Part shown: positions 1 through 64,000 of the stretch, in pieces
Position numbering within the stretch: the first letter of the stretch is position 1
How the letters are laid out: each line of letters starts with the position of its first letter
Origin: a candidate division WOR-3 bacterium
Lineage (GTDB): Bacteria > Hydrothermota > Hydrothermia > JBDRYB01
Assembly (NCBI GenBank): GCA_039803205.1
Contig: JBDRYB010000003.1
Span: forward strand, 80,885-144,884
Direction of reading: 5' to 3'
Length of the DNA stretch: 64,000 nucleotides
Notes under the pieces: generated by a model
Seen by the model: only the letters and a program-made list of their open reading frames with translations
Told to the model about the DNA's origin: nothing
The model's database searches: none
Made by a program: the position numbers and the translations under genes

Positions 1-1
1 T

Positions 2-601
2 GACCCTAATTTTAACACCTACATTGAATTTGACTCAACAACAAAAGCTTCTGGTAAACCGAGATGGTATCTGATAGAGGATGATATTGTGACAGATGAT
101 GAACTCAGGAATCATGATCCAATGCTGTATCCTCCTGCTGATCCAGTGGAAGATCCGAATGCGTGGAAGGTTCAAGCAGAAGAATTACAGGAGCTTTATC
201 GCGACTACGATGGATGGGAGGTTGGCCCTAAGGATGAGTGTATAGCTTACGCATTCCTTTTTGATGAAGTTCCTGGTCGCCCCAGCGTGAAGGGCGCAAC
301 ACTCTGCGGTTCCGGAGTACCCATTGATAACCGAATTTTATGTGTATACTTAAAGGTTATTCCAGGCGATAACGATCCTGTAGAGTTTTTAGAAGCTCTG
401 GCGCTGACACATGAGCTAGGACACTTTCTCTATGATCTTGATGATGTCAGTGGATCTACAAAGTGCATAATGAATCCCGTTTTCTTCTATGCCTGGGATC
501 TTTATTATGATTGCCATTTCCACACTGATTATATTATTCAAATTCGGCACGGTAATTTTCAGATTTTTAAGAATAACGAAAAAAAGGAGGTCAGAAGATG
601 A
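2..601 (+). CDS. Zincin-like metallopeptidase domain protein, 5'-truncated by the window edge
   Basis: Frame is open from position 2 to the stop at 601. HELGH (HExxH) motif followed by a CIM Met-turn-like motif. Locally AT-rich. Confidence 0.6.
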   Translation, partial: DPNFNTYIEFDSTTKASGKPRWYLIEDDIVTDDELRNHDPMLYPPADPVEDPNAWKVQAEELQELYRDYDGWEVGPKDECIAYAFLFDEVPGRPSVKGATLCGSGVPIDNRILCVYLKVIPGDNDPVEFLEALALTHELGHFLYDLDDVSGSTKCIMNPVFFYAWDLYYDCHFHTDYIIQIRHGNFQIFKNNEKKEVRR

Positions 602-1554
602 TCCTTTTGCTTCTCTCGCAGATAACCATGAGTTGTCAGGTGCTGAATCCCCGGGAATCCTATTACTCGGTTGGCTTATTGGGGGAGGATGAACCTCTTC
701 TAGTCGCGATAACCTATAAGAATACAGGGGATAGCACTATATACCTTGCAGCCTGGCCCTATGGTTTCGTGGGGGCAGTTTTGGGTTCTCCATGCATTAT
801 AGCCCAAGACGCAAAGGGCAACGAGATTCCGTGGACTAGTCCTGTAAGGGCGCTCTATGTCCCAACAGAACCATTACCCCATAAGACCATGGGGATTTAT
901 CTTCATCCCGGAGAATCGTTGATCTCGGTAGACAATGTCTTAGAATTTTTGGATATCCGGAAAGCTCATCCCCCTATTACCCTTCTAGGGGTTAAATACT
1001 CTGGTATCTATGCAGGAAAACCTCTCTGTGAGATATGTTGGGATGGTTCAGCAGAAGCATATCTAACTAACCCTTTTGTGTTCTCTCTGGATACTGCGAA
1101 ACCTTCTGAGGAAGAGTTTTACCGGACCAATGCATTGGCTTGGTCACGGCATATTAGCGATTCCATAACAGCTGCTACCGCGTTTTCCCCAGAAGAGAAG
1201 TTTAGATTAAGAATGGCAATCGGCTACCGTTCCTGCAAAAGGATTTTAGCCATAGAGGAAGCGGCTCCCTATGCTTACTATTTCCTTCTGTATCTTCTTG
1301 TTTCTAATTACTGGACAATGAATCCTTCTGTTCTGGGCTATACTCCCTATGCCCTCCTTGATTCCCTCCGAGCCGAATTTCCGGATCATCCTTACCTTTC
1401 TGACGAATACTGGTGGTGGCTTCCAAGGATAATAGATTACAAAATTGAATATTCCGAAAGCTGCCTGAAGAACCCTAAGTATTCCAGGTACTCCGATATC
1501 TTCATCAGTGCGCACGAATGGCACAATCTTATGAAAAAGGAGGGAAGGGAATGA
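598..1554 (+). CDS. Hypothetical exported protein
   Basis: 318 aa ORF with AAGGAGG RBS and ATGA overlap with the upstream gene. Short hydrophobic N-terminus MILLLLSQ. Confidence 0.7.
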   Translation: MILLLLSQITMSCQVLNPRESYYSVGLLGEDEPLLVAITYKNTGDSTIYLAAWPYGFVGAVLGSPCIIAQDAKGNEIPWTSPVRALYVPTEPLPHKTMGIYLHPGESLISVDNVLEFLDIRKAHPPITLLGVKYSGIYAGKPLCEICWDGSAEAYLTNPFVFSLDTAKPSEEEFYRTNALAWSRHISDSITAATAFSPEEKFRLRMAIGYRSCKRILAIEEAAPYAYYFLLYLLVSNYWTMNPSVLGYTPYALLDSLRAEFPDHPYLSDEYWWWLPRIIDYKIEYSESCLKNPKYSRYSDIFISAHEWHNLMKKEGRE

Positions 1555-1742
1555 GCCTGGCGCTTTGTTTGCTACTAATCGTGGACTACTTCCGGCAGAT
1601 CCCATTAGTTAACGAGCCAGAGCTTACCATCTGGCGGTTCAACAAGGCCGGGCCCACGAATACTTTGGCTCGGACAAGGACCTTTCTCAAGATAGGCCGC
1701 CAGAACCTCGGCACTTTTCGGCCCAGAACCTCCCTTCCGTGA
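1551..1742 (+). pseudogene. Possible truncated third gene of the AT-rich operon
   Basis: ATGA overlap with the previous stop and a signal-like start MSLALCLLL, after which the sequence no longer looks protein-like. Confidence 0.3.
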
Positions 1743-2051
1743 ACCTTGAAATCCCGGAATCGGCTCCGGGACTGGAAATCCCGATCCTTACCCGACCCAC
1801 TTTCAACCCCTTCTAAGTCCTTGGCTGGCAAAGACTCAGGCCGAAGTGCCGATGGCCCAAGAACTTAGCTGAGCTAAAATGCGAAATTCTCTGATTACAT
1901 CGGGAATATCTGGATTGATGGTTTTGGGGTTCCGGGGGCCAAAAATGCCGGTTTCCGGCCCAGCTAAGGGCCAAAACAGGGAAAAATATACTGATCAGAT
2001 CAGGGTATCGTGGATGCAGTGAAGCTTAAGGGGCATTATAAGGACGAGAGC

Positions 2052-2080
2052 TTGACCGGCCATAAGTAATGGCTTATAAT
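2052..2080 (+). promoter_or_regulatory. Sigma70-type promoter of the S8 peptidase
   Basis: TTGACC-17 nt-TATAAT. The spacer contains the palindrome GCCAT-n5-ATGGC. Confidence 0.7.
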
Positions 2081-2107
2081 TTTCAGAACCTTAAAGGGAG
2101 GTTTGCG

Positions 2108-4822
2108 ATGAGGTATATCATAGGAGCCATGATAGGGGTTCCCCTGATGGCGGGAACCATAATGCCATCGCTGGAAAAGGTGATGAACGAGTCCGAGCCC
2201 GGGGAGCGGATAGCGATCCTGGTTCACCTGAAGGATAAGCCTGTTTTCAGGATCAACAAGACGACCGCTGAGAAAGCCGCATATATAGATTACCTGAAGG
2301 ACTTCTGCTCAAAGAGCCAGGCGCCGGTCATCTCCTTCGCGGAGGGAATAGGCGTCCAGAAGATCCAGAGCTACTGGGTTTTCAATGGTTTCTACGCGGA
2401 GGCAACCCCCGAGCAGATACGCTCCCTTGCTGAAAGGCCAGAAATAGAATACATCATAGAGGATTTCGTGATAACCCTTCCCAAGGATGAGGTTATAACG
2501 CCAGCAGACGGGTCAAAGGCTGTGGCCTGGGGCGTTGACACAATCCAAGCGGACAGGGTTTGGACCGAGCTCGGGTTCACGGGCGCCGGGATCGTCGTTG
2601 CCAACATGGATACCGGTGTTGATGTGAGCCACCCTGCCTTTGGCGGGAGGTGGCGCTCGGATAATGGCTGGTATGATGCCGTGAACGGCCAACCTAGCCC
2701 CTACGATGACCACGGCCACGGAACCCATACCATGGGGACCATATGCGGAGGCGATGGTCCGGGCCCGTTCGCGCAGGACATAGGCGTTGCCCCCGGAGCG
2801 ACATTCATAGCGGCGAAGGCCTTCAACTCTGGCGGCAGTGGCTCAACATCGGACATACACGAGTGCTTCCAGTGGTTTGCTGGCCTGGCCTCGTCCGGAA
2901 AGGAGCCGGATCTGGTCTCAAACTCTTGGGGTTCTACTTCAACCACAAGCCTTGAATACTGGAACGATGTCCAGACATGGCGCTCTCTGGGCATTCACCC
3001 CATATTCTCAATAGGAAACAACGGTTCATCTCCTGGAACTGCCGGCACACCCGGCAATTTCCCCCTTGTCATAGGGGTTGGTGCCACGGATAATTCCGAT
3101 GTTATAGCCAGCTTCTCCTCCCGCGGCCCAGCGCCCAACCAGAACCCCTGGAATGACCCGGCTAACTGGCTCAGATCGGACTGGAACCTCATAAAGCCCG
3201 ATATATCAGCGCCCGGAGTTAGCGTCTATTCAGCCCTTCCCGGCGGCGGATACGGAACCATGGACGGAACATCTATGGCCTGCCCGCATGTTGCCGGAAC
3301 CGTTGCGCTCATGCTTGAGAAGAACTCCACGCTGGACATATATACGATATACGATATCCTCCTGAACACGGCTGTGTGGAAGGGCCACATGGGCACGAGG
3401 CCCAACAACAACTATGGCTGGGGAAGGGTTAACGCCTATGATGCCGTGAGCAATGTTCCCGGGACCAACATGCCCAATGTGGTAATCCAGTCCACTGCCC
3501 TGAGCGAGCCTTCCGGCAACGGGCTTTGGGACCCAAACGAGCAGGTATCTTTCGTGGTGACGCTGAGGAACACGGGCATAAGCGTTCAGAATGTGAATGC
3601 GACCCTGTCCGGCTCGGACAGCTATGTCAGCCTCCTTGACTCGGTAGCGAGCTATGGGGATATCGCGCAGGGCCAGAGCAAAGACAACGCCTCAGACCCT
3701 TATGATGCCTTTGCCAGCTCCTCAACACCATGCGGATACAACAAGAACTTCAACATGCACATAACCGGCACGAACCCAGCATACAGCGTTGATAGGAGCC
3801 TCAGCTTCACCATAGGGGTGGCCCCTGGCCAGCAGTTCAATTCCTTTGACGGCCCGTCCTCAGGCGATTATTACCTCTATGGAGCCGCTTTTGATGGCAA
3901 CAACCTTTGGGTCGTCTATTTCCTCGGAACGAGCCTATACAAGCTGAATCCGGACAACGGCTCTCTGAGGGGAACCATAACCGCTCCGAACGATTCCATC
4001 ACCGACATAGCTTGGGACCCAACGAGGAAGTGCCTCTGGCTCCACGACTGTAGCAGGAAGTTGATTTACAGGATAGATACCCTCGGCAACCTCCAGGGCT
4101 CGTTCTCATCCCCGGCCACGACATACCCAACTGGCCTCACTTATGATCCGCTCCAAGACATAATCTATGTTGCTGACAGGGACAACTACATGATATACAA
4201 GGTAAACCCAAACACGGGCGCGACCATATCCTCCCACAATGTTAATTTCGGCGGCCAGTATGGCCCGAGGTGTCTGGCAGTGGAGCCTCGCGGCTCAGGA
4301 GGCTCTGGAACCCTCATCTTCATGTATACCTTCTTCAATGCCGGTGGCACCCTGGATTCAACGGTTCTCTATGAGCTCAGCAAGACCGACTGCTCAAGAA
4401 CCGGCAAGAGCTACAACTTCGGCGCGGCTAACCTAAGGGGAATTGAGTATGATTCCAGGAAGGGGCTCTACTGGATAACATACATGCAGGATGACATCAT
4501 AGCGGAGATAGGCGGGTTCTACTGCGAGTCTGGGACCGGAGTGGTCGGCCAGAAGCCCTTTATACCCCTTACAATAGAAGGGCCTTGGCCCTCTGTTTGC
4601 AGAGGGGATTACAGCCTGCTCCTTGCCCTTCCTTCGGATGCCCTCGTCAGGGTATCTGCCTACGATATAACCGGGAGGCTAGTTGAGAGGGTCTTCACTG
4701 GGAAGCTGGGTTCCGGCATCCACACCCTGAATGTGAGCACGAACCTCGGCTCAGGGGTCTATATCCTGAGGGCTGAGATAGGGAATGAGTCCTTCATCAG
4801 GAAGCTCATCATAGAGAAATAG
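2108..4822 (+). CDS. Secreted S8 (subtilisin/Bpr-like) serine peptidase with beta-propeller-like region and T9SS-like C-terminal domain
   Basis: Catalytic triad motifs MDTG, HGHGTH and GTSMACPHVAG. Signal peptide and GGGAGG RBS. C-terminus YDITGRLV...SGVYIL...KLIIEK. Confidence 0.92.
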   Translation: MRYIIGAMIGVPLMAGTIMPSLEKVMNESEPGERIAILVHLKDKPVFRINKTTAEKAAYIDYLKDFCSKSQAPVISFAEGIGVQKIQSYWVFNGFYAEATPEQIRSLAERPEIEYIIEDFVITLPKDEVITPADGSKAVAWGVDTIQADRVWTELGFTGAGIVVANMDTGVDVSHPAFGGRWRSDNGWYDAVNGQPSPYDDHGHGTHTMGTICGGDGPGPFAQDIGVAPGATFIAAKAFNSGGSGSTSDIHECFQWFAGLASSGKEPDLVSNSWGSTSTTSLEYWNDVQTWRSLGIHPIFSIGNNGSSPGTAGTPGNFPLVIGVGATDNSDVIASFSSRGPAPNQNPWNDPANWLRSDWNLIKPDISAPGVSVYSALPGGGYGTMDGTSMACPHVAGTVALMLEKNSTLDIYTIYDILLNTAVWKGHMGTRPNNNYGWGRVNAYDAVSNVPGTNMPNVVIQSTALSEPSGNGLWDPNEQVSFVVTLRNTGISVQNVNATLSGSDSYVSLLDSVASYGDIAQGQSKDNASDPYDAFASSSTPCGYNKNFNMHITGTNPAYSVDRSLSFTIGVAPGQQFNSFDGPSSGDYYLYGAAFDGNNLWVVYFLGTSLYKLNPDNGSLRGTITAPNDSITDIAWDPTRKCLWLHDCSRKLIYRIDTLGNLQGSFSSPATTYPTGLTYDPLQDIIYVADRDNYMIYKVNPNTGATISSHNVNFGGQYGPRCLAVEPRGSGGSGTLIFMYTFFNAGGTLDSTVLYELSKTDCSRTGKSYNFGAANLRGIEYDSRKGLYWITYMQDDIIAEIGGFYCESGTGVVGQKPFIPLTIEGPWPSVCRGDYSLLLALPSDALVRVSAYDITGRLVERVFTGKLGSGIHTLNVSTNLGSGVYILRAEIGNESFIRKLIIEK

Positions 4823-4844
4823 GAATATACTCTGAGAAAACAGG

Positions 4845-4871
4845 GCCCCTCCTTTTTGGAGGGGCTTTTTT
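4845..4871 (+). terminator. Rho-independent terminator between convergent genes
   Basis: GCCCCTCC-ttttt-GGAGGGGC stem-loop followed by a T-run. Confidence 0.8.
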
Positions 4872-4876
4872 AATTC

Positions 4877-5776
4877 TCAGTCCGAGGTTCCGGCCATGAG
4901 CCTTAGCCTCTTTCTGGCCACTTCAATAACCCTATCTCTCCCCCTGCCCAAGTATTTCCTGGGATCAAACTCTCGGGGATTATCCCTGATGTAGCGCAGT
5001 ATCCCAGCGAGGAAGGCCAGCCTCAGATCCGTATCAACATTAACCTTCATGACCCCGCGCGCTATCGCTTCGGCTATCTGATCATCCGGAACCCCCCTCG
5101 CGCCCTCAAGCTCAATGCCCATCGCCATAAGCTCAGCTATAAGATCCTGGGGAACCCCGGACGCGCCGTGAAGGACAAGGGGTATTTTGACCTTATCCCT
5201 TATCGCCTCCAGCCTCTTGAGGTCCAAACTTGGTTCACCCTTGAACTTGTAAGCGCCGTGTGATGTGCCAACAGCAACGGCCAGGGCATCAACACCGGTC
5301 TCCTCAACGAACCTATAGGCCTCATCTGGGTCCGTCAAAAGCGCCCTATCAGATGAGGCAGAATCCTCAATTCCTCTTAGAACCCCTATTTCCCCCTCAC
5401 AGGTAGCGCCGCGCTCGTGGGCCAAGCGTGCGGCTTCGGCTGTAAGCCTTACATTCTCGTCAAATGGGAGATGCGAGCCATCAAACATCACGGAGGAAAA
5501 TCCAGCGTCAAGAGCGATTTTTATCGCGTCCAGGCTCTTTCCGTGGTCAAGGTGTAGGGCAACCCTTATCCCCTTTTCCTCTGAGACAGCCCTGACCATT
5601 GCCACCAGGGTCCTTGGCCCAACATAGGCCAGCGCTCCCTCGGTAGCGGCAACGATCGCGGGTCTCTTCTCCTCACGCGCGGCCTCGCAGACAGCCTGGA
5701 TGAACTCCAGGTTGTTGACATTGAAGGCAGGACAAGGGCCCTCAGAGAACACATCATTCAGCGTTAGGAAACCCAT
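4877..5776 (-). CDS. fba: Class II fructose-1,6-bisphosphate aldolase
   Basis: Motifs AFNVNN, LHLDHG, SSVMFDGSH, GTSHGAYK, VLHGASG, KVNVDTD and FDPRKYL. Confidence 0.95.
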   Translation of the reverse strand: MGFLTLNDVFSEGPCPAFNVNNLEFIQAVCEAAREEKRPAIVAATEGALAYVGPRTLVAMVRAVSEEKGIRVALHLDHGKSLDAIKIALDAGFSSVMFDGSHLPFDENVRLTAEAARLAHERGATCEGEIGVLRGIEDSASSDRALLTDPDEAYRFVEETGVDALAVAVGTSHGAYKFKGEPSLDLKRLEAIRDKVKIPLVLHGASGVPQDLIAELMAMGIELEGARGVPDDQIAEAIARGVMKVNVDTDLRLAFLAGILRYIRDNPREFDPRKYLGRGRDRVIEVARKRLRLMAGTSD

Positions 5777-5855
5777 TTGAGAGAAATGATAACTCGCCCT
5801 AATGGGGTTGTTCAACCCCCTTGTCCCCGAATAAGGGGGCGCACCAGGCCTTACC

Positions 5856-6074
5856 TCAATCGCCGCACTTCAATAATCCCAATAGCCACTCCAAAAGCCT
5901 GTCCGCTCCACGCTCAAGGTCCCTTATCTTTAAGGCTATTTCCGCTCGTTGTGCCATGAGCCTTGAATAGAGAGCGCCCGCGCGAGCATCGCCCTCAAGG
6001 GCCTGCTCCTCAATCCTCCCGAGGACAGCATCAATCCTACTCAGAGTATCCCTCAGAACCCCCACTGGGTCCAG
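5856..6074 (-). CDS. Small helical protein, candidate C-terminal part of a small terminase subunit
   Basis: Amphipathic helices around a GD turn (RIEEQALEGDARAGALYSRL). AAGGAG lies 5 nt before a CTG at 6074. Start uncertain; may be fused with the upstream ORF. Confidence 0.45.
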   Translation of the reverse strand: MDPVGVLRDTLSRIDAVLGRIEEQALEGDARAGALYSRLMAQRAEIALKIRDLERGADRLLEWLLGLLKCGD

Positions 6075-6262
6075 AGGTTCTCCTTCACGAATTCCTCTAG
6101 AGCTCGGCATTTCTCTTCGCCGAAGTGTCTCTTGGCCCAAGCCCAGCTCCGCCTCTCATAGACAATGGCCTCAGCCAGCTCGGTGAGATCCGGCCTCAGC
6201 GCTTCAAGCCTGTCCAGGAGAAGGTTTCCCTTTTCGGCGAGGATGAACCCTTCAGATAGCAT
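6053..6262 (-). CDS. Small HTH-like protein (sigma region 4-like, or TerS N-terminal domain)
   Basis: GGAGGA RBS and overlap with the upstream stop. Pattern LEALRPDLTELAEAIVYERRSWAWAKRHFG resembles an HTH. Confidence 0.5.
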   Translation of the reverse strand: MLSEGFILAEKGNLLLDRLEALRPDLTELAEAIVYERRSWAWAKRHFGEEKCRALEEFVKENLWTQWGF

Positions 6263-6599
6263 AGTCTTCCTCCAATTCGTCTAAGGACACGAAGATCATT
6301 CGCGTCGCCTTTTTCTTGAGCTTCCAAAGGTGCTTCTTCATCGCGGCAATGTAATATTGCCTGAATTCTCTGGCCTTGCCAGGGGCCCAAGACGACAAGA
6401 CCTTGAAGAGGAGGAGCCTGAGCTCCTGGGCCACATCCTCCTGTTCCGTGCCGTCCATGAAGTTAGCTGAGGCTCTCAGGATGTAGCGTTCCAGAAAGGA
6501 ATGCAGGCGGACAAAGGCTTCAGGGTCACCCATTTTGGCCTCTATGGCGGCTTTGTCTATTTCCTTGCCAGAGGGGTTCATGTTATTTAGTGAGCCCAT
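6252..6599 (-). CDS. Sigma70 region 2-only protein (phage-like sigma factor)
   Basis: AKMGDPEAFVRL, EQEDVAQELRLLL, W..GK..EFRQY, ending just after SLDE. GGAGG RBS. 115 aa. Confidence 0.7.
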   Translation of the reverse strand: MGSLNNMNPSGKEIDKAAIEAKMGDPEAFVRLHSFLERYILRASANFMDGTEQEDVAQELRLLLFKVLSSWAPGKAREFRQYYIAAMKKHLWKLKKKATRMIFVSLDELEEDYAI

Positions 6600-6675
6600 T
6601 TTTGTCCTCCGTCGTGAATAGTGTTGATTTGATCCGGGCTCAGCCCTTGCTTTATGCTTTTGAGGTTCACCATGA

Positions 6676-6715
6676 TCCGTTAAATATTATAACGGAAAAC
6701 CGTGATGAAGATCAA
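6676..6715 (-). promoter_or_regulatory. Sigma70 promoter for the sigma-like operon, overlapped by a palindromic operator
   Basis: Minus strand TTGATC (6710-6715)-18 nt-TATAAT (6686-6691). Perfect inverted repeat TCCGTTA-n7-TAACGGA at 6676-6696. Confidence 0.7.
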
Positions 6716-6728
6716 GTAGCTAACTAAT

Positions 6729-7364
6729 ATGCGTGATAAAGGGGAAACGATCGGCGCCCGTATAAAGAGGGCCAGGGAGCACCGGGGCATGTCTCAGCTC
6801 AGGCTTGCCAGACAAATAGGGGTGCCTTTCCAGCGCATCTCCGAGTGGGAGAGGGGCCTGGTTTCCCCATCCGCTCGTTACCTTAAGGCAATAGCTGATT
6901 CGCTTTCCGTTTCATTGGATTGGCTTCTTTCAGGGATGGGCCCGATGGAGAGGCCTGAAAGAAGCGATGCAATATTCCCTGTGCATCAGGTTCCTGTTTA
7001 CGGCACGGTCCCAGGGGGGCCTCCGTATGACCCAGGTGACCCCGGAGTCATGGAGGTAATAGGGGTTCCTGCGGAATACTCGGGAAGGGATGTTTTTGGC
7101 CTCGTTGTGAAGGGTGATTCCATGTCTCCAACCCTCGTGGATGGGGACAGGGTGCTGGTCGCGAGGGATATTAGGCCCAGAGATGGGCTTATCGTTGTGG
7201 TAAAAATGAACCAAGGCGAATATACCGTCAAGCGCATGAGGAGGCAAGGGGATCTCCTCATACTCATGCCTGATAATCCCAACTTTCAGCCCATTGTTCT
7301 TGCCCCTGATGATGAGGGAGAGATAGTTGGCGTCGTGGTTGAGGTGATAAGGAGGCTATTGTGA
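6729..7364 (+). CDS. CI/LexA-like repressor (XRE HTH plus S24 peptidase)
   Basis: HTH_3 motif GMSQLRLARQIGV...ISEWERG. S24 catalytic motifs GDSM (Ser) and TVKR (Lys). Confidence 0.9.
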   Translation: MRDKGETIGARIKRAREHRGMSQLRLARQIGVPFQRISEWERGLVSPSARYLKAIADSLSVSLDWLLSGMGPMERPERSDAIFPVHQVPVYGTVPGGPPYDPGDPGVMEVIGVPAEYSGRDVFGLVVKGDSMSPTLVDGDRVLVARDIRPRDGLIVVVKMNQGEYTVKRMRRQGDLLILMPDNPNFQPIVLAPDDEGEIVGVVVEVIRRLL

Positions 7365-8443
7365 TAAGGGCTGAGATGACAAGATGGCCAGAGGGAAGGA
7401 CTCCGGCCTTCCTCATGATTGACGATGTTGGCGATCTCGTTGTGGGGGATACTCAGGAAGGAGATTGGGGAGGCCTTGGAATAGGCCCAAACTCCACATG
7501 GGAGTTCTTCACGGAAACATACAGGCGTGCTGTCCCGAGGCTCAGGGCCGTGTTTTTTGTTTCTCCTGGCCAGTTCCTAAACGCGCGCCTCGTGCCGGGC
7601 ATCAAGATTCAGAGGCAAGGCAAGATTGTTGAATTGTTGGAGGTAATTGCCAGAGCACGTTGGGCCGAGATAGGTTTTCACGGTATGGATCACACTAGGC
7701 TGGATGGGAGGCCGGAATGCTCAGGGCTTGAAGACCCAAAAATGTGGCTCGCGAGGGGAAAGTCTGCCCTTGAGGAGCTGACTGGGGCCAAGGTTCTCGG
7801 TGGGAAGTGCCCTGGTTATGAGGGATACGAGCTCGTGGAGAAATACCTCACAGAAGCAGGGTTTCGGTGGTGGGCTGATGCCTGGACACCAGTAAGGGGA
7901 GGAAGGGGCTGTTTTCACGGGGGAAGAGGCGTTATCACGAACCAGAGGGGGGTGAGATTATTCCCAAGCAACATCGGCGCATACACGGGGCTTTATCGGA
8001 GGGGCCGCTCCGTTATTGAGAGGCTCTTCATGAAAAGGAGGATGGCCAGACTGTTCGCTAGGGCAAGGTTCCTCGTTGAAAAGGGGATTCCCGTTACCAT
8101 CCAAACGCACTACGCGGCGTTGCGCCCCGATGGGGCCAGGCAGGTCTACAACCTATACGATGACAGGCCCTTGCTCCTTCCTCTTCTTACGGGGCTTGAC
8201 GATCTGGTTTGGTGGGCTTTGCCAAGAGAGATATGCGATTACCTTGATACCGTTGAATCCATGAGCTTCCTCGTTGATGGCTTTAAGCTGATAATCAACT
8301 CTGAGCGGCCGCGCTGGGATGTCTCGTTTAGGATTCACCCTTGCCCCTCGTATCTCATGGCGCCTGAGGGCTACAGGGTCTATCCGAAAAAAGGGCTCTT
8401 CACCTTCCTCCCTAAGCCTGGGGCATACGAGGCGGTTTTCTAG
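7361..8443 (+). CDS. Polysaccharide deacetylase-like protein
   Basis: LMIDD and EIGFHGMDH (NodB-like) motifs. GTGA overlap with the repressor. Confidence 0.65.
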   Translation: MIRAEMTRWPEGRTPAFLMIDDVGDLVVGDTQEGDWGGLGIGPNSTWEFFTETYRRAVPRLRAVFFVSPGQFLNARLVPGIKIQRQGKIVELLEVIARARWAEIGFHGMDHTRLDGRPECSGLEDPKMWLARGKSALEELTGAKVLGGKCPGYEGYELVEKYLTEAGFRWWADAWTPVRGGRGCFHGGRGVITNQRGVRLFPSNIGAYTGLYRRGRSVIERLFMKRRMARLFARARFLVEKGIPVTIQTHYAALRPDGARQVYNLYDDRPLLLPLLTGLDDLVWWALPREICDYLDTVESMSFLVDGFKLIINSERPRWDVSFRIHPCPSYLMAPEGYRVYPKKGLFTFLPKPGAYEAVF

Positions 8444-9461
8444 CCCATGCCCCAACCATCCTCATCCTAAAGGTTGGCAAGGGAAGGGCCAGGGCCCTGT
8501 TCATAGTGTATCCCGTTGACCATATCCTCTTGTAATCCTCATCCCCTCGCATGAAGTTGAACTCCGCAAGTCCAGCATCAGCGCACCACCTGATTGCGTG
8601 CGCCAGATGGACCTTTCCGGGGGACAGCTCAAAGAGCCCGGGATCGTATGATGTGTTCCAATCCCAGAATATCCCGTCCCGAAGAAAACCGAGCCTGTAT
8701 GAGATCAGAGAGCTGTCCGCCCTCATGGTAAAGATGAGCAGTCTTCCTTTGGCCTGGCTCTCTCGTATCATCCTTAAGGTAAAATCAGCCCTCTTTCCGA
8801 TAAATGGGCTTCTCCTCTCCCTTCTCTTGGCGTTCAGGTTTACCATTTCCGATATAAGGGCCTCATCAGCCTCCTTAAGGACATCGTATCTTACCTCAAA
8901 ATTCTCCCTGAGCTTTCGCTCCTTCTTGTGGATGTCCCTCCTCGCGTTCCTCCCGGCACCGCGCCAGAGCGCTTCGTATCCAACCCTGAGATCGGCGAAA
9001 TAAACCCTAACCCAATCCTGGAGTTTAACCCCAAAGGCATCTGAGAGAGGCGACGCGAACGCGGAAGATCCCGGGAACTGCTCAAGCCTTATCTCGTCCA
9101 CTTTGGGAACCCCCTTAAGGGCCTCAGCGAAGGCGCGCGCGACATCCCCCGGTTTTACATCAGGGCAAGCCAAGATATCTGAGAAGTCCGTGGGCCCCTG
9201 GGAGAGGAATGTTAGGATGCGCTTTTTGATCAATCCTCGCAAGGCCAAAGAGGCCTCCCTCCTCTCAAAGAAACCGCAGGCTAGGATGTCATTCCCCTCC
9301 CTGAGAACTATAGCAAAAGGCCTTTGGGCCAGGGTTTCAAGCCAGGGTAGGAGCCACCAGGATTCCATCTGTATCCCACATGGGTGCGCCCGTGCCAAAC
9401 GCTCAGCCATCCGGATGAGCTCGGCTATTTCATCGGGATTCTCAACCCTCTCCTTCCTCAA
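8412..9461 (-). CDS. GNAT family acetyltransferase (CelD/BcsL-like)
   Basis: YDPGLFELSPGKV and FNFMRGDEDYKRIW motifs. Confidence 0.85.
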   Translation of the reverse strand: MRKERVENPDEIAELIRMAERLARAHPCGIQMESWWLLPWLETLAQRPFAIVLREGNDILACGFFERREASLALRGLIKKRILTFLSQGPTDFSDILACPDVKPGDVARAFAEALKGVPKVDEIRLEQFPGSSAFASPLSDAFGVKLQDWVRVYFADLRVGYEALWRGAGRNARRDIHKKERKLRENFEVRYDVLKEADEALISEMVNLNAKRRERRSPFIGKRADFTLRMIRESQAKGRLLIFTMRADSSLISYRLGFLRDGIFWDWNTSYDPGLFELSPGKVHLAHAIRWCADAGLAEFNFMRGDEDYKRIWSTGYTMNRALALPLPTFRMRMVGAWARKPPRMPQA

Positions 9462-11340
9462 GTTTCCTCCTCCATGTGAATGTGATGCCGAATATCTTTA
9501 TGCCCGCGACCCTGGCCACGGGCCTGAATCCAGCGTTTCTGAAGGCCTTCATTGATGCCTCATTGCCTTCAAGCACGATTGCCTCGGCAACCGTGAGTCC
9601 TGCTTTCCTTGCGTCCTGCCAGATCGTTTCCAGGACACCCGTGTATATGCCAAGGCCCCTGAACTCAGGGAGAGTCAAAGAATCAAATACATAAGCAACA
9701 CCAGGACTCGCTTTGTAGCCTGTTCTCGGTTCACGCTCGCCACCAGTGGCTACCCAGGTTATGTGTGCTGGTTCGCCATTCCAAAAGCCAACATAGCAGG
9801 CAACACCCCTATTGTGTCTCTCCTCGTAGACCCCTTCTCTGTCCTTTCTAAAGACTCGGATCAGCTCTGGATCCGAGACCTTCTCAACCACGAGCCCGCC
9901 TGGGATCAGGAACGCCTCGCCGCTGTTCAAAGACCTTCTGACCAGAAAACCTTTGGTTATTCCAAAGAGACTCTTCCTGTAAAGATAAACACCCACAGTA
10001 GAAAAACCAATAGCGAGAACCACCCTCCACCAGACCCTCTGAGACATCAGCGAGGCGGCCGCAATTATCCCTGCCCAAACGGCTATGGCAACCAGCTTCT
10101 TCCACTCGTATTTTACCGGGAATTTTCTCTGTGAGGCTACCAGAGTGAATACGGAAATGAAGAGAAACGATATGAGGGTTGCCCATGCCGCGCCCATCAT
10201 TCCGAAGAGGGGAATGAGAAGGAGGTTGAGAGCCATGTTGAGGAGGGCTCCGATGATGAAAGCGACCGATATGGGCCACGGTTTCTTTATTATGTGCAAT
10301 CCGGCGCCGGTTATCCAGCCCGAACCAAGGACGACATAGGATAATGCAACGAGGCCAACCACATCCAGAGCGCCCCAGTATTGCTTCGTGGCCATCGCCT
10401 TCAGTATGGCGGGCGCGAGGAGAAAAAGCCCAAGGGTGACCCACAGCCCGAAGAAGGAGTAAAGGGTTGCTATTCGGGATATTGAGCTCTTTGCCCTTTC
10501 GTGATCCCCCGCCTCCGCGTAAATTAGGGGTGGCCAAGCGAGCCTGAAAGGCTTCACGAGGCCTATTTCCGAAAGCTGGCCTATTCTGTATCCGACCGAG
10601 TAAAGACCGACCTGCGTCATATCAGAGAGCGCCTGAAGGAAATACCTGTCAGACATGTTAAGAACCCAGGCCGCTAGGTTTCCGGGTTCAAGCGCTATCC
10701 CGAACTTGGTTATCTCTTTTAGCTTTCTCCAGGAGAAAGAGGGCTTTCTGTTCCAAAGGCCAACTGGGGCCAAGAGGGCGAGTATGGCGATGTTGGAGAT
10801 TATTCCTGCCTCAAGTATTCCCGCGACCCCCCTGAGGAAACCAACCACAAAGAGAATGTTCAGGCCCAGCCTGAGCGCAAAACCCCCGAGGTTCGCGATC
10901 GTGTAGAGCAGGGGCCTTTCCTGTGCCCTCATGAGGTTCTGAAGCACTACAACCCAGGAGCCCGTCGCGAAGCCGAGCGCTGTTAGGCTAACAAGGTAAG
11001 GGCCGCCGGAAACAGGGGCCAAAAAGCGCGAAAGGGGTCCCGCGAGGGCCATCATGAGGGTCGCGCCCGAGGAGCTCAGGACAACGACGGCACCAAGAGA
11101 GGAGTATATGACCTCGTTTCTCTCCCTTTCCTCAGGGTAAAACCTGAGCATTCCGGAGGGTATGCCGAGGCAGAAGGCTATGGTAAGAAGGCCTGATGTG
11201 ACCGATAGAACCGATAGGACGCCGTAATCAGCAGGGGTAAGGAACCTGGTATATACGGGCAGAAGCACAAAACCAACCAGAGGCGAGAGCAGTGTGCCCA
11301 GGCCGTATATGAGGGTATCCACGAGGAGGCGTCGGATCAC
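9442..11340 (-). CDS. Wzx-like polysaccharide flippase fused to a C-terminal GNAT domain
   Basis: LLPVYTRFLTPADYG, SDRYFL, VGLYSVG and LIPLFGMMGAAWAT motifs. C-terminal TLPEFRGLGIY...NEASMKAFRNAGF. Confidence 0.85.
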   Translation of the reverse strand: MIRRLLVDTLIYGLGTLLSPLVGFVLLPVYTRFLTPADYGVLSVLSVTSGLLTIAFCLGIPSGMLRFYPEERERNEVIYSSLGAVVVLSSSGATLMMALAGPLSRFLAPVSGGPYLVSLTALGFATGSWVVVLQNLMRAQERPLLYTIANLGGFALRLGLNILFVVGFLRGVAGILEAGIISNIAILALLAPVGLWNRKPSFSWRKLKEITKFGIALEPGNLAAWVLNMSDRYFLQALSDMTQVGLYSVGYRIGQLSEIGLVKPFRLAWPPLIYAEAGDHERAKSSISRIATLYSFFGLWVTLGLFLLAPAILKAMATKQYWGALDVVGLVALSYVVLGSGWITGAGLHIIKKPWPISVAFIIGALLNMALNLLLIPLFGMMGAAWATLISFLFISVFTLVASQRKFPVKYEWKKLVAIAVWAGIIAAASLMSQRVWWRVVLAIGFSTVGVYLYRKSLFGITKGFLVRRSLNSGEAFLIPGGLVVEKVSDPELIRVFRKDREGVYEERHNRGVACYVGFWNGEPAHITWVATGGEREPRTGYKASPGVAYVFDSLTLPEFRGLGIYTGVLETIWQDARKAGLTVAEAIVLEGNEASMKAFRNAGFRPVARVAGIKIFGITFTWRRKLEEGEG

Positions 11341-11446
11341 TTAGTTTTATAATTTTAACACGAGACTTCGACCGAAAGCATTCATGTTGCGGGGAACTGC
11401 TCAAACTGAATTATAATTTAAAGCCTGGTTCTAAGGGAGCAAAACC

Positions 11447-12571
11447 ATGAGAAGGTTATTTGTGCTGTTCTTGTTCTTCTCAGCCTGCGCCCCTAGGCAA
11501 GCCGGAAGGGAATCGGGTTCTGGCCCCCTGAGCGTCATGCCGGAGGATGTCCTCCTTCCCAATCCGGACAGCGTCCTCCGTGAGGCTCAGGACGCCTATA
11601 ACCGAAAGGACTACCCGAGAGCGGCCTCAGCCTATCTTGACTATGTTAGCCGCAACAATCAGAACGCTATTGCCCTGTATAATCTCGCGTGCTGTTTCGG
11701 GCTTATGGGGGATTCCATCAGGGCATCCGCCTTTCTAAGAGCCGCTTGGGACGCTGGATACAGGGACACCCTGCACATTCTGAGAGATCTGGATTTTGAA
11801 CCGGTCAGGGGATCGCTGGCTTTCAAGAGCACGATGGATGGGATCATGGCCGAGGCCACCAGGGGAACCGAGGGGAAAAACAAGGTCTACCTCTCCGTTG
11901 GAACCCTGCTCCCCTGCTATGTTGTGGTGCCGGAGGATTACGATGCGCAGGAGCGCTACCCCTTGGTTATTGGCCTCCACGGCTACGGGTCGGACCCAAA
12001 GCAGTTCTCAGACCTGTTCCGGAGACCATACAAAACGGACACAACGAAAAAGTCAATGAAGATCAGCTTCATCTACGCGGTCCCATGCGCGCCCTATCCG
12101 GTGAGCCTTGGCGGGAAGCCCGGCTATTCCTGGACCCCTCCGGAGGGCGAAATAGGCAAAAGGGCTATATGGATGGACGCGGACTACATAACCTCCTTGC
12201 CTCGTGAGCTCCTCAAGTCCTACAACATTGATACCACCCGGGTCTATCTCCTTGGTTTCTCCCAGGGAGCGAGCATGGCATACACAATAGGGCTCAACAA
12301 CTACAAGCGCTTTAAGGGGATAATCGCGTTCGCGGGATGGTTTGATACCACAATGGTGTCCCTTGAGTCCATAAGAAAGGCAAAGGCAGAGGGCATGAAG
12401 GTATTCATAGCCCACGGGAAATACGACCAATCGGTGCCGGTGACCGCGAGCATGGGGGCATACAAGTTTCTGAAGGAGATCTATCTTGATGTCTGGATAT
12501 CGCAGTTTGAGGGCGGGCACGAGGTTCCGATGGAGACCCTTGAGTTCGCCATAAAGTGGATGGGGTTATGA
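11447..12571 (+). CDS. Lipoprotein with TPR region and alpha/beta-hydrolase (phospholipase/carboxylesterase) domain
   Basis: Lipobox FSAC, TPR-like YNLACC, and hydrolase motifs LHGYG, GFSQG, HGKYD and GGH. Confidence 0.85.
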   Translation: MRRLFVLFLFFSACAPRQAGRESGSGPLSVMPEDVLLPNPDSVLREAQDAYNRKDYPRAASAYLDYVSRNNQNAIALYNLACCFGLMGDSIRASAFLRAAWDAGYRDTLHILRDLDFEPVRGSLAFKSTMDGIMAEATRGTEGKNKVYLSVGTLLPCYVVVPEDYDAQERYPLVIGLHGYGSDPKQFSDLFRRPYKTDTTKKSMKISFIYAVPCAPYPVSLGGKPGYSWTPPEGEIGKRAIWMDADYITSLPRELLKSYNIDTTRVYLLGFSQGASMAYTIGLNNYKRFKGIIAFAGWFDTTMVSLESIRKAKAEGMKVFIAHGKYDQSVPVTASMGAYKFLKEIYLDVWISQFEGGHEVPMETLEFAIKWMGL

Positions 12572-12979
12572 GAGATGTTCTTGCTCACCCCTGCCAGATG
12601 CCCCCTTCATTCCCTCAAAAGCCATTACGAGGAGCCCAGCGCCCCTCATCACATCCGAAGCCGACATCCGTGCGAGCTTCTCCCGGAGCCTCTCAATCCT
12701 CCTCCTTGCCCTCCGGTAATCCGAGCACCTTTTATCCGTTGAGACATCAAGGATGGCCAGGATGTGGACGAGTCGCTCAACCGATGGCTCATCCTCCATA
12801 AGGGGAGCGAATGCCTCCTCAACCGAGCCAAATACCGCCTGTAGCCAGATTAGGGTGAGGGCGGTTGCTGGGCGAACCCTTGCGGGGCCAACCCGACCGA
12901 GCTCGCCCCTGAGAAAACCCAGGGCCAGGGCCTTCCCCCTTTCTGCCTGAACCTTTGCCTTCTTTATCAGCTCTTTCAT
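12566..12979 (-). CDS. Hypothetical protein, last gene of the head-tail operon (tail assembly chaperone position)
   Basis: ATGA overlap with the tail tube gene. Helical. Function inferred from position only. Confidence 0.5.
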   Translation of the reverse strand: MKELIKKAKVQAERGKALALGFLRGELGRVGPARVRPATALTLIWLQAVFGSVEEAFAPLMEDEPSVERLVHILAILDVSTDKRCSDYRRARRRIERLREKLARMSASDVMRGAGLLVMAFEGMKGASGRGEQEHLS

Positions 12980-13683
12980 TCTGAGACTATCCTCTCGCGT
13001 GTTATGAACCCATCCTCGTCAGAGAGAAGGATAAAACTGAGCTTCATTAGGGTTTCCCTCCCTGAGAGGAATTCCTCTGACCAAGAGGAGAGGACAGCCC
13101 TCCTCGCCTCTATTACCCTGAATGCCTGGCCCTCGGAAGACGAACGCCCCAAGGCAGGGAAAACGAGGATGAGGGCAAAATCTCTGCAAAGATAATAACG
13201 ATCCTCATCCTCCCCGTATGCGTATGAAACCAAAACCTCCTGTCCGGCGTCCTCCTCCGCAAAATAAAGAGCCCTCTCACCGGGGTCATATGAAAAGAAA
13301 CCAGCCGAAGGGCGTTCTGCCATATCAAAAACATCCCCTGAGGGAGTCTCCACGATCAGGCTCTCCGGAGCCGGCTCATCCGGAAGCCTCAGCTTGAAAG
13401 GGGACTCATCGGGAACCGTGAGCCTCAGGTCCCTCTTGAATGCCCTGGCCCCTCCGGCTCCGGTGATCGGGTTTGGGTCAAAGATCACCCTAGCAACGCA
13501 CGAGACGGTTCCGCTACCAGGGCCAGGCACAGCCGCGACGGGGAACTCATCCCTTTCGGAGTAAATGGGCCTCATAGAGTAATCAAGAAGGATGCTGACC
13601 TCCTCTAGATCAGCTATCTTCAGAGCTTGTCTCCCGCGGAGAAGGAGTTCCCCAACGCCTCCACTGTAATACCTTCTCTTCAC
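12976..13683 (-). CDS. Phage tail tube-like protein
   Basis: GVGEL...LEEVSI...IY...FPVA N-terminal pattern, inserted P.AG.FS...F..EDAGQEVLVSY.Y domain, C-terminal L.F...DEDG. Follows the neck genes. Confidence 0.65.
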   Translation of the reverse strand: MKRRYYSGGVGELLLRGRQALKIADLEEVSILLDYSMRPIYSERDEFPVAAVPGPGSGTVSCVARVIFDPNPITGAGGARAFKRDLRLTVPDESPFKLRLPDEPAPESLIVETPSGDVFDMAERPSAGFFSYDPGERALYFAEEDAGQEVLVSYAYGEDEDRYYLCRDFALILVFPALGRSSSEGQAFRVIEARRAVLSSWSEEFLSGRETLMKLSFILLSDEDGFITRERIVSE

Positions 13684-13692
13684 GATACCCCC

Positions 13693-14037
13693 TTAGAAAA
13701 AGCACCTCGCTGTGAGCCTCACCACAGCCCTTTCTCCCTCCCCCAAGGAAGTAGCGGAACACTCCGATAGCCGCATCCCTAGCCCAGCTGAGAGCGCCTG
13801 TCTTGCGTTCTCTGCAACGGCCATTGCATCAGAAAGGCAGGAATCTACAGCGATCAGCTCAAACCTGAGGAGGCCGTGCTCGTGGTCCGCTGAGCAAAGG
13901 AAGACCCTCTCCCACCTGGCCGTGTAATAGAGGCCTGGTTCTCTCGGCTCGCTCATGCTGGAATCCAGCGGTATTGCGGGACACCCTTGATTCTCAAGGA
14001 TCTCAAGCACCTCTTGGATGTAGTCAACCAGCCTCAC
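13693..14037 (-). CDS. Putative tail terminator/completion protein
   Basis: 114 aa, located between the head-closure and tail tube genes. Alpha/beta pattern ..AVAENARQAL. Confidence 0.5.
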   Translation of the reverse strand: MRLVDYIQEVLEILENQGCPAIPLDSSMSEPREPGLYYTARWERVFLCSADHEHGLLRFELIAVDSCLSDAMAVAENARQALSAGLGMRLSECSATSLGEGERAVVRLTARCFF

Positions 14038-14369
14038 CTTATCTCAAACCTCCCATTGTATTCCTCAAGCAGAAGCTCCCAGTGATCCGTCCCGAATCCG
14101 GAAAACCGCCTCACCTCTTTTACCGCAAAAGCCCTCCCCGCGCGTTCAACCCAGCGTGGTTCCTCGCTTAGGGGAGGGGTGATAGCGATGGCGCGCTCTC
14201 TCGTTTCACGGCCGTAGGGGTCATCCTCTGCCCTAAAGGAGGCCCTTCCCCAACCGCATTGAACCCTGTTCCCTCTCGTGAAGATAGCGAGTTCAGAGCC
14301 GAGGGCATCCCTTTCGCCTACTAGATGAAGGATGTAAATGCTGTCCCTCATGAGAAATCCAAAGGCCAT
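14034..14369 (-). CDS. Putative head-closure (stopper, SPP1 gp16-like) protein
   Basis: GGAGG RBS and TGATG coupling. Patterns RDALG and GRAFAVKEV...HWELLLEE. Gene order. Confidence 0.55.
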   Translation of the reverse strand: MAFGFLMRDSIYILHLVGERDALGSELAIFTRGNRVQCGWGRASFRAEDDPYGRETRERAIAITPPLSEEPRWVERAGRAFAVKEVRRFSGFGTDHWELLLEEYNGRFEIR

Positions 14370-14890
14370 CAGAGAAACCTCCTCCTGTGCGCGTATCTTA
14401 TGAGGACCCACCGGACATCATCCGAGAGAAGAGGGTTTTCCCGGAAATCTATGCCAGTCTCTCCGGATCTGAATCCGGAGATGTCCGGCCTCGGCCCCGC
14501 TAGGATCCTCGCGGCAACTCGGGCCACTGTTCTGGCAACATCATCCGGGACAGGATCCTTCGGATCGTTGTAGTAATACACCACATCAACAGGCCTTCCG
14601 GTCTCAACCCTCATCTCGCCTATGCGTTGATTGAGCCACTCCCAGGCAACATCATTGCCCTTGTCATCCTTGACCGAGACTACGCTGTGAACAGGCCAGT
14701 GGCTGAGAAGCACCCAGAACCTGATGGGATTGTGCCTCTCGGAAGCCGGTTCAGCCCTGAAATGCCTGCCCGTGAAGGCATCAATGATGTCGGAGGCCTG
14801 GCATATAGCGAGGCTTATCTCCTCATCGGTCCTATCCTGCTCCCCCAAGAGTCCCAACTCGGCCCTCACATCGCTTATTTCGCAATACAT
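14369..14890 (-). CDS. Head-tail connector (HK97 gp6/SPP1 gp15-like)
   Basis: MYCEISDVRAELG, ASDIIDAFTGRHF, VPDDV and L.RY motifs. Directly follows the capsid gene. Confidence 0.75.
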   Translation of the reverse strand: MYCEISDVRAELGLLGEQDRTDEEISLAICQASDIIDAFTGRHFRAEPASERHNPIRFWVLLSHWPVHSVVSVKDDKGNDVAWEWLNQRIGEMRVETGRPVDVVYYYNDPKDPVPDDVARTVARVAARILAGPRPDISGFRSGETGIDFRENPLLSDDVRWVLIRYAHRRRFL

Positions 14891-14906
14891 GGCTTTTTCC
14901 CTTTAA

Positions 14907-14930
14907 TTAAAAGGGGCCTTTCGGCCCCTC
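14907..14930 (-). terminator. Intrinsic terminator directly after the major capsid gene
   Basis: Minus strand GAGGGGCC-GAAA-GGCCCCTT followed by TTAATT. Confidence 0.75.
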
Positions 14931-14933
14931 ATC

Positions 14934-15947
14934 TCACTGGCCAAGGTTCTCTGCCTTGACAAAGGGGGTTATCCCTCCATCCGTGTCCCAGGCCAGCTTG
15001 CCATCTATCCGCTCCGTTATCGTTATCAGAACCTCATCCTTGAGAGCGAGGTCCTCGTCCTCCGTTATGACCCTGAGCTCAAGCCCGTTCCGTTCAAAGA
15101 TGTGGTAGAACCTCATGTCTCCGAGATATATGTCCCCATCGGCAAGGACAGAAGCCTCGTGAACAGGCCTCCCGTATACCGTCCAAGAGAAGGCTCCGGA
15201 TAGGCTAGGAACGAGAAGGGGCCTTCCTGTTGTATCCTCAAGGCCGAGAAGGAGCGCCTTCGTCGCGCTGTTCGCATACCAGGCCGCGCTCTCGCGAAAC
15301 TCAGGGGGCAGTTTCACATACATCTCGTTCAGGACATCTAGGATGTCTTTGCCGGTCGCGTCTATGACCCAAGAGGCTGGTATTGCCCCGTCTATGCCAG
15401 AGGGTTTGCCTGTTCCATCACCGAGCCAAAACGCGCTTTCCTCGGTGTATCTTATAGCCCTTCCGAGGGAATCCGCTATCTCAGCCCCAATATCAACTGA
15501 GCTGTCCTCAAGCGCCTCTACGGTCACCTTGGTGTAGGCCTTGAGCTTGTTCAGGTTCCAAGCCAGGTATCCAAAGGCTGGCTCTGATTCGGCCGGGGGT
15601 TCCGTGTCCTCCGAAACCCAGTATGCGGTGAGGGAAGGCCTGGCAACCGGAACCCTCCCCGTGGACTCAGCGACCCTATGGAGGGTTGCTCCGGGCCGGA
15701 CAGATGCCCCTAGTTCCGCGGCCTTTATGACCTCATTTGAGATACCGGTCGGGAGAAAGGGTGTCTCTCCCGAAGTTAGGGTCTTCAGCTTGGCGGAATC
15801 CCTGAAAGCCATTGCCCTTACTATATCAGCCAGACGCGTGTGAGGGTTCTCAGGCTCAGGGCTGTATGCCTTCCTTAGCCTTTCATCCATGGCTTCCCTT
15901 ACAGCCTTTCTCAGGAGCTCAGTGAGCTCCCCCTTTGTCATCTCCAT
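14934..15947 (-). CDS. HK97-family major capsid protein
   Basis: AYWVSE, KLKAYTKVTVEALEDS, AFWLGDGTGKPSGI, LEDTTGRPL, GRPV, GDMRFY and ERIDG motifs. AAGGAGG RBS. Confidence 0.93.
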   Translation of the reverse strand: MEMTKGELTELLRKAVREAMDERLRKAYSPEPENPHTRLADIVRAMAFRDSAKLKTLTSGETPFLPTGISNEVIKAAELGASVRPGATLHRVAESTGRVPVARPSLTAYWVSEDTEPPAESEPAFGYLAWNLNKLKAYTKVTVEALEDSSVDIGAEIADSLGRAIRYTEESAFWLGDGTGKPSGIDGAIPASWVIDATGKDILDVLNEMYVKLPPEFRESAAWYANSATKALLLGLEDTTGRPLLVPSLSGAFSWTVYGRPVHEASVLADGDIYLGDMRFYHIFERNGLELRVITEDEDLALKDEVLITITERIDGKLAWDTDGGITPFVKAENLGQ

Positions 15948-15949
15948 TT

Positions 15950-16468
15950 CTATTCCTCCTTTATCCTTATGGTCTCCTCCCCGAGGAGAGGGTTTATTCT
16001 CTCAAGTTCCTTCTCAAACCTCAGCATGCCGTCCCTGTATAGGGTGTTTAGCGCCTCAGGATTCGCTGGAACGGATACAGCTGAGTATTCCAGGAGTTCC
16101 TGCCGGATGTATTTCCGGCCCCCGGATGCCAAGGGTTCCCATCTGAGGGCAATGAAAGAGACGCTCCAAGCGTTGAGGACCCCCTCCCTGTAGAGCTGCC
16201 ATATCTCCTCCGCCAGGGGGGTCCTCGCGAATTTCGTTCTGGCGACAAGAGCGTCTCCAACCCTTTTTATATCCAGACAGCGCCCTATTGGCGCCTCATA
16301 CCTGTGCATCCAAAGGACAACGGGGTTCCTGAGAAAGTTCTCAAGCTCCCAGCCGGAGACCTCAACAATATCCCCGTCCCTATCCGGGTCAGATGTTGAG
16401 ATAACAGCTTCGACCGTCCTACTTTCCTCATTAACCCCGCGGGTGAAACCCGTTTTTACTACGAGCAT
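15950..16468 (-). CDS. HK97-family prohead protease
   Basis: DRDGDIV, NPVVLWMH..PIG, AWSVSF and ELLEYSAVSVPANPEA motifs. GGAGG RBS before ATG 16468. Confidence 0.93.
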   Translation of the reverse strand: MLVVKTGFTRGVNEESRTVEAVISTSDPDRDGDIVEVSGWELENFLRNPVVLWMHRYEAPIGRCLDIKRVGDALVARTKFARTPLAEEIWQLYREGVLNAWSVSFIALRWEPLASGGRKYIRQELLEYSAVSVPANPEALNTLYRDGMLRFEKELERINPLLGEETIRIKEE

Positions 16469-16568
16469 TTTTCCTCCACTCAGAGGGAATAGTGCGAATG
16501 ACACGGATGATTCTCCCTAGAAAAATGGTCGCGTGGAATTCTTTATGCTATGCTCGCTGAATGTGCGG

Positions 16569-17300
16569 CTATCTTACCTTCTCCCCCGTGGTTATGGCTA
16601 TCCTTGACCCCACGATATACTCGGTTTCAAGGGTGGAGAAACCAGCCTTCTCCATGAGGTAGTGCAAGAGCCAAGGAGACCAAAGCCTAAACTTTGCCTG
16701 AAAGCCCCTCGGCTCAGATGGGCCCAGATACAGGCGCCTCACAAAACCCTCAAGGGTATTGAGCTCTGTGTGATACGATATCAGGAAACCGGACTCCGTT
16801 TCCTCAACGAGGACATCCTTATATCCCTGATAAAGAAGCCCAATCCAGTCAAGATAATGGATCATGATCCATCCGCCGGGCCTCAGGACCCTGTGGCACT
16901 CGGAGAGGATTCTCTCCATTTCATTCATATCCCAGTGTGGGAGCGGGTTTGAGAGCATCGCGACGGCATCAAAGCTCTCAGGGGGGAACTCCAGCTTTCT
17001 TATGTCCATTAGCCTGAACTCCGCTGGGAGCCCGGATTCCTGAGCGAACTTCCTGGCCTTGGTGATGTATTCCTCCTGGATATCTATGCCCACCACCTTC
17101 TCATACCCTCCGGCGATCAGGGCCGCGGACGAAACCCCCATTCCACACCCCACATCAAGCACGAGTCCGCCACTGGGCTCCAGATATTCCTCAACCAGGT
17201 CAGCGAGGAGGTTTATGCGCCTTTTGCCCTCACGGGACAGGGGATCGTATATCTCGCCGTAAAAGCAGTAGTGGCGCTTTATTCCGGTATCAAGTTCCAT
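16569..17300 (-). CDS. Class I SAM-dependent methyltransferase
   Basis: VLDVGCGMG, GIDI and RVLRPGG motifs. Confidence 0.9.
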   Translation of the reverse strand: MELDTGIKRHYCFYGEIYDPLSREGKRRINLLADLVEEYLEPSGGLVLDVGCGMGVSSAALIAGGYEKVVGIDIQEEYITKARKFAQESGLPAEFRLMDIRKLEFPPESFDAVAMLSNPLPHWDMNEMERILSECHRVLRPGGWIMIHYLDWIGLLYQGYKDVLVEETESGFLISYHTELNTLEGFVRRLYLGPSEPRGFQAKFRLWSPWLLHYLMEKAGFSTLETEYIVGSRIAITTGEKVR

Positions 17301-17301
17301 C

Positions 17302-17775
17302 TTAGGCTCCTATGTGAAAGAGTGGATTAACCACCTCGTAATCCTCAAACCTCATGGCAATTTCCCGCTCGGCCTCAAGGATGTGAAAGTGGCTTCTCTC
17401 CATCATGGCAAGGTATTCCAATAGGATGGATTCTTCTCCGGAGAGGGATTTTGCCAGGTTCAGGTAGAACTCCTCAGAGGCCCGCTCCGCGTCCATTGCG
17501 CCTCTAAGGAGATCAGATATGGGGGTCTTTTCTCCGGGGACATAACGAGGCGATGGGACAGGGGTTTTATCTGGGATGAACGGTTCCTCTTTGAACTTCT
17601 GGACAAAGAGCCTCCTCAGAAAATCCTCGTGCTTGGACTCCTCAGAAGCAAGAAAGACTAGGCGTTCCGCCAAAAGGAGGTTTCTGATCCCGCCTGCGAG
17701 GCTGGCGTAGAACTCCCTTGCCTCCTGTTCAGAGCGGATGGCCTGACCAAACAAGATCTTAATCTCTTTTCCCAT
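17302..17775 (-). CDS. Rubrerythrin/ferritin-like di-iron protein
   Basis: Duplicated E...FY..LA and EESKH/MERSH motifs. Start placed at MGKEIK. Confidence 0.85.
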   Translation of the reverse strand: MGKEIKILFGQAIRSEQEAREFYASLAGGIRNLLLAERLVFLASEESKHEDFLRRLFVQKFKEEPFIPDKTPVPSPRYVPGEKTPISDLLRGAMDAERASEEFYLNLAKSLSGEESILLEYLAMMERSHFHILEAEREIAMRFEDYEVVNPLFHIGA

Positions 17776-17859
17776 GGTTCCATATTTTACTTCATTCCCT
17801 CGTATCCAAACAATCCCTTGCTCCTCGTTGCGCCAGGACATTAACATTTCCTCCTGGAT

Positions 17860-19050
17860 ATGAAAACCAAAGAATTGGTCCTTGTATTCATTGTAGCCGC
17901 TATATTCAGGTTCACGGTGGTTGCCCCTGCCTTTTTTGACTCCACGAGGCCCCTCGGCCCTCCCCACCTTGACACCCACGAGTATTACGCTCTCAGCCAG
18001 AGCTTGAGCCATGGAGTTTATCGGATAGGCAACACGGATTGGGTTCTAAGGCCCCCTGGATACCCGGCCTTCCTCGCGCTCAATTGGCTCGTGTTTGGCC
18101 CCGATCCGAGATCTGCTGTCCTACTCCAGGTTCTCCTCGGGGGCGTTATGGCCGTTGTGGTTGCGATCTGGGCTTGTAGGCTCGCGGGGAGGAGGGAGGC
18201 CTTGGCCTCAGGCATACTCGCTGGCCTCGCTCCGGTCACGGGGCTTTTCTCCGGATTCCTGCTCACGGAGGCGCTTTTCACTACAAGCATCGCGCTCGGC
18301 CTCCTGTTTTTCAGGAGGGCCCCCGCGCTCTCCGGTTTCATCCTCGGGCTCTCAGCCCTAATAAGGCCGATGGGGATATACATCGCCTGCGCGCTTGCTC
18401 TCTTCCACCTCATTCGCAAGGATTGGGCAAAGGCCGGGTTTCTCACCTTATCATTCCTTCTTCCGGTTCTGCCGTGGCTCGCAAGGAACAAACTGATCCA
18501 CGGCAAAGCCCTTATTTCAACCCAGCACGAGGCAACGGTCTTTCTCTACGCGGCTCCCTACACGATGATGGAGGAGAGGGGAATCGGTTACGAGGAGGCT
18601 TTATCAGCGCTCAGAGACACGCTGGGATGCGATGACCTGTGGGCCGCGGCCCTCGATCCTGAGCTGGCCGGGGAGGTCTCCAAAAGGGGCATTGGCTATA
18701 TTCTTCGCCACCCGAAAGCGTATGCCCTCGCTCACCTGAAGGGCTTTGTGAGGTGTTTTTACGGGCTAGGTAGGGATTTCACGAGGATGCTTTGGAAAAA
18801 TGATCCGGCAGTCCTCATCATTGTTTCTTGGGGTTGGTTTTATGCCCTGGCCACATACATCCTCGCTTTACTCGGGTTCCTCAGGCTGAGGGAGAAGGGG
18901 CTCCTGCTGGCAGTGGTTGTATTTCTGTTGGTGTTCCTTCCTGGACCGGATGGCTCTTTTAGGTTCCGTTCCCCGGCTGAGCCCATCCTCGCAGTGGCCG
19001 CGGGGGTTGGGCTGGTATCCCTGGTGAACAGATTATCCCGGCCAGCCTGA
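17860..19050 (+). CDS. ArnT/PMT-like (GT-C) membrane glycosyltransferase
   Basis: DTHEY, RPPGYP, LLTEALF, LIRP and W..RN motifs. Many TM helices. Confidence 0.75.
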   Translation: MKTKELVLVFIVAAIFRFTVVAPAFFDSTRPLGPPHLDTHEYYALSQSLSHGVYRIGNTDWVLRPPGYPAFLALNWLVFGPDPRSAVLLQVLLGGVMAVVVAIWACRLAGRREALASGILAGLAPVTGLFSGFLLTEALFTTSIALGLLFFRRAPALSGFILGLSALIRPMGIYIACALALFHLIRKDWAKAGFLTLSFLLPVLPWLARNKLIHGKALISTQHEATVFLYAAPYTMMEERGIGYEEALSALRDTLGCDDLWAAALDPELAGEVSKRGIGYILRHPKAYALAHLKGFVRCFYGLGRDFTRMLWKNDPAVLIIVSWGWFYALATYILALLGFLRLREKGLLLAVVVFLLVFLPGPDGSFRFRSPAEPILAVAAGVGLVSLVNRLSRPA

Positions 19051-19095
19051 TCTCCTTCCTGGAGGAAAATACGAATTGAGGAGAACTGAGGCCCT

Positions 19096-20115
19096 TCATT
19101 TCTCCGTTTCCCAGAACCCCACGACCCTCGCGCCAGGGTAATAGAACTCCAGTATCCTCATGTAATCGTCCCCGGACTCCGCCCTGAGCATGGCCCCCCT
19201 CTGACAAAGCCCTATACCGTGCCCGTATCCCCTTCCCGCGATTATCGCGCTATCCGGCGTGCACTCCAGATTGGTTATCAGCGTGCTCCTGAGGCCGAGG
19301 CGCTTTCTGAACTCCGTTCCCTTCATCCTCACTCCCCCTACGGCAACCTGAGTTGCCCTCCCGGAGCTGTCTCTTTTCAGAACAGCGGGGCAATCTGTTG
19401 TTCCAAAGACCAGGCTCAGGGAATCAAGGCCAAAAGCCACCCTCCATGCCTGCGTCGTGTCAAGCACGCAAAAGGGATCAGGGCCATAGTATAAATAGGG
19501 CAGGTCATATCCTCCCCAAACCTGACTAGGCCTGGAAAGATGACCACCGCACGACCCGTGAAAGAAGACCTGGACCATACTCGGCCTCTTTTCGCCGTAG
19601 ACAATAACCTCGTTCCTGGTTGCCCTTACCGCGTCAAGGCACTCCTCGGTCAGCGGCCCTGTTCCCCTGTAGACCTGAAAGTCCTCATTATCAGCGAAAT
19701 GGCCCTTTGCCCTACTCATTCTCTCAAACGCCAGGGTCCTGGACAGGACAGCCTGGGCCTTGAGCGCCTGAAACGGCGCCTGACCCATCTCAGCCGCTAT
19801 GACCCCAGCGAGATACTCCTCCATTCTCAGGGAATTGACTATAAGAAGAGCGCCATGCTGGGCCCGTATTGTTATCTTTCCAGAATAGGTTCGGACAACG
19901 GTGCCCCCGTCCAGGGTTATCTCCTTGTCGTGAGGGCCCCAGACCACGAACTCAGGCGCGGTATCCCCGTTGATGAGGAGGTTGTTGGACGCGGCCTGGA
20001 TGAAATAGGCGCCCCCGGGGACCCTGAGGACGAGGGAGCTCACCGTCCTATCGGAGAACAGCGCGATCTCAACGAAAGAGGTGTCAGAAACCGCGAAAAG
20101 GGTTGCCAAGAACAC
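19096..20115 (-). CDS. SpoIID/LytB domain protein (lytic transglycosylase)
   Basis: EEYLAGVIAAEM, ALKAQAV..RT and GRGYGHGIGLCQRGA..IL.FYYPG motifs. Start placed at the GTG after TATAAT. Confidence 0.9.
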   Translation of the reverse strand: MFLATLFAVSDTSFVEIALFSDRTVSSLVLRVPGGAYFIQAASNNLLINGDTAPEFVVWGPHDKEITLDGGTVVRTYSGKITIRAQHGALLIVNSLRMEEYLAGVIAAEMGQAPFQALKAQAVLSRTLAFERMSRAKGHFADNEDFQVYRGTGPLTEECLDAVRATRNEVIVYGEKRPSMVQVFFHGSCGGHLSRPSQVWGGYDLPYLYYGPDPFCVLDTTQAWRVAFGLDSLSLVFGTTDCPAVLKRDSSGRATQVAVGGVRMKGTEFRKRLGLRSTLITNLECTPDSAIIAGRGYGHGIGLCQRGAMLRAESGDDYMRILEFYYPGARVVGFWETEK

Positions 20116-20176
20116 TGGAAGATTATAATGGGAAGGTGTAGCCTTGCGCTTGTTACTAGCTCGGTGGAGACGAGGT

Positions 20177-21307
20177 TTATGCCCCTCGCTTACCAATAGC
20201 CTTCCGGTAAAGCGTTAGGCTTTCTTTGAGCTCTGAAATGCTGTCCCCGCCGAACTTTGCAAGAACAGCATCAAGCAGAACGATCCCCAGGAGCCCCTGA
20301 GCGATTACGGCCGCGGCCGGGGCCGCGCATATGTCTGCCCTTTCCGAGAGGGCTGGCCCAGGCTCAAGGGTATCCACATCAAATGAGGGGAGGGGATCCC
20401 TTTGGGTCGGGATTGGTTTTACCCAGCATCTCACGAGAATGGGCTGGCCGTTTGTCATTCCCCCCTCTATACCTCCGGAGAGGTTGCTCGTCCTCTCAAC
20501 CCTGCCATCCCTTACAGAAAATCCATCCATCGCTTCCCGTCCTTCAAGCGTGGATTGCTTTATGCCTTCCCCGATCTCAATTGCCCTGACACCAGGGATT
20601 GACATGAGCCAGGCCGCTATCCTCCCATCCAGCCTCCTTTCGGGTTCCGTATAATCCCCAAGCCCTGGCGGGAGGCCAAGAGCCCCAACAACAAAGGCTC
20701 CACCAAGGGTTTTGCCCAATTCCCTTGCTTTTTCAATTGCCTCAAGGAATCCGATGCTCGCTTCCGGATCCGGAGATGATACCGTTGATTCCTCAGCGAG
20801 AACGAGCCTTGCTCCCAGGGATTCCGGGACCCTCGCGAAAACATCCCCTATCCGCTCAATGTATCGGAAAAGGACGATCCCCAATTCCCCGAGAACAACC
20901 GAAGCTATTGCCCCCAAAGCGGCAAGAGCCGCTGTTGACCTGGCTGATGCCCTTTCCCAGACATCCCTCGTGTCCCCAAAACCCCTCTTGAGGACCCCTG
21001 GCCAGTCAGCGTGGCCCGGCCTGGGATACCTTGCGGGCTCAGATTCCCACTTCTCGCGGGAGCGGTTCCTTATCAGCACTGTTATTGGGCTTCCGATGGT
21101 AAGCCCTTTTCTGACTCCGGATAATATCTCGCACTCATCGGTTTCCCTGTCCATCCTTTCGCTTCTTCCGGGCGCAAGCCGCCTCTGGGACAGGAAAGCC
21201 TTTATTGGGTCCTCCGAGAGCGGAACGCCGGATGGGATCCCTGAGATGATCCCTATAATCCCAGGGCCGTGGGACTCTCCAGCGGTCGCTATTTTCAGCC
21301 TCTCCAT
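20177..21307 (-). CDS. aroC: Chorismate synthase
   Basis: TAGESHG, RPGHAD, ERASAR, GGIEGGMTNG and KPIPT motifs. Confidence 0.95.
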   Translation of the reverse strand: MERLKIATAGESHGPGIIGIISGIPSGVPLSEDPIKAFLSQRRLAPGRSERMDRETDECEILSGVRKGLTIGSPITVLIRNRSREKWESEPARYPRPGHADWPGVLKRGFGDTRDVWERASARSTAALAALGAIASVVLGELGIVLFRYIERIGDVFARVPESLGARLVLAEESTVSSPDPEASIGFLEAIEKARELGKTLGGAFVVGALGLPPGLGDYTEPERRLDGRIAAWLMSIPGVRAIEIGEGIKQSTLEGREAMDGFSVRDGRVERTSNLSGGIEGGMTNGQPILVRCWVKPIPTQRDPLPSFDVDTLEPGPALSERADICAAPAAAVIAQGLLGIVLLDAVLAKFGGDSISELKESLTLYRKAIGKRGA

Positions 21308-21963
21308 GGCGAGAACGGGTAAAGGCCCATGGCCTTGCGTATTATCCAGAAGGGAAGGCTCAGAACGAGGCCCGCGAGGAAACCGCCAGCGTGAGCGAGA
21401 TACGCTATTCCAGCGCCGCCCTGAGCCGAGGTGAACCAAGCGTTCAAAATCTGGAATCCGATCCAGAATAGGAGATATACGAATGAGGGTATGGCCGCGA
21501 GCCCCCCATAGAAGGTAAAGGTGAGTATCCTTGAACGGGGAAAGAAAATGAGGTAAGCGCCGAGAACTCCGGATATCGCGCCGGACGCCCCAACAAGAGG
21601 GATGGAGGAGTCCGGAAACAGGAGCGCGTGAGCGAAAACAGCGGCAACTCCTGAAAGCACATAGAATACCGGATAAAAAACCTTACCGAGGACATCCTCC
21701 ACATTGTCCCCGAATATCCAGAGGTAAAGCATATTGCCTATTATGTGCATGAGGTTAGCGTGCATGAACATGGAGGAAAAGACGGTCTGCCAATCGTAAA
21801 AAGCGAAGAACCTCCTCGGCACAAACCCCCACTCCTCTATGAACTCCCCGAAGCCAGCTGGGCTGAAGAACTGATAGGCGAAGACCCCTATGTTGATCAG
21901 AATAAGGATAACGGTCCAGATGGGGAACCTGCGATGGCGTTGTTCATCCTTTATGGGTAGCAT
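21295..21963 (-). CDS. Rhomboid intramembrane serine protease
   Basis: SMFMH...H..GNM, GASGAISG and AHAGG motifs. Confidence 0.93.
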   Translation of the reverse strand: MLPIKDEQRHRRFPIWTVILILINIGVFAYQFFSPAGFGEFIEEWGFVPRRFFAFYDWQTVFSSMFMHANLMHIIGNMLYLWIFGDNVEDVLGKVFYPVFYVLSGVAAVFAHALLFPDSSIPLVGASGAISGVLGAYLIFFPRSRILTFTFYGGLAAIPSFVYLLFWIGFQILNAWFTSAQGGAGIAYLAHAGGFLAGLVLSLPFWIIRKAMGLYPFSPWRG

Positions 21964-21983
21964 TCCGAAAATTATAATGTTTG

Positions 21984-22055
21984 CTGGGGCGGAAGGACTC
22001 GAACCTCCATACCGGGATCCAAAGTCCCGTGTCCTGCCTGTTGGACGACGCCCCA
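21984..22055 (-). tRNA. tRNA-Gln (UUG), CCA not encoded
   Basis: Cloverleaf with acceptor TGGGGCG/CGCCCCA, anticodon arm CGGGA-CT TTG GA-TCCCG and T-loop GGTTCGAGTCC. Confidence 0.95.
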
Positions 22056-22132
22056 GGAAGAGGTTAATTATAAACGGACAGCCCGCTGATAAACCATTTG
22101 AATCATAACTGACCAGATAGCGAACTCGTGCC

Positions 22133-23428
22133 TCAGATAGCCCCGAGTATCAACCGAGCGCCGCTCCGCCTGTGGGGCGAGATACGGGCCGCGCGCTCAA
22201 GCCTCTCAAGGGCTGGTTCCAAGCTCCTTGGATCGTTGAGCTTCAAGGTGAAAAGGGCATCCCCAGCCGCAACGCTATCGCCAACCTTCTTGTGAACAAT
22301 TACGCCGACTTTGTGATCTATCGCGTCCTCTACCCTCTGTCTCCCGGCACCGAGAATGGTAGCCCCCACACCAACCTCATAAGCGTCAACGCTTGCCATG
22401 AAGCCAGATGAAGAAGCCCTCAGATCGTATTCTATGGCTGTATGAGTGAATTCATCCCGCCCAATAGCACAGAAATCCCCTCCGTGGGCCTCCACCATCT
22501 GCCTGAACCTCTCAAGCGCACTGCCATCATCAAGCTTGTGGTTCAAAAGCCCTCTCGCCTCATCAAGCCCTGCTATCCCTGCCACCTCAAGCATTTGTGC
22601 TGACAATTCAACGGAGAGCTCTCTGACATCAGGAGGCCCCTTGCCAGAAAGGACCTCTACTGCCTCTTTTACCTCAAGCGCGTTGCCCACAGCCCGGCCA
22701 AGGGGTTCATCCATAGCGGTTATCAGGGCCCTGAACGCTTTCCCTTTTGCCTTCAAAACATCCCTTATTGAAGTGGCGAGCGCAACGGCCTCGTTTTCCG
22801 TCTTCATGAAAGCCCCGCGGCCGCACTTCACATCAAGGACGAGGCCAGAGATCCCCTCAGAGAGCTTCTTTGAGGCTATTGAAGCGGTAATAAGCGGAAT
22901 GCTTTCAACTGTTCCGGTGGCATCGCGGAGCGCGTAGAGCTTTCTGTCAGCGGGGGCGATTTCATCCGTTTGCCCCATTATTGAACAACCAACCGAGAGG
23001 ACGATCCTCCTGAAATCCTCAAGGGGGAGCTTAGCGTTGTAGCCCGGAATGGACTCAAGCTTGTCAAGGGTTCCGCCCGTGTGGCCGAGGCTCCTGCCTG
23101 AGAGCATGGGAACCCGGACCCCGCAAGAAGCGACCAGGGGCGCGAGTATGAGGCTTATCTTGTCCCCGACCCCTCCCGTTGAGTGCTTATCCATGTAGAT
23201 ACCCTCTGGCCACTTAAGCGTGCGGCCTGAGGCCACCATTGCATCCGTGAGGTAAAGGGTCTCCTCAGGGGTCATTCCCCTTATGAATATTGCCATGAGA
23301 AGGGCTGATGCCTGGTAATCCGGAATGTTTCCGGCGCCGAGCTCACAGACGAACCAATCTATCTCCTTTCGGCTGAGGGCGAGCCCGTCCCGCTTTTTCG
23401 CTATGATCTCAGTGGCTATAAGACCCAA
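22133..23428 (-). CDS. pdp: Pyrimidine-nucleoside/thymidine phosphorylase
   Basis: KKRDG, DKHSTGGVGDK, SGRSLGHTGGTLDKLE and LYALRDAT motifs. Confidence 0.95.
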   Translation of the reverse strand: MGLIATEIIAKKRDGLALSRKEIDWFVCELGAGNIPDYQASALLMAIFIRGMTPEETLYLTDAMVASGRTLKWPEGIYMDKHSTGGVGDKISLILAPLVASCGVRVPMLSGRSLGHTGGTLDKLESIPGYNAKLPLEDFRRIVLSVGCSIMGQTDEIAPADRKLYALRDATGTVESIPLITASIASKKLSEGISGLVLDVKCGRGAFMKTENEAVALATSIRDVLKAKGKAFRALITAMDEPLGRAVGNALEVKEAVEVLSGKGPPDVRELSVELSAQMLEVAGIAGLDEARGLLNHKLDDGSALERFRQMVEAHGGDFCAIGRDEFTHTAIEYDLRASSSGFMASVDAYEVGVGATILGAGRQRVEDAIDHKVGVIVHKKVGDSVAAGDALFTLKLNDPRSLEPALERLERAARISPHRRSGARLILGAI

Positions 23429-23429
23429 A

Positions 23430-23792
23430 CTATTCCCTGATCTTTATTGAATAGCCTATCGCTCCCTTTATGACCGATGAGATATATTCCTCTGGGGACG
23501 AGGCATCCATGCCCCTCATGGGAATGAACACGACTATTGGCGAAACAGACTCAAAAACCCGAGCAGAGAGCCTTGGGGAAAGGTGTCCCGCAAGGGATTC
23601 CTCAACTAGCACGAGACCCCATTTCCCAGCGTTCATGACATCACCGAGGAGCTCCTCAATCTGGCCCGGCTCAGCCGAGAGGGTGTCCGCGCCGGCTATC
23701 TGGAAGCCGGGAAGGTATTCCGGAGGCGCAATTACAAGGACTTTCCTCCCTCCGGATGGGCTGGGGGTTTGTTCCATATAGCCTTCAACCAT
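23430..23792 (-). CDS. V/A-type ATP synthase subunit F
   Basis: GFQIAG and P.VVFIP...I..VIKGAIG motifs, size about 120 aa. Confidence 0.75.
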   Translation of the reverse strand: MVEGYMEQTPSPSGGRKVLVIAPPEYLPGFQIAGADTLSAEPGQIEELLGDVMNAGKWGLVLVEESLAGHLSPRLSARVFESVSPIVVFIPMRGMDASSPEEYISSVIKGAIGYSIKIRE

Positions 23793-23819
23793 GGAGAAAT
23801 TTTAAGCCTGCGGCATGGG

Positions 23820-24108
23820 AGGATTCAAACCCTTTCGCTTGCCATGAGCTCTCACATACTCCAGAAACAGGTTCTGATGCAGGATAGCCTGGCGTATTCT
23901 CCTCGCGATCGTTCAAGACACAGGAGTGCCTTGGTGAAGACGCTATACCTCCTCTCGTAGCTCGTGAGGCTGGATATGAAGGTGGAGAATGAGGAAAGCG
24001 CAAGCGAGGAATATGGCCTTTATCACTCCCTTGAGATGCTCAAGTCCCTCGTATGTCTTTGAGGACTTGAGTGTCTCCTCAACGAGGAACCTCCTTGCTT
24101 GATATTTG
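23820..24108 (-). pseudogene. Degenerate IS4-superfamily DDE transposase fragment
   Basis: Minus-strand reading KYQARRFLVEETLKSSKTYEGLEHL resembles the Y..RW.IE..F..K...GLE signature. Reading frame broken; bounds approximate. Confidence 0.5.
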
Positions 24109-24169
24109 TGGAGAAAGGGTCATATTTTTTCTCCTTTCCCGGCCCTTCCTCCTTGGGGCCGGGATTATA

Positions 24170-24252
24170 CCCAACTTTGACACCTCATTTTCTCAGCGGA
24201 TCACGCCCCAAGGAGTTGGCACCACGATCAGTTGGCCTATACCCTGAATATC
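24170..24252. repeat. IS-end remnant, copy 1
   Basis: CCCAACTTTGACACCTCATTTTCTCA...GCCCCAAGGAGTTGGC...GGCCTATACCCTGAATATC, shared with 31127-31218. Confidence 0.8.
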
Positions 24253-24379
24253 CTCTGGAGTTCTGTATTTCCAGGGCCTTGAATATCATTCGGGAAAGAC
24301 CCCGTTTATCGGAAAGACAAGCTCCGCGATCCGGCCCCAATTCGGCCTCTGAGGGCCAAACCCTTATCTGGCGAGGGTC

Positions 24380-25849
24380 TTAGGCCTTATACGCCCACTC
24401 CCTCAGGAACCTCTCCGCCCTCTCCAGCTCCGGGACCAGGAACCTGTCTCCCGTGCCTGGCCTCACATCCTCAAGGTATTTCTCGTATAGCTCAGAGAGC
24501 CTGCCCTTTGGCTTCTTTCCGGACAATCTGAGGGCTTCTGCCGCGGCCAGCATCTCCCCAGCGAGAATCCTCCAAGCGTTCCTCGCTATCTCCCTTGCCT
24601 TGAGAACAGCGTTCGCTGACATGGGAACCATATCCTCCTGGCCCCCTGATGTTGGTATGGAATCAACTGAAGCAGGGTGCGAGAGGGTTTTGCTCAGGGA
24701 AACCAAAGAGGCCTGGGCGGTCTGAAGGAGCATTAGTCCGGATTGTAGGCCGGGGTTCTCGGAGAGAAACAGCGGCAGTCCCCCTCTTCCCGATAGCAGA
24801 AGGAATGTCCGTCTTTCGGAAACAGAGGCAAGGGTCGCAAGGCATATGGACACGATATCCCCTCCAAGAGCGAGGTGCTGAGCGTGGAAGTTGCCGCATG
24901 AATAGACATTATTGCCAACCACGAGAGGGTTGTCGGTCGCCGAGTTTATCTCCACCGAGAGGATGCCCTTCACAAAAGCAATCCCATCCCTAGCCGCTCC
25001 ATGAACTTGGGGCATGCATCTGAGGGAATAGGGGTCCTGGACATCTGGTCCGGGCTGAAGATCCCTCGTCAGCTCAAAGATCTTCTCACCCGATGCCACC
25101 TGGCCGGGATGCGGCCTCAGCTTCATTACATCGGGGTGAAACTGATCGGGCCTCGTGCCGGCCGCCCAAAATGTGAGCGCGCCAACGACATCAGCCGCAT
25201 CCAAAAGCCTTTCTGCCTCAGAGAGGAGAACCGCTAGTAGCCCCGCGGTGAACTGGGTTCCGTTTATGAGAGCGAGGGCCTCGCGCGCTTCAAGCGTGAG
25301 CGGTTCCATTCCCCTTTCCTTGAAAGCGATCGTGGACGAAACCCTCCTGCCACCAGAAACAATAACCTCTCCCTCTCCGATCAGGGCAAGCGCCATGTGA
25401 GCGAGGGGCGCGAGGTCCCCTGAGGCGCCCACAGAACCAAGGGAAGGTATGACAGGGAGGAGATCCCTATTGAGCATCTCCAGAAGGAATTCCACCACCT
25501 CAGGCCTTATGCCGGAGTGGCCTTTGGCTAGGGCGTTGGCCCGCAGGAGCACCACAGCCCTCGTCTCCTCCGGGGTTATTGGTTCGCCGCATCCAACCGC
25601 GTGGCTACGGATGATGTTGAGCTGAAACTGACGGAGCTCGCTGGGCCTGAGGACCACATGGGCTAGCTTGCCAAGCCCTGTGTTGAATCCGTAAACGGCC
25701 CTTTTTTTTGCCGCAGATTCAAGGGCCTGCCTGGACCGGAGGAGACGCTCGCGAGAGCTTGGGCTCAAAGAGACCTTCACACCGCCACCGGCAACCCTTA
25801 ATACATCTTCAAAGGAAAGGGAGTTTCCGTCAATGCAGATCTCTTCCAT
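24380..25849 (-). CDS. hutH: Histidine ammonia-lyase
   Basis: YGFNTGLG, GSVGASGDLAPL (MIO-forming ASG), NGTQ, QDPYSLRC and NSATDNP motifs. Confidence 0.93.
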   Translation of the reverse strand: MEEICIDGNSLSFEDVLRVAGGGVKVSLSPSSRERLLRSRQALESAAKKRAVYGFNTGLGKLAHVVLRPSELRQFQLNIIRSHAVGCGEPITPEETRAVVLLRANALAKGHSGIRPEVVEFLLEMLNRDLLPVIPSLGSVGASGDLAPLAHMALALIGEGEVIVSGGRRVSSTIAFKERGMEPLTLEAREALALINGTQFTAGLLAVLLSEAERLLDAADVVGALTFWAAGTRPDQFHPDVMKLRPHPGQVASGEKIFELTRDLQPGPDVQDPYSLRCMPQVHGAARDGIAFVKGILSVEINSATDNPLVVGNNVYSCGNFHAQHLALGGDIVSICLATLASVSERRTFLLLSGRGGLPLFLSENPGLQSGLMLLQTAQASLVSLSKTLSHPASVDSIPTSGGQEDMVPMSANAVLKAREIARNAWRILAGEMLAAAEALRLSGKKPKGRLSELYEKYLEDVRPGTGDRFLVPELERAERFLREWAYKA

Positions 25850-25885
25850 AAGCGGGAAAATTATATCACCTAAGGGCAGGCCGTA

Positions 25886-26815
25886 TCACTTTGGCTTATA
25901 CCTATAGAGGGCTTCAAGCGCTATGACAGTCGTCAGCTCCGGACTACCAAAGCAGTAGCCCTTCTTTATGTAAAAAGCGAATCCAGGCCAAGAACCATCA
26001 TCCCTCTGAGAAGCTGTGAGGCTTGATATCGCATCATCCAGCTCCGGCCCATCGTATCCGAGATTAATAAGGGTGTTTGCCGCCAGGGCGATGTTCAGAG
26101 GACTTCCGTATGGTCTGAGCGATAGGGTTTTGGCAAGGATGACCTTTGACCACTCTGCCCTTAAGGAGTCCGGAATGGCCCCTGGCTCATCCCTGATAAG
26201 CCTGCTCATTGTGTAATAAAAAGCAAGGGGTGACCAGCAATAATGAAGCGATGGGTCTCTGACCTGGCTGTCCATGAACCCCAAAAACCTCTCGTCCCTG
26301 TATCCCAGATGAAAGAGCCACCTGGCAACATTTGAGTTGACCTCAGCGTCAATGTCGTTGGCTTTTGCGCCCTTTGTCATCCAGGTGAAGAACCCGCCTG
26401 AGCTGTCCTGCCAAGCCAGAAGCGCATCCTTGTTATCAAGTTCATAACCGAAAAGCGCTAGCTCGTATGAAATAGCCGAAACATCATCCGCGTCGGGCTC
26501 GCATGACCTTCTCAGCGGATAGTATTTGAAAAGGTCTCCGGGCAATCTCCGTTCATAGAGCCGTGCCGCGGCCTTGACTGAGGCCTCTTTCAGCTCAGCG
26601 GAGGATGAGAACCTTGCCGTGTTGAGAAGAAAGCTCGTGCCGAAATCCGTTGTATCAAGCCATGCCTCTCTCAGAAAGCTGTCCGATTGGACCGAGCGGA
26701 GAACCGGGAGCCTAAGGGAATCTCCGAGGCTAGAAAGAACAAAGGCCTCCCCTTTTGCTATTGCGATGAAAAGACTGCCAGGGAAGGAAAGAAGAACAAA
26801 TCCCAAGATCGTCAT
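25886..26815 (-). CDS. Hypothetical exported protein with prenyltransferase/terpene-cyclase-like alpha-barrel repeat
   Basis: DADD, DIDAEVNSN, QW-like QRDDGSW and GSPELTT..ALEAL motifs. Confidence 0.55.
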   Translation of the reverse strand: MTILGFVLLSFPGSLFIAIAKGEAFVLSSLGDSLRLPVLRSVQSDSFLREAWLDTTDFGTSFLLNTARFSSSAELKEASVKAAARLYERRLPGDLFKYYPLRRSCEPDADDVSAISYELALFGYELDNKDALLAWQDSSGGFFTWMTKGAKANDIDAEVNSNVARWLFHLGYRDERFLGFMDSQVRDPSLHYCWSPLAFYYTMSRLIRDEPGAIPDSLRAEWSKVILAKTLSLRPYGSPLNIALAANTLINLGYDGPELDDAISSLTASQRDDGSWPGFAFYIKKGYCFGSPELTTVIALEALYRYKPK

Positions 26816-26913
26816 CTTGAAAATTATAGGATGGAACTGAGACGCTTGGCAAAGATTTTAACGCTCCGACCTCAGGTCCCTGGTTGGGCCAGGCTGATCC
26901 TTTTTCTAGATGT

Positions 26914-28191
26914 TCATGCTTTCTGGGAATGTTTTCGTATCCACAAAACCCACCCGCCCTGGGCCATTATTGCGGAAAAAACATAGAAAGGCGCCACAAC
27001 CCTCTCGTCCATCACGGGCCCCGGGGTCAAGAGGAACCAGAGCGCTCCTACACCCAAGAATGCCGCTTTCAGCCTCATCCTTTTCCGCCAGAACGCGAAG
27101 CCAACAGCGGACAGAAGAAGGACGAGGATCTTCACCAGGCTGTCGGTGAAATCCTGAAGCATGCTTGAGAAAAATCCCTTTGGCAGAAAGAACCTCGTAG
27201 TATATTTCAGGTGACAGAGCGCGTATCCGGCCAGGTCGTTCATTATCATCTCCCTGCCCTGTTTTGCCATATCGGATATGAGGGCGGCCTTAGCCCTGTC
27301 ATCATTCTCTATTCCCAGTTCCTTTACCCTTCTCTTGTAATTATCCCTGGCCAGCGCATACTGGCTCATGTATCCCCACCCGAAACCCCACGCTTTCTCC
27401 TGGCCAGTCTGCTGGGCGTATAGGGCTGAGGAGAGGAAAAAGGCCGTGTTAACATCTGGTATCTGTGAAAAAGCAAAGCGGCCATAGAGGTTCTGGTTCC
27501 TCCAGCACCAGAGGAGAACAGGCAGTCCCATTATCGCCATACCGAGAAGGGAATACGCCCTTGTCCTTTTGCCAAAAAGCCCTATCGCCATCAGGATGAA
27601 CCCTATGAACATCCCGGTGGGCTTTGTGAATGCCATGAGGATACCGGCGCCCGATAGGGCGAGGGTCTTTCTCCAGTCGGGCGAATCCAGGAAACTCATC
27701 CCTGAAACAGCGAAAAGGGCCGTGGCCATCAAGAAGGTGATATCGGAAAGGATGAATATCGGGAAGACCACCATATAGGAATAAAGGATGAGAAGACCGA
27801 GCCACCCCTGCCCCACTTCTCTTTTCAGAAGCCTATATATGACCAGTCCAGCGAACCCCTTGAAGAGGCAGTTTATTGTGAAGTGCCATATCTCAAAAGG
27901 TCCTGGGATGAGATCAACGACTAGCAATATGAGCGGGTAGACAGGAGGCCTGTCAAACCAAAGCACATGATCCGGAAGGTCTGGGTGGGGATAAGATTTG
28001 AGGATGACCGAGAAACCATGCCTGAGAATGTCCGAGGCCGCGGCCATGTAATCCTTCGTGTCTGCCCAGAAATACGCCAGGTTTGGGCTCCCAATTAGGG
28101 CAATGAGGCCGGGGATGCCGAGCATGAATGGCAATAAGATTATGAAACCATATCTCAGAGCAACCCGCCAATCAAAACCCCTTGGCCTCAC
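26914..28191 (-). CDS. ArnT/PMT-like (GT-C) membrane glycosyltransferase
   Basis: DTKDY, RPPVYP, LSDITF, TKP and W..RN motifs. Multi-TM. Confidence 0.7.
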   Translation of the reverse strand: MRPRGFDWRVALRYGFIILLPFMLGIPGLIALIGSPNLAYFWADTKDYMAAASDILRHGFSVILKSYPHPDLPDHVLWFDRPPVYPLILLVVDLIPGPFEIWHFTINCLFKGFAGLVIYRLLKREVGQGWLGLLILYSYMVVFPIFILSDITFLMATALFAVSGMSFLDSPDWRKTLALSGAGILMAFTKPTGMFIGFILMAIGLFGKRTRAYSLLGMAIMGLPVLLWCWRNQNLYGRFAFSQIPDVNTAFFLSSALYAQQTGQEKAWGFGWGYMSQYALARDNYKRRVKELGIENDDRAKAALISDMAKQGREMIMNDLAGYALCHLKYTTRFFLPKGFFSSMLQDFTDSLVKILVLLLSAVGFAFWRKRMRLKAAFLGVGALWFLLTPGPVMDERVVAPFYVFSAIMAQGGWVLWIRKHSQKA

Positions 28192-28213
28192 CCCAAAATT
28201 ATATCTTGACGCC

Positions 28214-28555
28214 TCACCTGATCTCAAGAAATGGCCTTATCGCCTCAAGCTTCTTCTCGGTTATCCCCTTTACCTCAAGAAGGTCCTCAATCCGCTTGAA
28301 CCCGCCTTTTTGTTCCCTTGCCTCAATTATCCTTTGGGCGGTCTTCGGCCCTATCCCCGGAAGGCCCTCAAGCTCCTCGGCGGAAGCCGCGTTCAGGTTG
28401 ATCTTCTTTATGTAGACCTCCTCTGTCTCCGGGAAGCTCTCAGGGGCCACCGGTTTTGAGTGCAGGGCAAGCCTCCCAAGGAAAATGATGAGGGTCCCCA
28501 GCAGAAAGGAACCCAGAGCAAAGATCAAAGCCCGCTTCTCTCCGGGGTTCACCAT
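28214..28555 (-). CDS. ComEA-like helix-hairpin-helix DNA-binding membrane protein
   Basis: KINLNAASAEELEGLPGIGPKTAQRII...VKGI motif with an N-terminal TM helix. Confidence 0.9.
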   Translation of the reverse strand: MVNPGEKRALIFALGSFLLGTLIIFLGRLALHSKPVAPESFPETEEVYIKKINLNAASAEELEGLPGIGPKTAQRIIEAREQKGGFKRIEDLLEVKGITEKKLEAIRPFLEIR

Positions 28556-28636
28556 TATATTATAAGGGGGAAGCAGATTGTCCTTCATTTGGAGCGCTTT
28601 GCAAGCATCAGCCCGAAAGCCTTAGAATATATCCCT

Positions 28637-29881
28637 GTGCGAATAGGCGTTGTTGGAGCTGGTTATGTTGGTTTGGCCACGAGCGTTGGGCTTTCAAAGA
28701 AGGGCCATGCGGTCGTATGCGTGGACAGGGATGAGAAAAAGATCAGCGCCTTAGCCAATCGCGAGTCCCCAGCTGGCGAGCCCGGTTACCCGGATGAGGC
28801 CTTGGGGGCCCTTGAGCAGTCTAGATTGAAATTTACCACGGATTACAAAGATCTTGAGGGTTCTGAGGCTATATTTCTCGCTGTGGGCACCCCCGTCTTG
28901 ACTGGCGGAGCGCCTGATCTCTCTATGCTTTGGGCCGCGGGGGCTGACTCCGCGAGGGTTGAACCGTCTGCCCTTTTGGTGATAAAGAGCACGGCCCCCC
29001 CTGGCACAGCGAGGCGTTTGGCCGAGATGACGGGATCGCGCGTTGCCTCAAATCCGGAGTTCCTGAGGGAGGGCCGCGCGATATACGATTTTCTGGAGCC
29101 TTCAAGGATAGTAATAGGAGCTGATCAGCCGGGCGACGCGGATATGCTTCTAGAGATATACGAGAGCTTTGACGCGCCGAAGTTTATAACGGATACCACA
29201 ACAGCCGAGCTAAGCAAGTATGCCTCAAACCTCTTTCTCGCCTTGAAGGTGTCCTTTGCAAACCTAATAGCGGATATAGCCCGGGCAACCGGTGCCTCGG
29301 GCTCAGAGGCCCTCAGGGCCGCTGGAATGGACCCGCGCATAGGGGAGAAATACCTCTCTCCTGGCCTTGGATGGGGAGGCTCATGTCTCCCGAAGGACCT
29401 CTCTGCGATGGTCCGGCTTTGCAAGGATAAAGGAATCGATCCAGCCCTCCTTGAGGCCGCAGAGGAAATAAACCGCTCCCGGATAGACCTCGTTGTTGAT
29501 CTGCTCAAGAGACGGCTCGGTTCCCTTTCTGGAAAAGAGATAACCTTACTCGGATTGTCTTTCAAGGGGGGGACTTCGGATACCAATCAGTCTCAGGCGA
29601 TCAAGCTGGCAAGGGCACTTTCAGAGGAGGGTTCTGCCGTGAGGGCATACGATCCAAAGGCCGTTGTTCCTGGGATAAAGCAGTTCTCAGAGCCGCTTAC
29701 AGCCCTCTCGGGTGCGCACGCCGCGGTCGTTGCCACTGATTGGGAGGAATTTTCCAGCCTCAATCCCGATGAGGTAAAGAATGCCATGCGCTTTCCAATA
29801 ATCGTGGATGCCCGAGGCCTCCTGCCAGTAAGGGATTTCAGAGCGAGGGGGATTGAAGTAATAAGGTTGGACGAACCTTGA
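28637..29881 (+). CDS. ugd: UDP-glucose/GDP-mannose dehydrogenase family protein
   Basis: GAGYVG, AVGTP, KST, NPEFLREG, GGSCLPKD, GLSFK and YDP motifs. Confidence 0.92.
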   Translation: MRIGVVGAGYVGLATSVGLSKKGHAVVCVDRDEKKISALANRESPAGEPGYPDEALGALEQSRLKFTTDYKDLEGSEAIFLAVGTPVLTGGAPDLSMLWAAGADSARVEPSALLVIKSTAPPGTARRLAEMTGSRVASNPEFLREGRAIYDFLEPSRIVIGADQPGDADMLLEIYESFDAPKFITDTTTAELSKYASNLFLALKVSFANLIADIARATGASGSEALRAAGMDPRIGEKYLSPGLGWGGSCLPKDLSAMVRLCKDKGIDPALLEAAEEINRSRIDLVVDLLKRRLGSLSGKEITLLGLSFKGGTSDTNQSQAIKLARALSEEGSAVRAYDPKAVVPGIKQFSEPLTALSGAHAAVVATDWEEFSSLNPDEVKNAMRFPIIVDARGLLPVRDFRARGIEVIRLDEP

Positions 29882-30972
29882 AAATAGCCATTTGCGTGGC
29901 ACATCGTCTGCCCTCCCTCCACTACGCGGAAACGGTCCTACCGAGAGGGTTCGCTCGGATAGGCGCAAGCACATGGGTTTTGACCTCTGACCTCGTCGCG
30001 CCATCAGCGAGGGGTTTTGTGGGCATGAAGAGGTTCAGGGGGCCTGACGAGGGCGAGCTCAATGTCATACGGTTCCCCTCTTTGGGCCTGGGGAACCTTG
30101 CTCTCCCTGATCCAACAAGGGTAATGAGAGCCTTATCTGGAATAAGGCCTGATGTGGTGCTCTCGATCGCTCCAACAAAGGGGCTTCCTTTTTATCCCTT
30201 TGTTTTTGGGGATTGCAACGCTGGATTGTTCGCTCAGGTGGGCGAACACATGCCAGTCAGGGGCCTGAAGGCCGCAGCTAAGCGATGGATCTACGAAAGG
30301 ATATTTGAGAAAGCCAGGGCTGTCTTCGCGAGCAAGGACGAAAGCGAGGGTCTTCTCATGGGGCTTCTGGGAAGGGAGGTTAATCTCATCAGGGTCTTTC
30401 TCCCTTTTGACGAGAGGGTATTTTACTACGACCCAGCCGAGAGAGAAAGGGTGAGAGCTGAGCTCGGCTTGGATGGCCCTCTCGTTATATCTGCCGCGAG
30501 GATAACCCCATACAAGGGATACGAAGCCCTCTTGGAGGCCTCTGCTGAGCTCGGGGTGAGCTTGATCCTCGTGGGACTGAGGGAAGGCGATCCCTATTGC
30601 GAGTCAATAAGGAGAAAGGCTAATTCACATCTGGGCAAGCGCTTTCTTGGGCTCCCCTTTCGGGCACAGGAGGAGATACGCCCTCTTTTCAACGCGGCTG
30701 ATATCGGTGTCTGGCCCTGGACATCCGTGTCCATAAAACAGGCTCTCGGAACAGGCTTGCCGGTCGTGATGTGGAGGCCGAGACACCTAATAGAAGAAGG
30801 CGTTCAGGGTTACTTCATAGCCGAGGCAACCCGTGAGGAGATCGCAGATGGGCTGGCAAAAGCCCTTTCCCGAAATTGGGACAGGAAGGCACTGGCAAAC
30901 CTGGGCCAACAAAAGTATTCCTCTGTGGCTGTTGCGAGGAGGATGAGGGAGATCATGGAATCCCGGCTGTAG
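29878..30972 (+). CDS. GT4 family glycosyltransferase
   Basis: ARITPYKG, AADIGVWP and ALGTGLPVV motifs. Confidence 0.85.
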   Translation: MKIAICVAHRLPSLHYAETVLPRGFARIGASTWVLTSDLVAPSARGFVGMKRFRGPDEGELNVIRFPSLGLGNLALPDPTRVMRALSGIRPDVVLSIAPTKGLPFYPFVFGDCNAGLFAQVGEHMPVRGLKAAAKRWIYERIFEKARAVFASKDESEGLLMGLLGREVNLIRVFLPFDERVFYYDPAERERVRAELGLDGPLVISAARITPYKGYEALLEASAELGVSLILVGLREGDPYCESIRRKANSHLGKRFLGLPFRAQEEIRPLFNAADIGVWPWTSVSIKQALGTGLPVVMWRPRHLIEEGVQGYFIAEATREEIADGLAKALSRNWDRKALANLGQQKYSSVAVARRMREIMESRL

Positions 30973-31078
30973 AGCATCACGCAGTGTTTCAAAATTCAGA
31001 TCGCCGAACGCGGCTCGTAGCCCCTTCCGACCGCGACCAGACTTTTCTTCTTTCTGAAGTTCGCCACCCCAGCCCCCC

Positions 31079-31121
31079 TTGACATCCTGTTCATACCTCT
31101 TCGGCGATCGCATTTTTGGAG
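31079..31121. repeat. 43-bp repeat, copy 1 (inverted copy at 45770-45812)
   Basis: TTGACATCCTGTTCATACCTCTTCGGCGATCGCATTTTTGGAG is the exact reverse complement of 45770-45812. Confidence 0.9.
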
Positions 31122-31126
31122 CTAAA

Positions 31127-31320
31127 CCCAACTTTGACACCTCATTTTCTCATCAGATCGCGCCCCAAGGAGTTGGCGCCATGTTCGCTGAGGCTCACGG
31201 GCCTATACCCTGAATATCTCAAGGGCTTATCTCTGTATCTCAGTCCTGGCGATGAATGAATTGTTCTCTATTTCAACCCTTATTGAGATGGTGGCTGTGA
31301 GCTCCTCCTTAGAAGCAGAG
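31127..31320 (-). mobile_element. Decayed IS (IS1634-like) transposase C-terminus plus terminal sequence, copy 2
   Basis: Minus reading LNRVEIENNSFIARTEIQR*ALEIFRV* resembles IS1634-type transposase C-termini. Ends ...GTGTCAAAGTTGGG. Shares its end with 24170-24252. Confidence 0.55.
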
Positions 31321-31558
31321 CCCTGATTTTATGCGGAACTCAGAGGATAAGCCACCCAAAGATCAGGGTTTTAGTGTCAGAGTTGAGTTAGGCTCTTTGT
31401 TCGGATCGTCCAAGAGCCTCTGGATTATGGGCCACTTATCTGGCTCTATCTCTGCCAGGGCCGCTGTCATGGATTTGAAAGCGAGCTTGGCCCCTCCATC
31501 CCCATCAAAGAAGCGGACTTTATAATTTTGTCCCTGAGGCTGAGGCCTGTTTCCGGCC

Positions 31559-32170
31559 TCACCACCTCACCCCAACATATCCCTCAATTATCACGAACCA
31601 GTCCGGACAGGGCCAGACGCTTGGTCTGAAACCCATGTAGCTGAGCCTCGGCGAGAGGCCCAGGATTAGGTTCACATTGGCCTCTTCCTCAGGAGAAAGC
31701 TTGTATTTCCACCACCACTCTGTCCTGGCAAAGCCCACGATTCCAGGGGAAACCTGGTCTATTATCCTAATATCAGTAGCTCCATAGGAAGTCCTCTCCC
31801 ACCTGCAGAAGTTTCCGGTAAAAGCTCCGCCCCAGCAAAGATGAAAATGCGGGCCTACGCTGATGGGCTTTGAGAATCCTATCTCGTAGGAGGTTATGAC
31901 CTCGTTAAGCCTGGCGCCTATCTTCATGTTGTTGAAATACACCGTCTTCTGGTATGTTGGATGGTCCATGATGCCTATCCTAACATACGGCTCTGCCCTG
32001 AACCACGCGCCCTTGACATATGTTGCCTGCGCGAAGAAGTTGGTCCAGATGTGATAGCCCCAGTCCACATAGCCATATGGGGTTTGAGATGTTGCCCTCT
32101 CGTTGGGCGCGGCCTGCCCGAGGCCAAGGCTCAGATCAGCGCTCAGGCTCAACAGCGATATCATCACCAC
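31559..32170 (-). CDS. Hypothetical outer-membrane beta-barrel-like protein
   Basis: Short signal-like start, alternating beta-strand pattern, C-terminal YVGVRW. Confidence 0.6.
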   Translation of the reverse strand: MVMISLLSLSADLSLGLGQAAPNERATSQTPYGYVDWGYHIWTNFFAQATYVKGAWFRAEPYVRIGIMDHPTYQKTVYFNNMKIGARLNEVITSYEIGFSKPISVGPHFHLCWGGAFTGNFCRWERTSYGATDIRIIDQVSPGIVGFARTEWWWKYKLSPEEEANVNLILGLSPRLSYMGFRPSVWPCPDWFVIIEGYVGVRW

Positions 32171-32237
32171 GGGCAAATTATAAGGGGTGGATGAGCGCGG
32201 TTGCAAAAGACCTTACGCCTGGTTTATCTTTTAGCCG

Positions 32238-33146
32238 ATGACGATTCTCTTTGTTTTACTCTGCTTCCCTTTTGACGCCGGAAGGTTCTGGGTGTGCTCT
32301 CAGGCAAACGAAAAGGATATTTTCCTTTCCTCCAACCCCGCTAGCCTGGCTTCAGCAGGCAAAGGGATCCTCCGCGCGGGAGCAGGTTGGCAGGGCGGGT
32401 TTGTCCCCGGGCCCCTTGGGGGAGGTTTCAGCCTCAGGAATGCGGCCACCATTTGGATTGAAGTGGGGGCTTCTTTCGCTTATCTCAGGGACACAGCGCA
32501 CATCGTGAGGGATGATACTTCTGATGTGGATACCATAACACAGAAAACCAACGCGAGATTCTATGCCCTGCGAGTGGCGGTTGCTCAGAAGAAAGGCGTG
32601 ATAAGCTATGGATTTGAGGCTCTCGGCGCGCTCGGTAGGCTCTCGGACGATTTCTCGTCCGCGACCGGAACCATATTCCCAGATGGCATAACCGTATCCT
32701 CCTACCCGTTTGCATATGGGGGCGGAGCCGGGGTTTGTTTGGAGATGAGCCTCGTCTCGTTTGGGGCCCACGGAAGATATTGGGGTGATTTTCTCGCTGG
32801 GAAAAGGGATTTTCGGGGAGATAGCACCAACAACCTCGTTCTCAGGGAAACCCTGATCCCGGACAGCCTTATTGGCGGGTTTCCCCCTGAGCTCGGCCTC
32901 GAGATATTATCACAGCCCCTTGGATTATCCGGAGAATTCCTCTACAGGGGCGAGCTCGGGGGATTGGCCTCGTATGGGAGGAGCTTCGGGCCCGTGTTCC
33001 TCAGGGCGGCTGGTGGCTACATGGGCAAGCCAATTTTCATGGGGAACGCGCTTTTCGACCTTGGAAAACTTGGCCTCAGTCTCCAGGGAGGATACTGGGG
33101 GGGGCTGAGGGCAGGAGGCCTGGTGACTTACAATCTAGGAGACTAA
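32238..33146 (+). CDS. Hypothetical outer-membrane protein
   Basis: Short hydrophobic start, NPASL motif (FadL/PorV-like), Gly/aromatic beta strands. Confidence 0.55.
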   Translation: MTILFVLLCFPFDAGRFWVCSQANEKDIFLSSNPASLASAGKGILRAGAGWQGGFVPGPLGGGFSLRNAATIWIEVGASFAYLRDTAHIVRDDTSDVDTITQKTNARFYALRVAVAQKKGVISYGFEALGALGRLSDDFSSATGTIFPDGITVSSYPFAYGGGAGVCLEMSLVSFGAHGRYWGDFLAGKRDFRGDSTNNLVLRETLIPDSLIGGFPPELGLEILSQPLGLSGEFLYRGELGGLASYGRSFGPVFLRAAGGYMGKPIFMGNALFDLGKLGLSLQGGYWGGLRAGGLVTYNLGD

Positions 33147-33147
33147 T

Positions 33148-34032
33148 ATGCTCAGAACCAACGAGAAGGACCTTGTTATGCTCTCCGTGATGGGCCAGGT
33201 TTCCCATCCTGTGAAGGGAGCCAGGCCCTATTTGGTTTCGCACGACGGTAAGGTAAGGGTCTTGCCCGGAGTAGGAGGCATCACATACAACAAGCGCGTT
33301 GGCGATCCCTGCGTTGGTTTGGCCGGGGACCATGTTGAGCCTGGGGTCTCAACCAGGAACCCTGACAAGTTTGATGGGGAGCCAACCGCGTATAACGCCG
33401 CATACAATGCCCTCGCTTGCGTGGGCAACGAGGCTATAGTCGTTTCGGGGGACGCTAAGGGCGAGCGCGGGGTTGTCACAGGAAAGCACGGCGGAATAGA
33501 GCATGTGCTCATTGATTTCCAGCCGGAAACCCTTGATAAGCTCGTCATCGGGGACAAGATCCTGGTCAAGGCATATGGTCAGGGCCTTGAACTCTTGGAT
33601 TATCCAGAGATAGCTGTCCGGAACCTTGACCCCAGGCTCCTGAGGAAAATGCCGATAAAGGAAAAAGGGGATGGACTCGCTGTTGGCGTGGCGAAGATCG
33701 TTCCTGGCGAGATAATGGGTTCTGGCCTCGGCAGGGACCATGTTTGGACGGGTGATTATGACATTCAGCTCTTTGACGAGGAAACCGTGAAGGAGTTCGG
33801 CCTATCGGATCTCAGGTTCGGTGATATTGTTGCTATAGTGGATGCAGAACACACATATGGCAGGATATACAAGCAGGGCGCGGTCTCAATCGGTATAGTA
33901 GTTCACTCGGCTTGCCTCGTATCCGGCCACGGGCCAGGAGTCACTACCCTTCTGACCACGGGGGTCCCAGGCAAGCTAGAGCCATGCATAGATGAGAATG
34001 CCAATATCGCGTTTTTGCTCGGTCTGAGGTGA
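33148..34032 (+). CDS. DUF4438 family protein (Thermotoga TM1086-like)
   Basis: GGITYN..VGD..G..GDHVEPGVS, VTGKHGG, MGSG and VHSAC..GHGPGV motifs. Confidence 0.85.
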   Translation: MLRTNEKDLVMLSVMGQVSHPVKGARPYLVSHDGKVRVLPGVGGITYNKRVGDPCVGLAGDHVEPGVSTRNPDKFDGEPTAYNAAYNALACVGNEAIVVSGDAKGERGVVTGKHGGIEHVLIDFQPETLDKLVIGDKILVKAYGQGLELLDYPEIAVRNLDPRLLRKMPIKEKGDGLAVGVAKIVPGEIMGSGLGRDHVWTGDYDIQLFDEETVKEFGLSDLRFGDIVAIVDAEHTYGRIYKQGAVSIGIVVHSACLVSGHGPGVTTLLTTGVPGKLEPCIDENANIAFLLGLR

Positions 34033-35360
34033 AAAGGGCTCTTTTGGTTTTCGGGATCGCTCTTGGGGCCAGGTTGGTGCCCTATGGCTTTGCAGTAGCA
34101 CACCCTGAGCGCGTCTTCCTGGACAATTTTGACACCAAACAATACTATGCCCTCGCCTCAAACATGATCGCTCACTCCTCGTTTTCAACATATCCGGCCC
34201 TATCCTTTCTGAGGCCAGCAAGGGGGCCTTGGGAGCCCGACGGCTTCAGGGTTCCCGTCTATCCACTTGCTCTCGTTCCCGCAAGGGCACTTCTCGGAGA
34301 CAGGCCTATTCTGGTCCTTCTTTGGCAGGTCTTGCTTGTCTCCTTGGTTCCGGTCATCCTTTATTTTCTGGGCCTCAAAATTTGGGGTCAACGAGCCGGG
34401 TTTGCCGCAGGCCTCATCATGGCTTTGGATCCGGCTTCCGTCACCCTTTGCGGATACTTCTTCGCTGACGCCTTTTTCGGCTTGATGATCTCAATGAGCC
34501 TTCTCGGGTTCTGGTATTACTTGAATCAGAGAAAAACGGTATTTGGTGCTATTTTTGGGCTCCTTGGCGGTCTCACCACCCTGACCAAACCCATGGTGGC
34601 CCTCATGTTTCCCGTCTTGTTTCTCATGAAGCCTAAAATGTGGAAAAAGATGGCCGTGGCCTTTGCTACCTACGGGGTTCTTGTGGGCGGATGGATCATC
34701 CGCAACCAGCTGACCTTTGGCGTTCCAACCATATCCGGTGTCTCAAGCTACAACTTGTATTTCCACAACTACGCGGCTATGGTAGCTCACAAAAAGGGCA
34801 TCCATTACCTCGCGGAGAGCGATTCAAGCGTTGAGAGGTTTATGTCCCAACATCCAAACCCGGATAACCCCATAGCTACCGTTGACAGCCTCGGAAAGTG
34901 GGCCGCGAGAGAGATCTCGAAAGATCCGTTCACATACCTCATAGCCCATTTCAAGGAGATGCATAGGCTGTTTATACCGGAAATAACATACGGAGCGATA
35001 TACTATGGAAAAGTGGAAAGCCCTAGGGTGTTTTCGCGCATCCAGACGGGAGAAATGAATCTCCCCGAACTCTCAGGTAAGCTAATGAGCCTCATCCCAC
35101 AATACTGGAAGGCAATGATCTATCAGGGAATTTTTGGGCTCTATATGCTAATACTAATCATTTTGTCATTCTCAGCCACAAGGAGGAACTGGCGTAAGAG
35201 CAAATGGTTCACCCTGGGGCTGGTCCTGTTTTCAATTTATACCATCATAATCCCAGGCCCCACAATTACCATAAGGTTCATGACAGGATTAACTCCTCTT
35301 CTCGCCGCTCTCGCTGGAGGAGCTTTCGTAAAAGATGGAGAAAATTTTGGTAAGGGGTAG
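34029..35360 (+). CDS. ArnT/PMT-like (GT-C) membrane glycosyltransferase
   Basis: DTKQY, RVPVYP, TKP, W..RN and PGP..RF motifs. Multi-TM. Confidence 0.75.
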   Translation: MKRALLVFGIALGARLVPYGFAVAHPERVFLDNFDTKQYYALASNMIAHSSFSTYPALSFLRPARGPWEPDGFRVPVYPLALVPARALLGDRPILVLLWQVLLVSLVPVILYFLGLKIWGQRAGFAAGLIMALDPASVTLCGYFFADAFFGLMISMSLLGFWYYLNQRKTVFGAIFGLLGGLTTLTKPMVALMFPVLFLMKPKMWKKMAVAFATYGVLVGGWIIRNQLTFGVPTISGVSSYNLYFHNYAAMVAHKKGIHYLAESDSSVERFMSQHPNPDNPIATVDSLGKWAAREISKDPFTYLIAHFKEMHRLFIPEITYGAIYYGKVESPRVFSRIQTGEMNLPELSGKLMSLIPQYWKAMIYQGIFGLYMLILIILSFSATRRNWRKSKWFTLGLVLFSIYTIIIPGPTITIRFMTGLTPLLAALAGGAFVKDGENFGKG

Positions 35361-35363
35361 AAC

Positions 35364-36872
35364 CTATTCCTCTGGCTCTTCCTTAGCTATCTCCCTCTTT
35401 GGCACATAGCTCTCGGTCGCTGACCTGAGCTCCTCCCAGATCCCTGGCTTATCCTTGTTCTTTATGTAGTAATCCATGGCATAAGCGGCCTTGCGAGCGT
35501 CCCCCATAGCGAGGATCACTGTAGCGGCGCCGCGGATGCAATCTCCGCCAGCGAAGACCCCTGGTTTAGTTGTGGCGCCCGTCTCAAAGTTGGCGTCTAT
35601 GGTATTCCACTTCGTTATGGCTATGTCCGGTTGGGACTGATGGATGAGGGGGGTTGGGATCTGTCCTATTGCGACCACCACGATGTCAACATCCATCTCA
35701 TACTCTGAGCCCTTTATTGGAACAGGCCTGCGCCTTCCGGATTCATCCGGCTCACCGAGCTCCTGTTTCTGTAGGACTATCTTCTTGACCCATCCTCGCT
35801 CGTCCCCCTTGTATTCAATGGGCAAGGTTAGGAGGTGGAACTTGACGCCTTCTTCCTCCGCGTGGTGGATCTCCTCTATCCTCGCTGGCATCTCCTCGGC
35901 TGATCGCCTGTAGATTATCAGGGATTCCTCCGCCCCCAAGCGAAGGGCACAGCGAGCCGAGTCCATGGACACATTCCCAGCGCCTATTGTCGCGACGCGC
36001 TTGCCCTTGAGAACGGGGGTATCATACTCCGGGAACTTATAGGCCTTCATGAGATTGACCCTCGTCAGAAACTCGTTAGCGGAGTATATTCCAACGAGGT
36101 TCTCGCCAGGGATGTCCATGAATCTGGGCAACCCAGCGCCTGTTCCCAGGAAAACAGCGTCGTATCCGAACTCGGTCAAAAGCTCGTCAACCGTAGCTGT
36201 TCTACCAACGATGAAGTCCGTCACAATCTCAACCCCGAGCTTCTTCAGGTCATTGATCTCGCGCCTGGTCACCTCTGGGGGGAGACGGAAGTCAGGTATG
36301 CCGTATGTCAGAACCCCGCCTGGCTCGTGAAGGGCCTCATAGATGACCGCTTTGTATCCCCACCGGGCCATCATCCCAGCGAGGGTGAGGCCAGCAGGCC
36401 CTGAGCCCACGATAGCGACCTTGTATCCGTTGGGCTCAGGAATGGTTGGCTCCGGCTCAAGTCCGTGCTCAGCGACATAGTCAGCCACGAAACGCTCAAG
36501 CCTTCCTATGGCAACCGGCTCCCAACGCTTGGAGAGAACGCATTTTATCTCGCACTGGTCCTCCTGGGGGCAGACACGGCCGCATATCGCTGGGAGGGAG
36601 TTCGTTTCCTTTATCTTGAGCAAGGCACCGAGGAAGTCTTTCTGAACAATGAGGTCTATGAACCCCGGAATGTCTATCTCAACAGGACACCCCTCTATGC
36701 AGAAAGGCCTGGGGCACATGAGACAGCGCTGGGCCTCCTGAACAGCCTCCTCAGGGCTGTAGCCATAAGGAACCTCCAGAAAGTGCCTTATCCTCTCAAG
36801 GGGATCGCGCTCCCGCATGGGGGTCTTTTTAGGGGTTGGCTTTCCCCTTCTCCTCTTCTTCTCCTCAGGCAT
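35364..36872 (-). CDS. nfnB: NADH-dependent ferredoxin:NADP+ oxidoreductase large subunit (NfnB/SudA, GltD-like)
   Basis: RCLMC..CIEGCPV, CGRVCPQE..C, GSGPAG, GAGNVSMD and GVFAGGD motifs. Adjacent to the small subunit. Confidence 0.88.
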   Translation of the reverse strand: MPEEKKRRRGKPTPKKTPMRERDPLERIRHFLEVPYGYSPEEAVQEAQRCLMCPRPFCIEGCPVEIDIPGFIDLIVQKDFLGALLKIKETNSLPAICGRVCPQEDQCEIKCVLSKRWEPVAIGRLERFVADYVAEHGLEPEPTIPEPNGYKVAIVGSGPAGLTLAGMMARWGYKAVIYEALHEPGGVLTYGIPDFRLPPEVTRREINDLKKLGVEIVTDFIVGRTATVDELLTEFGYDAVFLGTGAGLPRFMDIPGENLVGIYSANEFLTRVNLMKAYKFPEYDTPVLKGKRVATIGAGNVSMDSARCALRLGAEESLIIYRRSAEEMPARIEEIHHAEEEGVKFHLLTLPIEYKGDERGWVKKIVLQKQELGEPDESGRRRPVPIKGSEYEMDVDIVVVAIGQIPTPLIHQSQPDIAITKWNTIDANFETGATTKPGVFAGGDCIRGAATVILAMGDARKAAYAMDYYIKNKDKPGIWEELRSATESYVPKREIAKEEPEE

Positions 36873-37710
36873 TCTTAGCCTCCTTGGTCTTTAGGAACAG
36901 CTCCAGGGACTCCTTTTCCATGGCCTTATAAGCGTCAAGGCGCTTCATGAGAAGGTCAAAATCAACCTTGTGCCCGTCCATCTCAGGCCCATCAACGCAC
37001 GCGAACTTTGTCTTTCCATCAACCTCAACCCTGCAGGCTCCGCACATCCCTGTGCCGTCAACCATTATGGAGTTCAGAGAGACTATTGTCGGTATGCCGT
37101 AGGGCCTTGTTAGCTCGGATACGACCTTCATCATTATAGCAGGGCCAACCGCTATTACCCTGTCTATCTTCTCGCCGGATTCAAGGATGTCTCTGAGCTC
37201 ATCCGAGACAAAGCCCTTGCGCCCTCGGGAACCATCATCCGTTGTTATCCTGAGCTCGTCAACTATGGGCCTGAACCAGTCCTCCAGAACGAGGAGCTCT
37301 GCTGTTCTCGCGCCCTCTATCATGATTATCCTGTTCCCTACTTCCTTTAGGGCCTTCACAATTGGGTAGAGAAGCGGAACACCTATTCCGCCTCCTACAG
37401 CGACCACTGTTCCGAAAAGCTCTATCTCCGACGCCCTTCCAAGGGGTCCAACTACATCAAGAATCTCGTCCCCTGCCTCAAGGGTCCCGAGGTGATATGT
37501 TGTCTTGCCGACCTCCTGGAAAGCGATGGTTAAGGTCCCTTTCTCCTTGTCCGCCTTGCCTATGGTGATGGGGATCCGCTCGCCCTGCTCGTGGATCCTT
37601 AGGACGATAAACTGACCCGGCTTCGCGGCCCGGGCCACATACGGAGCCTCTATCTCCATGAGCTTTATTTGCGGAGCGAGGATTTCCTTTCGGAGTATCT
37701 TGAACGGCAT
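36865..37710 (-). CDS. nfnA: NfnA/SudB small subunit (PyrK-like FAD/2Fe-2S)
   Basis: GERIPITI, VGPLG, GGGIG, TDDGS and MVDGTGMCGACRV..CVDGPE motifs. Confidence 0.9.
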   Translation of the reverse strand: MPFKILRKEILAPQIKLMEIEAPYVARAAKPGQFIVLRIHEQGERIPITIGKADKEKGTLTIAFQEVGKTTYHLGTLEAGDEILDVVGPLGRASEIELFGTVVAVGGGIGVPLLYPIVKALKEVGNRIIMIEGARTAELLVLEDWFRPIVDELRITTDDGSRGRKGFVSDELRDILESGEKIDRVIAVGPAIMMKVVSELTRPYGIPTIVSLNSIMVDGTGMCGACRVEVDGKTKFACVDGPEMDGHKVDFDLLMKRLDAYKAMEKESLELFLKTKEAKNA

Positions 37711-37795
37711 GTTTTACTCCTTTCTGTAAGGGAGAATATTATAGTGGACAGGCTCGCGTGGGGACAACCGAGAGCGGGTCCTATGAAAGGGTTGC

Positions 37796-38482
37796 TCAAA
37801 ACATGATCCTCATGGTTAGACCCCCGTATGGTTTTAAGGTTCTGGTTTTAGCCAAGGGCCTATCCAAAGCCAGCAGAGTCCCCTCAGCGGACACCCCAAC
37901 GAACCCATAGTTCAGGACCAGATTTATGAAGCCACCGTAGTCAAGGACATTCCCGGAGTAGGCCTTGTTCCATTGAGCGATGTCCACCCGAGAGAAAACG
38001 ACCTTCGGGCCCACCCCAAAGCTCGCGAATGGGTTCCCCAGGGAAACCATTCCGCCTCCCACGAGATATGTGGTTTCCCCTTTCTCATGACCCCCCCAGG
38101 AATCCGATTCCTCGTGAGAATTGTAGCCAGCTTTGAGGATGAGGGCAGCAGCCGCGTTGTCGCCGGAAAACAGGACCCCCTTACTCCTCAAACCAAGTCC
38201 TACCAGCCCCACTCCCTCAGCCCCAAAGCTCAGGAACGGGACAGGGGAAAAGTCAGCCCCAATGAGAGTGATGGGCACCGTGTAGGAGGGATTCGTGGGG
38301 TATCCGGAGGGGGTATCCTGTGGAATATCCTCAACGATCTCATCGTAGCCTCTCGTGAATTCCAGCCCTGAGCGGAAAGCCAGAGTCTTCCGAGAAGGAA
38401 ATGCGCTCTCGTAGAAGCCCAAGGGTGCCACAGCGCACCCAGAGAACACCGCAGCTCCAACAAGAAAAATTAGCCTACTCAT
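37796..38482 (-). CDS. Hypothetical lipoprotein/outer-membrane barrel
   Basis: Lipobox FSGC, beta-strand pattern, terminal Phe. Confidence 0.6.
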   Translation of the reverse strand: MSRLIFLVGAAVFSGCAVAPLGFYESAFPSRKTLAFRSGLEFTRGYDEIVEDIPQDTPSGYPTNPSYTVPITLIGADFSPVPFLSFGAEGVGLVGLGLRSKGVLFSGDNAAAALILKAGYNSHEESDSWGGHEKGETTYLVGGGMVSLGNPFASFGVGPKVVFSRVDIAQWNKAYSGNVLDYGGFINLVLNYGFVGVSAEGTLLALDRPLAKTRTLKPYGGLTMRIMF

Positions 38483-38545
38483 AAGGTATGAAATTTTAGA
38501 GCTTACGCGGGAATGGGATCAACCAGTGGGCATCTATGCGAGTGT

Positions 38546-38575
38546 TTGCGATTCATTTATGAAGTAAGTTATAAT
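38546..38575 (+). promoter_or_regulatory. Sigma70-type promoter
   Basis: TTGCGA-18 nt-TATAAT upstream of a GGGAGG RBS. Confidence 0.6.
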
Positions 38576-38600
38576 ATGCTCCCTATATGGGAGGTGTGTT

Positions 38601-39716
38601 ATGTATATCTTACTGAGTCTGTTGGGAGTAAGTGGAGCCTGGGGGCCGGATTGCCCTGAGTGCGGGGACGAGATATCCGGCGGGCCCAGGCATGGTGGAA
38701 CCGGCATCAGCTTCTACTACGCTGATACGCTCCGCGGGAACTATGTCACTGGCGATACCGGCCTTTATTATGTCACCTCAGGCACCATAACGATAAGCGG
38801 GATACCATCGGGGGCAACCGTGACGAAAGCCTTTCTGATATGGACATGCCTTATGTCCGCGAGTAATCCATCTATAACCTTCAACGGGAACCCCATAACT
38901 GGAACCCTCATTGGGACTGCCCCAACGCCGTGCAGAGCCGGGGATGGGCCCGCTTGGTGCTACATCGCAGATGTGACCAACCGTGTTACTGGCAACGGGG
39001 TCTACACGGTTTCAGGTTTCCCGACCAGAACTGAGGGCGCCTCTCTCATCGTCATATATGAACGGGCCGCTGATCCCCTGCGCAACATAGTTTTTTACAC
39101 CGGAGCCTACACCATAGAGGGCGGCCTATACTACAGATACGACTGGACAATGACAAACTTCAGGGCCGATAACCCAGTTGGTTACGCCAAGATAACCTTC
39201 TTCTTTTACGACGGCCAGGACATACCGAACGGCTCTGACTGCGGATGGGAATATCTGTATTACGAGGCATACGCTGATTCCAACAAGCAGTTGATAGCCG
39301 GGTGGGATGGCGCTTATTGGGATGACACAACCTTCAATATGACAGCCTGGACCCCTCCGGGAGCAACATCCATACAGGTTGGCTACGCTACGGATTGCGA
39401 TAACCACAGTCAAGGGGGTTGCACGGATTGTATAGGAACCATGGGCGCGATATTGGCCGTTAATACCCCTGATCCTACTGGAGCGGAGGAGACTGCGGAT
39501 GCTGGGCTGATCCGTTTCGGCCCGGGCTATGTTGAGCTTCTCTCTGGAACGAGCGGAACCATGAGCGCGTATTCTCCCGATGGAAGGCTTGTTTTGGTTC
39601 TGGGTTCTGGGGAGCTATCTCCTGGCAGATACGACCTCTCGCGCCTTGGCCCCGGGGTCTACATCCTGAGACTCACGGGGGAACGACCAGCAATGGAAAA
39701 GGTTCTCGTGCGTTAG
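38601..39716 (+). CDS. Secreted Cys-containing protein (DUF3344-like domain) with T9SS-like C-terminal domain
   Basis: IPSGATVTKAFLIW, ADVT.V.GNG.Y and GASLIVIY motifs. C-terminus YSPDGRLV...PGVYIL...KVLVR. Confidence 0.65.
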   Translation: MYILLSLLGVSGAWGPDCPECGDEISGGPRHGGTGISFYYADTLRGNYVTGDTGLYYVTSGTITISGIPSGATVTKAFLIWTCLMSASNPSITFNGNPITGTLIGTAPTPCRAGDGPAWCYIADVTNRVTGNGVYTVSGFPTRTEGASLIVIYERAADPLRNIVFYTGAYTIEGGLYYRYDWTMTNFRADNPVGYAKITFFFYDGQDIPNGSDCGWEYLYYEAYADSNKQLIAGWDGAYWDDTTFNMTAWTPPGATSIQVGYATDCDNHSQGGCTDCIGTMGAILAVNTPDPTGAEETADAGLIRFGPGYVELLSGTSGTMSAYSPDGRLVLVLGSGELSPGRYDLSRLGPGVYILRLTGERPAMEKVLVR

Positions 39717-40489
39717 CTGGTTTTCGTGACCTTAAGGAGTTTCACCCTCTGAGGGGTTGCATCCACAACCTCTATTCTCAAATTCTCTAACTCCACCTTC
39801 TCCCCTTTTTTGGGGACATGGCCGAGGCGCTCTATGACGAATCCGCCAAGGGAAAGTGCCTCCTCAGATGAGAGATTCATCCCGATGATCTCTGATGCCT
39901 CCTCAAGATCAAGCCTCGCAGATATGAGCCATGAGCCGTCAGGGAGGGTTCTGTAAGTAAATTCCTCCCTGTCATACTCCTCCCATATGTCCCCCACTAT
40001 CTCCTCAAGGATATCCTCAGTTGTGACCAAGCCGACGAGGGAACCATACTCGTCAACCACAAGAGCGATGGACGCCTTTTCCCTCTGAAAAAGCCTGAGG
40101 GTATCAAGCGCCAGCTGGGCGTGCGGGACGAAGAGGGGTTTTATTGCAAGATCCCCAGCCCTCATCTCATCCAGCTTGTCCAGGAATTTTATCACCTCTT
40201 TTATGTGAAGGACACCGACCACCTCCTCGCCTTCATCCGTGAGAACCGGTATCTTTGAATATCCGTGCTCCTTGTATTCTTCAACCACCTCTCTGAGGGT
40301 CTGGCTTGCCCTGGCAGTTTCCGCGTCAACGCGGGGAACCATTATCTCCTCAACCGTGGTCTCCTTTGCCTCCAGGATGGATACGAGCAATTCCTGCATG
40401 TGTGAGGAGAGGATCCCACGCTTGGTTGCCTCAGCCAGAAGCCTCTCAATGTCCTCAGTCCCCTTTATCCTCCTGCCAAACATCCTCAT
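39713..40489 (-). CDS. CorC/HlyC family CBS-domain protein
   Basis: EIMVPR, YSKIPV and VVDEYG...TTEDILEEIVGDIWEEYD motifs, plus CorC_HlyC domain. Confidence 0.9.
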   Translation of the reverse strand: MRMFGRRIKGTEDIERLLAEATKRGILSSHMQELLVSILEAKETTVEEIMVPRVDAETARASQTLREVVEEYKEHGYSKIPVLTDEGEEVVGVLHIKEVIKFLDKLDEMRAGDLAIKPLFVPHAQLALDTLRLFQREKASIALVVDEYGSLVGLVTTEDILEEIVGDIWEEYDREEFTYRTLPDGSWLISARLDLEEASEIIGMNLSSEEALSLGGFVIERLGHVPKKGEKVELENLRIEVVDATPQRVKLLKVTKTS

Positions 40490-41120
40490 CTCCTCCGTTA
40501 ATCCTTGGAAAACCGCCCTCCTCCTTCACCAGGCCAGCGGATATTACCATCTTCAAACCCTCCTCCACGGTGAGGTCCACGGGTCTCACCTCATCCTTTG
40601 GCACGATCATGTACCATCCGGATGTGGGATTGGGAGCGGTTGGAACATATATGTTCAGGTGTTCCTTTCCATCTATCACCCAGGGCTCTGGGCTGGTTAT
40701 GAACCCTATTGCCCAAGTGCCCCTGTATGGAAACTGAACGAGGACAACGCTCCTGAAAGCGGGTTTCTTGCCGGTCAGGACCGCATCAACAACCTGCCGA
40801 GATGCCGAGTATATGCTCTTTATCACGGGTGGCTTGCTCATTATGTTCTCCGCGGCCCTGACGAGGCTCCTTCCGATATAGCTGGTCGCTATCGCACCAA
40901 CGATATAGATTAGGAAAAGGATTATCAGAAGGCCCAGAAGAAGAAGTATGGGGCCGGGCACAAATCTCAGGAATGGGAGGAGTCTCAGGAGGTCAACGCT
41001 CCAGCCTGCTATGAAGTTTATGAAAAGCCAGATTATGACGAATGTGGTGATCACCGGTAGCATGACCGCCACCCCGGCCAGAAACCGTCTCCTCGTCTTT
41101 ATCCAGAACCTACCTGCCAT
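40455..41120 (-). CDS. DUF502 membrane protein
   Basis: FLAGV...P..IY..SRQ, IGFIT and VPTAPNPTSGW motifs. Confidence 0.88.
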   Translation of the reverse strand: MAGRFWIKTRRRFLAGVAVMLPVITTFVIIWLFINFIAGWSVDLLRLLPFLRFVPGPILLLLGLLIILFLIYIVGAIATSYIGRSLVRAAENIMSKPPVIKSIYSASRQVVDAVLTGKKPAFRSVVLVQFPYRGTWAIGFITSPEPWVIDGKEHLNIYVPTAPNPTSGWYMIVPKDEVRPVDLTVEEGLKMVISAGLVKEEGGFPRINGGDEDVWQEDKGD

Positions 41121-41880
41121 AGAGTGCCTCTAGGATTATGGGAAGCGCAACCCCTGCTCCTGCACGGAATATGAAATCGCAATCGGCCGATAAGGGGGTT
41201 TCTCTAGGGTTGACCTCAACCAGCACGGAGCCGCGCCTTTTGGCGAGATAGGGGAGTGAGGCCGCGGGTTGAACGAGGCCGCTCGTTCCGACCGAGAAGA
41301 ATACCTGGGCCCCTGATGAGAGCTCAAAGGCTTTCTCCAGTGCATAGGTCGGCAGTGGCTCACCGAACCAGACTATATCTGGCCTCGCAAGCGCTCCGCA
41401 AGCAGGGCAATGGGGCATCCCATCAGGGCCAAGAGGGGCCTCTTCAAGGGGAAAGATGGAGCGACAGGAGGTGCATCTTGCCCTGGCGAGGTTCCCGTGA
41501 AGCTCAATTATCCTTCGTGAGCCAGCACGCTGGTGAAGGCCGTCAACATTCTGGGTTATCAGATAAAAATCCGGAAATATCCGCTCCATCTCAGCGAGAG
41601 CGAGGTGGCCTGGGTTCGGTTTTGCCTCCTTTACATTCTCAGCCCTTGCCCTATACCAGTCCCAGACCGTTTTCGGGTCCCTCGCGAAAGCCTCCGGGGA
41701 GGCCAAGTCCTCTGGCCTGAGCCTAGACCATACCCCATCAGGGTCCCTGAATGTCGGTATCCCGCTCTCAGCTGAGACTCCAGCGCCGGTTAGAACAACT
41801 GCTCTCTGGAAACCACCCACAGCCCGCGCTAGAGCACGGGCCTCCCTTCGCAAGGAACTGTCCGAGTCTTCCTTATCCAT
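41110..41880 (-). CDS. cobB: NAD-dependent sirtuin deacylase
   Basis: TGAGVSAESGIPTFR, TQNVDGLH, ELHG, two CxxC and GTSG motifs. Confidence 0.95.
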   Translation of the reverse strand: MDKEDSDSSLRREARALARAVGGFQRAVVLTGAGVSAESGIPTFRDPDGVWSRLRPEDLASPEAFARDPKTVWDWYRARAENVKEAKPNPGHLALAEMERIFPDFYLITQNVDGLHQRAGSRRIIELHGNLARARCTSCRSIFPLEEAPLGPDGMPHCPACGALARPDIVWFGEPLPTYALEKAFELSSGAQVFFSVGTSGLVQPAASLPYLAKRRGSVLVEVNPRETPLSADCDFIFRAGAGVALPIILEALYGR

Positions 41881-41970
41881 TTGGCGATAATGATAAAGGC
41901 CTAGGTTTTAGGGTTTCAAGCGCGAGTTGAAATCATTTGGGCTTTGCCTTTAAAATTATGAAAGGTATCT

Positions 41971-43746
41971 ATGCCGCTCAGGGGTAAACGGATCCTCCTC
42001 GATCCCGGACACGGGGGCGAGGAGTATGGAGCTGTTGGGCCTGGTGGGCTGAAGGAGAAGGATGTTAACCTCTCGGTTGCCTTTTTTCTGAGGGATATGT
42101 TATCAGGGGCGGGCGCGGAGGTCTTCATGACGAGAGAGGGGGATGAGACCATTTCCAGGTGGGAGAGACGCGATATTGCAAACCAGCTGAAGCCTGACGC
42201 ATATGTCTCCATACACCACAACGCCTCGCCTGAGGAGTTCACGAACCGAGTTGAGGTCTACTATCCGTGGGTGGCTCAGGGCCCTTCCGTTGACCTCGCT
42301 TGGATAGTCGCTCACAGGCTCTCAGAGGCCATGGGCCTACCGTTCAGGAATCCCCTCCCCTCAAAGTATACGGTGATGCAGGTAGATGTGGAACCCGCTA
42401 TACTCACCGAGGCATCATACATAGCTGATCCGCGGGAGGAGATGTTCCTGAGAAATGAAAAGCGCAGGCGGGAAGAGGCCAGAGCCATATTTGAGTCCCT
42501 TAAATACTACTTTGAGGTTCCAGGGCCAACCATAAGGTCCGTGAGCATATCGGAGGGAAGGGTTCTGGTGAAGGTGGATGGAGAGATGGAACCCCTATAC
42601 AGCACGGTTCGCATAAACGGCCAAGAACCCATATTTGAGGTCTCGCCAGAAGGGCTTTCGGTTTATCTGCCATTTCTTTCAAACGGGCTCCATGTTGTGG
42701 AATGCATTGTCCGGAATCACTGGGGAAGGAGCTCAAAGCTGGTCAGGCACGAGTTCATGGTGAAGCGTCCTGCTGCTGCCTTTGCCGCCTCGGTTTTTCC
42801 TCCCATTGTTCCATACAAAACAGAAGCGCCTCTGCTTCTAACCATTGAGGTGCTCGATCACTACGGGATGGCTGTTGCCGACGGGACGCCAGTTGATGTG
42901 GAGATACTGGAACCCTCGGGCGAGACCATTAGGGAGTCGTTCACCACTGATCACGGCGCTGTTCTCTATCCCTGGAGGACCAACGCCACATCCGCGAGGA
43001 TAAGGCTATCATCAGGGAGGGCGCAAAGGATCATTCCAGTTGAGATACGCAGGGACAGCCGGTATTCAATGTTTGCTGGTGAGATAACGCCGCCGGGCAA
43101 GAATGTCCGGGTCCGTTACAGATCTCACAGCTTCCCCGCTCTGGGCGGCCGATACTTCTGGATATCTGGTCTAGGCGGCATTTCAGGGGATATAGAGATA
43201 TGGGCTATGGGCTACAAACCGCAGATAATAGAGGTGGAGATCCCACCAGGTGGCTCGGAGTTCCGAAAGATAACCCTTGAACCCCTTCAGGGTGGGCTTC
43301 TGCTCGATAGGAGGTTTTACATAGACATAGGCGATCCGAGGCTCATGCCCGTCGCGACCGAGCTCAGACACCTCCTTTCCTTTCACGGTGCCACGGTTAA
43401 GATGTCCCAGACAACTCAGATAACATGGGCTCCAGAGGAACACTCTGCTTGGGAGGCGCAGGAGTTCGGGTCTGAGGTTCTGGTCTCTCTGGATGTGAGG
43501 CCAAAGAGGCAGGTGAAATACTACTATCTTGACAGGAAGGGCACGGCCCTCGCGGAGATAATAAAGGCTGAGCTTGACTCCCTCGGGTATGAATACGAGA
43601 TGGCGGAGAGCGGCCAGTATATACTAATACATCCGGATGGGGCACGGGTTGCCGTTCACCTTCCCGTTGACGGCGCCCTATCCGGCATAGCCGAGGCTAT
43701 ATTCAAAGGGATCCTTAACTACGCTGTTATAGAGTTCTCAGGGTGA
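41971..43746 (+). CDS. N-acetylmuramoyl-L-alanine amidase (Amidase_3) with Ig-like region and degenerate second amidase-like domain
   Basis: DPGHGG, EKDVNL, SIHHNA and ILTEAS motifs. Confidence 0.85.
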   Translation: MPLRGKRILLDPGHGGEEYGAVGPGGLKEKDVNLSVAFFLRDMLSGAGAEVFMTREGDETISRWERRDIANQLKPDAYVSIHHNASPEEFTNRVEVYYPWVAQGPSVDLAWIVAHRLSEAMGLPFRNPLPSKYTVMQVDVEPAILTEASYIADPREEMFLRNEKRRREEARAIFESLKYYFEVPGPTIRSVSISEGRVLVKVDGEMEPLYSTVRINGQEPIFEVSPEGLSVYLPFLSNGLHVVECIVRNHWGRSSKLVRHEFMVKRPAAAFAASVFPPIVPYKTEAPLLLTIEVLDHYGMAVADGTPVDVEILEPSGETIRESFTTDHGAVLYPWRTNATSARIRLSSGRAQRIIPVEIRRDSRYSMFAGEITPPGKNVRVRYRSHSFPALGGRYFWISGLGGISGDIEIWAMGYKPQIIEVEIPPGGSEFRKITLEPLQGGLLLDRRFYIDIGDPRLMPVATELRHLLSFHGATVKMSQTTQITWAPEEHSAWEAQEFGSEVLVSLDVRPKRQVKYYYLDRKGTALAEIIKAELDSLGYEYEMAESGQYILIHPDGARVAVHLPVDGALSGIAEAIFKGILNYAVIEFSG

Positions 43747-44516
43747 AACTTTACGATACCCACGCGCACCTAAACGACCCTATCTTTGCAGATGACCTGA
43801 ACGATGTCCTCAAGAGGGCGAGGGATGCCGGAGTATGCATGGTAAACATAGTTGGCTGGGATATCCAATCCTCTCGCGATGCGATCAGGGTCTCCGAGAA
43901 GTATCCTGATATTCTCAGAGCAATAGTGGGATTTCATCCGAATTACTCGGCTGGTTGGCGGGATAGCTGGCTCTCGGAGCTGGAGAAGCTCCTTGAAAAC
44001 CCTTTGGTTGTTGGGATAGGTGAGATCGGGATGGATGCTTATTGGAGCTACGCTTCGCTTTCCGATCAGGAGAAAGCCTTCAGGTCCCAGCTCATGCTGG
44101 CAAAAGATAAAGGCCTTCCAGTTGTCCTCCACATCAGAAAGGCATTTGACAGGGTTTTGCCCATCCTTGAGGAAATGAGGCCGCAGAAGGCCCTTTTCCA
44201 CGCCTTCTCAGGGGGCACAAACGAGGCGCTCTGGGCAACTGAGCGAGGTTATCCCATATCCGTGACAGGGGTCATCGTTCTCGGTTCAAAGAGACTCAGA
44301 TCGGTAGTCCGGAGGATCGGATTATCCTGGCTGGTCGCTGAGACGGATTGCCCATACATATCCCCCATAAGGGGCCATAGGAACGAACCGGCCAATGTTA
44401 GGCTGGTCGTGGAGAAAATATCTGAGCTCCTGAACACGCCTGTGGGGTATGTGGCGCAGGTCATCTGGGAGAACTCGTCCCGGTTCTTCTTGAACGCTCC
44501 CCTTCGTTCCCCTTAA
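43743..44516 (+). CDS. tatD: TatD family hydrolase
   Basis: DTHAHL, GFHP, GEIGMD, LHIR, HAFSG and ETDCPY motifs. Confidence 0.93.
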   Translation: MKLYDTHAHLNDPIFADDLNDVLKRARDAGVCMVNIVGWDIQSSRDAIRVSEKYPDILRAIVGFHPNYSAGWRDSWLSELEKLLENPLVVGIGEIGMDAYWSYASLSDQEKAFRSQLMLAKDKGLPVVLHIRKAFDRVLPILEEMRPQKALFHAFSGGTNEALWATERGYPISVTGVIVLGSKRLRSVVRRIGLSWLVAETDCPYISPIRGHRNEPANVRLVVEKISELLNTPVGYVAQVIWENSSRFFLNAPLRSP

Positions 44517-44546
44517 AATTTCCCTCCGATTGTAGGAGGTTTTAAC

Positions 44547-45023
44547 ATGAAAAAGGCTCTTTGCATGGCGATGATGGGTGTTCTTCTCTCTTGCGGCGGG
44601 AAAAAGGAAGCAAAGAAGGAAGCCCCTGTTGTGATGATGGGTCAGTGGGCCGAGAGCAATATCTGGGGGCTCAGGGTTGACAGCATCTCTGACAAGATAA
44701 CCCCTGGCATGGACAGATACTACAAGCTAGTCTACGCGTCGGTGAAGAACATCACCCAGTCAGAACAGCCCTTCATGCTTCAAGACATGGCCCTTGTAAT
44801 GCTCGTGGAGAGGAGGGACACCGCAGAGATGAAATATCAGATAGATGGCATAGTTTCCCAGTCCGAGATGAACAAGCGAAAATATCCCGTCTCAACAACG
44901 GTGAAGGCCGGGGGAGAAACCAAGGTCATCCTTGCCTACAGCCTTCCGGTTGAGGCCAGGCCGAACCTCCTAAAGGTTAACGATGGGGTGGGTCCAAAGG
45001 TTAGTTATGTGAGGCTTGAATAA
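44547..45023 (+). CDS. Lipoprotein (DUF4352-like Ig fold)
   Basis: Lipobox LLSC and AGGAGG RBS. Confidence 0.65.
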   Translation: MKKALCMAMMGVLLSCGGKKEAKKEAPVVMMGQWAESNIWGLRVDSISDKITPGMDRYYKLVYASVKNITQSEQPFMLQDMALVMLVERRDTAEMKYQIDGIVSQSEMNKRKYPVSTTVKAGGETKVILAYSLPVEARPNLLKVNDGVGPKVSYVRLE

Positions 45024-45044
45024 AATAACCCCATATCCCCCTGG

Positions 45045-45704
45045 TTATTGCACCTCGTAATCAACCAGCTCGTTGCCGTTGGTTTCCGCCGAGTCCTGGG
45101 AATAGATAACCCCGACCCCTGGATAAACCCAGTTGAACATGGTTGTGCTTGAGTATGGGACTCCCTCCACAAACCATGTCCACCTGTAGGCAACCTTATA
45201 GCAGTCAGTAAAGTTCCCGGCCGGCACATTCTTGTCTTCCTGAGAGAGGACCTCGGCCAGGACCAGGACCCTGATGTTCACCGGCGGCGGAAAGTCTATG
45301 GTCGTGTCCCTGTCCATCGCTGTCCAGGTGTCGCCAACCGCGAGGTTCTCTTCCTTTATGGCCTTGAAATCAGCAGTTATAAGCAGGGATATGGGGCTGT
45401 CAATCTGGACCTCATATGTCATCCATTCAAACCCTCCTTCGTAGTAAGCGATGAAGGTGTCAACATACTGGGTGTCCGGGGTATAGGCCCTGGTCTCCAC
45501 CACGAAGCCAGCCTTGCCGTTGTGGGTTGTGTCCGAAACGATAACGACAGTGTCATAGCTGGTGGTGTCAGGGGTGTTCCTGTGAAACCACCAGTTCCCG
45601 ACCGTCAGGGGTATGGTTTTTGGAGGGGTTGTCCCCTCGCCGCCATCGCGGCCGCAGCCCGCAAGCATGACTGCGATCGTTCCGCATAGTGTAAGTCTTT
45701 TCAT
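45045..45704 (-). CDS. Hypothetical lipoprotein
   Basis: Lipobox LAGC, PLTVGNWW and VPAGNFTDC..W.YPGVG motifs. Confidence 0.75.
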   Translation of the reverse strand: MKRLTLCGTIAVMLAGCGRDGGEGTTPPKTIPLTVGNWWFHRNTPDTTSYDTVVIVSDTTHNGKAGFVVETRAYTPDTQYVDTFIAYYEGGFEWMTYEVQIDSPISLLITADFKAIKEENLAVGDTWTAMDRDTTIDFPPPVNIRVLVLAEVLSQEDKNVPAGNFTDCYKVAYRWTWFVEGVPYSSTTMFNWVYPGVGVIYSQDSAETNGNELVDYEVQ

Positions 45705-45769
45705 GATAAACTCCCTTTCTGAGCTAGCAGATTATAGGACAAGATCCAAAGAGGGATCAAGATCCCGAA

Positions 45770-45812
45770 CTCCAAAAATGCGATCGCCGAAGAGGTATGA
45801 ACAGGATGTCAA
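45770..45812. repeat. 43-bp repeat, copy 2
   Basis: Exact reverse complement of 31079-31121. Intergenic. Confidence 0.9.
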
Positions 45813-45998
45813 ACTCCGAGATCATGGAGAAAGGTGGGTGAGTTCATCCAGAAAGGGATAGTCCCTCGAGCATTCAGGAGGGTTTCACGATCCTTGAGTA
45901 TTACACGAGGAGAAGGGGAATAATGTTCATAGCGAAACTCTGAGCGTGCCCCGCGCGAGCTTGAACTGGATTACCCCCTTCATTTATACTTTAGCCCG

Positions 45999-48388
<2,390 letters not shown>

Positions 48389-48438
48389 GCTTATAAACCA
48401 TAAGCCGCTTGTTGATTATTGGAGGCTCTATCCTGGGC

Positions 48439-49695
48439 TTACCTCTTTTTCTCCTCCACCCTGGCGTATATGGCCACTAATGCGCTAAAGCGAACCGGCT
48501 CCCTCAGGACCGGTTGGCCACCCCTGTAGATCTGAAGTTCAAATTCCCCCACGGAGTTCTCATCCGGTGCCCTCACTTGCCATAGGGCCTTCTGAACCTC
48601 CTCCCTGCCAAGGCTCACATCCCTGAAAGGGCCATCAAGAACGGAAAAACCCTTTGTCCCTGTTCTCAGAACGCACTGGAACTCACCGTGGCCTGAGAGG
48701 GTTATCTCCACGGGAAAGACGGTCCCCGGCAAAACCACGAGCGGATACCTGATTCCCTTGAGCTCAAGTATGGCATCATCCCTTATATCAGTCGGAAGCG
48801 TCATCCTGGCTTTTCTCGCCAGAGGGAGGTCCATATCACGGATGAAAACCTTTGAGAGGTAGACCGTTTCCTCACTGCTTTCCTCAAACTCCGAGAGGAA
48901 CTCCTCTGCCGAGGCATAGCGTTTGTTCGGGTCGGTAGCCATGGCCTTCTCGGCTATTCTCGCAAGCTCATCTGGAATGCCCGGATACTTCTCTTTCAGA
49001 GGGACGAACTTCCCGATGAACTTCATGGAGTAAATGGTTCTTATGTCGCCCTTGAAAGGAGGCTCTCCCGTGAGCATTTCATACATCACAGCGCCCAGCG
49101 AGTATATATCCGCCCTCGCGTCTATCGCTTTTGGGTTCCTTATGTGCTCAGGCGCGAGGTAGACAGGGCTGGGAAGGAGGTGGGTGATCTTCAGCTTCTG
49201 GACGGCTTCCCTGGCCAGCTCCCCCATACCAAAGTCAGCCAGAACAGCCACCCCGTCCTCCTTGAACATGATGTTCTGAGGCTTTATGTCCCTGTGAAGT
49301 ATGCCGTGTGAATGCGCGAACTTGAGAGCCTGTAGTATCTGCGATATGACCCTTACAGTGTCCTCAGGCGTCAGCTTGCCGGTCTCGGCGAGCATCTGTT
49401 TGAGGCTGTATGGGTAATAGTCCATCACATAATATATCCAGCGGCCATCCTTGTCCAGGTCAAGGATCCACGCCACATTAGGATGAGCCTCAAGCCCAGT
49501 CACTGCCTCAACCTCGGAAACGAACCTCCGGAGGAGCTCACGGTCTGCGGCTATTTGAGGGTAGAGAACCTTCACGACGACATTCTTGGAAAGCGCCTTC
49601 TGGAAAGCAAGATAAACCTCCATTATGGCTCCCTTTCCGATGGGGCTCTTTATCTCGTATTTGCCAGAAAGAACATCGCCCGGACTGAGCGGCAA
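48439..49695 (-). CDS. Hanks-type Ser/Thr protein kinase, soluble, with C-terminal Ig-like region
   Basis: HRDIKPQN, DFG, YLAPE and DIYSLG motifs. Confidence 0.92.
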   Translation of the reverse strand: MPLSPGDVLSGKYEIKSPIGKGAIMEVYLAFQKALSKNVVVKVLYPQIAADRELLRRFVSEVEAVTGLEAHPNVAWILDLDKDGRWIYYVMDYYPYSLKQMLAETGKLTPEDTVRVISQILQALKFAHSHGILHRDIKPQNIMFKEDGVAVLADFGMGELAREAVQKLKITHLLPSPVYLAPEHIRNPKAIDARADIYSLGAVMYEMLTGEPPFKGDIRTIYSMKFIGKFVPLKEKYPGIPDELARIAEKAMATDPNKRYASAEEFLSEFEESSEETVYLSKVFIRDMDLPLARKARMTLPTDIRDDAILELKGIRYPLVVLPGTVFPVEITLSGHGEFQCVLRTGTKGFSVLDGPFRDVSLGREEVQKALWQVRAPDENSVGEFELQIYRGGQPVLREPVRFSALVAIYARVEEKKR

Positions 49696-49699
49696 TTCA

Positions 49700-50818
49700 T
49701 CACCTCCAAAGGAATACCCAGAGCAGGAGGAATACCAGACTGAGGAGCAGAACGATTATCAAGATGAGGGCTATTATTCCGGCCCAGGGCTTTCGGCCCT
49801 CGGATGGAACGCTCCACTCTTCCTCGTATTCGTCGTCTGCGACGGGAATGAACTGGGTTATAGTGAGGTCCATGTCCTCCTGCGGCTCATAGGTCTCAGG
49901 TTCTGGCTCAAATGCTGGCTCGGGTTCCTTTTCGGCTGAGAGCTTCTTGGTTATCGGAACCTGAAGGGGCGGCTCAACCTCAACCCAGCCCGGAGGGCTT
50001 ACTATTCCGAGAGACGAGAGAACCCTGAAGAGGTCATACGCGCTCTGATAACGGTCAGAGGGCAGCTTTGAAAGCGCTTTCAGGATTACCTTCTCAAGGC
50101 TACCAGGTATGCTTATGCCCAGCGATGAGGGAAGGGGCGGCGGGTCCTTGATTATCTTGAGCTGGAGGTTAAGTATGCTCTCGTCCTTGAACGGAACCCT
50201 CCCCGTTATCATCTCGTAGAGGACAACACCGACGGAATATATGTCGGATCGCACATCAGCCCTTCCCCTCAACTGCTCCGGGGACATATAATCCGGAGTG
50301 CCTGGGGTCACGGTTGCCTTTTGCTGTCTGACTGCCTCGCCGAGGACCGCTATACCAAAATCAAACAGGTATGCCTTTCCGTCCTGGGTGCAGAGAAGGT
50401 TTGAGGGCTTGACATCCCTGTGAATCACCCCTTTGTTGTGCGCGTATGAGAGAGCGGAAAGCAGTTGATATGTGTAGAGGAGCGCCTCCTGCAGGGACAG
50501 CCTCCCGCGCTCCTTGATTATCTTATCAAGGGTCACCCCAGGGATGAACTGCATAACCAGATAGAGGAGCCCCCCTTCGTTCCCGAAATCAAAAACCTTG
50601 ACTATGTTAGGGTGATCCAGTTGCGCTGATGTCTCAGCCTCCCTGAGGAAAAGTTTGACGAAGGCTGGGTCCTCTGAGAATTGTCTTGGCAATACCTTTA
50701 TGGCAACGGGTTTCTTCAGAAAGGCGTGCTCCCCGCGATAAACAACAGCCATTCCTCCTGATGAGAGCCTTTCCAGAACCCTGTATTTTCCAGCAAATAT
50801 ACGCTCAGTTTCCTTCAT
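49700..50818 (-). CDS. Hanks-type Ser/Thr protein kinase with C-terminal TM anchor
   Basis: GGMAVVY, VAIK, HRDVKPSN, DFG and GTPDYMSPEQ motifs. Terminal hydrophobic helix. Confidence 0.94.
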   Translation of the reverse strand: MKETERIFAGKYRVLERLSSGGMAVVYRGEHAFLKKPVAIKVLPRQFSEDPAFVKLFLREAETSAQLDHPNIVKVFDFGNEGGLLYLVMQFIPGVTLDKIIKERGRLSLQEALLYTYQLLSALSYAHNKGVIHRDVKPSNLLCTQDGKAYLFDFGIAVLGEAVRQQKATVTPGTPDYMSPEQLRGRADVRSDIYSVGVVLYEMITGRVPFKDESILNLQLKIIKDPPPLPSSLGISIPGSLEKVILKALSKLPSDRYQSAYDLFRVLSSLGIVSPPGWVEVEPPLQVPITKKLSAEKEPEPAFEPEPETYEPQEDMDLTITQFIPVADDEYEEEWSVPSEGRKPWAGIIALILIIVLLLSLVFLLLWVFLWR

Positions 50819-51594
50819 TTCACGAAGATCTTGTCAAGGGAATAGACCAGCCTGGTTATGAAGTTTCCGCCCGGATCCTCAACGCTTACTATGACTCCGG
50901 TTATGTTGTCGTCGCCCCCGCGCTCGTTCGCGATCCTGATGAACTCCTCCATAGCGGCCCTAGGAGGGTTCTCAGAGAGGATGAGCTTCATCTCGTCATC
51001 GGTAAAGTGGCTGTATAACCCATCCGAGACCAGAAAGAATATGTCCCCTTTCTTCACCCAACCGGTGTAGAACCCGGGCTTGGGGTTTGGCCTTGACCCG
51101 AGGGCCTTTGTCAGGATGTTTCTGGACTTGTGGGTCCTTGCCTGCTCAGGGGTAAGATACCCTTGCTTTACGAATATCTGTGCCTGGGTATCATCCACTG
51201 TCAACTGCCTGAGATGGCCGCCTCTGAGTAGATATGCCCTCGTGTCCCCTACATGCACTATGTAATATCTGCCGCCCTTGAGAAGGAGCGCTGTAAGCGT
51301 TGTCATCGCGCCCTGAGTCGCTGGCTTTGAGTGTGCCAGCTGATAGACATATAGGGCGGCTGTCCTGTATGCCCTGAGAATGGTCCTTTCAACCGAGGAG
51401 TTTGCCTTGGATTGTTCCTTTATGAACCTTGATATTATCTCAATCGCTCCCTTGCTGGCCGCGTCGCCCGCCTTCCTGCCCCCAAGGCCATCAGCTACTA
51501 TGAAAAGCCCTTGGCTGGTATCAACCAAAAACGAATCCTCGTTCCTGGTCCTTACCTTTCCGATATCCGATGAGCCAAAGGCCTTGCCCCTCAT
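50815..51594 (-). CDS. PP2C/Stp1 family Ser/Thr phosphatase
   Basis: RNED, VADGLGG, VGDTRAY, SDGL and GGDDNIT motifs. Confidence 0.94.
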   Translation of the reverse strand: MRGKAFGSSDIGKVRTRNEDSFLVDTSQGLFIVADGLGGRKAGDAASKGAIEIISRFIKEQSKANSSVERTILRAYRTAALYVYQLAHSKPATQGAMTTLTALLLKGGRYYIVHVGDTRAYLLRGGHLRQLTVDDTQAQIFVKQGYLTPEQARTHKSRNILTKALGSRPNPKPGFYTGWVKKGDIFFLVSDGLYSHFTDDEMKLILSENPPRAAMEEFIRIANERGGDDNITGVIVSVEDPGGNFITRLVYSLDKIFVK

Positions 51595-53168
51595 TTTGCC
51601 CTCTTTCTCGCAAGTGGGTTCGTTGGCTCAATCCTGGCTATCCTGCGCCAGAGCTCTGCGGCCTCGTCCAGGCGCCCGTTCTTTTCCGCCTCAAGCGCGG
51701 CCATCTCCATCTCGGCTATTGTCTTGTAATAAAGAGCCGCGGGGTCATCCGGGTTCTGGGAGAGTATCTTTTTAGCCATCTCAAGCGTGGCCTCGGGATC
51801 AGCATCCCTGTAATGCTTCTTGCGTATGGCGTAAAGCAAGGCTGTCTGGCCAGAGGGGGATTTGTCCTTGACCTCTGAGAGGGCCTTTGCGCAAGAATCC
51901 TTGAGGGAGAGGAGGCTCTCGTCCCACGGATTCGCTGACAAAGCCAGCTCAGCGTATATTACGGCTGAGGCCGGGTCCCCAGCTGAGAGGGACTTTCTCG
52001 CTTCTGCCTCGTATGTTGCTATGAAGAGCTTAGCGGTTGCCTCGTCTCTGAGACGGAGGGCCTGAGGGTTATCAGGGGCCTCAGCGAGTGCCGCGTCAGC
52101 CTCCCTGACCGAGGCCATGTAATCCCCAGCCTTGAGGTTTTCCTCCGCGTTTATGATGTGGGTCCAGAGCCTCTGGTTCAAAGACGCGACTCGGAGCCCC
52201 TCGGCTATCTCCGGGTCGTTCGGGGCCCTCTTTGAGAGAGCCTCAAAGATTGAAACTGACCTTGAGTAAAGCCTCGCCTTATCAGAAGGGGATTGAGCGG
52301 CCTCGGCCTGAACCATGAGCATGTGGGCTTGTTGTTTCCTCGCGCTCAAGGAGTTCTTGGAGAATATGACCCAGGAGGTGATTGCCAACACCCCAAAAAG
52401 GAGCGCGGCGCCAGCGCTCGCCCAGACCCATGGCCTTATCCGTGGCCTGGGCCTTGCCTCTTCCGCGAAGCCCTGAGCCTCATAGAAGAAAAGCAGCTCT
52501 GTCTTTCCCACCCTTATTACATCCCCGTGGATCAGCACCTTCTTCGGCATCACCCTTCCATTTATGAGAACAGGGTTCTTGCCGCCTATGTCCTCAACCA
52601 CGACAGAGCCGTCCTCATTCAAATAGAACTTCAGGTGGTGCCTGGAGACGAACCTGTCCGTCAGCACGAAGTCTGCCGAAAGGTCCCTTCCTAGAACGGC
52701 TGTTCCTAGTATCTCAAAGGTCTTGCCCTGATCCGGCCCCCCTGTCACCTGGAGCCTCGGGACTATCTCGGGCGGCAGCTCAAGGAACTCGGTGGGCGCC
52801 GTGTCCACCTCGTTTTGGAGATCATCCTTTGGCTCAGAGATGACGGGCGGATTTTCCTGGGATGTTTCCTGGGGCGCGGGTATCTCTATCCTGAGAGAGT
52901 ATTTGCCTATCCCTATCTCGTCATCAGGGGTTATAAACTTTGGAAGCAGCACGCGTTCTCTCCCGAGATATACCCTCGCGTTCTCGGCCGGGGCGATTTT
53001 GAACCTTCCTCCGATTTTATGAATAGTAGCCTCAAGGGGTTGGAGGCCCGGCAGGGAGACCTCAATCTCACTACCGTTGCCTATCCGGATGGAGTTGCCG
53101 TTCATCTCCCGTTCAAGGAGGGTTCCATCCGGAAATTTTACGATCAAACGCATCAGGCAGATTGCCAC
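51591..53168 (-). CDS. FHA-domain membrane protein with TPR-like C-terminus
   Basis: Degenerate N-terminal FHA, canonical FHA (LGR..VSRHH..N), TM helix and TPR helices. Confidence 0.85.
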   Translation of the reverse strand: MAICLMRLIVKFPDGTLLEREMNGNSIRIGNGSEIEVSLPGLQPLEATIHKIGGRFKIAPAENARVYLGRERVLLPKFITPDDEIGIGKYSLRIEIPAPQETSQENPPVISEPKDDLQNEVDTAPTEFLELPPEIVPRLQVTGGPDQGKTFEILGTAVLGRDLSADFVLTDRFVSRHHLKFYLNEDGSVVVEDIGGKNPVLINGRVMPKKVLIHGDVIRVGKTELLFFYEAQGFAEEARPRPRIRPWVWASAGAALLFGVLAITSWVIFSKNSLSARKQQAHMLMVQAEAAQSPSDKARLYSRSVSIFEALSKRAPNDPEIAEGLRVASLNQRLWTHIINAEENLKAGDYMASVREADAALAEAPDNPQALRLRDEATAKLFIATYEAEARKSLSAGDPASAVIYAELALSANPWDESLLSLKDSCAKALSEVKDKSPSGQTALLYAIRKKHYRDADPEATLEMAKKILSQNPDDPAALYYKTIAEMEMAALEAEKNGRLDEAAELWRRIARIEPTNPLARKRAK

Positions 53169-53542
53169 TGAGCAAGGGCCTCGGAGAGAAGCCGGCTGTA
53201 TTTCTTTAGGTAAGCGAAAAGGAGTCCCAGAGTCCCCTTTTCCCTTGTAAGGACCACATGCAGATAGAAAGAGGTGCCCTGGATTGGCGCTGTGAAGAAA
53301 TAGAACCTGGGGGTGATCCCGAGCATCTCCGTGTCGGTCTCCGGTTCGCCGAGAGCGAGAAGCGACCTTTCCTGTGCCCTCATCAGCTCAACCGAATACG
53401 CGGATGTTATGGCTATGTCATAGTCAGGGTCTCGTTTGGCCTCAGCAACTGTGAGGCCCTCCTCCCTCTCAACCAGCGCGGAGGCCACGAAACCCGGGAG
53501 TTCCTCTTTCATGGCATCCAGAAGCTCCTTTACCTTTTCCAT
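53153..53542 (-). CDS. Roadblock/LC7-like protein
   Basis: LPGFVASALV..EGL and LGL motifs, 129 aa. Confidence 0.7.
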   Translation of the reverse strand: MEKVKELLDAMKEELPGFVASALVEREEGLTVAEAKRDPDYDIAITSAYSVELMRAQERSLLALGEPETDTEMLGITPRFYFFTAPIQGTSFYLHVVLTREKGTLGLLFAYLKKYSRLLSEALAQWQSA

Positions 53543-53545
53543 GTA

Positions 53546-54640
53546 TTAAACCTCCAAAAGCAGTTTTTCCATCCTTACGGCGGATTTAACTAGCTCAACC
53601 CTGAGAAGCCCTGGGTTGACCTTTGAATCCGCGATCACCCCGACCGTGAACTCGCCTGACCTGAGCTGGCGCGTGACGCAGTTGGCCTTCTGGGTCGTGA
53701 ATAGGGCCTCGGATAGCTCGCCAACGGCGTCCCTGGCGGACGCTATTGCCCTTGAAAGCAGGGCCGCGGTAGAACCGCTCATGCTACCCAAGAGGACAAC
53801 AGGCCTCCCATCGGAATCCCATATTCCAACCCCCTCAACCCCTTCTGTCATCAAGGCTCTCAGCTCTGCCTCAAGGCCGGAGCGGACCTCATCCGGGATC
53901 CCCCTGACCTCCTCCACAAGCCCGACCGCCTCGGAGAAGCTCCAGGAATCTATGTCAAAACCAGCTGTTTCGGTGGCTTCGTCCTTTGCCGCCACAGCTG
54001 ATAGGAGGAGGTTATCGAGGGTTTTGTTTATGGTCCTCGCTTTGGTCTCAGCGCCCCTCCTCAGGCTGAAGCTTCCCCCCTCCATCTCAAGTATGGCGTG
54101 GAATGCCTCCTCGCCGGTGAGCCTTCCCAACTCCGCGTGAACCACATTGCCCTCTGAGAAATAGATGGCGCCGGAACCCACTGGACCCGAAACAGCAACA
54201 GCGGCCGTGGATTTCTCCAATGAGAGTATCTGAAGAACATCTATGAGCTTGAGGTCGCGGACAACCCCCCTGAACCCCTCCTCCCTTGCCCTGGCCACGA
54301 CGCTGAGAAACGCATCAAGATCAAAGGGCTTCTCTATGTATTCCACCGCCCCGCGCTCGGTGGTCTCGCGCATGAGCTCCTCAGAACCCCTCGCGGTCAT
54401 TACCACTGTCTTGATGTTCGGATATTTGTTCTTTGCTTCAACGATGAGGTCAAGCCCGCTCATCCCCGGCATCTTGATGTCCGTGATGAGTATGTCAACT
54501 GGCTGGGTTTGGAGGGTTGATAGGGCGTCCTCGCCAGAAAGCGCTGTGAGGACATCGTATCCAGCCTTTACGAGGGCTCTGGAAAGACCCCAGATTATGT
54601 CCTCTTCGTCATCAACGAGCAAAACCCTAGGCGCGGCCAT
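53546..54640 (-). CDS. Response regulator with DUF4388 and C-terminal roadblock-like domain
   Basis: Receiver motifs LLVDDE, TDIKMPG and KPF. DUF4388 pattern L.DVLQIL..G.IYF.EG.VVHA..GEEAF..GSF. C-terminal NPGLL. Confidence 0.85.
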   Translation of the reverse strand: MAAPRVLLVDDEEDIIWGLSRALVKAGYDVLTALSGEDALSTLQTQPVDILITDIKMPGMSGLDLIVEAKNKYPNIKTVVMTARGSEELMRETTERGAVEYIEKPFDLDAFLSVVARAREEGFRGVVRDLKLIDVLQILSLEKSTAAVAVSGPVGSGAIYFSEGNVVHAELGRLTGEEAFHAILEMEGGSFSLRRGAETKARTINKTLDNLLLSAVAAKDEATETAGFDIDSWSFSEAVGLVEEVRGIPDEVRSGLEAELRALMTEGVEGVGIWDSDGRPVVLLGSMSGSTAALLSRAIASARDAVGELSEALFTTQKANCVTRQLRSGEFTVGVIADSKVNPGLLRVELVKSAVRMEKLLLEV

Positions 54641-55970
54641 GACTGCCTCCTTTTGCTGGTTTCAAATAGACTATGAATTCAGTTCCCTTGCCTGGCTCTG
54701 ATTGGACCTCAACCATGCCGCCGTTCTCCTTGACAAGCTGATAGACAACGAAAAGCCCCAGGCCCGTCCCCCCTTCCTTGGTGGTATAAAACGGATAAAA
54801 GACCTTCTGCTGAGCCTCGGGCGGAATCCCTGGGCCCGTGTCCCTAACCTTGAGGAAGATGTAAGGTTTCCCCAGATCGGGGTTGACGATGGTGCTCTCT
54901 CCGCCCTCAATCTCTATGAGCCCGCCCCCTCGTTCCATGGCCTCTATGGAGTTGAGTATCAGGTTCATCAAGACCTGCTGCATCTGAGCGGGGTCAGCCA
55001 TGACCGAGATAGATGGGTTAACTGAGACGGTTATTCTTATGCTTGAACGCTCAGCTCGTTCCCGGAGAACACCCACTACCTCATTTACAGCCGAGAGCAG
55101 GCTAAATGGTATTGGGTGAGGTGGCCTGGGCTTGGCATAAGCAAGGAGCTTCTTTATCATCCCGTCAATTTTGTCTATCTGCTTCATTATCCTTGCCGCG
55201 TATTCACGCTTTTCTGGTTCTAGCTCCCTGTAAAGGGCCTGCGCCATGACCCTTACGCCCGCAAGGGGATTCTTGACCTCGTGCGCTATGGAAGCGGCTA
55301 TTATGCCGAGGGAGGAGAGCCTGTCCACCATCGTCATCATCTGATGCATCTTCTTTATATCAGTAATGTCCTTGAAGAGCACGGTCCATCCAACCATGCC
55401 AGGTTCATGCTTGAAGGGTTTGGCAGACATGGTGTAAAACCTGTCTTCTATCCGCACCTCTTCCTCGCTTGGAGATGACCTCCTTGCGGCTTCAAGGAGC
55501 TTTGGGATTACGGAAAGGTGTGCCTGGGCATATTTGTTAGCGTAGAGGACGCGCCCACGCCTATCCAGGAGCACAACCCCAGTATCAAGCCCCTCAAGGA
55601 TCTCCTCCGCGAGGTATGATTTGTGCCTTGGGATGAGGCTCGCCCTGAACCCCCTGCCGTATCCGGGCAATTCAACGGGTATAACCCTTAGGTGGCCGCC
55701 TATGACCACGCCCTCCTTTGTGAGCAGGGGAACCTTTACCGAGAGGATTCCCCCTGCCCTGAAAGCGGCCTCAAGCGCGGAGGATATTGCTTGCCGGTTC
55801 TGCTCTGGGAACAGATTGAGGAAGCTCTTTCCTTTGAGTTCAGCAGCTTCCCAGCCACACACATCTGCTATTTTCTTGTTCACGAATAGAACGGTAAAAT
55901 CAGGCCCTATCTCAAAAAGGGCCTCTGATGTTATGTCCAAAAGATCAACCAGCTCCTCCTTCACGCTCAA
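54627..55970 (-). CDS. Cytoplasmic PAS-domain histidine kinase
   Basis: AHEVKNPL, NLILNS, DTGPGI, PFYTTK and GTGLGL motifs. Two PAS-like domains. Confidence 0.93.
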   Translation of the reverse strand: MSVKEELVDLLDITSEALFEIGPDFTVLFVNKKIADVCGWEAAELKGKSFLNLFPEQNRQAISSALEAAFRAGGILSVKVPLLTKEGVVIGGHLRVIPVELPGYGRGFRASLIPRHKSYLAEEILEGLDTGVVLLDRRGRVLYANKYAQAHLSVIPKLLEAARRSSPSEEEVRIEDRFYTMSAKPFKHEPGMVGWTVLFKDITDIKKMHQMMTMVDRLSSLGIIAASIAHEVKNPLAGVRVMAQALYRELEPEKREYAARIMKQIDKIDGMIKKLLAYAKPRPPHPIPFSLLSAVNEVVGVLRERAERSSIRITVSVNPSISVMADPAQMQQVLMNLILNSIEAMERGGGLIEIEGGESTIVNPDLGKPYIFLKVRDTGPGIPPEAQQKVFYPFYTTKEGGTGLGLFVVYQLVKENGGMVEVQSEPGKGTEFIVYLKPAKGGSHGRA

Positions 55971-56566
55971 CTCTGTTTCACCCCCGATTTCTTTATTATG
56001 TCCTTGAGGACATCCTTGGTTATGAGGTCAAGGGTCTGGAACACCCCTATCCCGTTTATTGCCACTGATTCAACATGCGGCGCGTTCCACTTGTTCAGCT
56101 TCGCCTCAAGCTCGGTTACGGGTAGGGCGTCAGATGCATCGCGCTTGTTATACTGCATAACCAAGGGGAGACTCTCAATTGGATTGCCGTAGTCCCTGAG
56201 GGTTTGGACCATCTCAACGAGTATCTGCAGGTTTGATTCCATTCTGCTCGCCGATGAATCAGCGACATATACTATGCCGTCAGCTCCCTTTAGGACCAGG
56301 CGCCTGGATGCCTTGTAGAAGAACTGGCCTGGGACAGTGTAAAGGTGAAAACGGACCCTGAAGCCTCCGGGCAAGTTTATCTCAACGGGAAGGAAGTCAA
56401 AGAAAAGGGTTCGTTCGCCCTTTGTGTCAACAGAGACCAGCTCGCCCCTGTGGTTTGGATTTAATTTATCAAAGATATACTTGAGATTGGTGGTTTTACC
56501 GGATAGCGCTGGGCCGTAATAGACTATCTTGCAGTTTATTTCCTTCTTTAGGCTATCTATCAGCAT
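55967..56566 (-). CDS. mglA: MglA-family small GTPase
   Basis: KIVYYGPALSGKTTN, ERTLFFDF, YTVPGQ and NKRD motifs. Confidence 0.95.
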   Translation of the reverse strand: MLIDSLKKEINCKIVYYGPALSGKTTNLKYIFDKLNPNHRGELVSVDTKGERTLFFDFLPVEINLPGGFRVRFHLYTVPGQFFYKASRRLVLKGADGIVYVADSSASRMESNLQILVEMVQTLRDYGNPIESLPLVMQYNKRDASDALPVTELEAKLNKWNAPHVESVAINGIGVFQTLDLITKDVLKDIIKKSGVKQS

Positions 56567-56570
56567 CGCA

Positions 56571-57029
56571 CTATTTCTCGGTTCCTTCCTCTCCTATAAG
56601 GTCAGTGAAGGAGAAGCCCTCAAGGAGCGATAGATCCGTGCCAAAAATCTCCGAGACATCAACCTGGGTGGAAATGACCTTGGAGATCTCAGTCGCGGCC
56701 TTCCTGACCTCAACCAGAATGAGACCAAGGGGGGCTTCTGACATCACCGAGACGGCAAGAACTCCCTCCTGACCAGCGCCGGATATGACAACCATCTTGT
56801 CCTCGCCCTTGATGTAGATCTCTTTGAGGGTTCCTCCCTTTATCTCCTCCAAGACATTCTCGCCAAGGCCGAGCAAGGCAGCCGCCATAGCGCCGAAGGA
56901 TTCCTCGTTCGTGCCCTCCTCAAGGGAGGAAGCCAGGGATATTCCTTCAACATTTATGACGGCCGCGGCCTTGATGTGTGGGGTTTTCCTTATGAGGTTT
57001 CTGAGGATGGTTTCTATTTGCGATTCCAT
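56571..57029 (-). CDS. MglB-like roadblock/LC7 protein
   Basis: EGISLAS, AMAAALLGLG, EIYIKGE and LGL motifs. Adjacent to mglA. Confidence 0.88.
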   Translation of the reverse strand: MESQIETILRNLIRKTPHIKAAAVINVEGISLASSLEEGTNEESFGAMAAALLGLGENVLEEIKGGTLKEIYIKGEDKMVVISGAGQEGVLAVSVMSEAPLGLILVEVRKAATEISKVISTQVDVSEIFGTDLSLLEGFSFTDLIGEEGTEK

Positions 57030-57060
57030 ACTACTCCTCCATTTCTTCGCTCACCCTTAA

Positions 57061-57089
57061 ATAATAAGGGAAAAAGCTCGGCCGGTCAA
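57061..57089 (-). promoter_or_regulatory. Sigma70-type promoter of the mglB operon
   Basis: Minus strand TTGACC-17 nt-TATTAT upstream of a GGAGGA RBS. Confidence 0.65.
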
Positions 57090-57151
57090 GTCCATCGCCC
57101 GGAAATTATAAACCGCGCGCGGGCGCGAGCTCCACCTCGCGCGTTCAGCAC

Positions 57152-57181
57152 TTGCAATTCACGAATGAAGCGGGTTATAAT
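57152..57181 (+). promoter_or_regulatory. Sigma70-type promoter
   Basis: TTGCAA-18 nt-TATAAT upstream of an AGGAG RBS. Confidence 0.65.
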
Positions 57182-57202
57182 CTTAATCCGTAGGAGACAG
57201 TC

Positions 57203-57850
57203 ATGAAGAAGTATCTCTTTATAGCAGGGATAATGGCCACGATGGCCGGCTGTATAGGGGGCCTGGGCCGTGGTTGCGGAGCTTGCGTTCAGAGGCAGAT
57301 AGAAAAGCAGACCGGAGTCAACCTCGGCACGGGAATGACCCAGGAGGAAATGGAGAATTACAGGCTCACGGACGCGGATGTTGAGAAATACATAAAGGAC
57401 TTCCCTCGCCTGGCAAGGGAGTTTGAGGAGCTGAGCGAGACAGTGGAGAGGACGCCCACAAAACCCCTCAAGGGTTTTACGGCCCTGGCTGGCTCAGAGA
57501 AGATGCTCGCTGAGCTCAGGGCCATGGGTTGGAACCCTCCAGAGAAATTCTTCGCGGTTCACTACGCTGTAATGACTGGAATAGCCTATAACGCATTGAA
57601 GGCAGGGATGGAGGAGGTGCCCGGAGATTTGGGCGAATACAAGCGCCAGATGGAGGAAATGCTCAACAACCCGAATATCCCGCCTGAGCAAAAGCGGCAG
57701 ATAAGGGAGAGCTTGAGGGAAATGGAGCAAGCCCATAAGCGGATGGAGGAGCAGATGAGGGAGCTGGAGAGGGGGGAGATAAAACACAACGCGAGGGTTG
57801 TTGAGAGGCACATGGACGAGCTCCAGAAGATGTTCGACAGCATAGACTAG
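57203..57850 (+). CDS. Hypothetical coiled-coil lipoprotein
   Basis: Lipobox MAGC and Glu/Met-rich helices. Confidence 0.7.
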   Translation: MKKYLFIAGIMATMAGCIGGLGRGCGACVQRQIEKQTGVNLGTGMTQEEMENYRLTDADVEKYIKDFPRLAREFEELSETVERTPTKPLKGFTALAGSEKMLAELRAMGWNPPEKFFAVHYAVMTGIAYNALKAGMEEVPGDLGEYKRQMEEMLNNPNIPPEQKRQIRESLREMEQAHKRMEEQMRELERGEIKHNARVVERHMDELQKMFDSID

Positions 57851-57872
57851 GCGTTCCGGCACTATTTGCTTT

Positions 57873-59162
57873 GTGCCATATGTCCCAAAAGGGCTCCTTG
57901 AGAAGGTAAAACTAGCAGTATTAAGGCTAAGGGCGGATCCGGTCTTCTTCGCGGAGAGCGTCTCCGGGTTTAGGTTCAACCAGTCCCAGAGAAGGGTGTT
58001 CCTTCTTTCAGGAAGGGTGAGGGTTAGGCTCGCCGGGAGGCGATTTGGAAAGACCCTCCTCTCAGCGCTTGATCTCCTTCACTATGCCATAACCCGTCCT
58101 GGCAGTAAGTCCCTGATCGTAGGTCCATCCCTGGATCAGGCGAGGATATACTTTGATTATTTCAGGGATTGGACAGCCTCCTGTCCTCTCTTGGAGTATC
58201 TGATTTTGGAGGATAAGCATTCGCCCTTCCACGAGATAAGCCTCAGGAACGGATCCGTGATAACATCCAGGTCAACATCCAGAGGTGGAAGGTTCATAAG
58301 GGGGCGCGGATATGACAGGATAACGGTTACAGAGGCTGGTTTTGTCCCTGACGAGGTCTATTACGCGGCTCTGAGGCCAGCCCTACTCCAGAACCCGAGG
58401 GCCAAACTGGATTTTGAGGGAACCCCTTGGTCAAAGACATCCTTTCTATACGAGCTTTTCACGAAGGGGCTCGCTGACGGGGAGTATTACTCTGCCATAA
58501 GGGCTACCAGCTACGAAGCCCCCCACATATCCAAGGATGAGCTGGAAAGGATAAAGGCCGAGGTGCCAGAATACTACTTCTCATGTGAGTTTCTCGCTGA
58601 GTTCCCTGAGGATGACGAGGCAGTATTTCCTCAGGCCATCGTCCTCAGAGCGGTTCAGGACTACCTCCCGGCCGCCAGGCCATTCCCAGGCCACATCTAC
58701 AGCATGGGGGTTGACCTGGCGAAGCTCCACGACTACACGGTCATAATAATCCTAGATGTCTCCGAGAAACCTTGGAGGATAACCGAGTTCCACAGGTTCA
58801 GGGGAAGGGCATACGCGGAGGCATCTGAGCTAATAAACGCGCTCAGGGCCAGATACAGGGCCAGGGTGGTGATTGATGCGACTGGAGTGGGGGAAGCGGT
58901 TGCCGAAAGGGTTCCTGGCTCATACCGGGTCGTGATAACCGCGCAGAGGAGAGAGGAGATGATCGCGCGATTGAGGCTCGCTCTTGAGACCGGTTCCCTG
59001 ATCCTTCCGGGATCAAACATGATCTTGCTTGAGGAGCTTAAGCATTTCAGAGAAAAGGGCCAGAGAGGATTCCACGACGATTGCGTTTTTGCCCTCGCGC
59101 TCGCTGTGTGGGGAGCGGGGAAAGGGACCGGATGGGCAAGCTGGCGGACCGGGAACATTTGA
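57873..59162 (+). CDS. Phage terminase large subunit
   Basis: Walker A GRRFGKT, Walker B region RG.GYDRITVTEA, GTP coupling motif, nuclease motifs GVDLAK.HDYT, IDATGVG and HDD.V.ALALA. Confidence 0.92.
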   Translation: MPYVPKGLLEKVKLAVLRLRADPVFFAESVSGFRFNQSQRRVFLLSGRVRVRLAGRRFGKTLLSALDLLHYAITRPGSKSLIVGPSLDQARIYFDYFRDWTASCPLLEYLILEDKHSPFHEISLRNGSVITSRSTSRGGRFIRGRGYDRITVTEAGFVPDEVYYAALRPALLQNPRAKLDFEGTPWSKTSFLYELFTKGLADGEYYSAIRATSYEAPHISKDELERIKAEVPEYYFSCEFLAEFPEDDEAVFPQAIVLRAVQDYLPAARPFPGHIYSMGVDLAKLHDYTVIIILDVSEKPWRITEFHRFRGRAYAEASELINALRARYRARVVIDATGVGEAVAERVPGSYRVVITAQRREEMIARLRLALETGSLILPGSNMILLEELKHFREKGQRGFHDDCVFALALAVWGAGKGTGWASWRTGNI

Positions 59163-59226
59163 GGGTCCAGAGGTGTCTAATCAAACGAAAGGTGAGAGAA
59201 AAACCCCACCTTGAGGAGAGAGAAAC

Positions 59227-59652
59227 ATGACCGGAATAATCCTTGCCACCGCCCTCACAATGGGAGGCCCGGGTTTTGGGCTTCTGATGAACCCCTGGGT
59301 TCAGGAGGAGATAGGCCTAACCCCGGAACAGGCCGAGAAGCTGACGAGCATCCTTGCCGATCACATAACCTCAACCGCTGGTATCAGGGCTGAGATCGCG
59401 GCAAAGCGCCTTGAGCTCAGCGCTGAGCTCGGAAAGGACAAGCCGGACATGAAGAAGGTGGAAAAGCTCATCGGCGAGATAGGGGATCTGCACGCTAAAC
59501 TGATGATGGAGAGGATAAGGGCCGAGATAGCGATAAGGAACATCCTTTCTGACGAGCAAAAAGCAAAACTCCGGGAGCTTAAACTAGGCCATCCTGGCAA
59601 GGGAAAAGGCAGGGGCAAGGGAAAACGCGGCCCGCGCCCCATGTGGTTCTAG
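59227..59652 (+). CDS. Spy/CpxP-like periplasmic protein
   Basis: LTPEQ and ILSDEQKAKL (LTXXQ) motifs. Confidence 0.8.
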   Translation: MTGIILATALTMGGPGFGLLMNPWVQEEIGLTPEQAEKLTSILADHITSTAGIRAEIAAKRLELSAELGKDKPDMKKVEKLIGEIGDLHAKLMMERIRAEIAIRNILSDEQKAKLRELKLGHPGKGKGRGKGKRGPRPMWF

Positions 59653-59676
59653 AAATACCCCCACCAACCTCCTTCT

Positions 59677-59709
59677 CTGAGGGGCCCAACCACGGGCCCT
59701 TCAGTTTTT
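59677..59709 (+). terminator. Rho-independent terminator
   Basis: CTGAGGGGCCC-aaccac-GGGCCCTTCAG followed by TTTTT. Confidence 0.7.
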
Positions 59710-59736
59710 GTAAATGAGAGATGCCTAACCGGGCCC

Positions 59737-61158
59737 TCACAACCTCACCCCTATTACCTTCTCCCTGAGCATGATCACGAGGCCCAGCTTGGCCCCTTTC
59801 GGCCTGGCTACATACCTTCTCTCCGTATATGAGACGAGGCCTTTTGCTCCCCCGGCCTTTGAGTGCTCAAGCGCGAGCCGGGCCGCGAAGAGGATGTCCT
59901 CCTCTGGCACATCCCTGCCCCCTGTTCTGAGAATCACATGCGCGCCAGGGGAATCCTTCACATGGAAAAAGAGATCGTTTGGCTTTGCTATCTCAAATGT
60001 TATCTTGTAGTTGCTCTTTGCGGACTTCCCCACGAGGACGACGAAACCCGATGGGCTTTTGAACTCGAGCCACGGCGGGCCAGAGGGCTCAGGCTCGGAT
60101 TCCTCTGAGAAGGAAGGCTTTTGCACCCCCTCGGCCAACATTTTCTTCAGCTTGGCGACCCCGCGTTTCGCTCGCTTGTATTTCTCAAAGTATTTTTCAG
60201 CGTTCTGGCCCGGGCTCAGCTTCGGGTCAAGAGGGATTGCCATCCCCTCAATAACTATCTCCTTTGAACCCGGCGGTATCCTGTGCATGTTCGCGATTAT
60301 TGCCTGGCCCATCTTGTAAAACCTCTCGGCTCGCCCGGTCTCCTCTGCGAGCCTTTTCTCAAGTGAGGCCTTTCTCTTATCCTCCTCATCGGTTTGGATT
60401 TCGGAACCCGGTTCGCGCCTGAGCCTGAAGAAGGCATCCATGGCCTCCGAGTAATACGAGAATTCAACCGCATCCGCTTGGCTCATGTGCTCTATTGGCG
60501 CCGGGAAAAGTGCCTCGCCTTCCCTCATGTAGAGCCTCGGAGAGGGGGACGATGTTGACTCGCTGATGTAGGACCAGAGGGCCTTCTCTGGCTGGTGCCC
60601 TCTCATCTTCAACTCTTCTGCGAGGTGGGGCGCATATCTTTCCAGGTAATCAATGAGCTCCTGGCCCGTGAGGCTGAAGGGGTTTCTTTGCTTTGGCGGA
60701 GGAGGAACATACGGCTTGCCAGGAACTATAACCCTGGCCCTTGATTCCCCCGGCCTAATCCTCCTCATCGCCTCAATTACCACCCCATCAGCGTTAACCA
60801 GGATTATGTTCCCGTATCTTCCAGTGAGCTCAGCGACCAGGGTCAATCCTTCAATTCGCCCCAAGGGGTCTTTCCTCTCAAAAATGAGGTCAATTATCCT
60901 CTCGCCTTGTCTGGCCTCTGCTCTGAGAAACCTCGCGCCGCGGAGGAACCTTCGCCAGCTGTGGCGTGGGAGACAGGTTTCCACCCATGTCCCGTGAAGC
61001 CTCGCGTCCGGGGGCCTGGCTTTTATGTAAATACCTTTGCCCTTAAAGGAAACGAGGAGCTCGTCTTCCTGGCCCAGGACATCGGAAACGAAAAGCCCTT
61101 TCATGGCCCTGGTTATTTCACTCGCTACCACTATGGCGTCTATTTCCGAGAAGATCAT
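59737..61158 (-). CDS. rqcH: RqcH/FbpA (NFACT) ribosome quality-control protein
   Basis: ERII, AELTGRYGNIIL, LDPKLS..NAEKYF.KYK, VGKSA..N and FHVKDSPGAHVI motifs. Confidence 0.9.
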   Translation of the reverse strand: MIFSEIDAIVVASEITRAMKGLFVSDVLGQEDELLVSFKGKGIYIKARPPDARLHGTWVETCLPRHSWRRFLRGARFLRAEARQGERIIDLIFERKDPLGRIEGLTLVAELTGRYGNIILVNADGVVIEAMRRIRPGESRARVIVPGKPYVPPPPKQRNPFSLTGQELIDYLERYAPHLAEELKMRGHQPEKALWSYISESTSSPSPRLYMREGEALFPAPIEHMSQADAVEFSYYSEAMDAFFRLRREPGSEIQTDEEDKRKASLEKRLAEETGRAERFYKMGQAIIANMHRIPPGSKEIVIEGMAIPLDPKLSPGQNAEKYFEKYKRAKRGVAKLKKMLAEGVQKPSFSEESEPEPSGPPWLEFKSPSGFVVLVGKSAKSNYKITFEIAKPNDLFFHVKDSPGAHVILRTGGRDVPEEDILFAARLALEHSKAGGAKGLVSYTERRYVARPKGAKLGLVIMLREKVIGVRL

Positions 61159-61159
61159 C

Positions 61160-61520
61160 TCAGTGGGTTTTGACCCTGAAACCCAGGAAATCAAGAAGAC
61201 CACTGAGCTCCGGGTAATGGCCGAAAACGACGATGAACATGTTCCCTGTCCGCGAGATCCTCAAGAACATCAAGCGCGAGCCAGGGCTCCTCGCCCGCAA
61301 ATAGGAGGACATCGCCCTTTTTTCTCATCTGCTTTACAATATTGCCAGCCCCAAGTCCTCCGGGATAAACGAGAAAAGCCTCGCCGTCCGCCTTTCTGGA
61401 AGCGGGCAAAAGCACCTCAGCTACATCCCAAAGCTTTGGAAGCAATTCTAACACCGATGGCTCAACACCTTTCTCATAATGAAGAAATATCGGCCTGAGC
61501 CGCACCCTCATGAGCTTCAT
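61160..61520 (-). CDS. Hypothetical protein, probably frameshifted near 61243 (NYN/PIN-like pattern)
   Basis: ORF 61191-61520. An alternative frame gives the natural-looking C-terminus NMFIVVFGHYPELSGLLDFLGFRVKTH, stopping 1 nt before the rqcH ATG. Confidence 0.5.
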
Positions 61521-61531
61521 GCCAAAGCCCC

Positions 61532-62593
61532 CTAGAAGGTCTTGAAGTGATACTTTACCGAGACGGAGCCGAAGAGGCCTGTTTCCTTGCCGCCGATGAA
61601 ATACGGCCCCTCAAACAGGAGTTCCTTGTTTATGTAGCCGTCTATGAGGAGTTCCTCTATTCTTATCCCGAGGCCGAAGTTGTAGTAGAAAGGCACGATT
61701 GATTTCTTCTTGTTCGGGCTTTCCTCCCTGCCCCAGATATACTTGTTCGCGCCCATCCTGAAGAGGAGAAACCTCGTTATGCTCGCCTCAAGCCCAGCGG
61801 AGCCGGAGATCCCCTCAAATGTGGTGGATATGGCTGATTCGTCGTATCCCCAGTAGTTGAGCCCGGTTATTATCGTGTATCCGGAAACGGGGGTCGTATT
61901 GAAACCGAGACTCGCGCCGAATTCCCGGTATTTGTTGTTTGAGGAGAGGTCATCCGAGAGGTCATCGTCGTAATAATAAACCGATACGACCATCGCTGTC
62001 TGATCCGATATGGGCCAAAGGCTCCTAACGTGGCCCTCTATTGCGCTCCCGGCGTCCAAGACAGAGCCCGCAGAATCGTTCCTGGCTGTGAAGGAGTAAT
62101 ATGCCAGGGAAACCTCTGTTGGCATGCCCTCTATGAGCCAACCCACTCCTCCCCTTCCGTAGAACAAGTCGCTCCTTTTGAGCGGCTTCCCCGTCTCCGA
62201 TGCGTATGAGCCCATGTATCCTAGGTGAAAGCCCAAAAGGAGGTTGCCTATGTCCTTGAAATACCCTGCCTCCACGCCGGGGTTAGGGTAATACCTATAG
62301 GGGATGCGCCAGCTGAGTGGGCCGCCTGGGGATTTGTTCGGGGCGAGGAAGAACGCGCCAAACCTTCCCTCGTCCCCTATCTGTAGGTTGAGCCTGAAAA
62401 GCCCCTTTGTGAAATCCCCTGTTCCAAGCTCCCCAACAACGATGTTCGGGAAGAAATACGCCTGGGTTGGATATATCTCTGTGTTGCCGTCATCAGTGAG
62501 GTAATCGCCGAACCCGCCGAGGGTGATGACCCTGGTGTATGTGGCCCAGAGCCCGGATGCGAGCGCTCCCAGAGCAATGAGTTTTCTCATCAT
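61532..62593 (-). CDS. Outer-membrane beta-barrel protein
   Basis: Signal peptide MMRKLIALGALASGLWA, GGAGGAG RBS, beta-strand pattern, terminal Phe. Confidence 0.75.
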   Translation of the reverse strand: MMRKLIALGALASGLWATYTRVITLGGFGDYLTDDGNTEIYPTQAYFFPNIVVGELGTGDFTKGLFRLNLQIGDEGRFGAFFLAPNKSPGGPLSWRIPYRYYPNPGVEAGYFKDIGNLLLGFHLGYMGSYASETGKPLKRSDLFYGRGGVGWLIEGMPTEVSLAYYSFTARNDSAGSVLDAGSAIEGHVRSLWPISDQTAMVVSVYYYDDDLSDDLSSNNKYREFGASLGFNTTPVSGYTIITGLNYWGYDESAISTTFEGISGSAGLEASITRFLLFRMGANKYIWGREESPNKKKSIVPFYYNFGLGIRIEELLIDGYINKELLFEGPYFIGGKETGLFGSVSVKYHFKTF

Positions 62594-62717
62594 CTTTGCT
62601 CCTCCGTCAAGCCTTAAGGATAAAGGAAACCGGTGCGGCGGGACAAACATCGCGGTCTCAGGCATCAGCTTGCCCTCGCGCCATCCTGAGCTTTAACATT
62701 TGACTGGAGGTGAGAGT

Positions 62718-63998
62718 ATGGTTTGGGTTCTCATATCCACATGGCAGATATGGAGCTTTGGCAAGGGGTGGATAACCCCTGAGGCCCTCGCTGTTGACAG
62801 CCAGGGGACAGTTCACTTGGTTTATCAGTCAGGGGATAATCATCTCGTCCACGCTTGGTTTGAGGGAAACAGCTGGCCATCTGAGACCATAGGCACATGC
62901 ACATCGCCGCCGGTTCTCAGGGTAGGAGTAGTGGATAAGGGCCTACATGTGATAGCTGGCTCAGGTCTGACCTATTACTATAAGTCGTTATCGGGCTCCG
63001 GCTGGTTCAAGAAAGGCCTTGGATACAACACCGGGGATTACGATCTGTGGTTTTCTAACAATGGCAAGCCGGTTGTACTTTTTTCCCGTGACCATACTAT
63101 ATACCAGGGCATAGGGGATACCCTGGGGAACTTCACAATTTTCACTGTGGACACTCCTGGTCCAGGCCGTACTCGTTTGTATAGCTATGATGGGCCTGTG
63201 GCGTTCGGTAAAACCACCCACGGCGCACTCCTTTACTTCTCTTGTTTTTATTTTTCCAAAGCCCTCACCCCCACATGCTTTTGTTTTTATGGGGTTAATG
63301 GTGGCTACCCTGACACTCCCTGTTTTGCAATTTACAGCTGTTCAGACTGTGGAGCTGAGTGCTGTGATTGGGAAATAATTCCCGAAATAGCCTCTGATTA
63401 CGAATTTTTGGTGTATTACGCTTACTACGAAGACAAGATAAAGACCTATCCCATGAACAGCTCCAGAACCGGTTATAGGGGCCCTGACATCTCTAAGCGC
63501 GGGAATGATTATGCCATTAGCGCTGTCAAATCGGCGGATGGCCTCGTCTATTTCTTCAGGGAGCTTTACGCCCCAACTGGGGAACCTGTCTGTTCCACAA
63601 GGGCCAGGGGACCGACCTCCATAGTGGCCAAGGATACGAGCCAGGTCTTCATCGCTTTCGTCGGGGTGGATTCCATCCTCCGGGTTGCTTACGGTTCTCT
63701 CTTTGGAGACACAGCAGAACCCCCTCCCCCCGATTCCCTTCCCCCACCCATCTTCGGCTCCATCATTCTCAGAGCCCCATCCCAATCCGGAGGATACATA
63801 AGGTTCACGGCTGGCGCGAGCGGACTCATGGATTGCTCCCTATACAGGGCTGACGGGACGAGGGCCTACGCGATCGCGAGGGAGGTCAAGGAGGGAGAGG
63901 AGATAAGGATCCCAGTCAGAAAGCTCGGGCCAGGGGTATACTACCTCTGGATAAGGATAGCCGGATACGAAAAGCGTTTCAGGGTGGTGATCTTGTAG
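62718..63998 (+). CDS. Secreted beta-propeller-like protein with Cys-rich insert and T9SS-like C-terminal domain
   Basis: GGAGG RBS, repeats like LAVDSQGTVHLVY, C-terminus LYRADG..GPGVYYL..RFRVVIL. Confidence 0.7.
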   Translation: MVWVLISTWQIWSFGKGWITPEALAVDSQGTVHLVYQSGDNHLVHAWFEGNSWPSETIGTCTSPPVLRVGVVDKGLHVIAGSGLTYYYKSLSGSGWFKKGLGYNTGDYDLWFSNNGKPVVLFSRDHTIYQGIGDTLGNFTIFTVDTPGPGRTRLYSYDGPVAFGKTTHGALLYFSCFYFSKALTPTCFCFYGVNGGYPDTPCFAIYSCSDCGAECCDWEIIPEIASDYEFLVYYAYYEDKIKTYPMNSSRTGYRGPDISKRGNDYAISAVKSADGLVYFFRELYAPTGEPVCSTRARGPTSIVAKDTSQVFIAFVGVDSILRVAYGSLFGDTAEPPPPDSLPPPIFGSIILRAPSQSGGYIRFTAGASGLMDCSLYRADGTRAYAIAREVKEGEEIRIPVRKLGPGVYYLWIRIAGYEKRFRVVIL

Positions 63999-64000
63999 GG

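Follow-up and report, generated by a model that had tools for sequence, protein, structure and literature searches.

In the PBSX-like particles of Bacillus, which cannot propagate, the late structural and lysis genes are run by a repressor and a sigma-like positive factor (the Xre/Xpf logic of repressor plus activator), and an XhlA/holin-like small protein is encoded; PBSX itself forms a single contiguous cluster and has a contractile tail. Capsid-forming PICI satellites (cf-PICI) bring a TerL, portal, protease, HK97 capsid and head-tail connectors of their own, and the late promoters of phage T4 consist of a single 8-bp -10 element. RcGTA is described as 24 genes in five loci (PMC5721377). 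Its activator GafA is reported to have sigma-factor-like DNA-binding regions and to be divided between two genes in Hyphomicrobiales (PMC9638019), and CcGTA is described as controlled by GafY/GafZ (PMC11150451). In T4, residues 44-123 of the late transcription factor gp55 can be modeled on sigma-70 domain 2, its co-activator gp33 is described as mimicking sigma-4, and the two together are termed 'a split sigma' (PMC2988020).

In a hot-spring bacterium of WOR-3, we identified a near-complete and intact set of phage head, tail and DNA-packaging genes, accompanied by candidate lysis genes, in at least six chromosomal places. Their best reading is a chromosomally fixed, siphovirus-type gene set for a tailed, DNA-packaging particle, with at least six transcription units predicted to be switched on together. 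On the basis of sequence, the probable explanation in our view is a domesticated tailed-particle system under sigma control and spread over several loci, either GTA-like or PBSX-like. No GTA-like machine is known to have been described for the WOR-3 phylum.

Content and layout of the particle genes

The source genome (G000; contigs C3, C5, C11 and C23 are mentioned here) is a 50-contig MAG, which we compared with two congeners (G001 and G002), so that three species of the genus, with host proteins about 65-95% identical, are covered. The window is a 64,000-nucleotide stretch of this genome. An earlier note had recognized three islands of phage genes in it, and Pfam and PHROG family matches establish all three as real (Table 1). 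The lone TerL was correctly called, as was the protease-capsid-neck-tail tube operon (S78, PF05065, phrog_442 and YomU_Tube-type Atlas clusters). Of the switch proposed for the first island, the repressor and the sigma-like component stood, the former by Pfam and phrog_4 and the latter by a sub-threshold Sigma70_r2 match and AlphaFold/Foldseek, while the TerS-like component was not supported. The head-tail and TerL reading frames are uninterrupted as claimed, and codon usage is host-like: AGG accounts for 58% of Arg codons in the phage genes versus 52% in the host and ATA for 51% versus 54% of Ile codons. In codon-usage distance, the phage genes do not fall outside randomly drawn sets of host genes, and GC is flat along the whole window. 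The absence of integrase and replication genes likewise held at every system locus, the stretches scanned within the window being 4877-21439 and 55967-62665.

Table 1. Features of the particle system and its surroundings; positions refer to the window unless a contig is given
Feature	Position	Strand	Basis
84-aa ORF, predicted coiled coil	5856..6110	-	End of regulatory operon; conserved
69-aa ORF	6053..6262	-	Start overlaps stop of sigma-like gene; conserved
115-aa sigma-like protein, region 2 only	6252..6599	-	Sub-threshold Pfam Sigma70_r2; AlphaFold model
CACTATT, sigma-like gene	6617..6623	-	6 nt before Shine-Dalgarno; conserved in G002 and L022
Sigma-70-like promoter TTGATC-18-TATAAT	6667..6715	-	Points at sigma-like gene; promoter scan, 10/12 matches
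CI/LexA-type repressor, HTH_3 + Peptidase_S24	6729..7364	+	Pfam 6e-16 and 4e-21; phrog_4 3e-46
137-aa helical protein, tail-assembly-chaperone position	12566..12979	-	Last operon gene; after tube, as in L040
Tail tube protein, 235 aa	12976..13683	-	Atlas clusters; homologue position in L040
114-aa neck/tail-completion-position protein	13693..14037	-	Gene order vs phage contig L040
125-aa head-closure-position protein	14034..14411	-	Gene order
Head-tail adaptor Ad1	14369..14890	-	phrog_442 2e-12; phrog_2377 8e-11
HK97-type major capsid protein	14934..15947	-	PF05065 6e-45; phrog_10 1e-49
Prohead serine protease S78, 172 aa from ATG 16468	15950..16468	-	PF04586 2e-6; phrog_80 4e-25
CACTATT, head operon	16488..16494	-	In 7/7 orthologous loci, including 63%-identity lineage L025
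CACTATT, TerL	57860..57866	+	Exactly 6 nt before GTG; leaderless-type layout
TerL, large terminase, lone gene	57873..59162	+	Terminase_6N 3e-13; Terminase_6C 9e-13; phrog_2 7e-42
LTXXQ/Metal_resist (Spy/CpxP-like) gene	59227..59652	+	PF13801 3e-16
Portal, lone gene	C3:40941-42041 (40 kb upstream of window)		PF04860 2e-61
Tail-tip/lysis locus	C5:112382-113666, continuing in C3:1-4953		227-aa, 129-aa, holin-like, LamG/PKD, 1054-aa and 195-aa proteins

Beyond these islands, the same genome has a lone portal, a tail-tip/lysis locus and, again as a lone gene, a tape-measure-like ORF of 118 aa. A single 145-kb contig carries four of the six loci, with Mfd, TrmFO-type GIDA, an aldolase, chorismate synthase and other genes in between, and the particle genes together spread over more than 140 kb. 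All 20 system genes are intact in the source genome. Given this spread and the lack of a replication or integration module with the genes, the particles cannot carry their own genome; they would therefore be either GTA-like, serving DNA transfer, or PBSX-like, serving as killer particles.

In the head operon, a conserved motif together with the Shine-Dalgarno sequence fixed 16468, the end coordinate of this island in the earlier note, as the true start of the protease. The single-copy capsid gene shows a dN/dS of 0.07-0.22 (0.07-0.12 in the 79-81% group), and that of the adaptor exceeds 0.27 only in pairs with the distant locus L025. Neither the 125-aa nor the 114-aa neck-position protein has a family match; they are conserved at 62-68% (dN/dS 0.13-0.33) and 63-73% (dN/dS about 0.1), respectively. 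The AF2 model of the tube is poor (pLDDT 44). Its nearest Atlas clusters (score 0.97) are viral, some of them including YomU_Tube members (in the two best, 25% and 11% of the members carry PF27173), with structural TM scores of 0.5-0.58, and its distant homologues belong to phrog_8234, which in the phage contig L040 lies between the neck genes and a chaperone plus tape measure. The tube is of siphovirus type. The 137-aa protein has no family match and is conserved at 67-74% (dN/dS 0.17-0.27); after it, the operon stops where the order in L040 would place the tape measure. A tape measure of normal length was not found, a search with PF10145 giving no match, and the 118-aa candidate is drawn from a match with an E value of 0.005.

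TerL starts with GTG and is 75% identical in both congeners (dN/dS 0.10-0.12). An LTXXQ/Metal_resist gene adjoins it in all three genomes, and the opposite flank varies. The portal (dN/dS 0.07-0.08) is neighbored by a WD40/PD40 gene and a DUF5122 propeller gene. The tail-tip locus crosses an assembly fork at the junction of C5/C23 with C3, and its gene order is identical in G001. It encodes a 67-aa holin-like protein (phrog_689, 1e-4), a 367-aa LamG/PKD protein (Laminin_G_3/PKD) and a 195-aa member of the phage family phrog_1128 (3e-19) that has no PDB or Pfam match; its residues and phrog membership make it a candidate papain-like endolysin. For the 227-aa, 129-aa and 1054-aa proteins, tail-tip functions are suggested by position only.

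A predicted switch and a shared promoter element

The repressor, the only S24 protein encoded in the genome, is divergent from the sigma-like operon and 77-79% identical across G001, G002 and the locus L022 (dN/dS 0.07-0.09). An inverted repeat (core CCGTTA..TAACGG) overlaps the sigma-70-like promoter and is kept in three loci, the L022 copy having perfect arms of 9 nt; we propose it as the putative operator of the repressor. Sigma70_r2 matches the 115-aa protein below threshold in each of three orthologues (E values of 0.014, 0.0026 and 0.00077). With its AF2 model (pLDDT 77.7), Foldseek matches almost only sigma region-2 structures (top 2o7g, TM 0.79, rmsd 1.9; 4lup, TM 0.76), the best E value being 0.014 and every one above 0.001. 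A profile of this protein, whose gene is present in both congeners, also matches the region-2 part of 188-281-aa ORFs, the length of whole sigma factors, in seven other genomes of the phylum.

The adjoining 69-aa ORF is kept in three loci at 70% identity (dN/dS 0.12-0.26); it has no Pfam match and, by hhalign, no similarity to sigma region 4, and is a possible co-factor of the sigma-like protein. The 84-aa ORF is 80-87% conserved in G002 and L022 (dN/dS 0.08-0.17), without a PDB match. The TerS label given to 5856-6140 is not supported: its sole lead is a DUF5681 match below threshold (E 0.02-0.12), and the stretch consists of these two conserved small ORFs. No TerS was identified in the system.

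The heptamer CACTATT is invariant before all six transcription units, namely, the sigma-like operon, TerL, the portal, the protease-to-tube operon, the 118-aa gene and the tail-tip/holin-like/papain-like operon, where it stands 6-10 nt ahead of the Shine-Dalgarno sequence or start codon. It recurs with conserved spacing in all 22 orthologous upstream regions examined, none of which has a conserved -35 element; before TerL, the spacing is equal in the three species despite different upstream genes. Genome-wide, it occurs 113 times, against a median of 193.5 for 7-mers of the same composition, and in 11 cases it lies on the same strand no more than 60 nt from a crude gene start, 6 of these being system units. 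It also precedes the rep gene of an integrase-bearing, strain-specific element on C11, so the promoter is not confined to the conserved set. One predicted promoter element ties the six loci together, and we propose the sigma-like protein as its specificity factor and the copy before the sigma-like gene as a putative autoregulated -10-type promoter.

Under this scheme, DNA damage or another signal would inactivate the S24 repressor, which would leave the inverted repeat over the sigma-70-type promoter. The sigma-like protein would then be produced, boost its own expression via its own CACTATT promoter and steer RNA polymerase to the -10-only promoters of the other five units. Particles might then assemble, package DNA by headfuls and be released by lysis.

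Conservation and alternative explanations

System genes are intact in three species with different host flanks, and the head operon is present and intact in eight of nine metagenome loci retrieved. TerL, the portal, the tube and the 227-aa, 118-aa and 1054-aa proteins are each found in both congeners; the capsid is found in one, the G001 contig ending inside the operon. Flanks of the portal and TerL differ between genomes, and synteny blocks among the three species are just 2-6 genes long. The portal adjoins the NFACT gene in G001, as TerL does in the source genome, which suggests that a terminase-portal block was once contiguous. System genes are under purifying selection: dN/dS is 0.07-0.33 in window genes and, apart from the portal, capsid and TerL, 0.06-0.42 in informative pairs, comparable to 0.05-0.29 in host flanking genes, with dS near saturation in many pairs. 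Among 272 genomes of the phylum, the capsid and tube families have no member outside the genus; seen in one genus (three species), the system is therefore not ancient on the class scale.

These results bear on several points of the earlier note. Its view of dispersed loci is extended to six units, with the correction that the first two islands form a conserved collinear block and are not independent. The orphan-gene search it suggested recovered portal, tail-tip and lysis candidates, and for the tape measure the 118-aa gene in place of a full-length one. Conservation, purifying selection and intactness agree with its expectations, and single copy does so for all system genes but the holin-like one. 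Phages offer no close relatives: the TerL match closest among them reaches 33% identity, and for the tube none was found in 50,697 phage records. Its central proposal, a maintained GTA-like or other domesticated capsid-tail system, is supported as far as sequence can tell, in one genus.

A domesticated machine that kills competitors, in which the packaged DNA is incidental and does not serve gene transfer, would fit the repressor-plus-activator switch, the holin/XhlA-like gene inside the tail locus and the fast-evolving tail-tip proteins (dN 0.35-0.5), since rapid change is to be expected where receptor binding is subject to conflict. However, TerL, with its nuclease and ATPase domains, and the portal rank with the best-conserved genes (dN/dS 0.07-0.12), which speaks for selection on DNA packaging itself, and a siphovirus-type tube is encoded; we consider such a PBSX-type killer particle, a phage-derived bacteriocin, unlikely. 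Somewhat less likely still is a chromosomal helper set whose particles mainly package and spread int-xis-rep elements. The element at C11:48276-51138 comprises genes for an integrase, a RepO-like initiator (phrog_678, 7e-13) and an HTH_17 excisionase-like protein. It has CACTATT 17 nt before its rep start, shows no structural gene over 11 kb of inspected sequence and was not found in G001 or G002. Yet this is one motif occurrence in one genome, the 7-mer also lies near the start of four other unrelated genes, no pac or cos site or TerS link was identified and the structural genes are conserved in genomes without the element.

Short synteny blocks, the shared NFACT neighbor, an operon ending at the expected tape-measure position and the one-genus distribution could all be accommodated by an old, functionless prophage being lost, its pieces scattered by frequent rearrangement. 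Such decay is expected to bring frameshifts, loss and promoter drift, whereas every gene is intact (20 of 20 in the source genome, and across all three species), no gene comes anywhere near a dN/dS of 1 in informative pairs and CACTATT is unchanged at 22 of 22 sites; we regard this explanation as very improbable. One or several active temperate phages misbinned or misassembled into the MAG, which the 50 contigs and the one assembly fork might have suggested, are extremely unlikely, given four loci on one contig with housekeeping genes between them, the same host-flanked arrangement in independent assemblies and host-like composition and codon use.

Comparison with known systems

The domesticated tailed-particle system favored here shares with RcGTA and CcGTA of Alphaproteobacteria the Pfam families of a siphovirus HK97-type TerL, HK97-family portal, S78 protease, HK97 capsid, adaptor and tube. 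Like RcGTA-type GTAs, it is encoded in the host chromosome, vertically inherited, distributed over several loci and provided with a dedicated, here proposed, activator. RcGTA differs in keeping 17 head-tail genes in one cluster, whereas in WOR-3 TerL, the portal and the capsid operon each stand at a site of their own, with the tail-tip genes at a further one. Instead of the GafA/CtrA circuit, the proposed regulator is a sigma-2-only protein of 115 aa, encoded next to an S24 repressor, and the WOR-3 system is known, from its genes alone, in one genus, while RcGTA-type systems belong to Alphaproteobacteria. With PBSX, it shares the repressor and sigma-like factor, the XhlA/holin-like small protein and, as we infer, non-propagating particles, but it has six scattered units, a siphovirus-type tube and a sigma-like protein lacking region 4. 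The cf-PICIs resemble it in TerL, portal, protease, HK97 capsid and connectors; they are, however, contiguous integrase-bearing islands without tail genes, in contrast to its scattered loci, which lack an integrase and include tube and tail-tip genes. By domain content, the sigma-like protein resembles T4 gp55, both being small sigma-family proteins confined to region 2, and the WOR-3 promoters, like T4 late promoters, have a -10-type element, in this case CACTATT, and no conserved -35. Neither a clamp nor a gp33 equivalent was recognized; the 69-aa neighbor is at most a candidate. Whereas gp55 is the late factor of phage T4, the WOR-3 factor is encoded in a bacterial chromosome, with scattered units as its proposed targets.

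A scattered set of phage-type genes

The three islands of phage genes that the earlier note read from the sequence are all present, as Pfam and PHROG family matches to the repressor of the switch, the head genes of the head-to-tube operon and the lone TerL attest. They lie in a WOR-3 genome of 2.32 Mb (50 contigs, 96% complete) whose DNA occurs in hot-spring metagenome runs (four DNA runs, one study); a capsid cluster at 82% identity is labelled Candidatus Hydrothermia, and relatives of other genes are labelled candidate division WOR-3. What the earlier note observed holds up, and the system proves to be larger. We distinguish at least six units, namely the sigma-like gene, the protease-led head operon, TerL, the portal gene, a 118-aa gene and a tail-tip operon led by a 227-aa gene, and the switch and the head operon form one collinear block, polysaccharide genes included, in a second species of the genus (G002) and at two retrieved loci (L018 and L022). 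An orphan portal gene, sought elsewhere in the genome, was found as a lone gene 40 kb before the window, with a WD40/PD40 gene on one side, a DUF5122 propeller gene on the other and Mfd beyond. The capsid, protease, adaptor, tube, TerL and portal genes are set among housekeeping genes on one 145-kb contig.

Features of the dispersed system and its surroundings. Plain coordinates are positions in the window; C numbers are contigs of the genome under study and L numbers are retrieved loci.
Feature	Location	Strand	Match or assignment
69-aa and 84-aa ORFs	6053-6262 and 5856-6110	-	no significant family for either
Sigma-like protein, 115 aa	6252-6599		Sigma70_r2, below threshold in 3/3 orthologues
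Repressor	6729-7364	+	HTH_3 + Peptidase_S24
360-aa ORF	7361-8443		no family match; conserved at 66-69%
Two-gene insertion in G002	L009:2708-3743		197 and 126 aa
MglA/MglB-type pair	55967-57029		Ras/Arf-like small GTPase; Roadblock/LC7 protein
LTXXQ/Metal_resist gene	59227-59652		Spy/CpxP-like
NFACT gene and 377-aa gene	59737-62665		
Portal	C3:40941-42041		PF04860, 2e-61
118-aa gene	C4:3296-3652		weak tape-measure match, phrog_9696, E 0.005
Tail-tip operon	C5:112382-113666, continuing into C3:1-4953		
Tail-tip gene 1, 227 aa			by position
Tail-tip gene 2, 129 aa			by position
Tail-tip gene 3, 67 aa			holin/XhlA-like, phrog_689, 1e-4
Tail-tip gene 4, 367 aa			Laminin_G_3/PKD, sub-threshold
Tail-tip gene 5, 1054 aa			by position
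Tail-tip gene 6, 195 aa			phage family phrog_1128, 3e-19
int-xis-rep element	C11:48276-51138 (L043:4277-7139)		integrase, HTH_17 excisionase-like, RepO-like
ORF with SPPY motif	C13:39271-40041		DNA methyltransferase-like by our own reading
Phage/prophage contig of another WOR-3 genome (G144)	L040 (G144:C125:1-5505)		capsid-like to tape measure

The head operon encodes, in order, a prohead protease, an HK97 capsid, an Ad1 adaptor, two small ORFs and proteins of 235 and 137 aa, ending at the chaperone position. The 235-aa protein falls among viral Atlas clusters, some members of which carry YomU_Tube (score 0.97), and two of six scanned distant relatives belong to phrog_8234; when the tube profile was run with HMMER against 1.84 billion representatives, just 10 matches came back. 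On the phage or prophage contig L040, the order is capsid-like phrog_13692, adaptor, Neck1, phrog_8150, phrog_8234 tube, chaperone-like gene and tape measure. This placement of phrog_8234 between neck genes and the chaperone and tape measure supports the prediction that the 235-aa protein is the tail tube. Its model, built from a five-sequence alignment (pLDDT 44), was too poor for a fold search, and the 137-, 125- and 114-aa proteins gave no PHROG or Pfam match even at loose thresholds.

The 118-aa gene and the tail-tip operon were missed by homology searches and were pointed out by the heptamer CACTATT. The 118-aa protein, with its hydrophobic glycine-rich center, is the one candidate for the orphan tape measure that the earlier note had envisaged; a tape measure of ordinary length did not turn up, the family PF10145 having no match in the genome. 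The order of the tail-tip genes is identical in the third species of the genus (G001), and in G002 the locus terminates after the 195-aa gene. From its His and FCSE residues, we read the 195-aa protein as a candidate papain-like peptidase. Neither it nor the 1054-aa protein gave a significant match in a PDB sequence search; the 227-, 129- and 1054-aa proteins had no PHROG or Pfam match at loose thresholds, and the Atlas score of the 227-aa protein (0.79) is uninformative. The end of C5, the start of C23 (1-260) and the start of C3 (1-127) share an identical 127 bp within the holin-like gene, which is an assembly fork. A second holin-like copy, 91% identical, follows two ORFs of 150 and 160 aa on C23 and would reflect either a gene duplication or two population variants meeting at the tail-tip locus; the holin-like gene is the exception to the single-copy state that holds for all other genes of the system. 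Of a siphovirus tail module, which comprises tube, chaperone, tape measure, distal tail protein and hub or fiber, we see a supported tube, a chaperone-position ORF, a single 118-aa candidate tape measure and tail-tip proteins placed by position. No TerS was identified among the genes examined, and none of them gave a family match to an endolysin.

Conservation, selection and relation to phages

Among 272 genomes of the phylum, high-similarity capsid and tube families are confined to one genus with three species; a capsid search of 40 relatives recovered one of the two congeners and none of the 38 others, the contig of G001 breaking off inside the head operon. Both congeners carry TerL (75% identity) and the portal (86-88%). 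They also have the proteins of 118 aa (60-65%), 227 aa (53-56%, with a match broken into two parts in G001) and 1054 aa (49-64%, divided over contigs in both). Their copies of the TerL, portal and 118-aa genes are intact, as is that of the 227-aa gene except in G001. The head operon, or at least its capsid gene, is present at eight of nine metagenome loci, and two of these capsids are just 63-66% identical.

Nei-Gojobori dN/dS ratios, which are rough given that many dS values exceed 1 (pairs at dS 0.5-0.8 agree), lie well below 1 across the system (0.06-0.33 in the genus-level group) and resemble those of the host flanks (0.05-0.29). The values are 0.07-0.08 for the portal, 0.10-0.12 for TerL, 0.07-0.22 for the capsid (0.07-0.12 in the close group), 0.09-0.30 for the protease, 0.12-0.27 for the adaptor (0.25-0.42 against the distant locus L025), 0.14-0.24 for the tube and 0.07-0.28 for the newly found loci where dS is finite. 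Together with the host-like divergence in all three species, this argues for vertical inheritance under purifying selection. A codon usage comparison likewise upheld the host-like codon use of the system genes.

The flanks of the portal and TerL vary in every genome, apart from an LTXXQ/Metal_resist gene that adjoins TerL in 3/3 genomes. In G001 (L013, contig C233), the portal lies beside an NFACT gene and a 377-aa gene, both of which follow TerL and the LTXXQ gene in the genome under study. As the portal abuts NFACT in the one and the TerL-LTXXQ pair abuts it in the other, the arrangement hints at a former block in which terminase and portal may have been neighbors. Just upstream of the TerL region is an MglA/MglB-type gene pair.

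No near phage came to light, in line with the domesticated origin favored by the earlier note: in a collection of 50,697 phage records, TerL comes no closer than 33% identity (Meiothermus phage MMP17), and the tube goes unmatched. Outside the lineage, the nearest capsids are ~30% identical over ~55% of the length; capsid profile searches recovered one distant Chloroflexia locus and nothing else from genome contigs and two distant loci (28-30% identity) from viral contigs, where a search with two tube relatives found nothing close. As noted earlier for the islands, no integrase or replication gene is present among the neighboring ORFs that were scanned at five of the six loci (at the C5 part of the tail-tip operon, an aminotransferase gene alone was scanned upstream), and the seven integrase-family matches in the genome are all away from the system loci, which span >140 kb plus other contigs. 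Like a GTA, the system would be incapable of self-replication, with no replication or integration module at its loci and distances too great for joint packaging.

One of the seven integrase matches belongs to a separate, strain-specific set of integrase, excisionase-like and RepO-like genes on C11, the only int-rep element seen, in which CACTATT precedes the start of rep by 17 nt. Neither G001 nor G002 yielded the rep gene, and this lack of conservation led us to reject the int-xis-rep element as a part of the system; a small mobile element under the same sigma-like factor is one possibility.

A shared putative promoter element and a sigma-like switch

A comparison of upstream regions first brought out CACTATT, which stands just ahead of four genes, those for the sigma-like protein, the protease, TerL and the portal. 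The heptamer is rare, occurring 113 times in the genome, where 7-mers of equal composition have a median of 193.5. Of the 11 copies that lie no more than 60 nt from a crudely called gene start on the same strand, 6 mark units of the system. It is unchanged in 22/22 orthologous upstream regions (three each for the sigma-like, TerL, portal, 227-aa and 118-aa genes and seven for the protease), standing 6 nt ahead of the TerL start codon, GTG, in each of the three species and 6 to 10 nt ahead of the Shine-Dalgarno sequence at the other units. By our own arithmetic from genome counts, the chance of finding it in a given 30-nt window is ~7e-4, so its occurrence at all six units is not due to chance. 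No conserved -35 element is visible upstream of it in the orthologous regions compared. The SPPY-motif ORF on C13, with CACTATT at its called start, is a possible further regulon member.

Three small conserved ORFs run divergently from the S24 repressor. The AlphaFold model of the 115-aa sigma-like protein (pLDDT 77.7) retrieved, in Foldseek, sigma factors or RNA polymerase complexes holding one in 47 of 50 ranked rows, with TM scores of 0.72-0.79 on region-2-only structures, including 0.79 (rmsd 1.9 Å) for 2o7g and 0.76 for 4lup, sigma-E region 2 on its -10 DNA; all E-values are 0.014 or worse. Its profile matches the region 2 part of 188- to 281-aa ORFs, as long as whole sigma factors, in seven other genomes of the phylum. 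On the basis of the model, the protein is predicted to adopt the region 2 fold of the Sigma-70 family, the part that contacts the -10 element and the beta-prime coiled coil. It stops after region 2 and so has no region 4, the part that contacts the -35 element; for a factor of this make-up, a promoter with a -10 element alone is a fit. The 69-aa ORF was ruled out as a separate region 4, as hhalign found no region 4 similarity, and neither the 84-aa nor the sigma-like profile had a significant PDB sequence match. The 69- and 84-aa ORFs are what the earlier note had taken for a single TerS-like ORF (5856-6140), a label that we dropped as unsupported.

The stretch that separates the repressor gene from the sigma-like gene contains a promoter of the sigma-70 type, TTGATC-18-TATAAT (10/12 matches), overlapped by a conserved inverted repeat. 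The repressor is the sole S24 protein of the genome, and S24 proteins at 26-40% identity occur in 21/38 other genomes of the class, which suggests that it may be the cell's own LexA equivalent. Host regulation of the system would run through the switch built on this protein, which may be either a LexA equivalent of the host or a CI of the element's own. The 360-aa ORF overlaps the repressor stop and is followed by an acetyltransferase (Acetyltransf_6), a Polysacc_synt-GNAT fusion and an esterase in a conserved block up to the head operon. In G002, an insertion of ~1 kb, with CACTATT and a Shine-Dalgarno sequence in front, separates the 360-aa ORF from the acetyltransferase gene; it is missing from the genome under study.

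Interpretation and comparison with known systems

All available sequence-level tests support a GTA-like reading, under which particles would be made that package random host DNA in pieces of one fixed, sub-genomic length and pass it to other cells; phage-type structural and packaging genes reside in the cell's own chromosome, as in GTAs. Tentatively, and with more doubt than confidence, we propose in full an independently evolved GTA in WOR-3/Hydrothermia, dismantled almost gene by gene, joined by a private region-2-only sigma factor acting on the -10-only CACTATT and placed under the cell's single LexA-like repressor, with the C11-type element as parasite or client. TerL, portal, capsid operon, miniature tape measure and tail-tip/lysis operon would each stand apart, and a strain-specific int-xis-rep element bearing CACTATT would parasitize, or be a client of, a host-owned particle machine.

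To our knowledge, GTAs have been described in only a few lineages, and the Alphaproteobacteria are the one group in which the control of GTA production has been worked out. If the proposal is correct, GTAs would gain a new, mostly uncultured phylum, here from hot springs, and an extreme end point of domestication in which terminase, portal and capsid are unlinked and coexpressed via a short element and a minimal sigma factor. The 115-aa protein would also be a candidate natural sigma-2-only factor beyond T4-type phages. The search itself suggests a rule for finding such regulons, namely to look for a common promoter element rather than gene clusters, which here yielded two extra loci. A full-text search found no paper that treats gene transfer agents together with WOR-3, and wider literature searches turned up nothing on this lineage.

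A cf-PICI is a contiguous island with an integrase and without tail genes. The WOR-3 loci, in contrast, are scattered, have no integrase at them and include tube and tail-tip genes, which argues against their being a cf-PICI.

Closer parallels come from accounts of established GTAs and of T4. RcGTA is described as having 24 genes at five loci, with 17 head-tail genes clustered together (PMC5721377). GafA, which activates it, contains DNA-binding regions like those of sigma factors and is divided into two genes in Hyphomicrobiales (PMC9638019); CcGTA is controlled by GafY/GafZ (PMC11150451). In T4, gp55/gp33 are presented as a "split sigma," with gp55 restricted to region 2 (PMC2988020). The features that the WOR-3 system visibly shares with the RcGTA-like family are broad Pfam families. 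Known here from its genes, it would work in a manner like that of RcGTA/CcGTA and T4 gp55/gp33 and differs from them in the dispersal of its head and packaging genes, in its regulator and in its host lineage.

Follow-up and report, generated by a model that had tools for sequence, protein, structure and literature searches.

A putative sigma-domain-2-only factor and a seven-base motif link scattered phage-derived loci in a WOR-3 bacterium

A small protein of a candidate division WOR-3 bacterium, consisting of sigma domain 2 only, likely directs host RNA polymerase to a -10-only promoter, CACTATT, at six loci, and would thereby switch on a domesticated, probably gene transfer agent (GTA)-like particle. 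We hold this reading with moderate confidence. It is built on motif placement and conservation, protein fold, gene content and purifying selection, from which we infer all regulatory steps and the function of the particle.

The window, the stretch of 64,000 nucleotides that was analysed, belongs to contig C3 of a 2.32 Mb genome that is 96% complete (G000). It was compared with two genomes of the same WOR-3 genus (G001 and G002), from which G000 differs by a dS of 0.7-2.0 (pS 0.47-0.70, i.e. ~30-53% of synonymous sites conserved). The four runs in which this DNA occurs come from a single study of hot-spring metagenomes, and none of the runs listed for it is an RNA dataset.

CACTATT precedes six scattered phage-derived loci

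The initial annotation had noted CACTATT upstream of a sigma-like gene, a prohead protease gene and the gene of the terminase large subunit (TerL), and near 43922 and 56569, the remaining two copies in the window; all of these coordinates were correct. Six loci are preceded by the motif, namely the mini-sigma operon, the head-neck-tail cluster and TerL, and, outside the window, a portal gene, a 118-aa gene and a tail-tip/holin operon:

6617..6623, minus strand: CACTATT, predicted -10-only promoter of the sigma gene, 17 nt before the ATG at 6599
16488..16494, minus strand: CACTATT before the head-neck-tail operon, 19 nt before the ATG at 16468; exact in G000, G001 and G002
57860..57866, plus strand: CACTATT before TerL, 6 nt before the GTG at 57873 (CACTAT plus 7 nt), with no ribosome-binding site (RBS); leaderless geometry
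12566..16468, minus strand: prohead protease, HK97-type capsid and head-tail adaptor genes (Pfam and PHROG) and four downstream genes, likely neck/tail; same order in G002
57873..59162, plus strand: solitary terminase large subunit (Terminase_6N/6C, phrog_2; dN/dS 0.10-0.11)
C3:40941, 40 kb outside the window: portal gene (phrog_2662, E 2e-64), motif upstream
Contig C4: 118-aa gene with a weak tape-measure match (E 0.005), located through the motif
End of contig C5 into start of C3: 227-aa gene heading the tail-tip/holin operon, located through the motif

Six is the number of motif-marked loci; the scan for phage genes without the motif covered part of the proteome. The loci are spread over 140 kb of contig C3 and over C4 and C5. 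Each is flanked by host genes, with housekeeping neighbours in the three genomes. This differs from an intact temperate prophage, in which the phage genome is contiguous and integrase and replication genes are linked to it. Within the head-neck-tail cluster the label of tail tube is weak. In the tail-tip/holin operon, genes for a protein of 129 aa and a holin-like one of 67 aa (phrog_689, E 1e-4) are accompanied by others for a LamG/PKD protein, a protein of 1,054 aa and a permuted-papain-like protein; its weak matches and gene order suggest tail-tip and lysis functions. The end of C5 and the start of C3 overlap by 127 identical bases, so that the two contigs join inside this operon. The window also contains, at 48439-57029, an operon with a roadblock and an MglA-like GTPase gene, a sensor kinase, a response regulator, an FHA-TPR protein, a PP2C phosphatase and two Ser/Thr kinases.

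The window holds five copies of CACTATT versus 3.60 +/- 1.73 in shuffles, a chance level of which the initial annotation had warned, and the whole genome holds 113. The motif lies 2-35 nt before a possible start in 7 of 2,124 genes, versus a mean of 8.1 for 210 permutations of its letters; these genes were called by a simple in-house script, which missed the 118-aa and 227-aa genes. Five of the seven are the sigma-like, prohead protease, TerL and portal genes and a replication initiator gene on contig C11; the other two are host genes whose TTG starts are doubtful. Marked genes are not in excess; it is their identity that counts.

Although the bare count is at chance level, comparison of the genomes indicates that CACTATT marks a real regulon of scattered phage-derived loci. 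The motif is kept without change in all 18 upstream regions (six loci in three genomes of one WOR-3 genus), including all 12 orthologous regions of G001 and G002, in agreement with the conservation that had been predicted. Over the 30 nt upstream of it, 16 of the 18 pairwise comparisons give an identity of 10-43%. Since the heptamer has stayed exact while most flanks diverged, its placement and conservation are not a product of chance. The portal gene provided an out-of-sample test, with a background near 0.003 per gene (~7/2,124), unlike the 118-aa and tail-tip loci, which were found via the motif and have weak phage matches. Portal, tape measure and lysis genes had been forecast as further targets; the portal (E 2e-64) and, by weak matches, the tail-tip/holin operon answer to this forecast, but a full-length tape measure was not identified. 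The ten genes tested have dN/dS values of 0.07-0.19 (0.07-0.11 for TerL, portal, protease and capsid), which together with the conservation of the motif indicates that the gene set is maintained and not decaying.

The geometry of the TerL copy had been likened to that of leaderless host genes, a likeness that the whole genome bears out: a TATAAT-like hexamer lies exactly 6 nt before the start codon in 131 genes and at 7 nt in 49, with about 2-20 genes at most other spacings. TerL keeps this 6-nt spacing, and its GTG, in G000, G001 and G002, with flanks 10-20% identical, and the 6-nt spacing recurs for RepA (2/2; see below). This places the TerL motif at about -13 to -7; a register with CACTAT at -12 to -7 could also apply. 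Beyond the heptamer, a purine at -1 is found in 17 of 18 upstream regions and C at -2 in 12 of 18. No column upstream of position -2 is conserved in the 18 regions and no -35 element is shared among the loci, as the initial annotation had judged from three. By sequence, then, this is a single -10-region box without a -35, as in T4 gp55/gp33, its -10 position being taken from the leaderless spacing. A second shared string, AGCATAAAG, is present at 6650-6658 and 16541-16549 and had been noted there, at different spacing. We rejected it as a second promoter element; it is absent from the protease upstream regions of G001 and G002, and its sharing is therefore coincidental.

The 115-aa protein resembles sigma domain 2

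The sigma gene heads a conserved operon:

6252..6599, minus strand: sigma-domain-2-only protein of 115 aa by profile and fold, SigH/ComX-like region 2, HTH_16-like; proposed reader of CACTATT
6606..6610, minus strand: GGAGG, ribosome-binding site of the sigma gene
6053..6262, minus strand: 69-aa gene that overlaps the stop codon of the sigma gene and may encode a partner subunit; conserved in 8/8 loci, 52-78% identity, dN/dS 0.12-0.19
5856..6110, minus strand: ~83-aa helical protein, possible small terminase; 8/8 loci, weak DUF5681 match (E 0.02-0.06) in 3/8 members

Searched directly, the 115-aa protein gave no Pfam match at E<=0.001 and no PHROG match at E<=0.1, the best being weak matches to HTH_16 (E 0.003) and Sigma70_r2 (E 0.014). 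A profile built from 13 homologues detected 37 matches among 1.84 billion proteins. Twenty-five of these were scanned: 24 carry Sigma70_r2 and the 25th HTH_16, and many appear SigH/ComX-like by reading of the alignment. The Atlas ranking gave HTH_16 and Sigma70_r2 clusters scores of 0.95-0.97. The D-x-x-Q-E of region 2.2 is invariant, and the gene is under purifying selection (dN/dS 0.08-0.09).

The predicted model (pLDDT 65) has four helices over residues 11-97, and sigma domain 2 structures top both fold searches. Foldseek returned no match at E<=0.001, its best being SigC (2o7g, E 0.18, probability 0.98). Ranked by Z, SigB came first (Z 9.1) and 7d7d_F, chain F of the T4 gp45-dependent activation complex, second (Z 8.0; rmsd 4.0 over 93 residues, tied with other sigma chains), and 14 of the best 15 matches are sigma or transcription-complex chains. 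A Z of 8-9 is common for helical bundles and such scores are modest alone; they agree with the profile, and by the two together we assign the protein to sigma domain 2 of the Sigma-70 family. The frame stops after 113-116 codons in 8/8 loci, leaving no domain 4 on the same polypeptide as single-chain group 3/4 sigmas have, so that the earlier view of a protein with region 2 only stands. From this assignment and the placement of the motif, the protein likely reads CACTATT.

Of 272 phylum genomes, the three with close matches to the sigma protein all belong to the genus of G000, and six metagenome loci have close matches as well; candidate division WOR-3 is the source label of 2 of 12 homologues. 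No relative was detected in viral contigs, in cultured phages (tblastn) or in the 269 other phylum genomes. More distant metagenome matches (L020-L036, 31-46% identity) have no motif at the corresponding position, and those inspected (L020, L022-L024) were rejected as relatives, being other sigma-like proteins in other settings. Close capsid matches are found in 2 of 272 phylum genomes, again of this genus; in G001 the contig ends within the protease gene. The best TerL match among cultured phages is 33% identical (Meiothermus phage MMP17), which suggests an origin separate from RcGTA and CcGTA. A capsid match in G172 was considered as a sign of wider distribution and set aside: it lies in an ordinary-looking contiguous prophage without CACTATT on the coding strand. 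This prophage-like region (L053, G172:C12) belongs to another family of the WOR-3 phylum, and its regulation appears unrelated.

The 69-aa gene has, in 8/8 loci, the adjacent, coupled position expected for the partner gene of a two-subunit sigma. As sigma region 4, however, its product was unsupported by hhalign (probability 0.1-0.4%), by a local sigma-4 HMM (best score matched by 4-8% of shuffles) and by a PDB sequence search; the alignment was shallow, and the scores cover 3 of 8 members. The Atlas (best 0.85, unnamed viral clusters) and longer fused forms gave no support either. With sigma-4 homology unsupported, the split-sigma reading rests on gene position, and we put the chances that the 69-aa protein is a second, gp33-like subunit at about even. 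The ~83-aa protein, third gene of the operon, may be a small terminase subunit (TerS).

Control region of the sigma operon

Upstream of the sigma gene lie the elements of a predicted genetic switch:

6686..6715, minus strand: housekeeping sigma70-type promoter TTGATC-N18-TATAAT, predicted priming promoter; 10/12 consensus match, conserved in an 8-locus alignment
6677..6695: inverted repeat CCGTTA-N7-TAACGG over that -10, candidate operator of the repressor; conserved with spacers of 5 or 7 nt
6729..7364, plus strand: divergent CI/LexA-like repressor, HTH_3 and peptidase S24 (Pfam; phrog_4, E 3e-46)

A repressor gene divergent from the sigma gene is also present in G001, G002, L014-L016 and L018. 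The inverted repeat is less perfect in G001, L018 and L019, and no exact second intergenic operator site was found; the other genomic copy of CGTTA-N5-7-TAACG is intragenic. The predicted cleavage site of the repressor reads Pro-Gly-Gly in G000 and Pro-Ala-Gly in G001 and G002, residues that make its induction by DNA damage plausible, and RecA is encoded in all three genomes.

CACTATT lies seventy bases downstream of the housekeeping promoter. It precedes the sigma gene in 7 of the 8 loci with upstream sequence, in support of the positive feedback proposed by the initial annotation, which might make expression bistable, but is absent from L019, the most distant relative (52% identity), which has kept the housekeeping promoter and lacks the motif-bearing segment. 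This layout predicts a repressor-controlled priming promoter and a second promoter for positive feedback. The repressor with its palindrome, the coupled 69-aa gene and the motif-bearing replication initiator (Rep) genes described below go beyond the earlier description.

Replication initiators and other copies of the motif

Among the motif copies of the relatives we encountered 200-220-aa winged-helix proteins with replication-initiator matches (phrog_678, E about 1e-5). A protein search gave two copies each in G001 and G002, two of the four being found independently of the motif:

G002:C1:77316-77981, G001:C373:3128-3784, G002:C99:61-660 and G001:C309:3487-4092: solitary Rep genes, CACTATT 6 or 8 nt before the start
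G000:C11:48276-52100 (L007:3207-7100): integrase-excisionase-Rep element at a tRNA-Ser gene

An AT-rich inverted repeat lies just 5' of each of the four G001/G002 genes. The Rep of G000 on contig C11 is a 424-aa distant relative (23% identity, pairwise E 7e-4, best tblastn E 1.5e-5) with CACTATT 17 nt before its ATG, so that the motif precedes 5 of 5 family members in three genomes. The genes are variably present, at four different sites over the three genomes: one pair lies between gltX and mraZ, where G000 has none, and the other two have different neighbours. In the C11 element the integrase frame runs into tRNA-Ser and three 22-nt iteron-like repeats follow the Rep gene; searched as a query, this element was not found in G001 or G002. 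Contig data, which cannot settle the point, gave chromosome-level depth, no excision joint and no amplification for it. The Rep genes resemble small mobile cassettes that have been hooked up to the switch, and the C11 element is possibly a satellite listening to the mini-sigma. Such cassettes may serve the host, as in Bartonella run-off replication, or may exploit the particle.

Near the sigma locus of G002 (C21:2708-3743, L009) genes for a Panacea-domain antitoxin and a putative toxin have been inserted, with CACTATT and GGAGG 16 nt ahead of the ATG. No G000 homologue of this insertion was found, and its frame is broken by a short duplication close to the 5' end, possibly an artefact of assembly. 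In G000, as in G001, the 3' end of tRNA-Met yields a CACTATT 8 nt ahead of an RlpA-like lytic transglycosylase gene (G000:C20:1417-1881). We excluded this copy from the regulon because it overlaps the tRNA end and reads CACTATA in G002; it is probably incidental, the alternative being a co-opted lysis gene. Among the part of the G001 and G002 copies that was checked, including 16 stretches, no further conserved members emerged other than the Rep genes.

Proposed switch and alternative explanations

In the reading that we favour, the CI/S24 repressor would sit on the palindrome over the housekeeping promoter until RecA-stimulated self-cleavage, or noise, lifts repression. The first sigma molecules would then read CACTATT before their own gene and lock the cell on, the coupled 69-aa protein possibly acting as the gp33-like subunit. 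Capsid, portal, terminase, tail-tip and holin genes would be expressed as a consequence, and solitary Rep genes on the same motif would amplify their neighbourhood during induction.

The same sigma switch might instead serve a PBSX-like killer or decoy particle, an alternative to which we give a modest chance. PBSX is governed by an Xre repressor and lies in one contiguous locus, and its sigma, Xpf, has domains 2 and 4. Here, too, a repressor gates a dedicated sigma for a defective phage, whereas the loci are scattered and the sigma has domain 2 alone. The likeness of a CI/S24 repressor with a dedicated sigma to PBSX, whose Xpf has been connected with death following DNA damage (PMC10141391), favours a killer, as do the 1,054-aa tail-tip protein, lectin-like fibre and holin-like gene found in one operon. 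However, the motif-marked loci include no sheath or long tape measure, and TerL, portal, protease and capsid are intact and under purifying selection, which implies DNA-filled heads.

A somewhat smaller probability attaches to the possibility that a host sigma (RpoS-like or ECF) reads CACTATT, or that an activator such as the 69-aa protein binds it, with the mini-sigma as a mere regulon member or competitor. The genome encodes four other sigma factors (RpoD, one RpoS-like and two ECF), and known GTAs pair activators with host sigma, as GafY with RpoD (PMC11150451). Yet the motif belongs to no stress or housekeeping regulon, its only company besides phage-type genes being two weak TTG-start genes (of 2,124) and the one tRNA-end copy. 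It also stands at the -10 position without a second site, and the gene set itself encodes a dedicated -10-reading domain.

That the motif works on RNA, in processing or translational control, is improbable. Strand specificity and, in most loci, a place immediately 5' of the RBS speak for it; against it, the distance to the start ranges between 6 and 36 nt over the six loci, and the shortest spacings match the leaderless -10 spacing of the host and so put the motif outside the mRNA. Decaying prophage fragments that carry a heptamer by chance would fit its frequency in window and genome but are refuted by the 12/12 conserved orthologous regions, the low dN/dS of the ten genes and their intact frames.

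Discussion

The proposed dedicated sigma appears to work like T4 late transcription and like autoregulated split sigmas, a likeness in layout drawn from sequence. In the T4 late system (PMC2988020), the sigma is reduced to domain 2, virion genes have a single -10-region box without a -35, and the partner gp33 does without likeness to sigma-4 sequence. The domain-2-only sigma, the lone -10 box, the virion genes and the second-best fold match (7d7d_F) are shared with gp55/gp33. Unlike its T4 counterpart, the present system is chromosomal and seemingly domesticated, autoregulated and repressor-gated, with a SigH/ComX-like sequence and a box of 7 nt versus 8 bp, and no gp33 or sliding-clamp counterpart was identified here.

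Sig7-8 of Tn916 is described (10.64898/2026.10.01.756105) as a subpopulation switch with positive feedback from its own promoter. Like Sig7-8 and SigO-RsoA, the 115-aa protein is a small HTH_16/region-2 protein encoded beside a second small gene, and the motif before its own operon suggests a positive loop and a subpopulation switch. In contrast to these systems, the partner has no detectable sigma-4 homology, no -35 is conserved, and at least 6 unlinked virion loci replace one ICE promoter.

RcGTA and CcGTA are controlled, according to PMC9662315 and PMC11150451, by activators and antiterminators (GafA, GafYZ) together with host sigma. In both cases caudoviral head, packaging and tail genes are fixed in the chromosome at several loci, their co-regulation here being suggested by the motif; unlike in these GTAs, TerL and portal are solitary and the regulator would be a sigma. 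Two of the six features by which PMC9662315 defines GTA viriforms are recognised, from genes alone: caudoviricete-derived virion proteins (capsid, protease, adaptor, TerL, portal) and, in its genomic part, endogenization at multiple loci (six loci, three genomes). Bearing on vertical inheritance, the set is known from three genomes of one genus, selection on it is purifying, and several loci have the same neighbours in different genomes. The spread over 140 kb of C3, plus C4 and C5, bears on whether a particle could package the whole set. A literature search that took in few subscription papers and no supplements returned nothing on WOR-3 with gene transfer agents or with prophage terminase, and no GTA run by a dedicated sigma.

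In Bartonella, BaGTA couples run-off replication to a replication initiator that is co-regulated with particle genes at separate loci (10.1101/2024.11.20.624540). Phage-type Rep genes apparently co-regulated with particle genes at separate loci are found here as well; unlike in BaGTA, they are variably present, at four sites in three genomes. Tentatively, and with less confidence than in the switch itself, we picture an independently evolved GTA with a T4-style half sigma and a non-sigma-4 partner, whose easily acquired one-box promoter let the set scatter and let origin-plus-initiator cassettes plug in, amplify their neighbourhood and bias packaging.

If the favoured reading is true, a dedicated domain-2-only sigma with a 7-nt promoter is a different solution from that of GTAs run by activators and antiterminators, and it explains the lone terminase and portal genes, for which seven bases gained would mean entry into the regulon. 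One 115-aa protein, one 69-aa protein and one motif would make a small system for asking what minimal sigma suffices for initiation. Rep genes that bear the motif hint at a counterpart of Bartonella run-off replication or at hitch-hikers of a GTA, and the motif may serve as a sequence handle on scattered phage-derived machines that cluster-based searches overlook.
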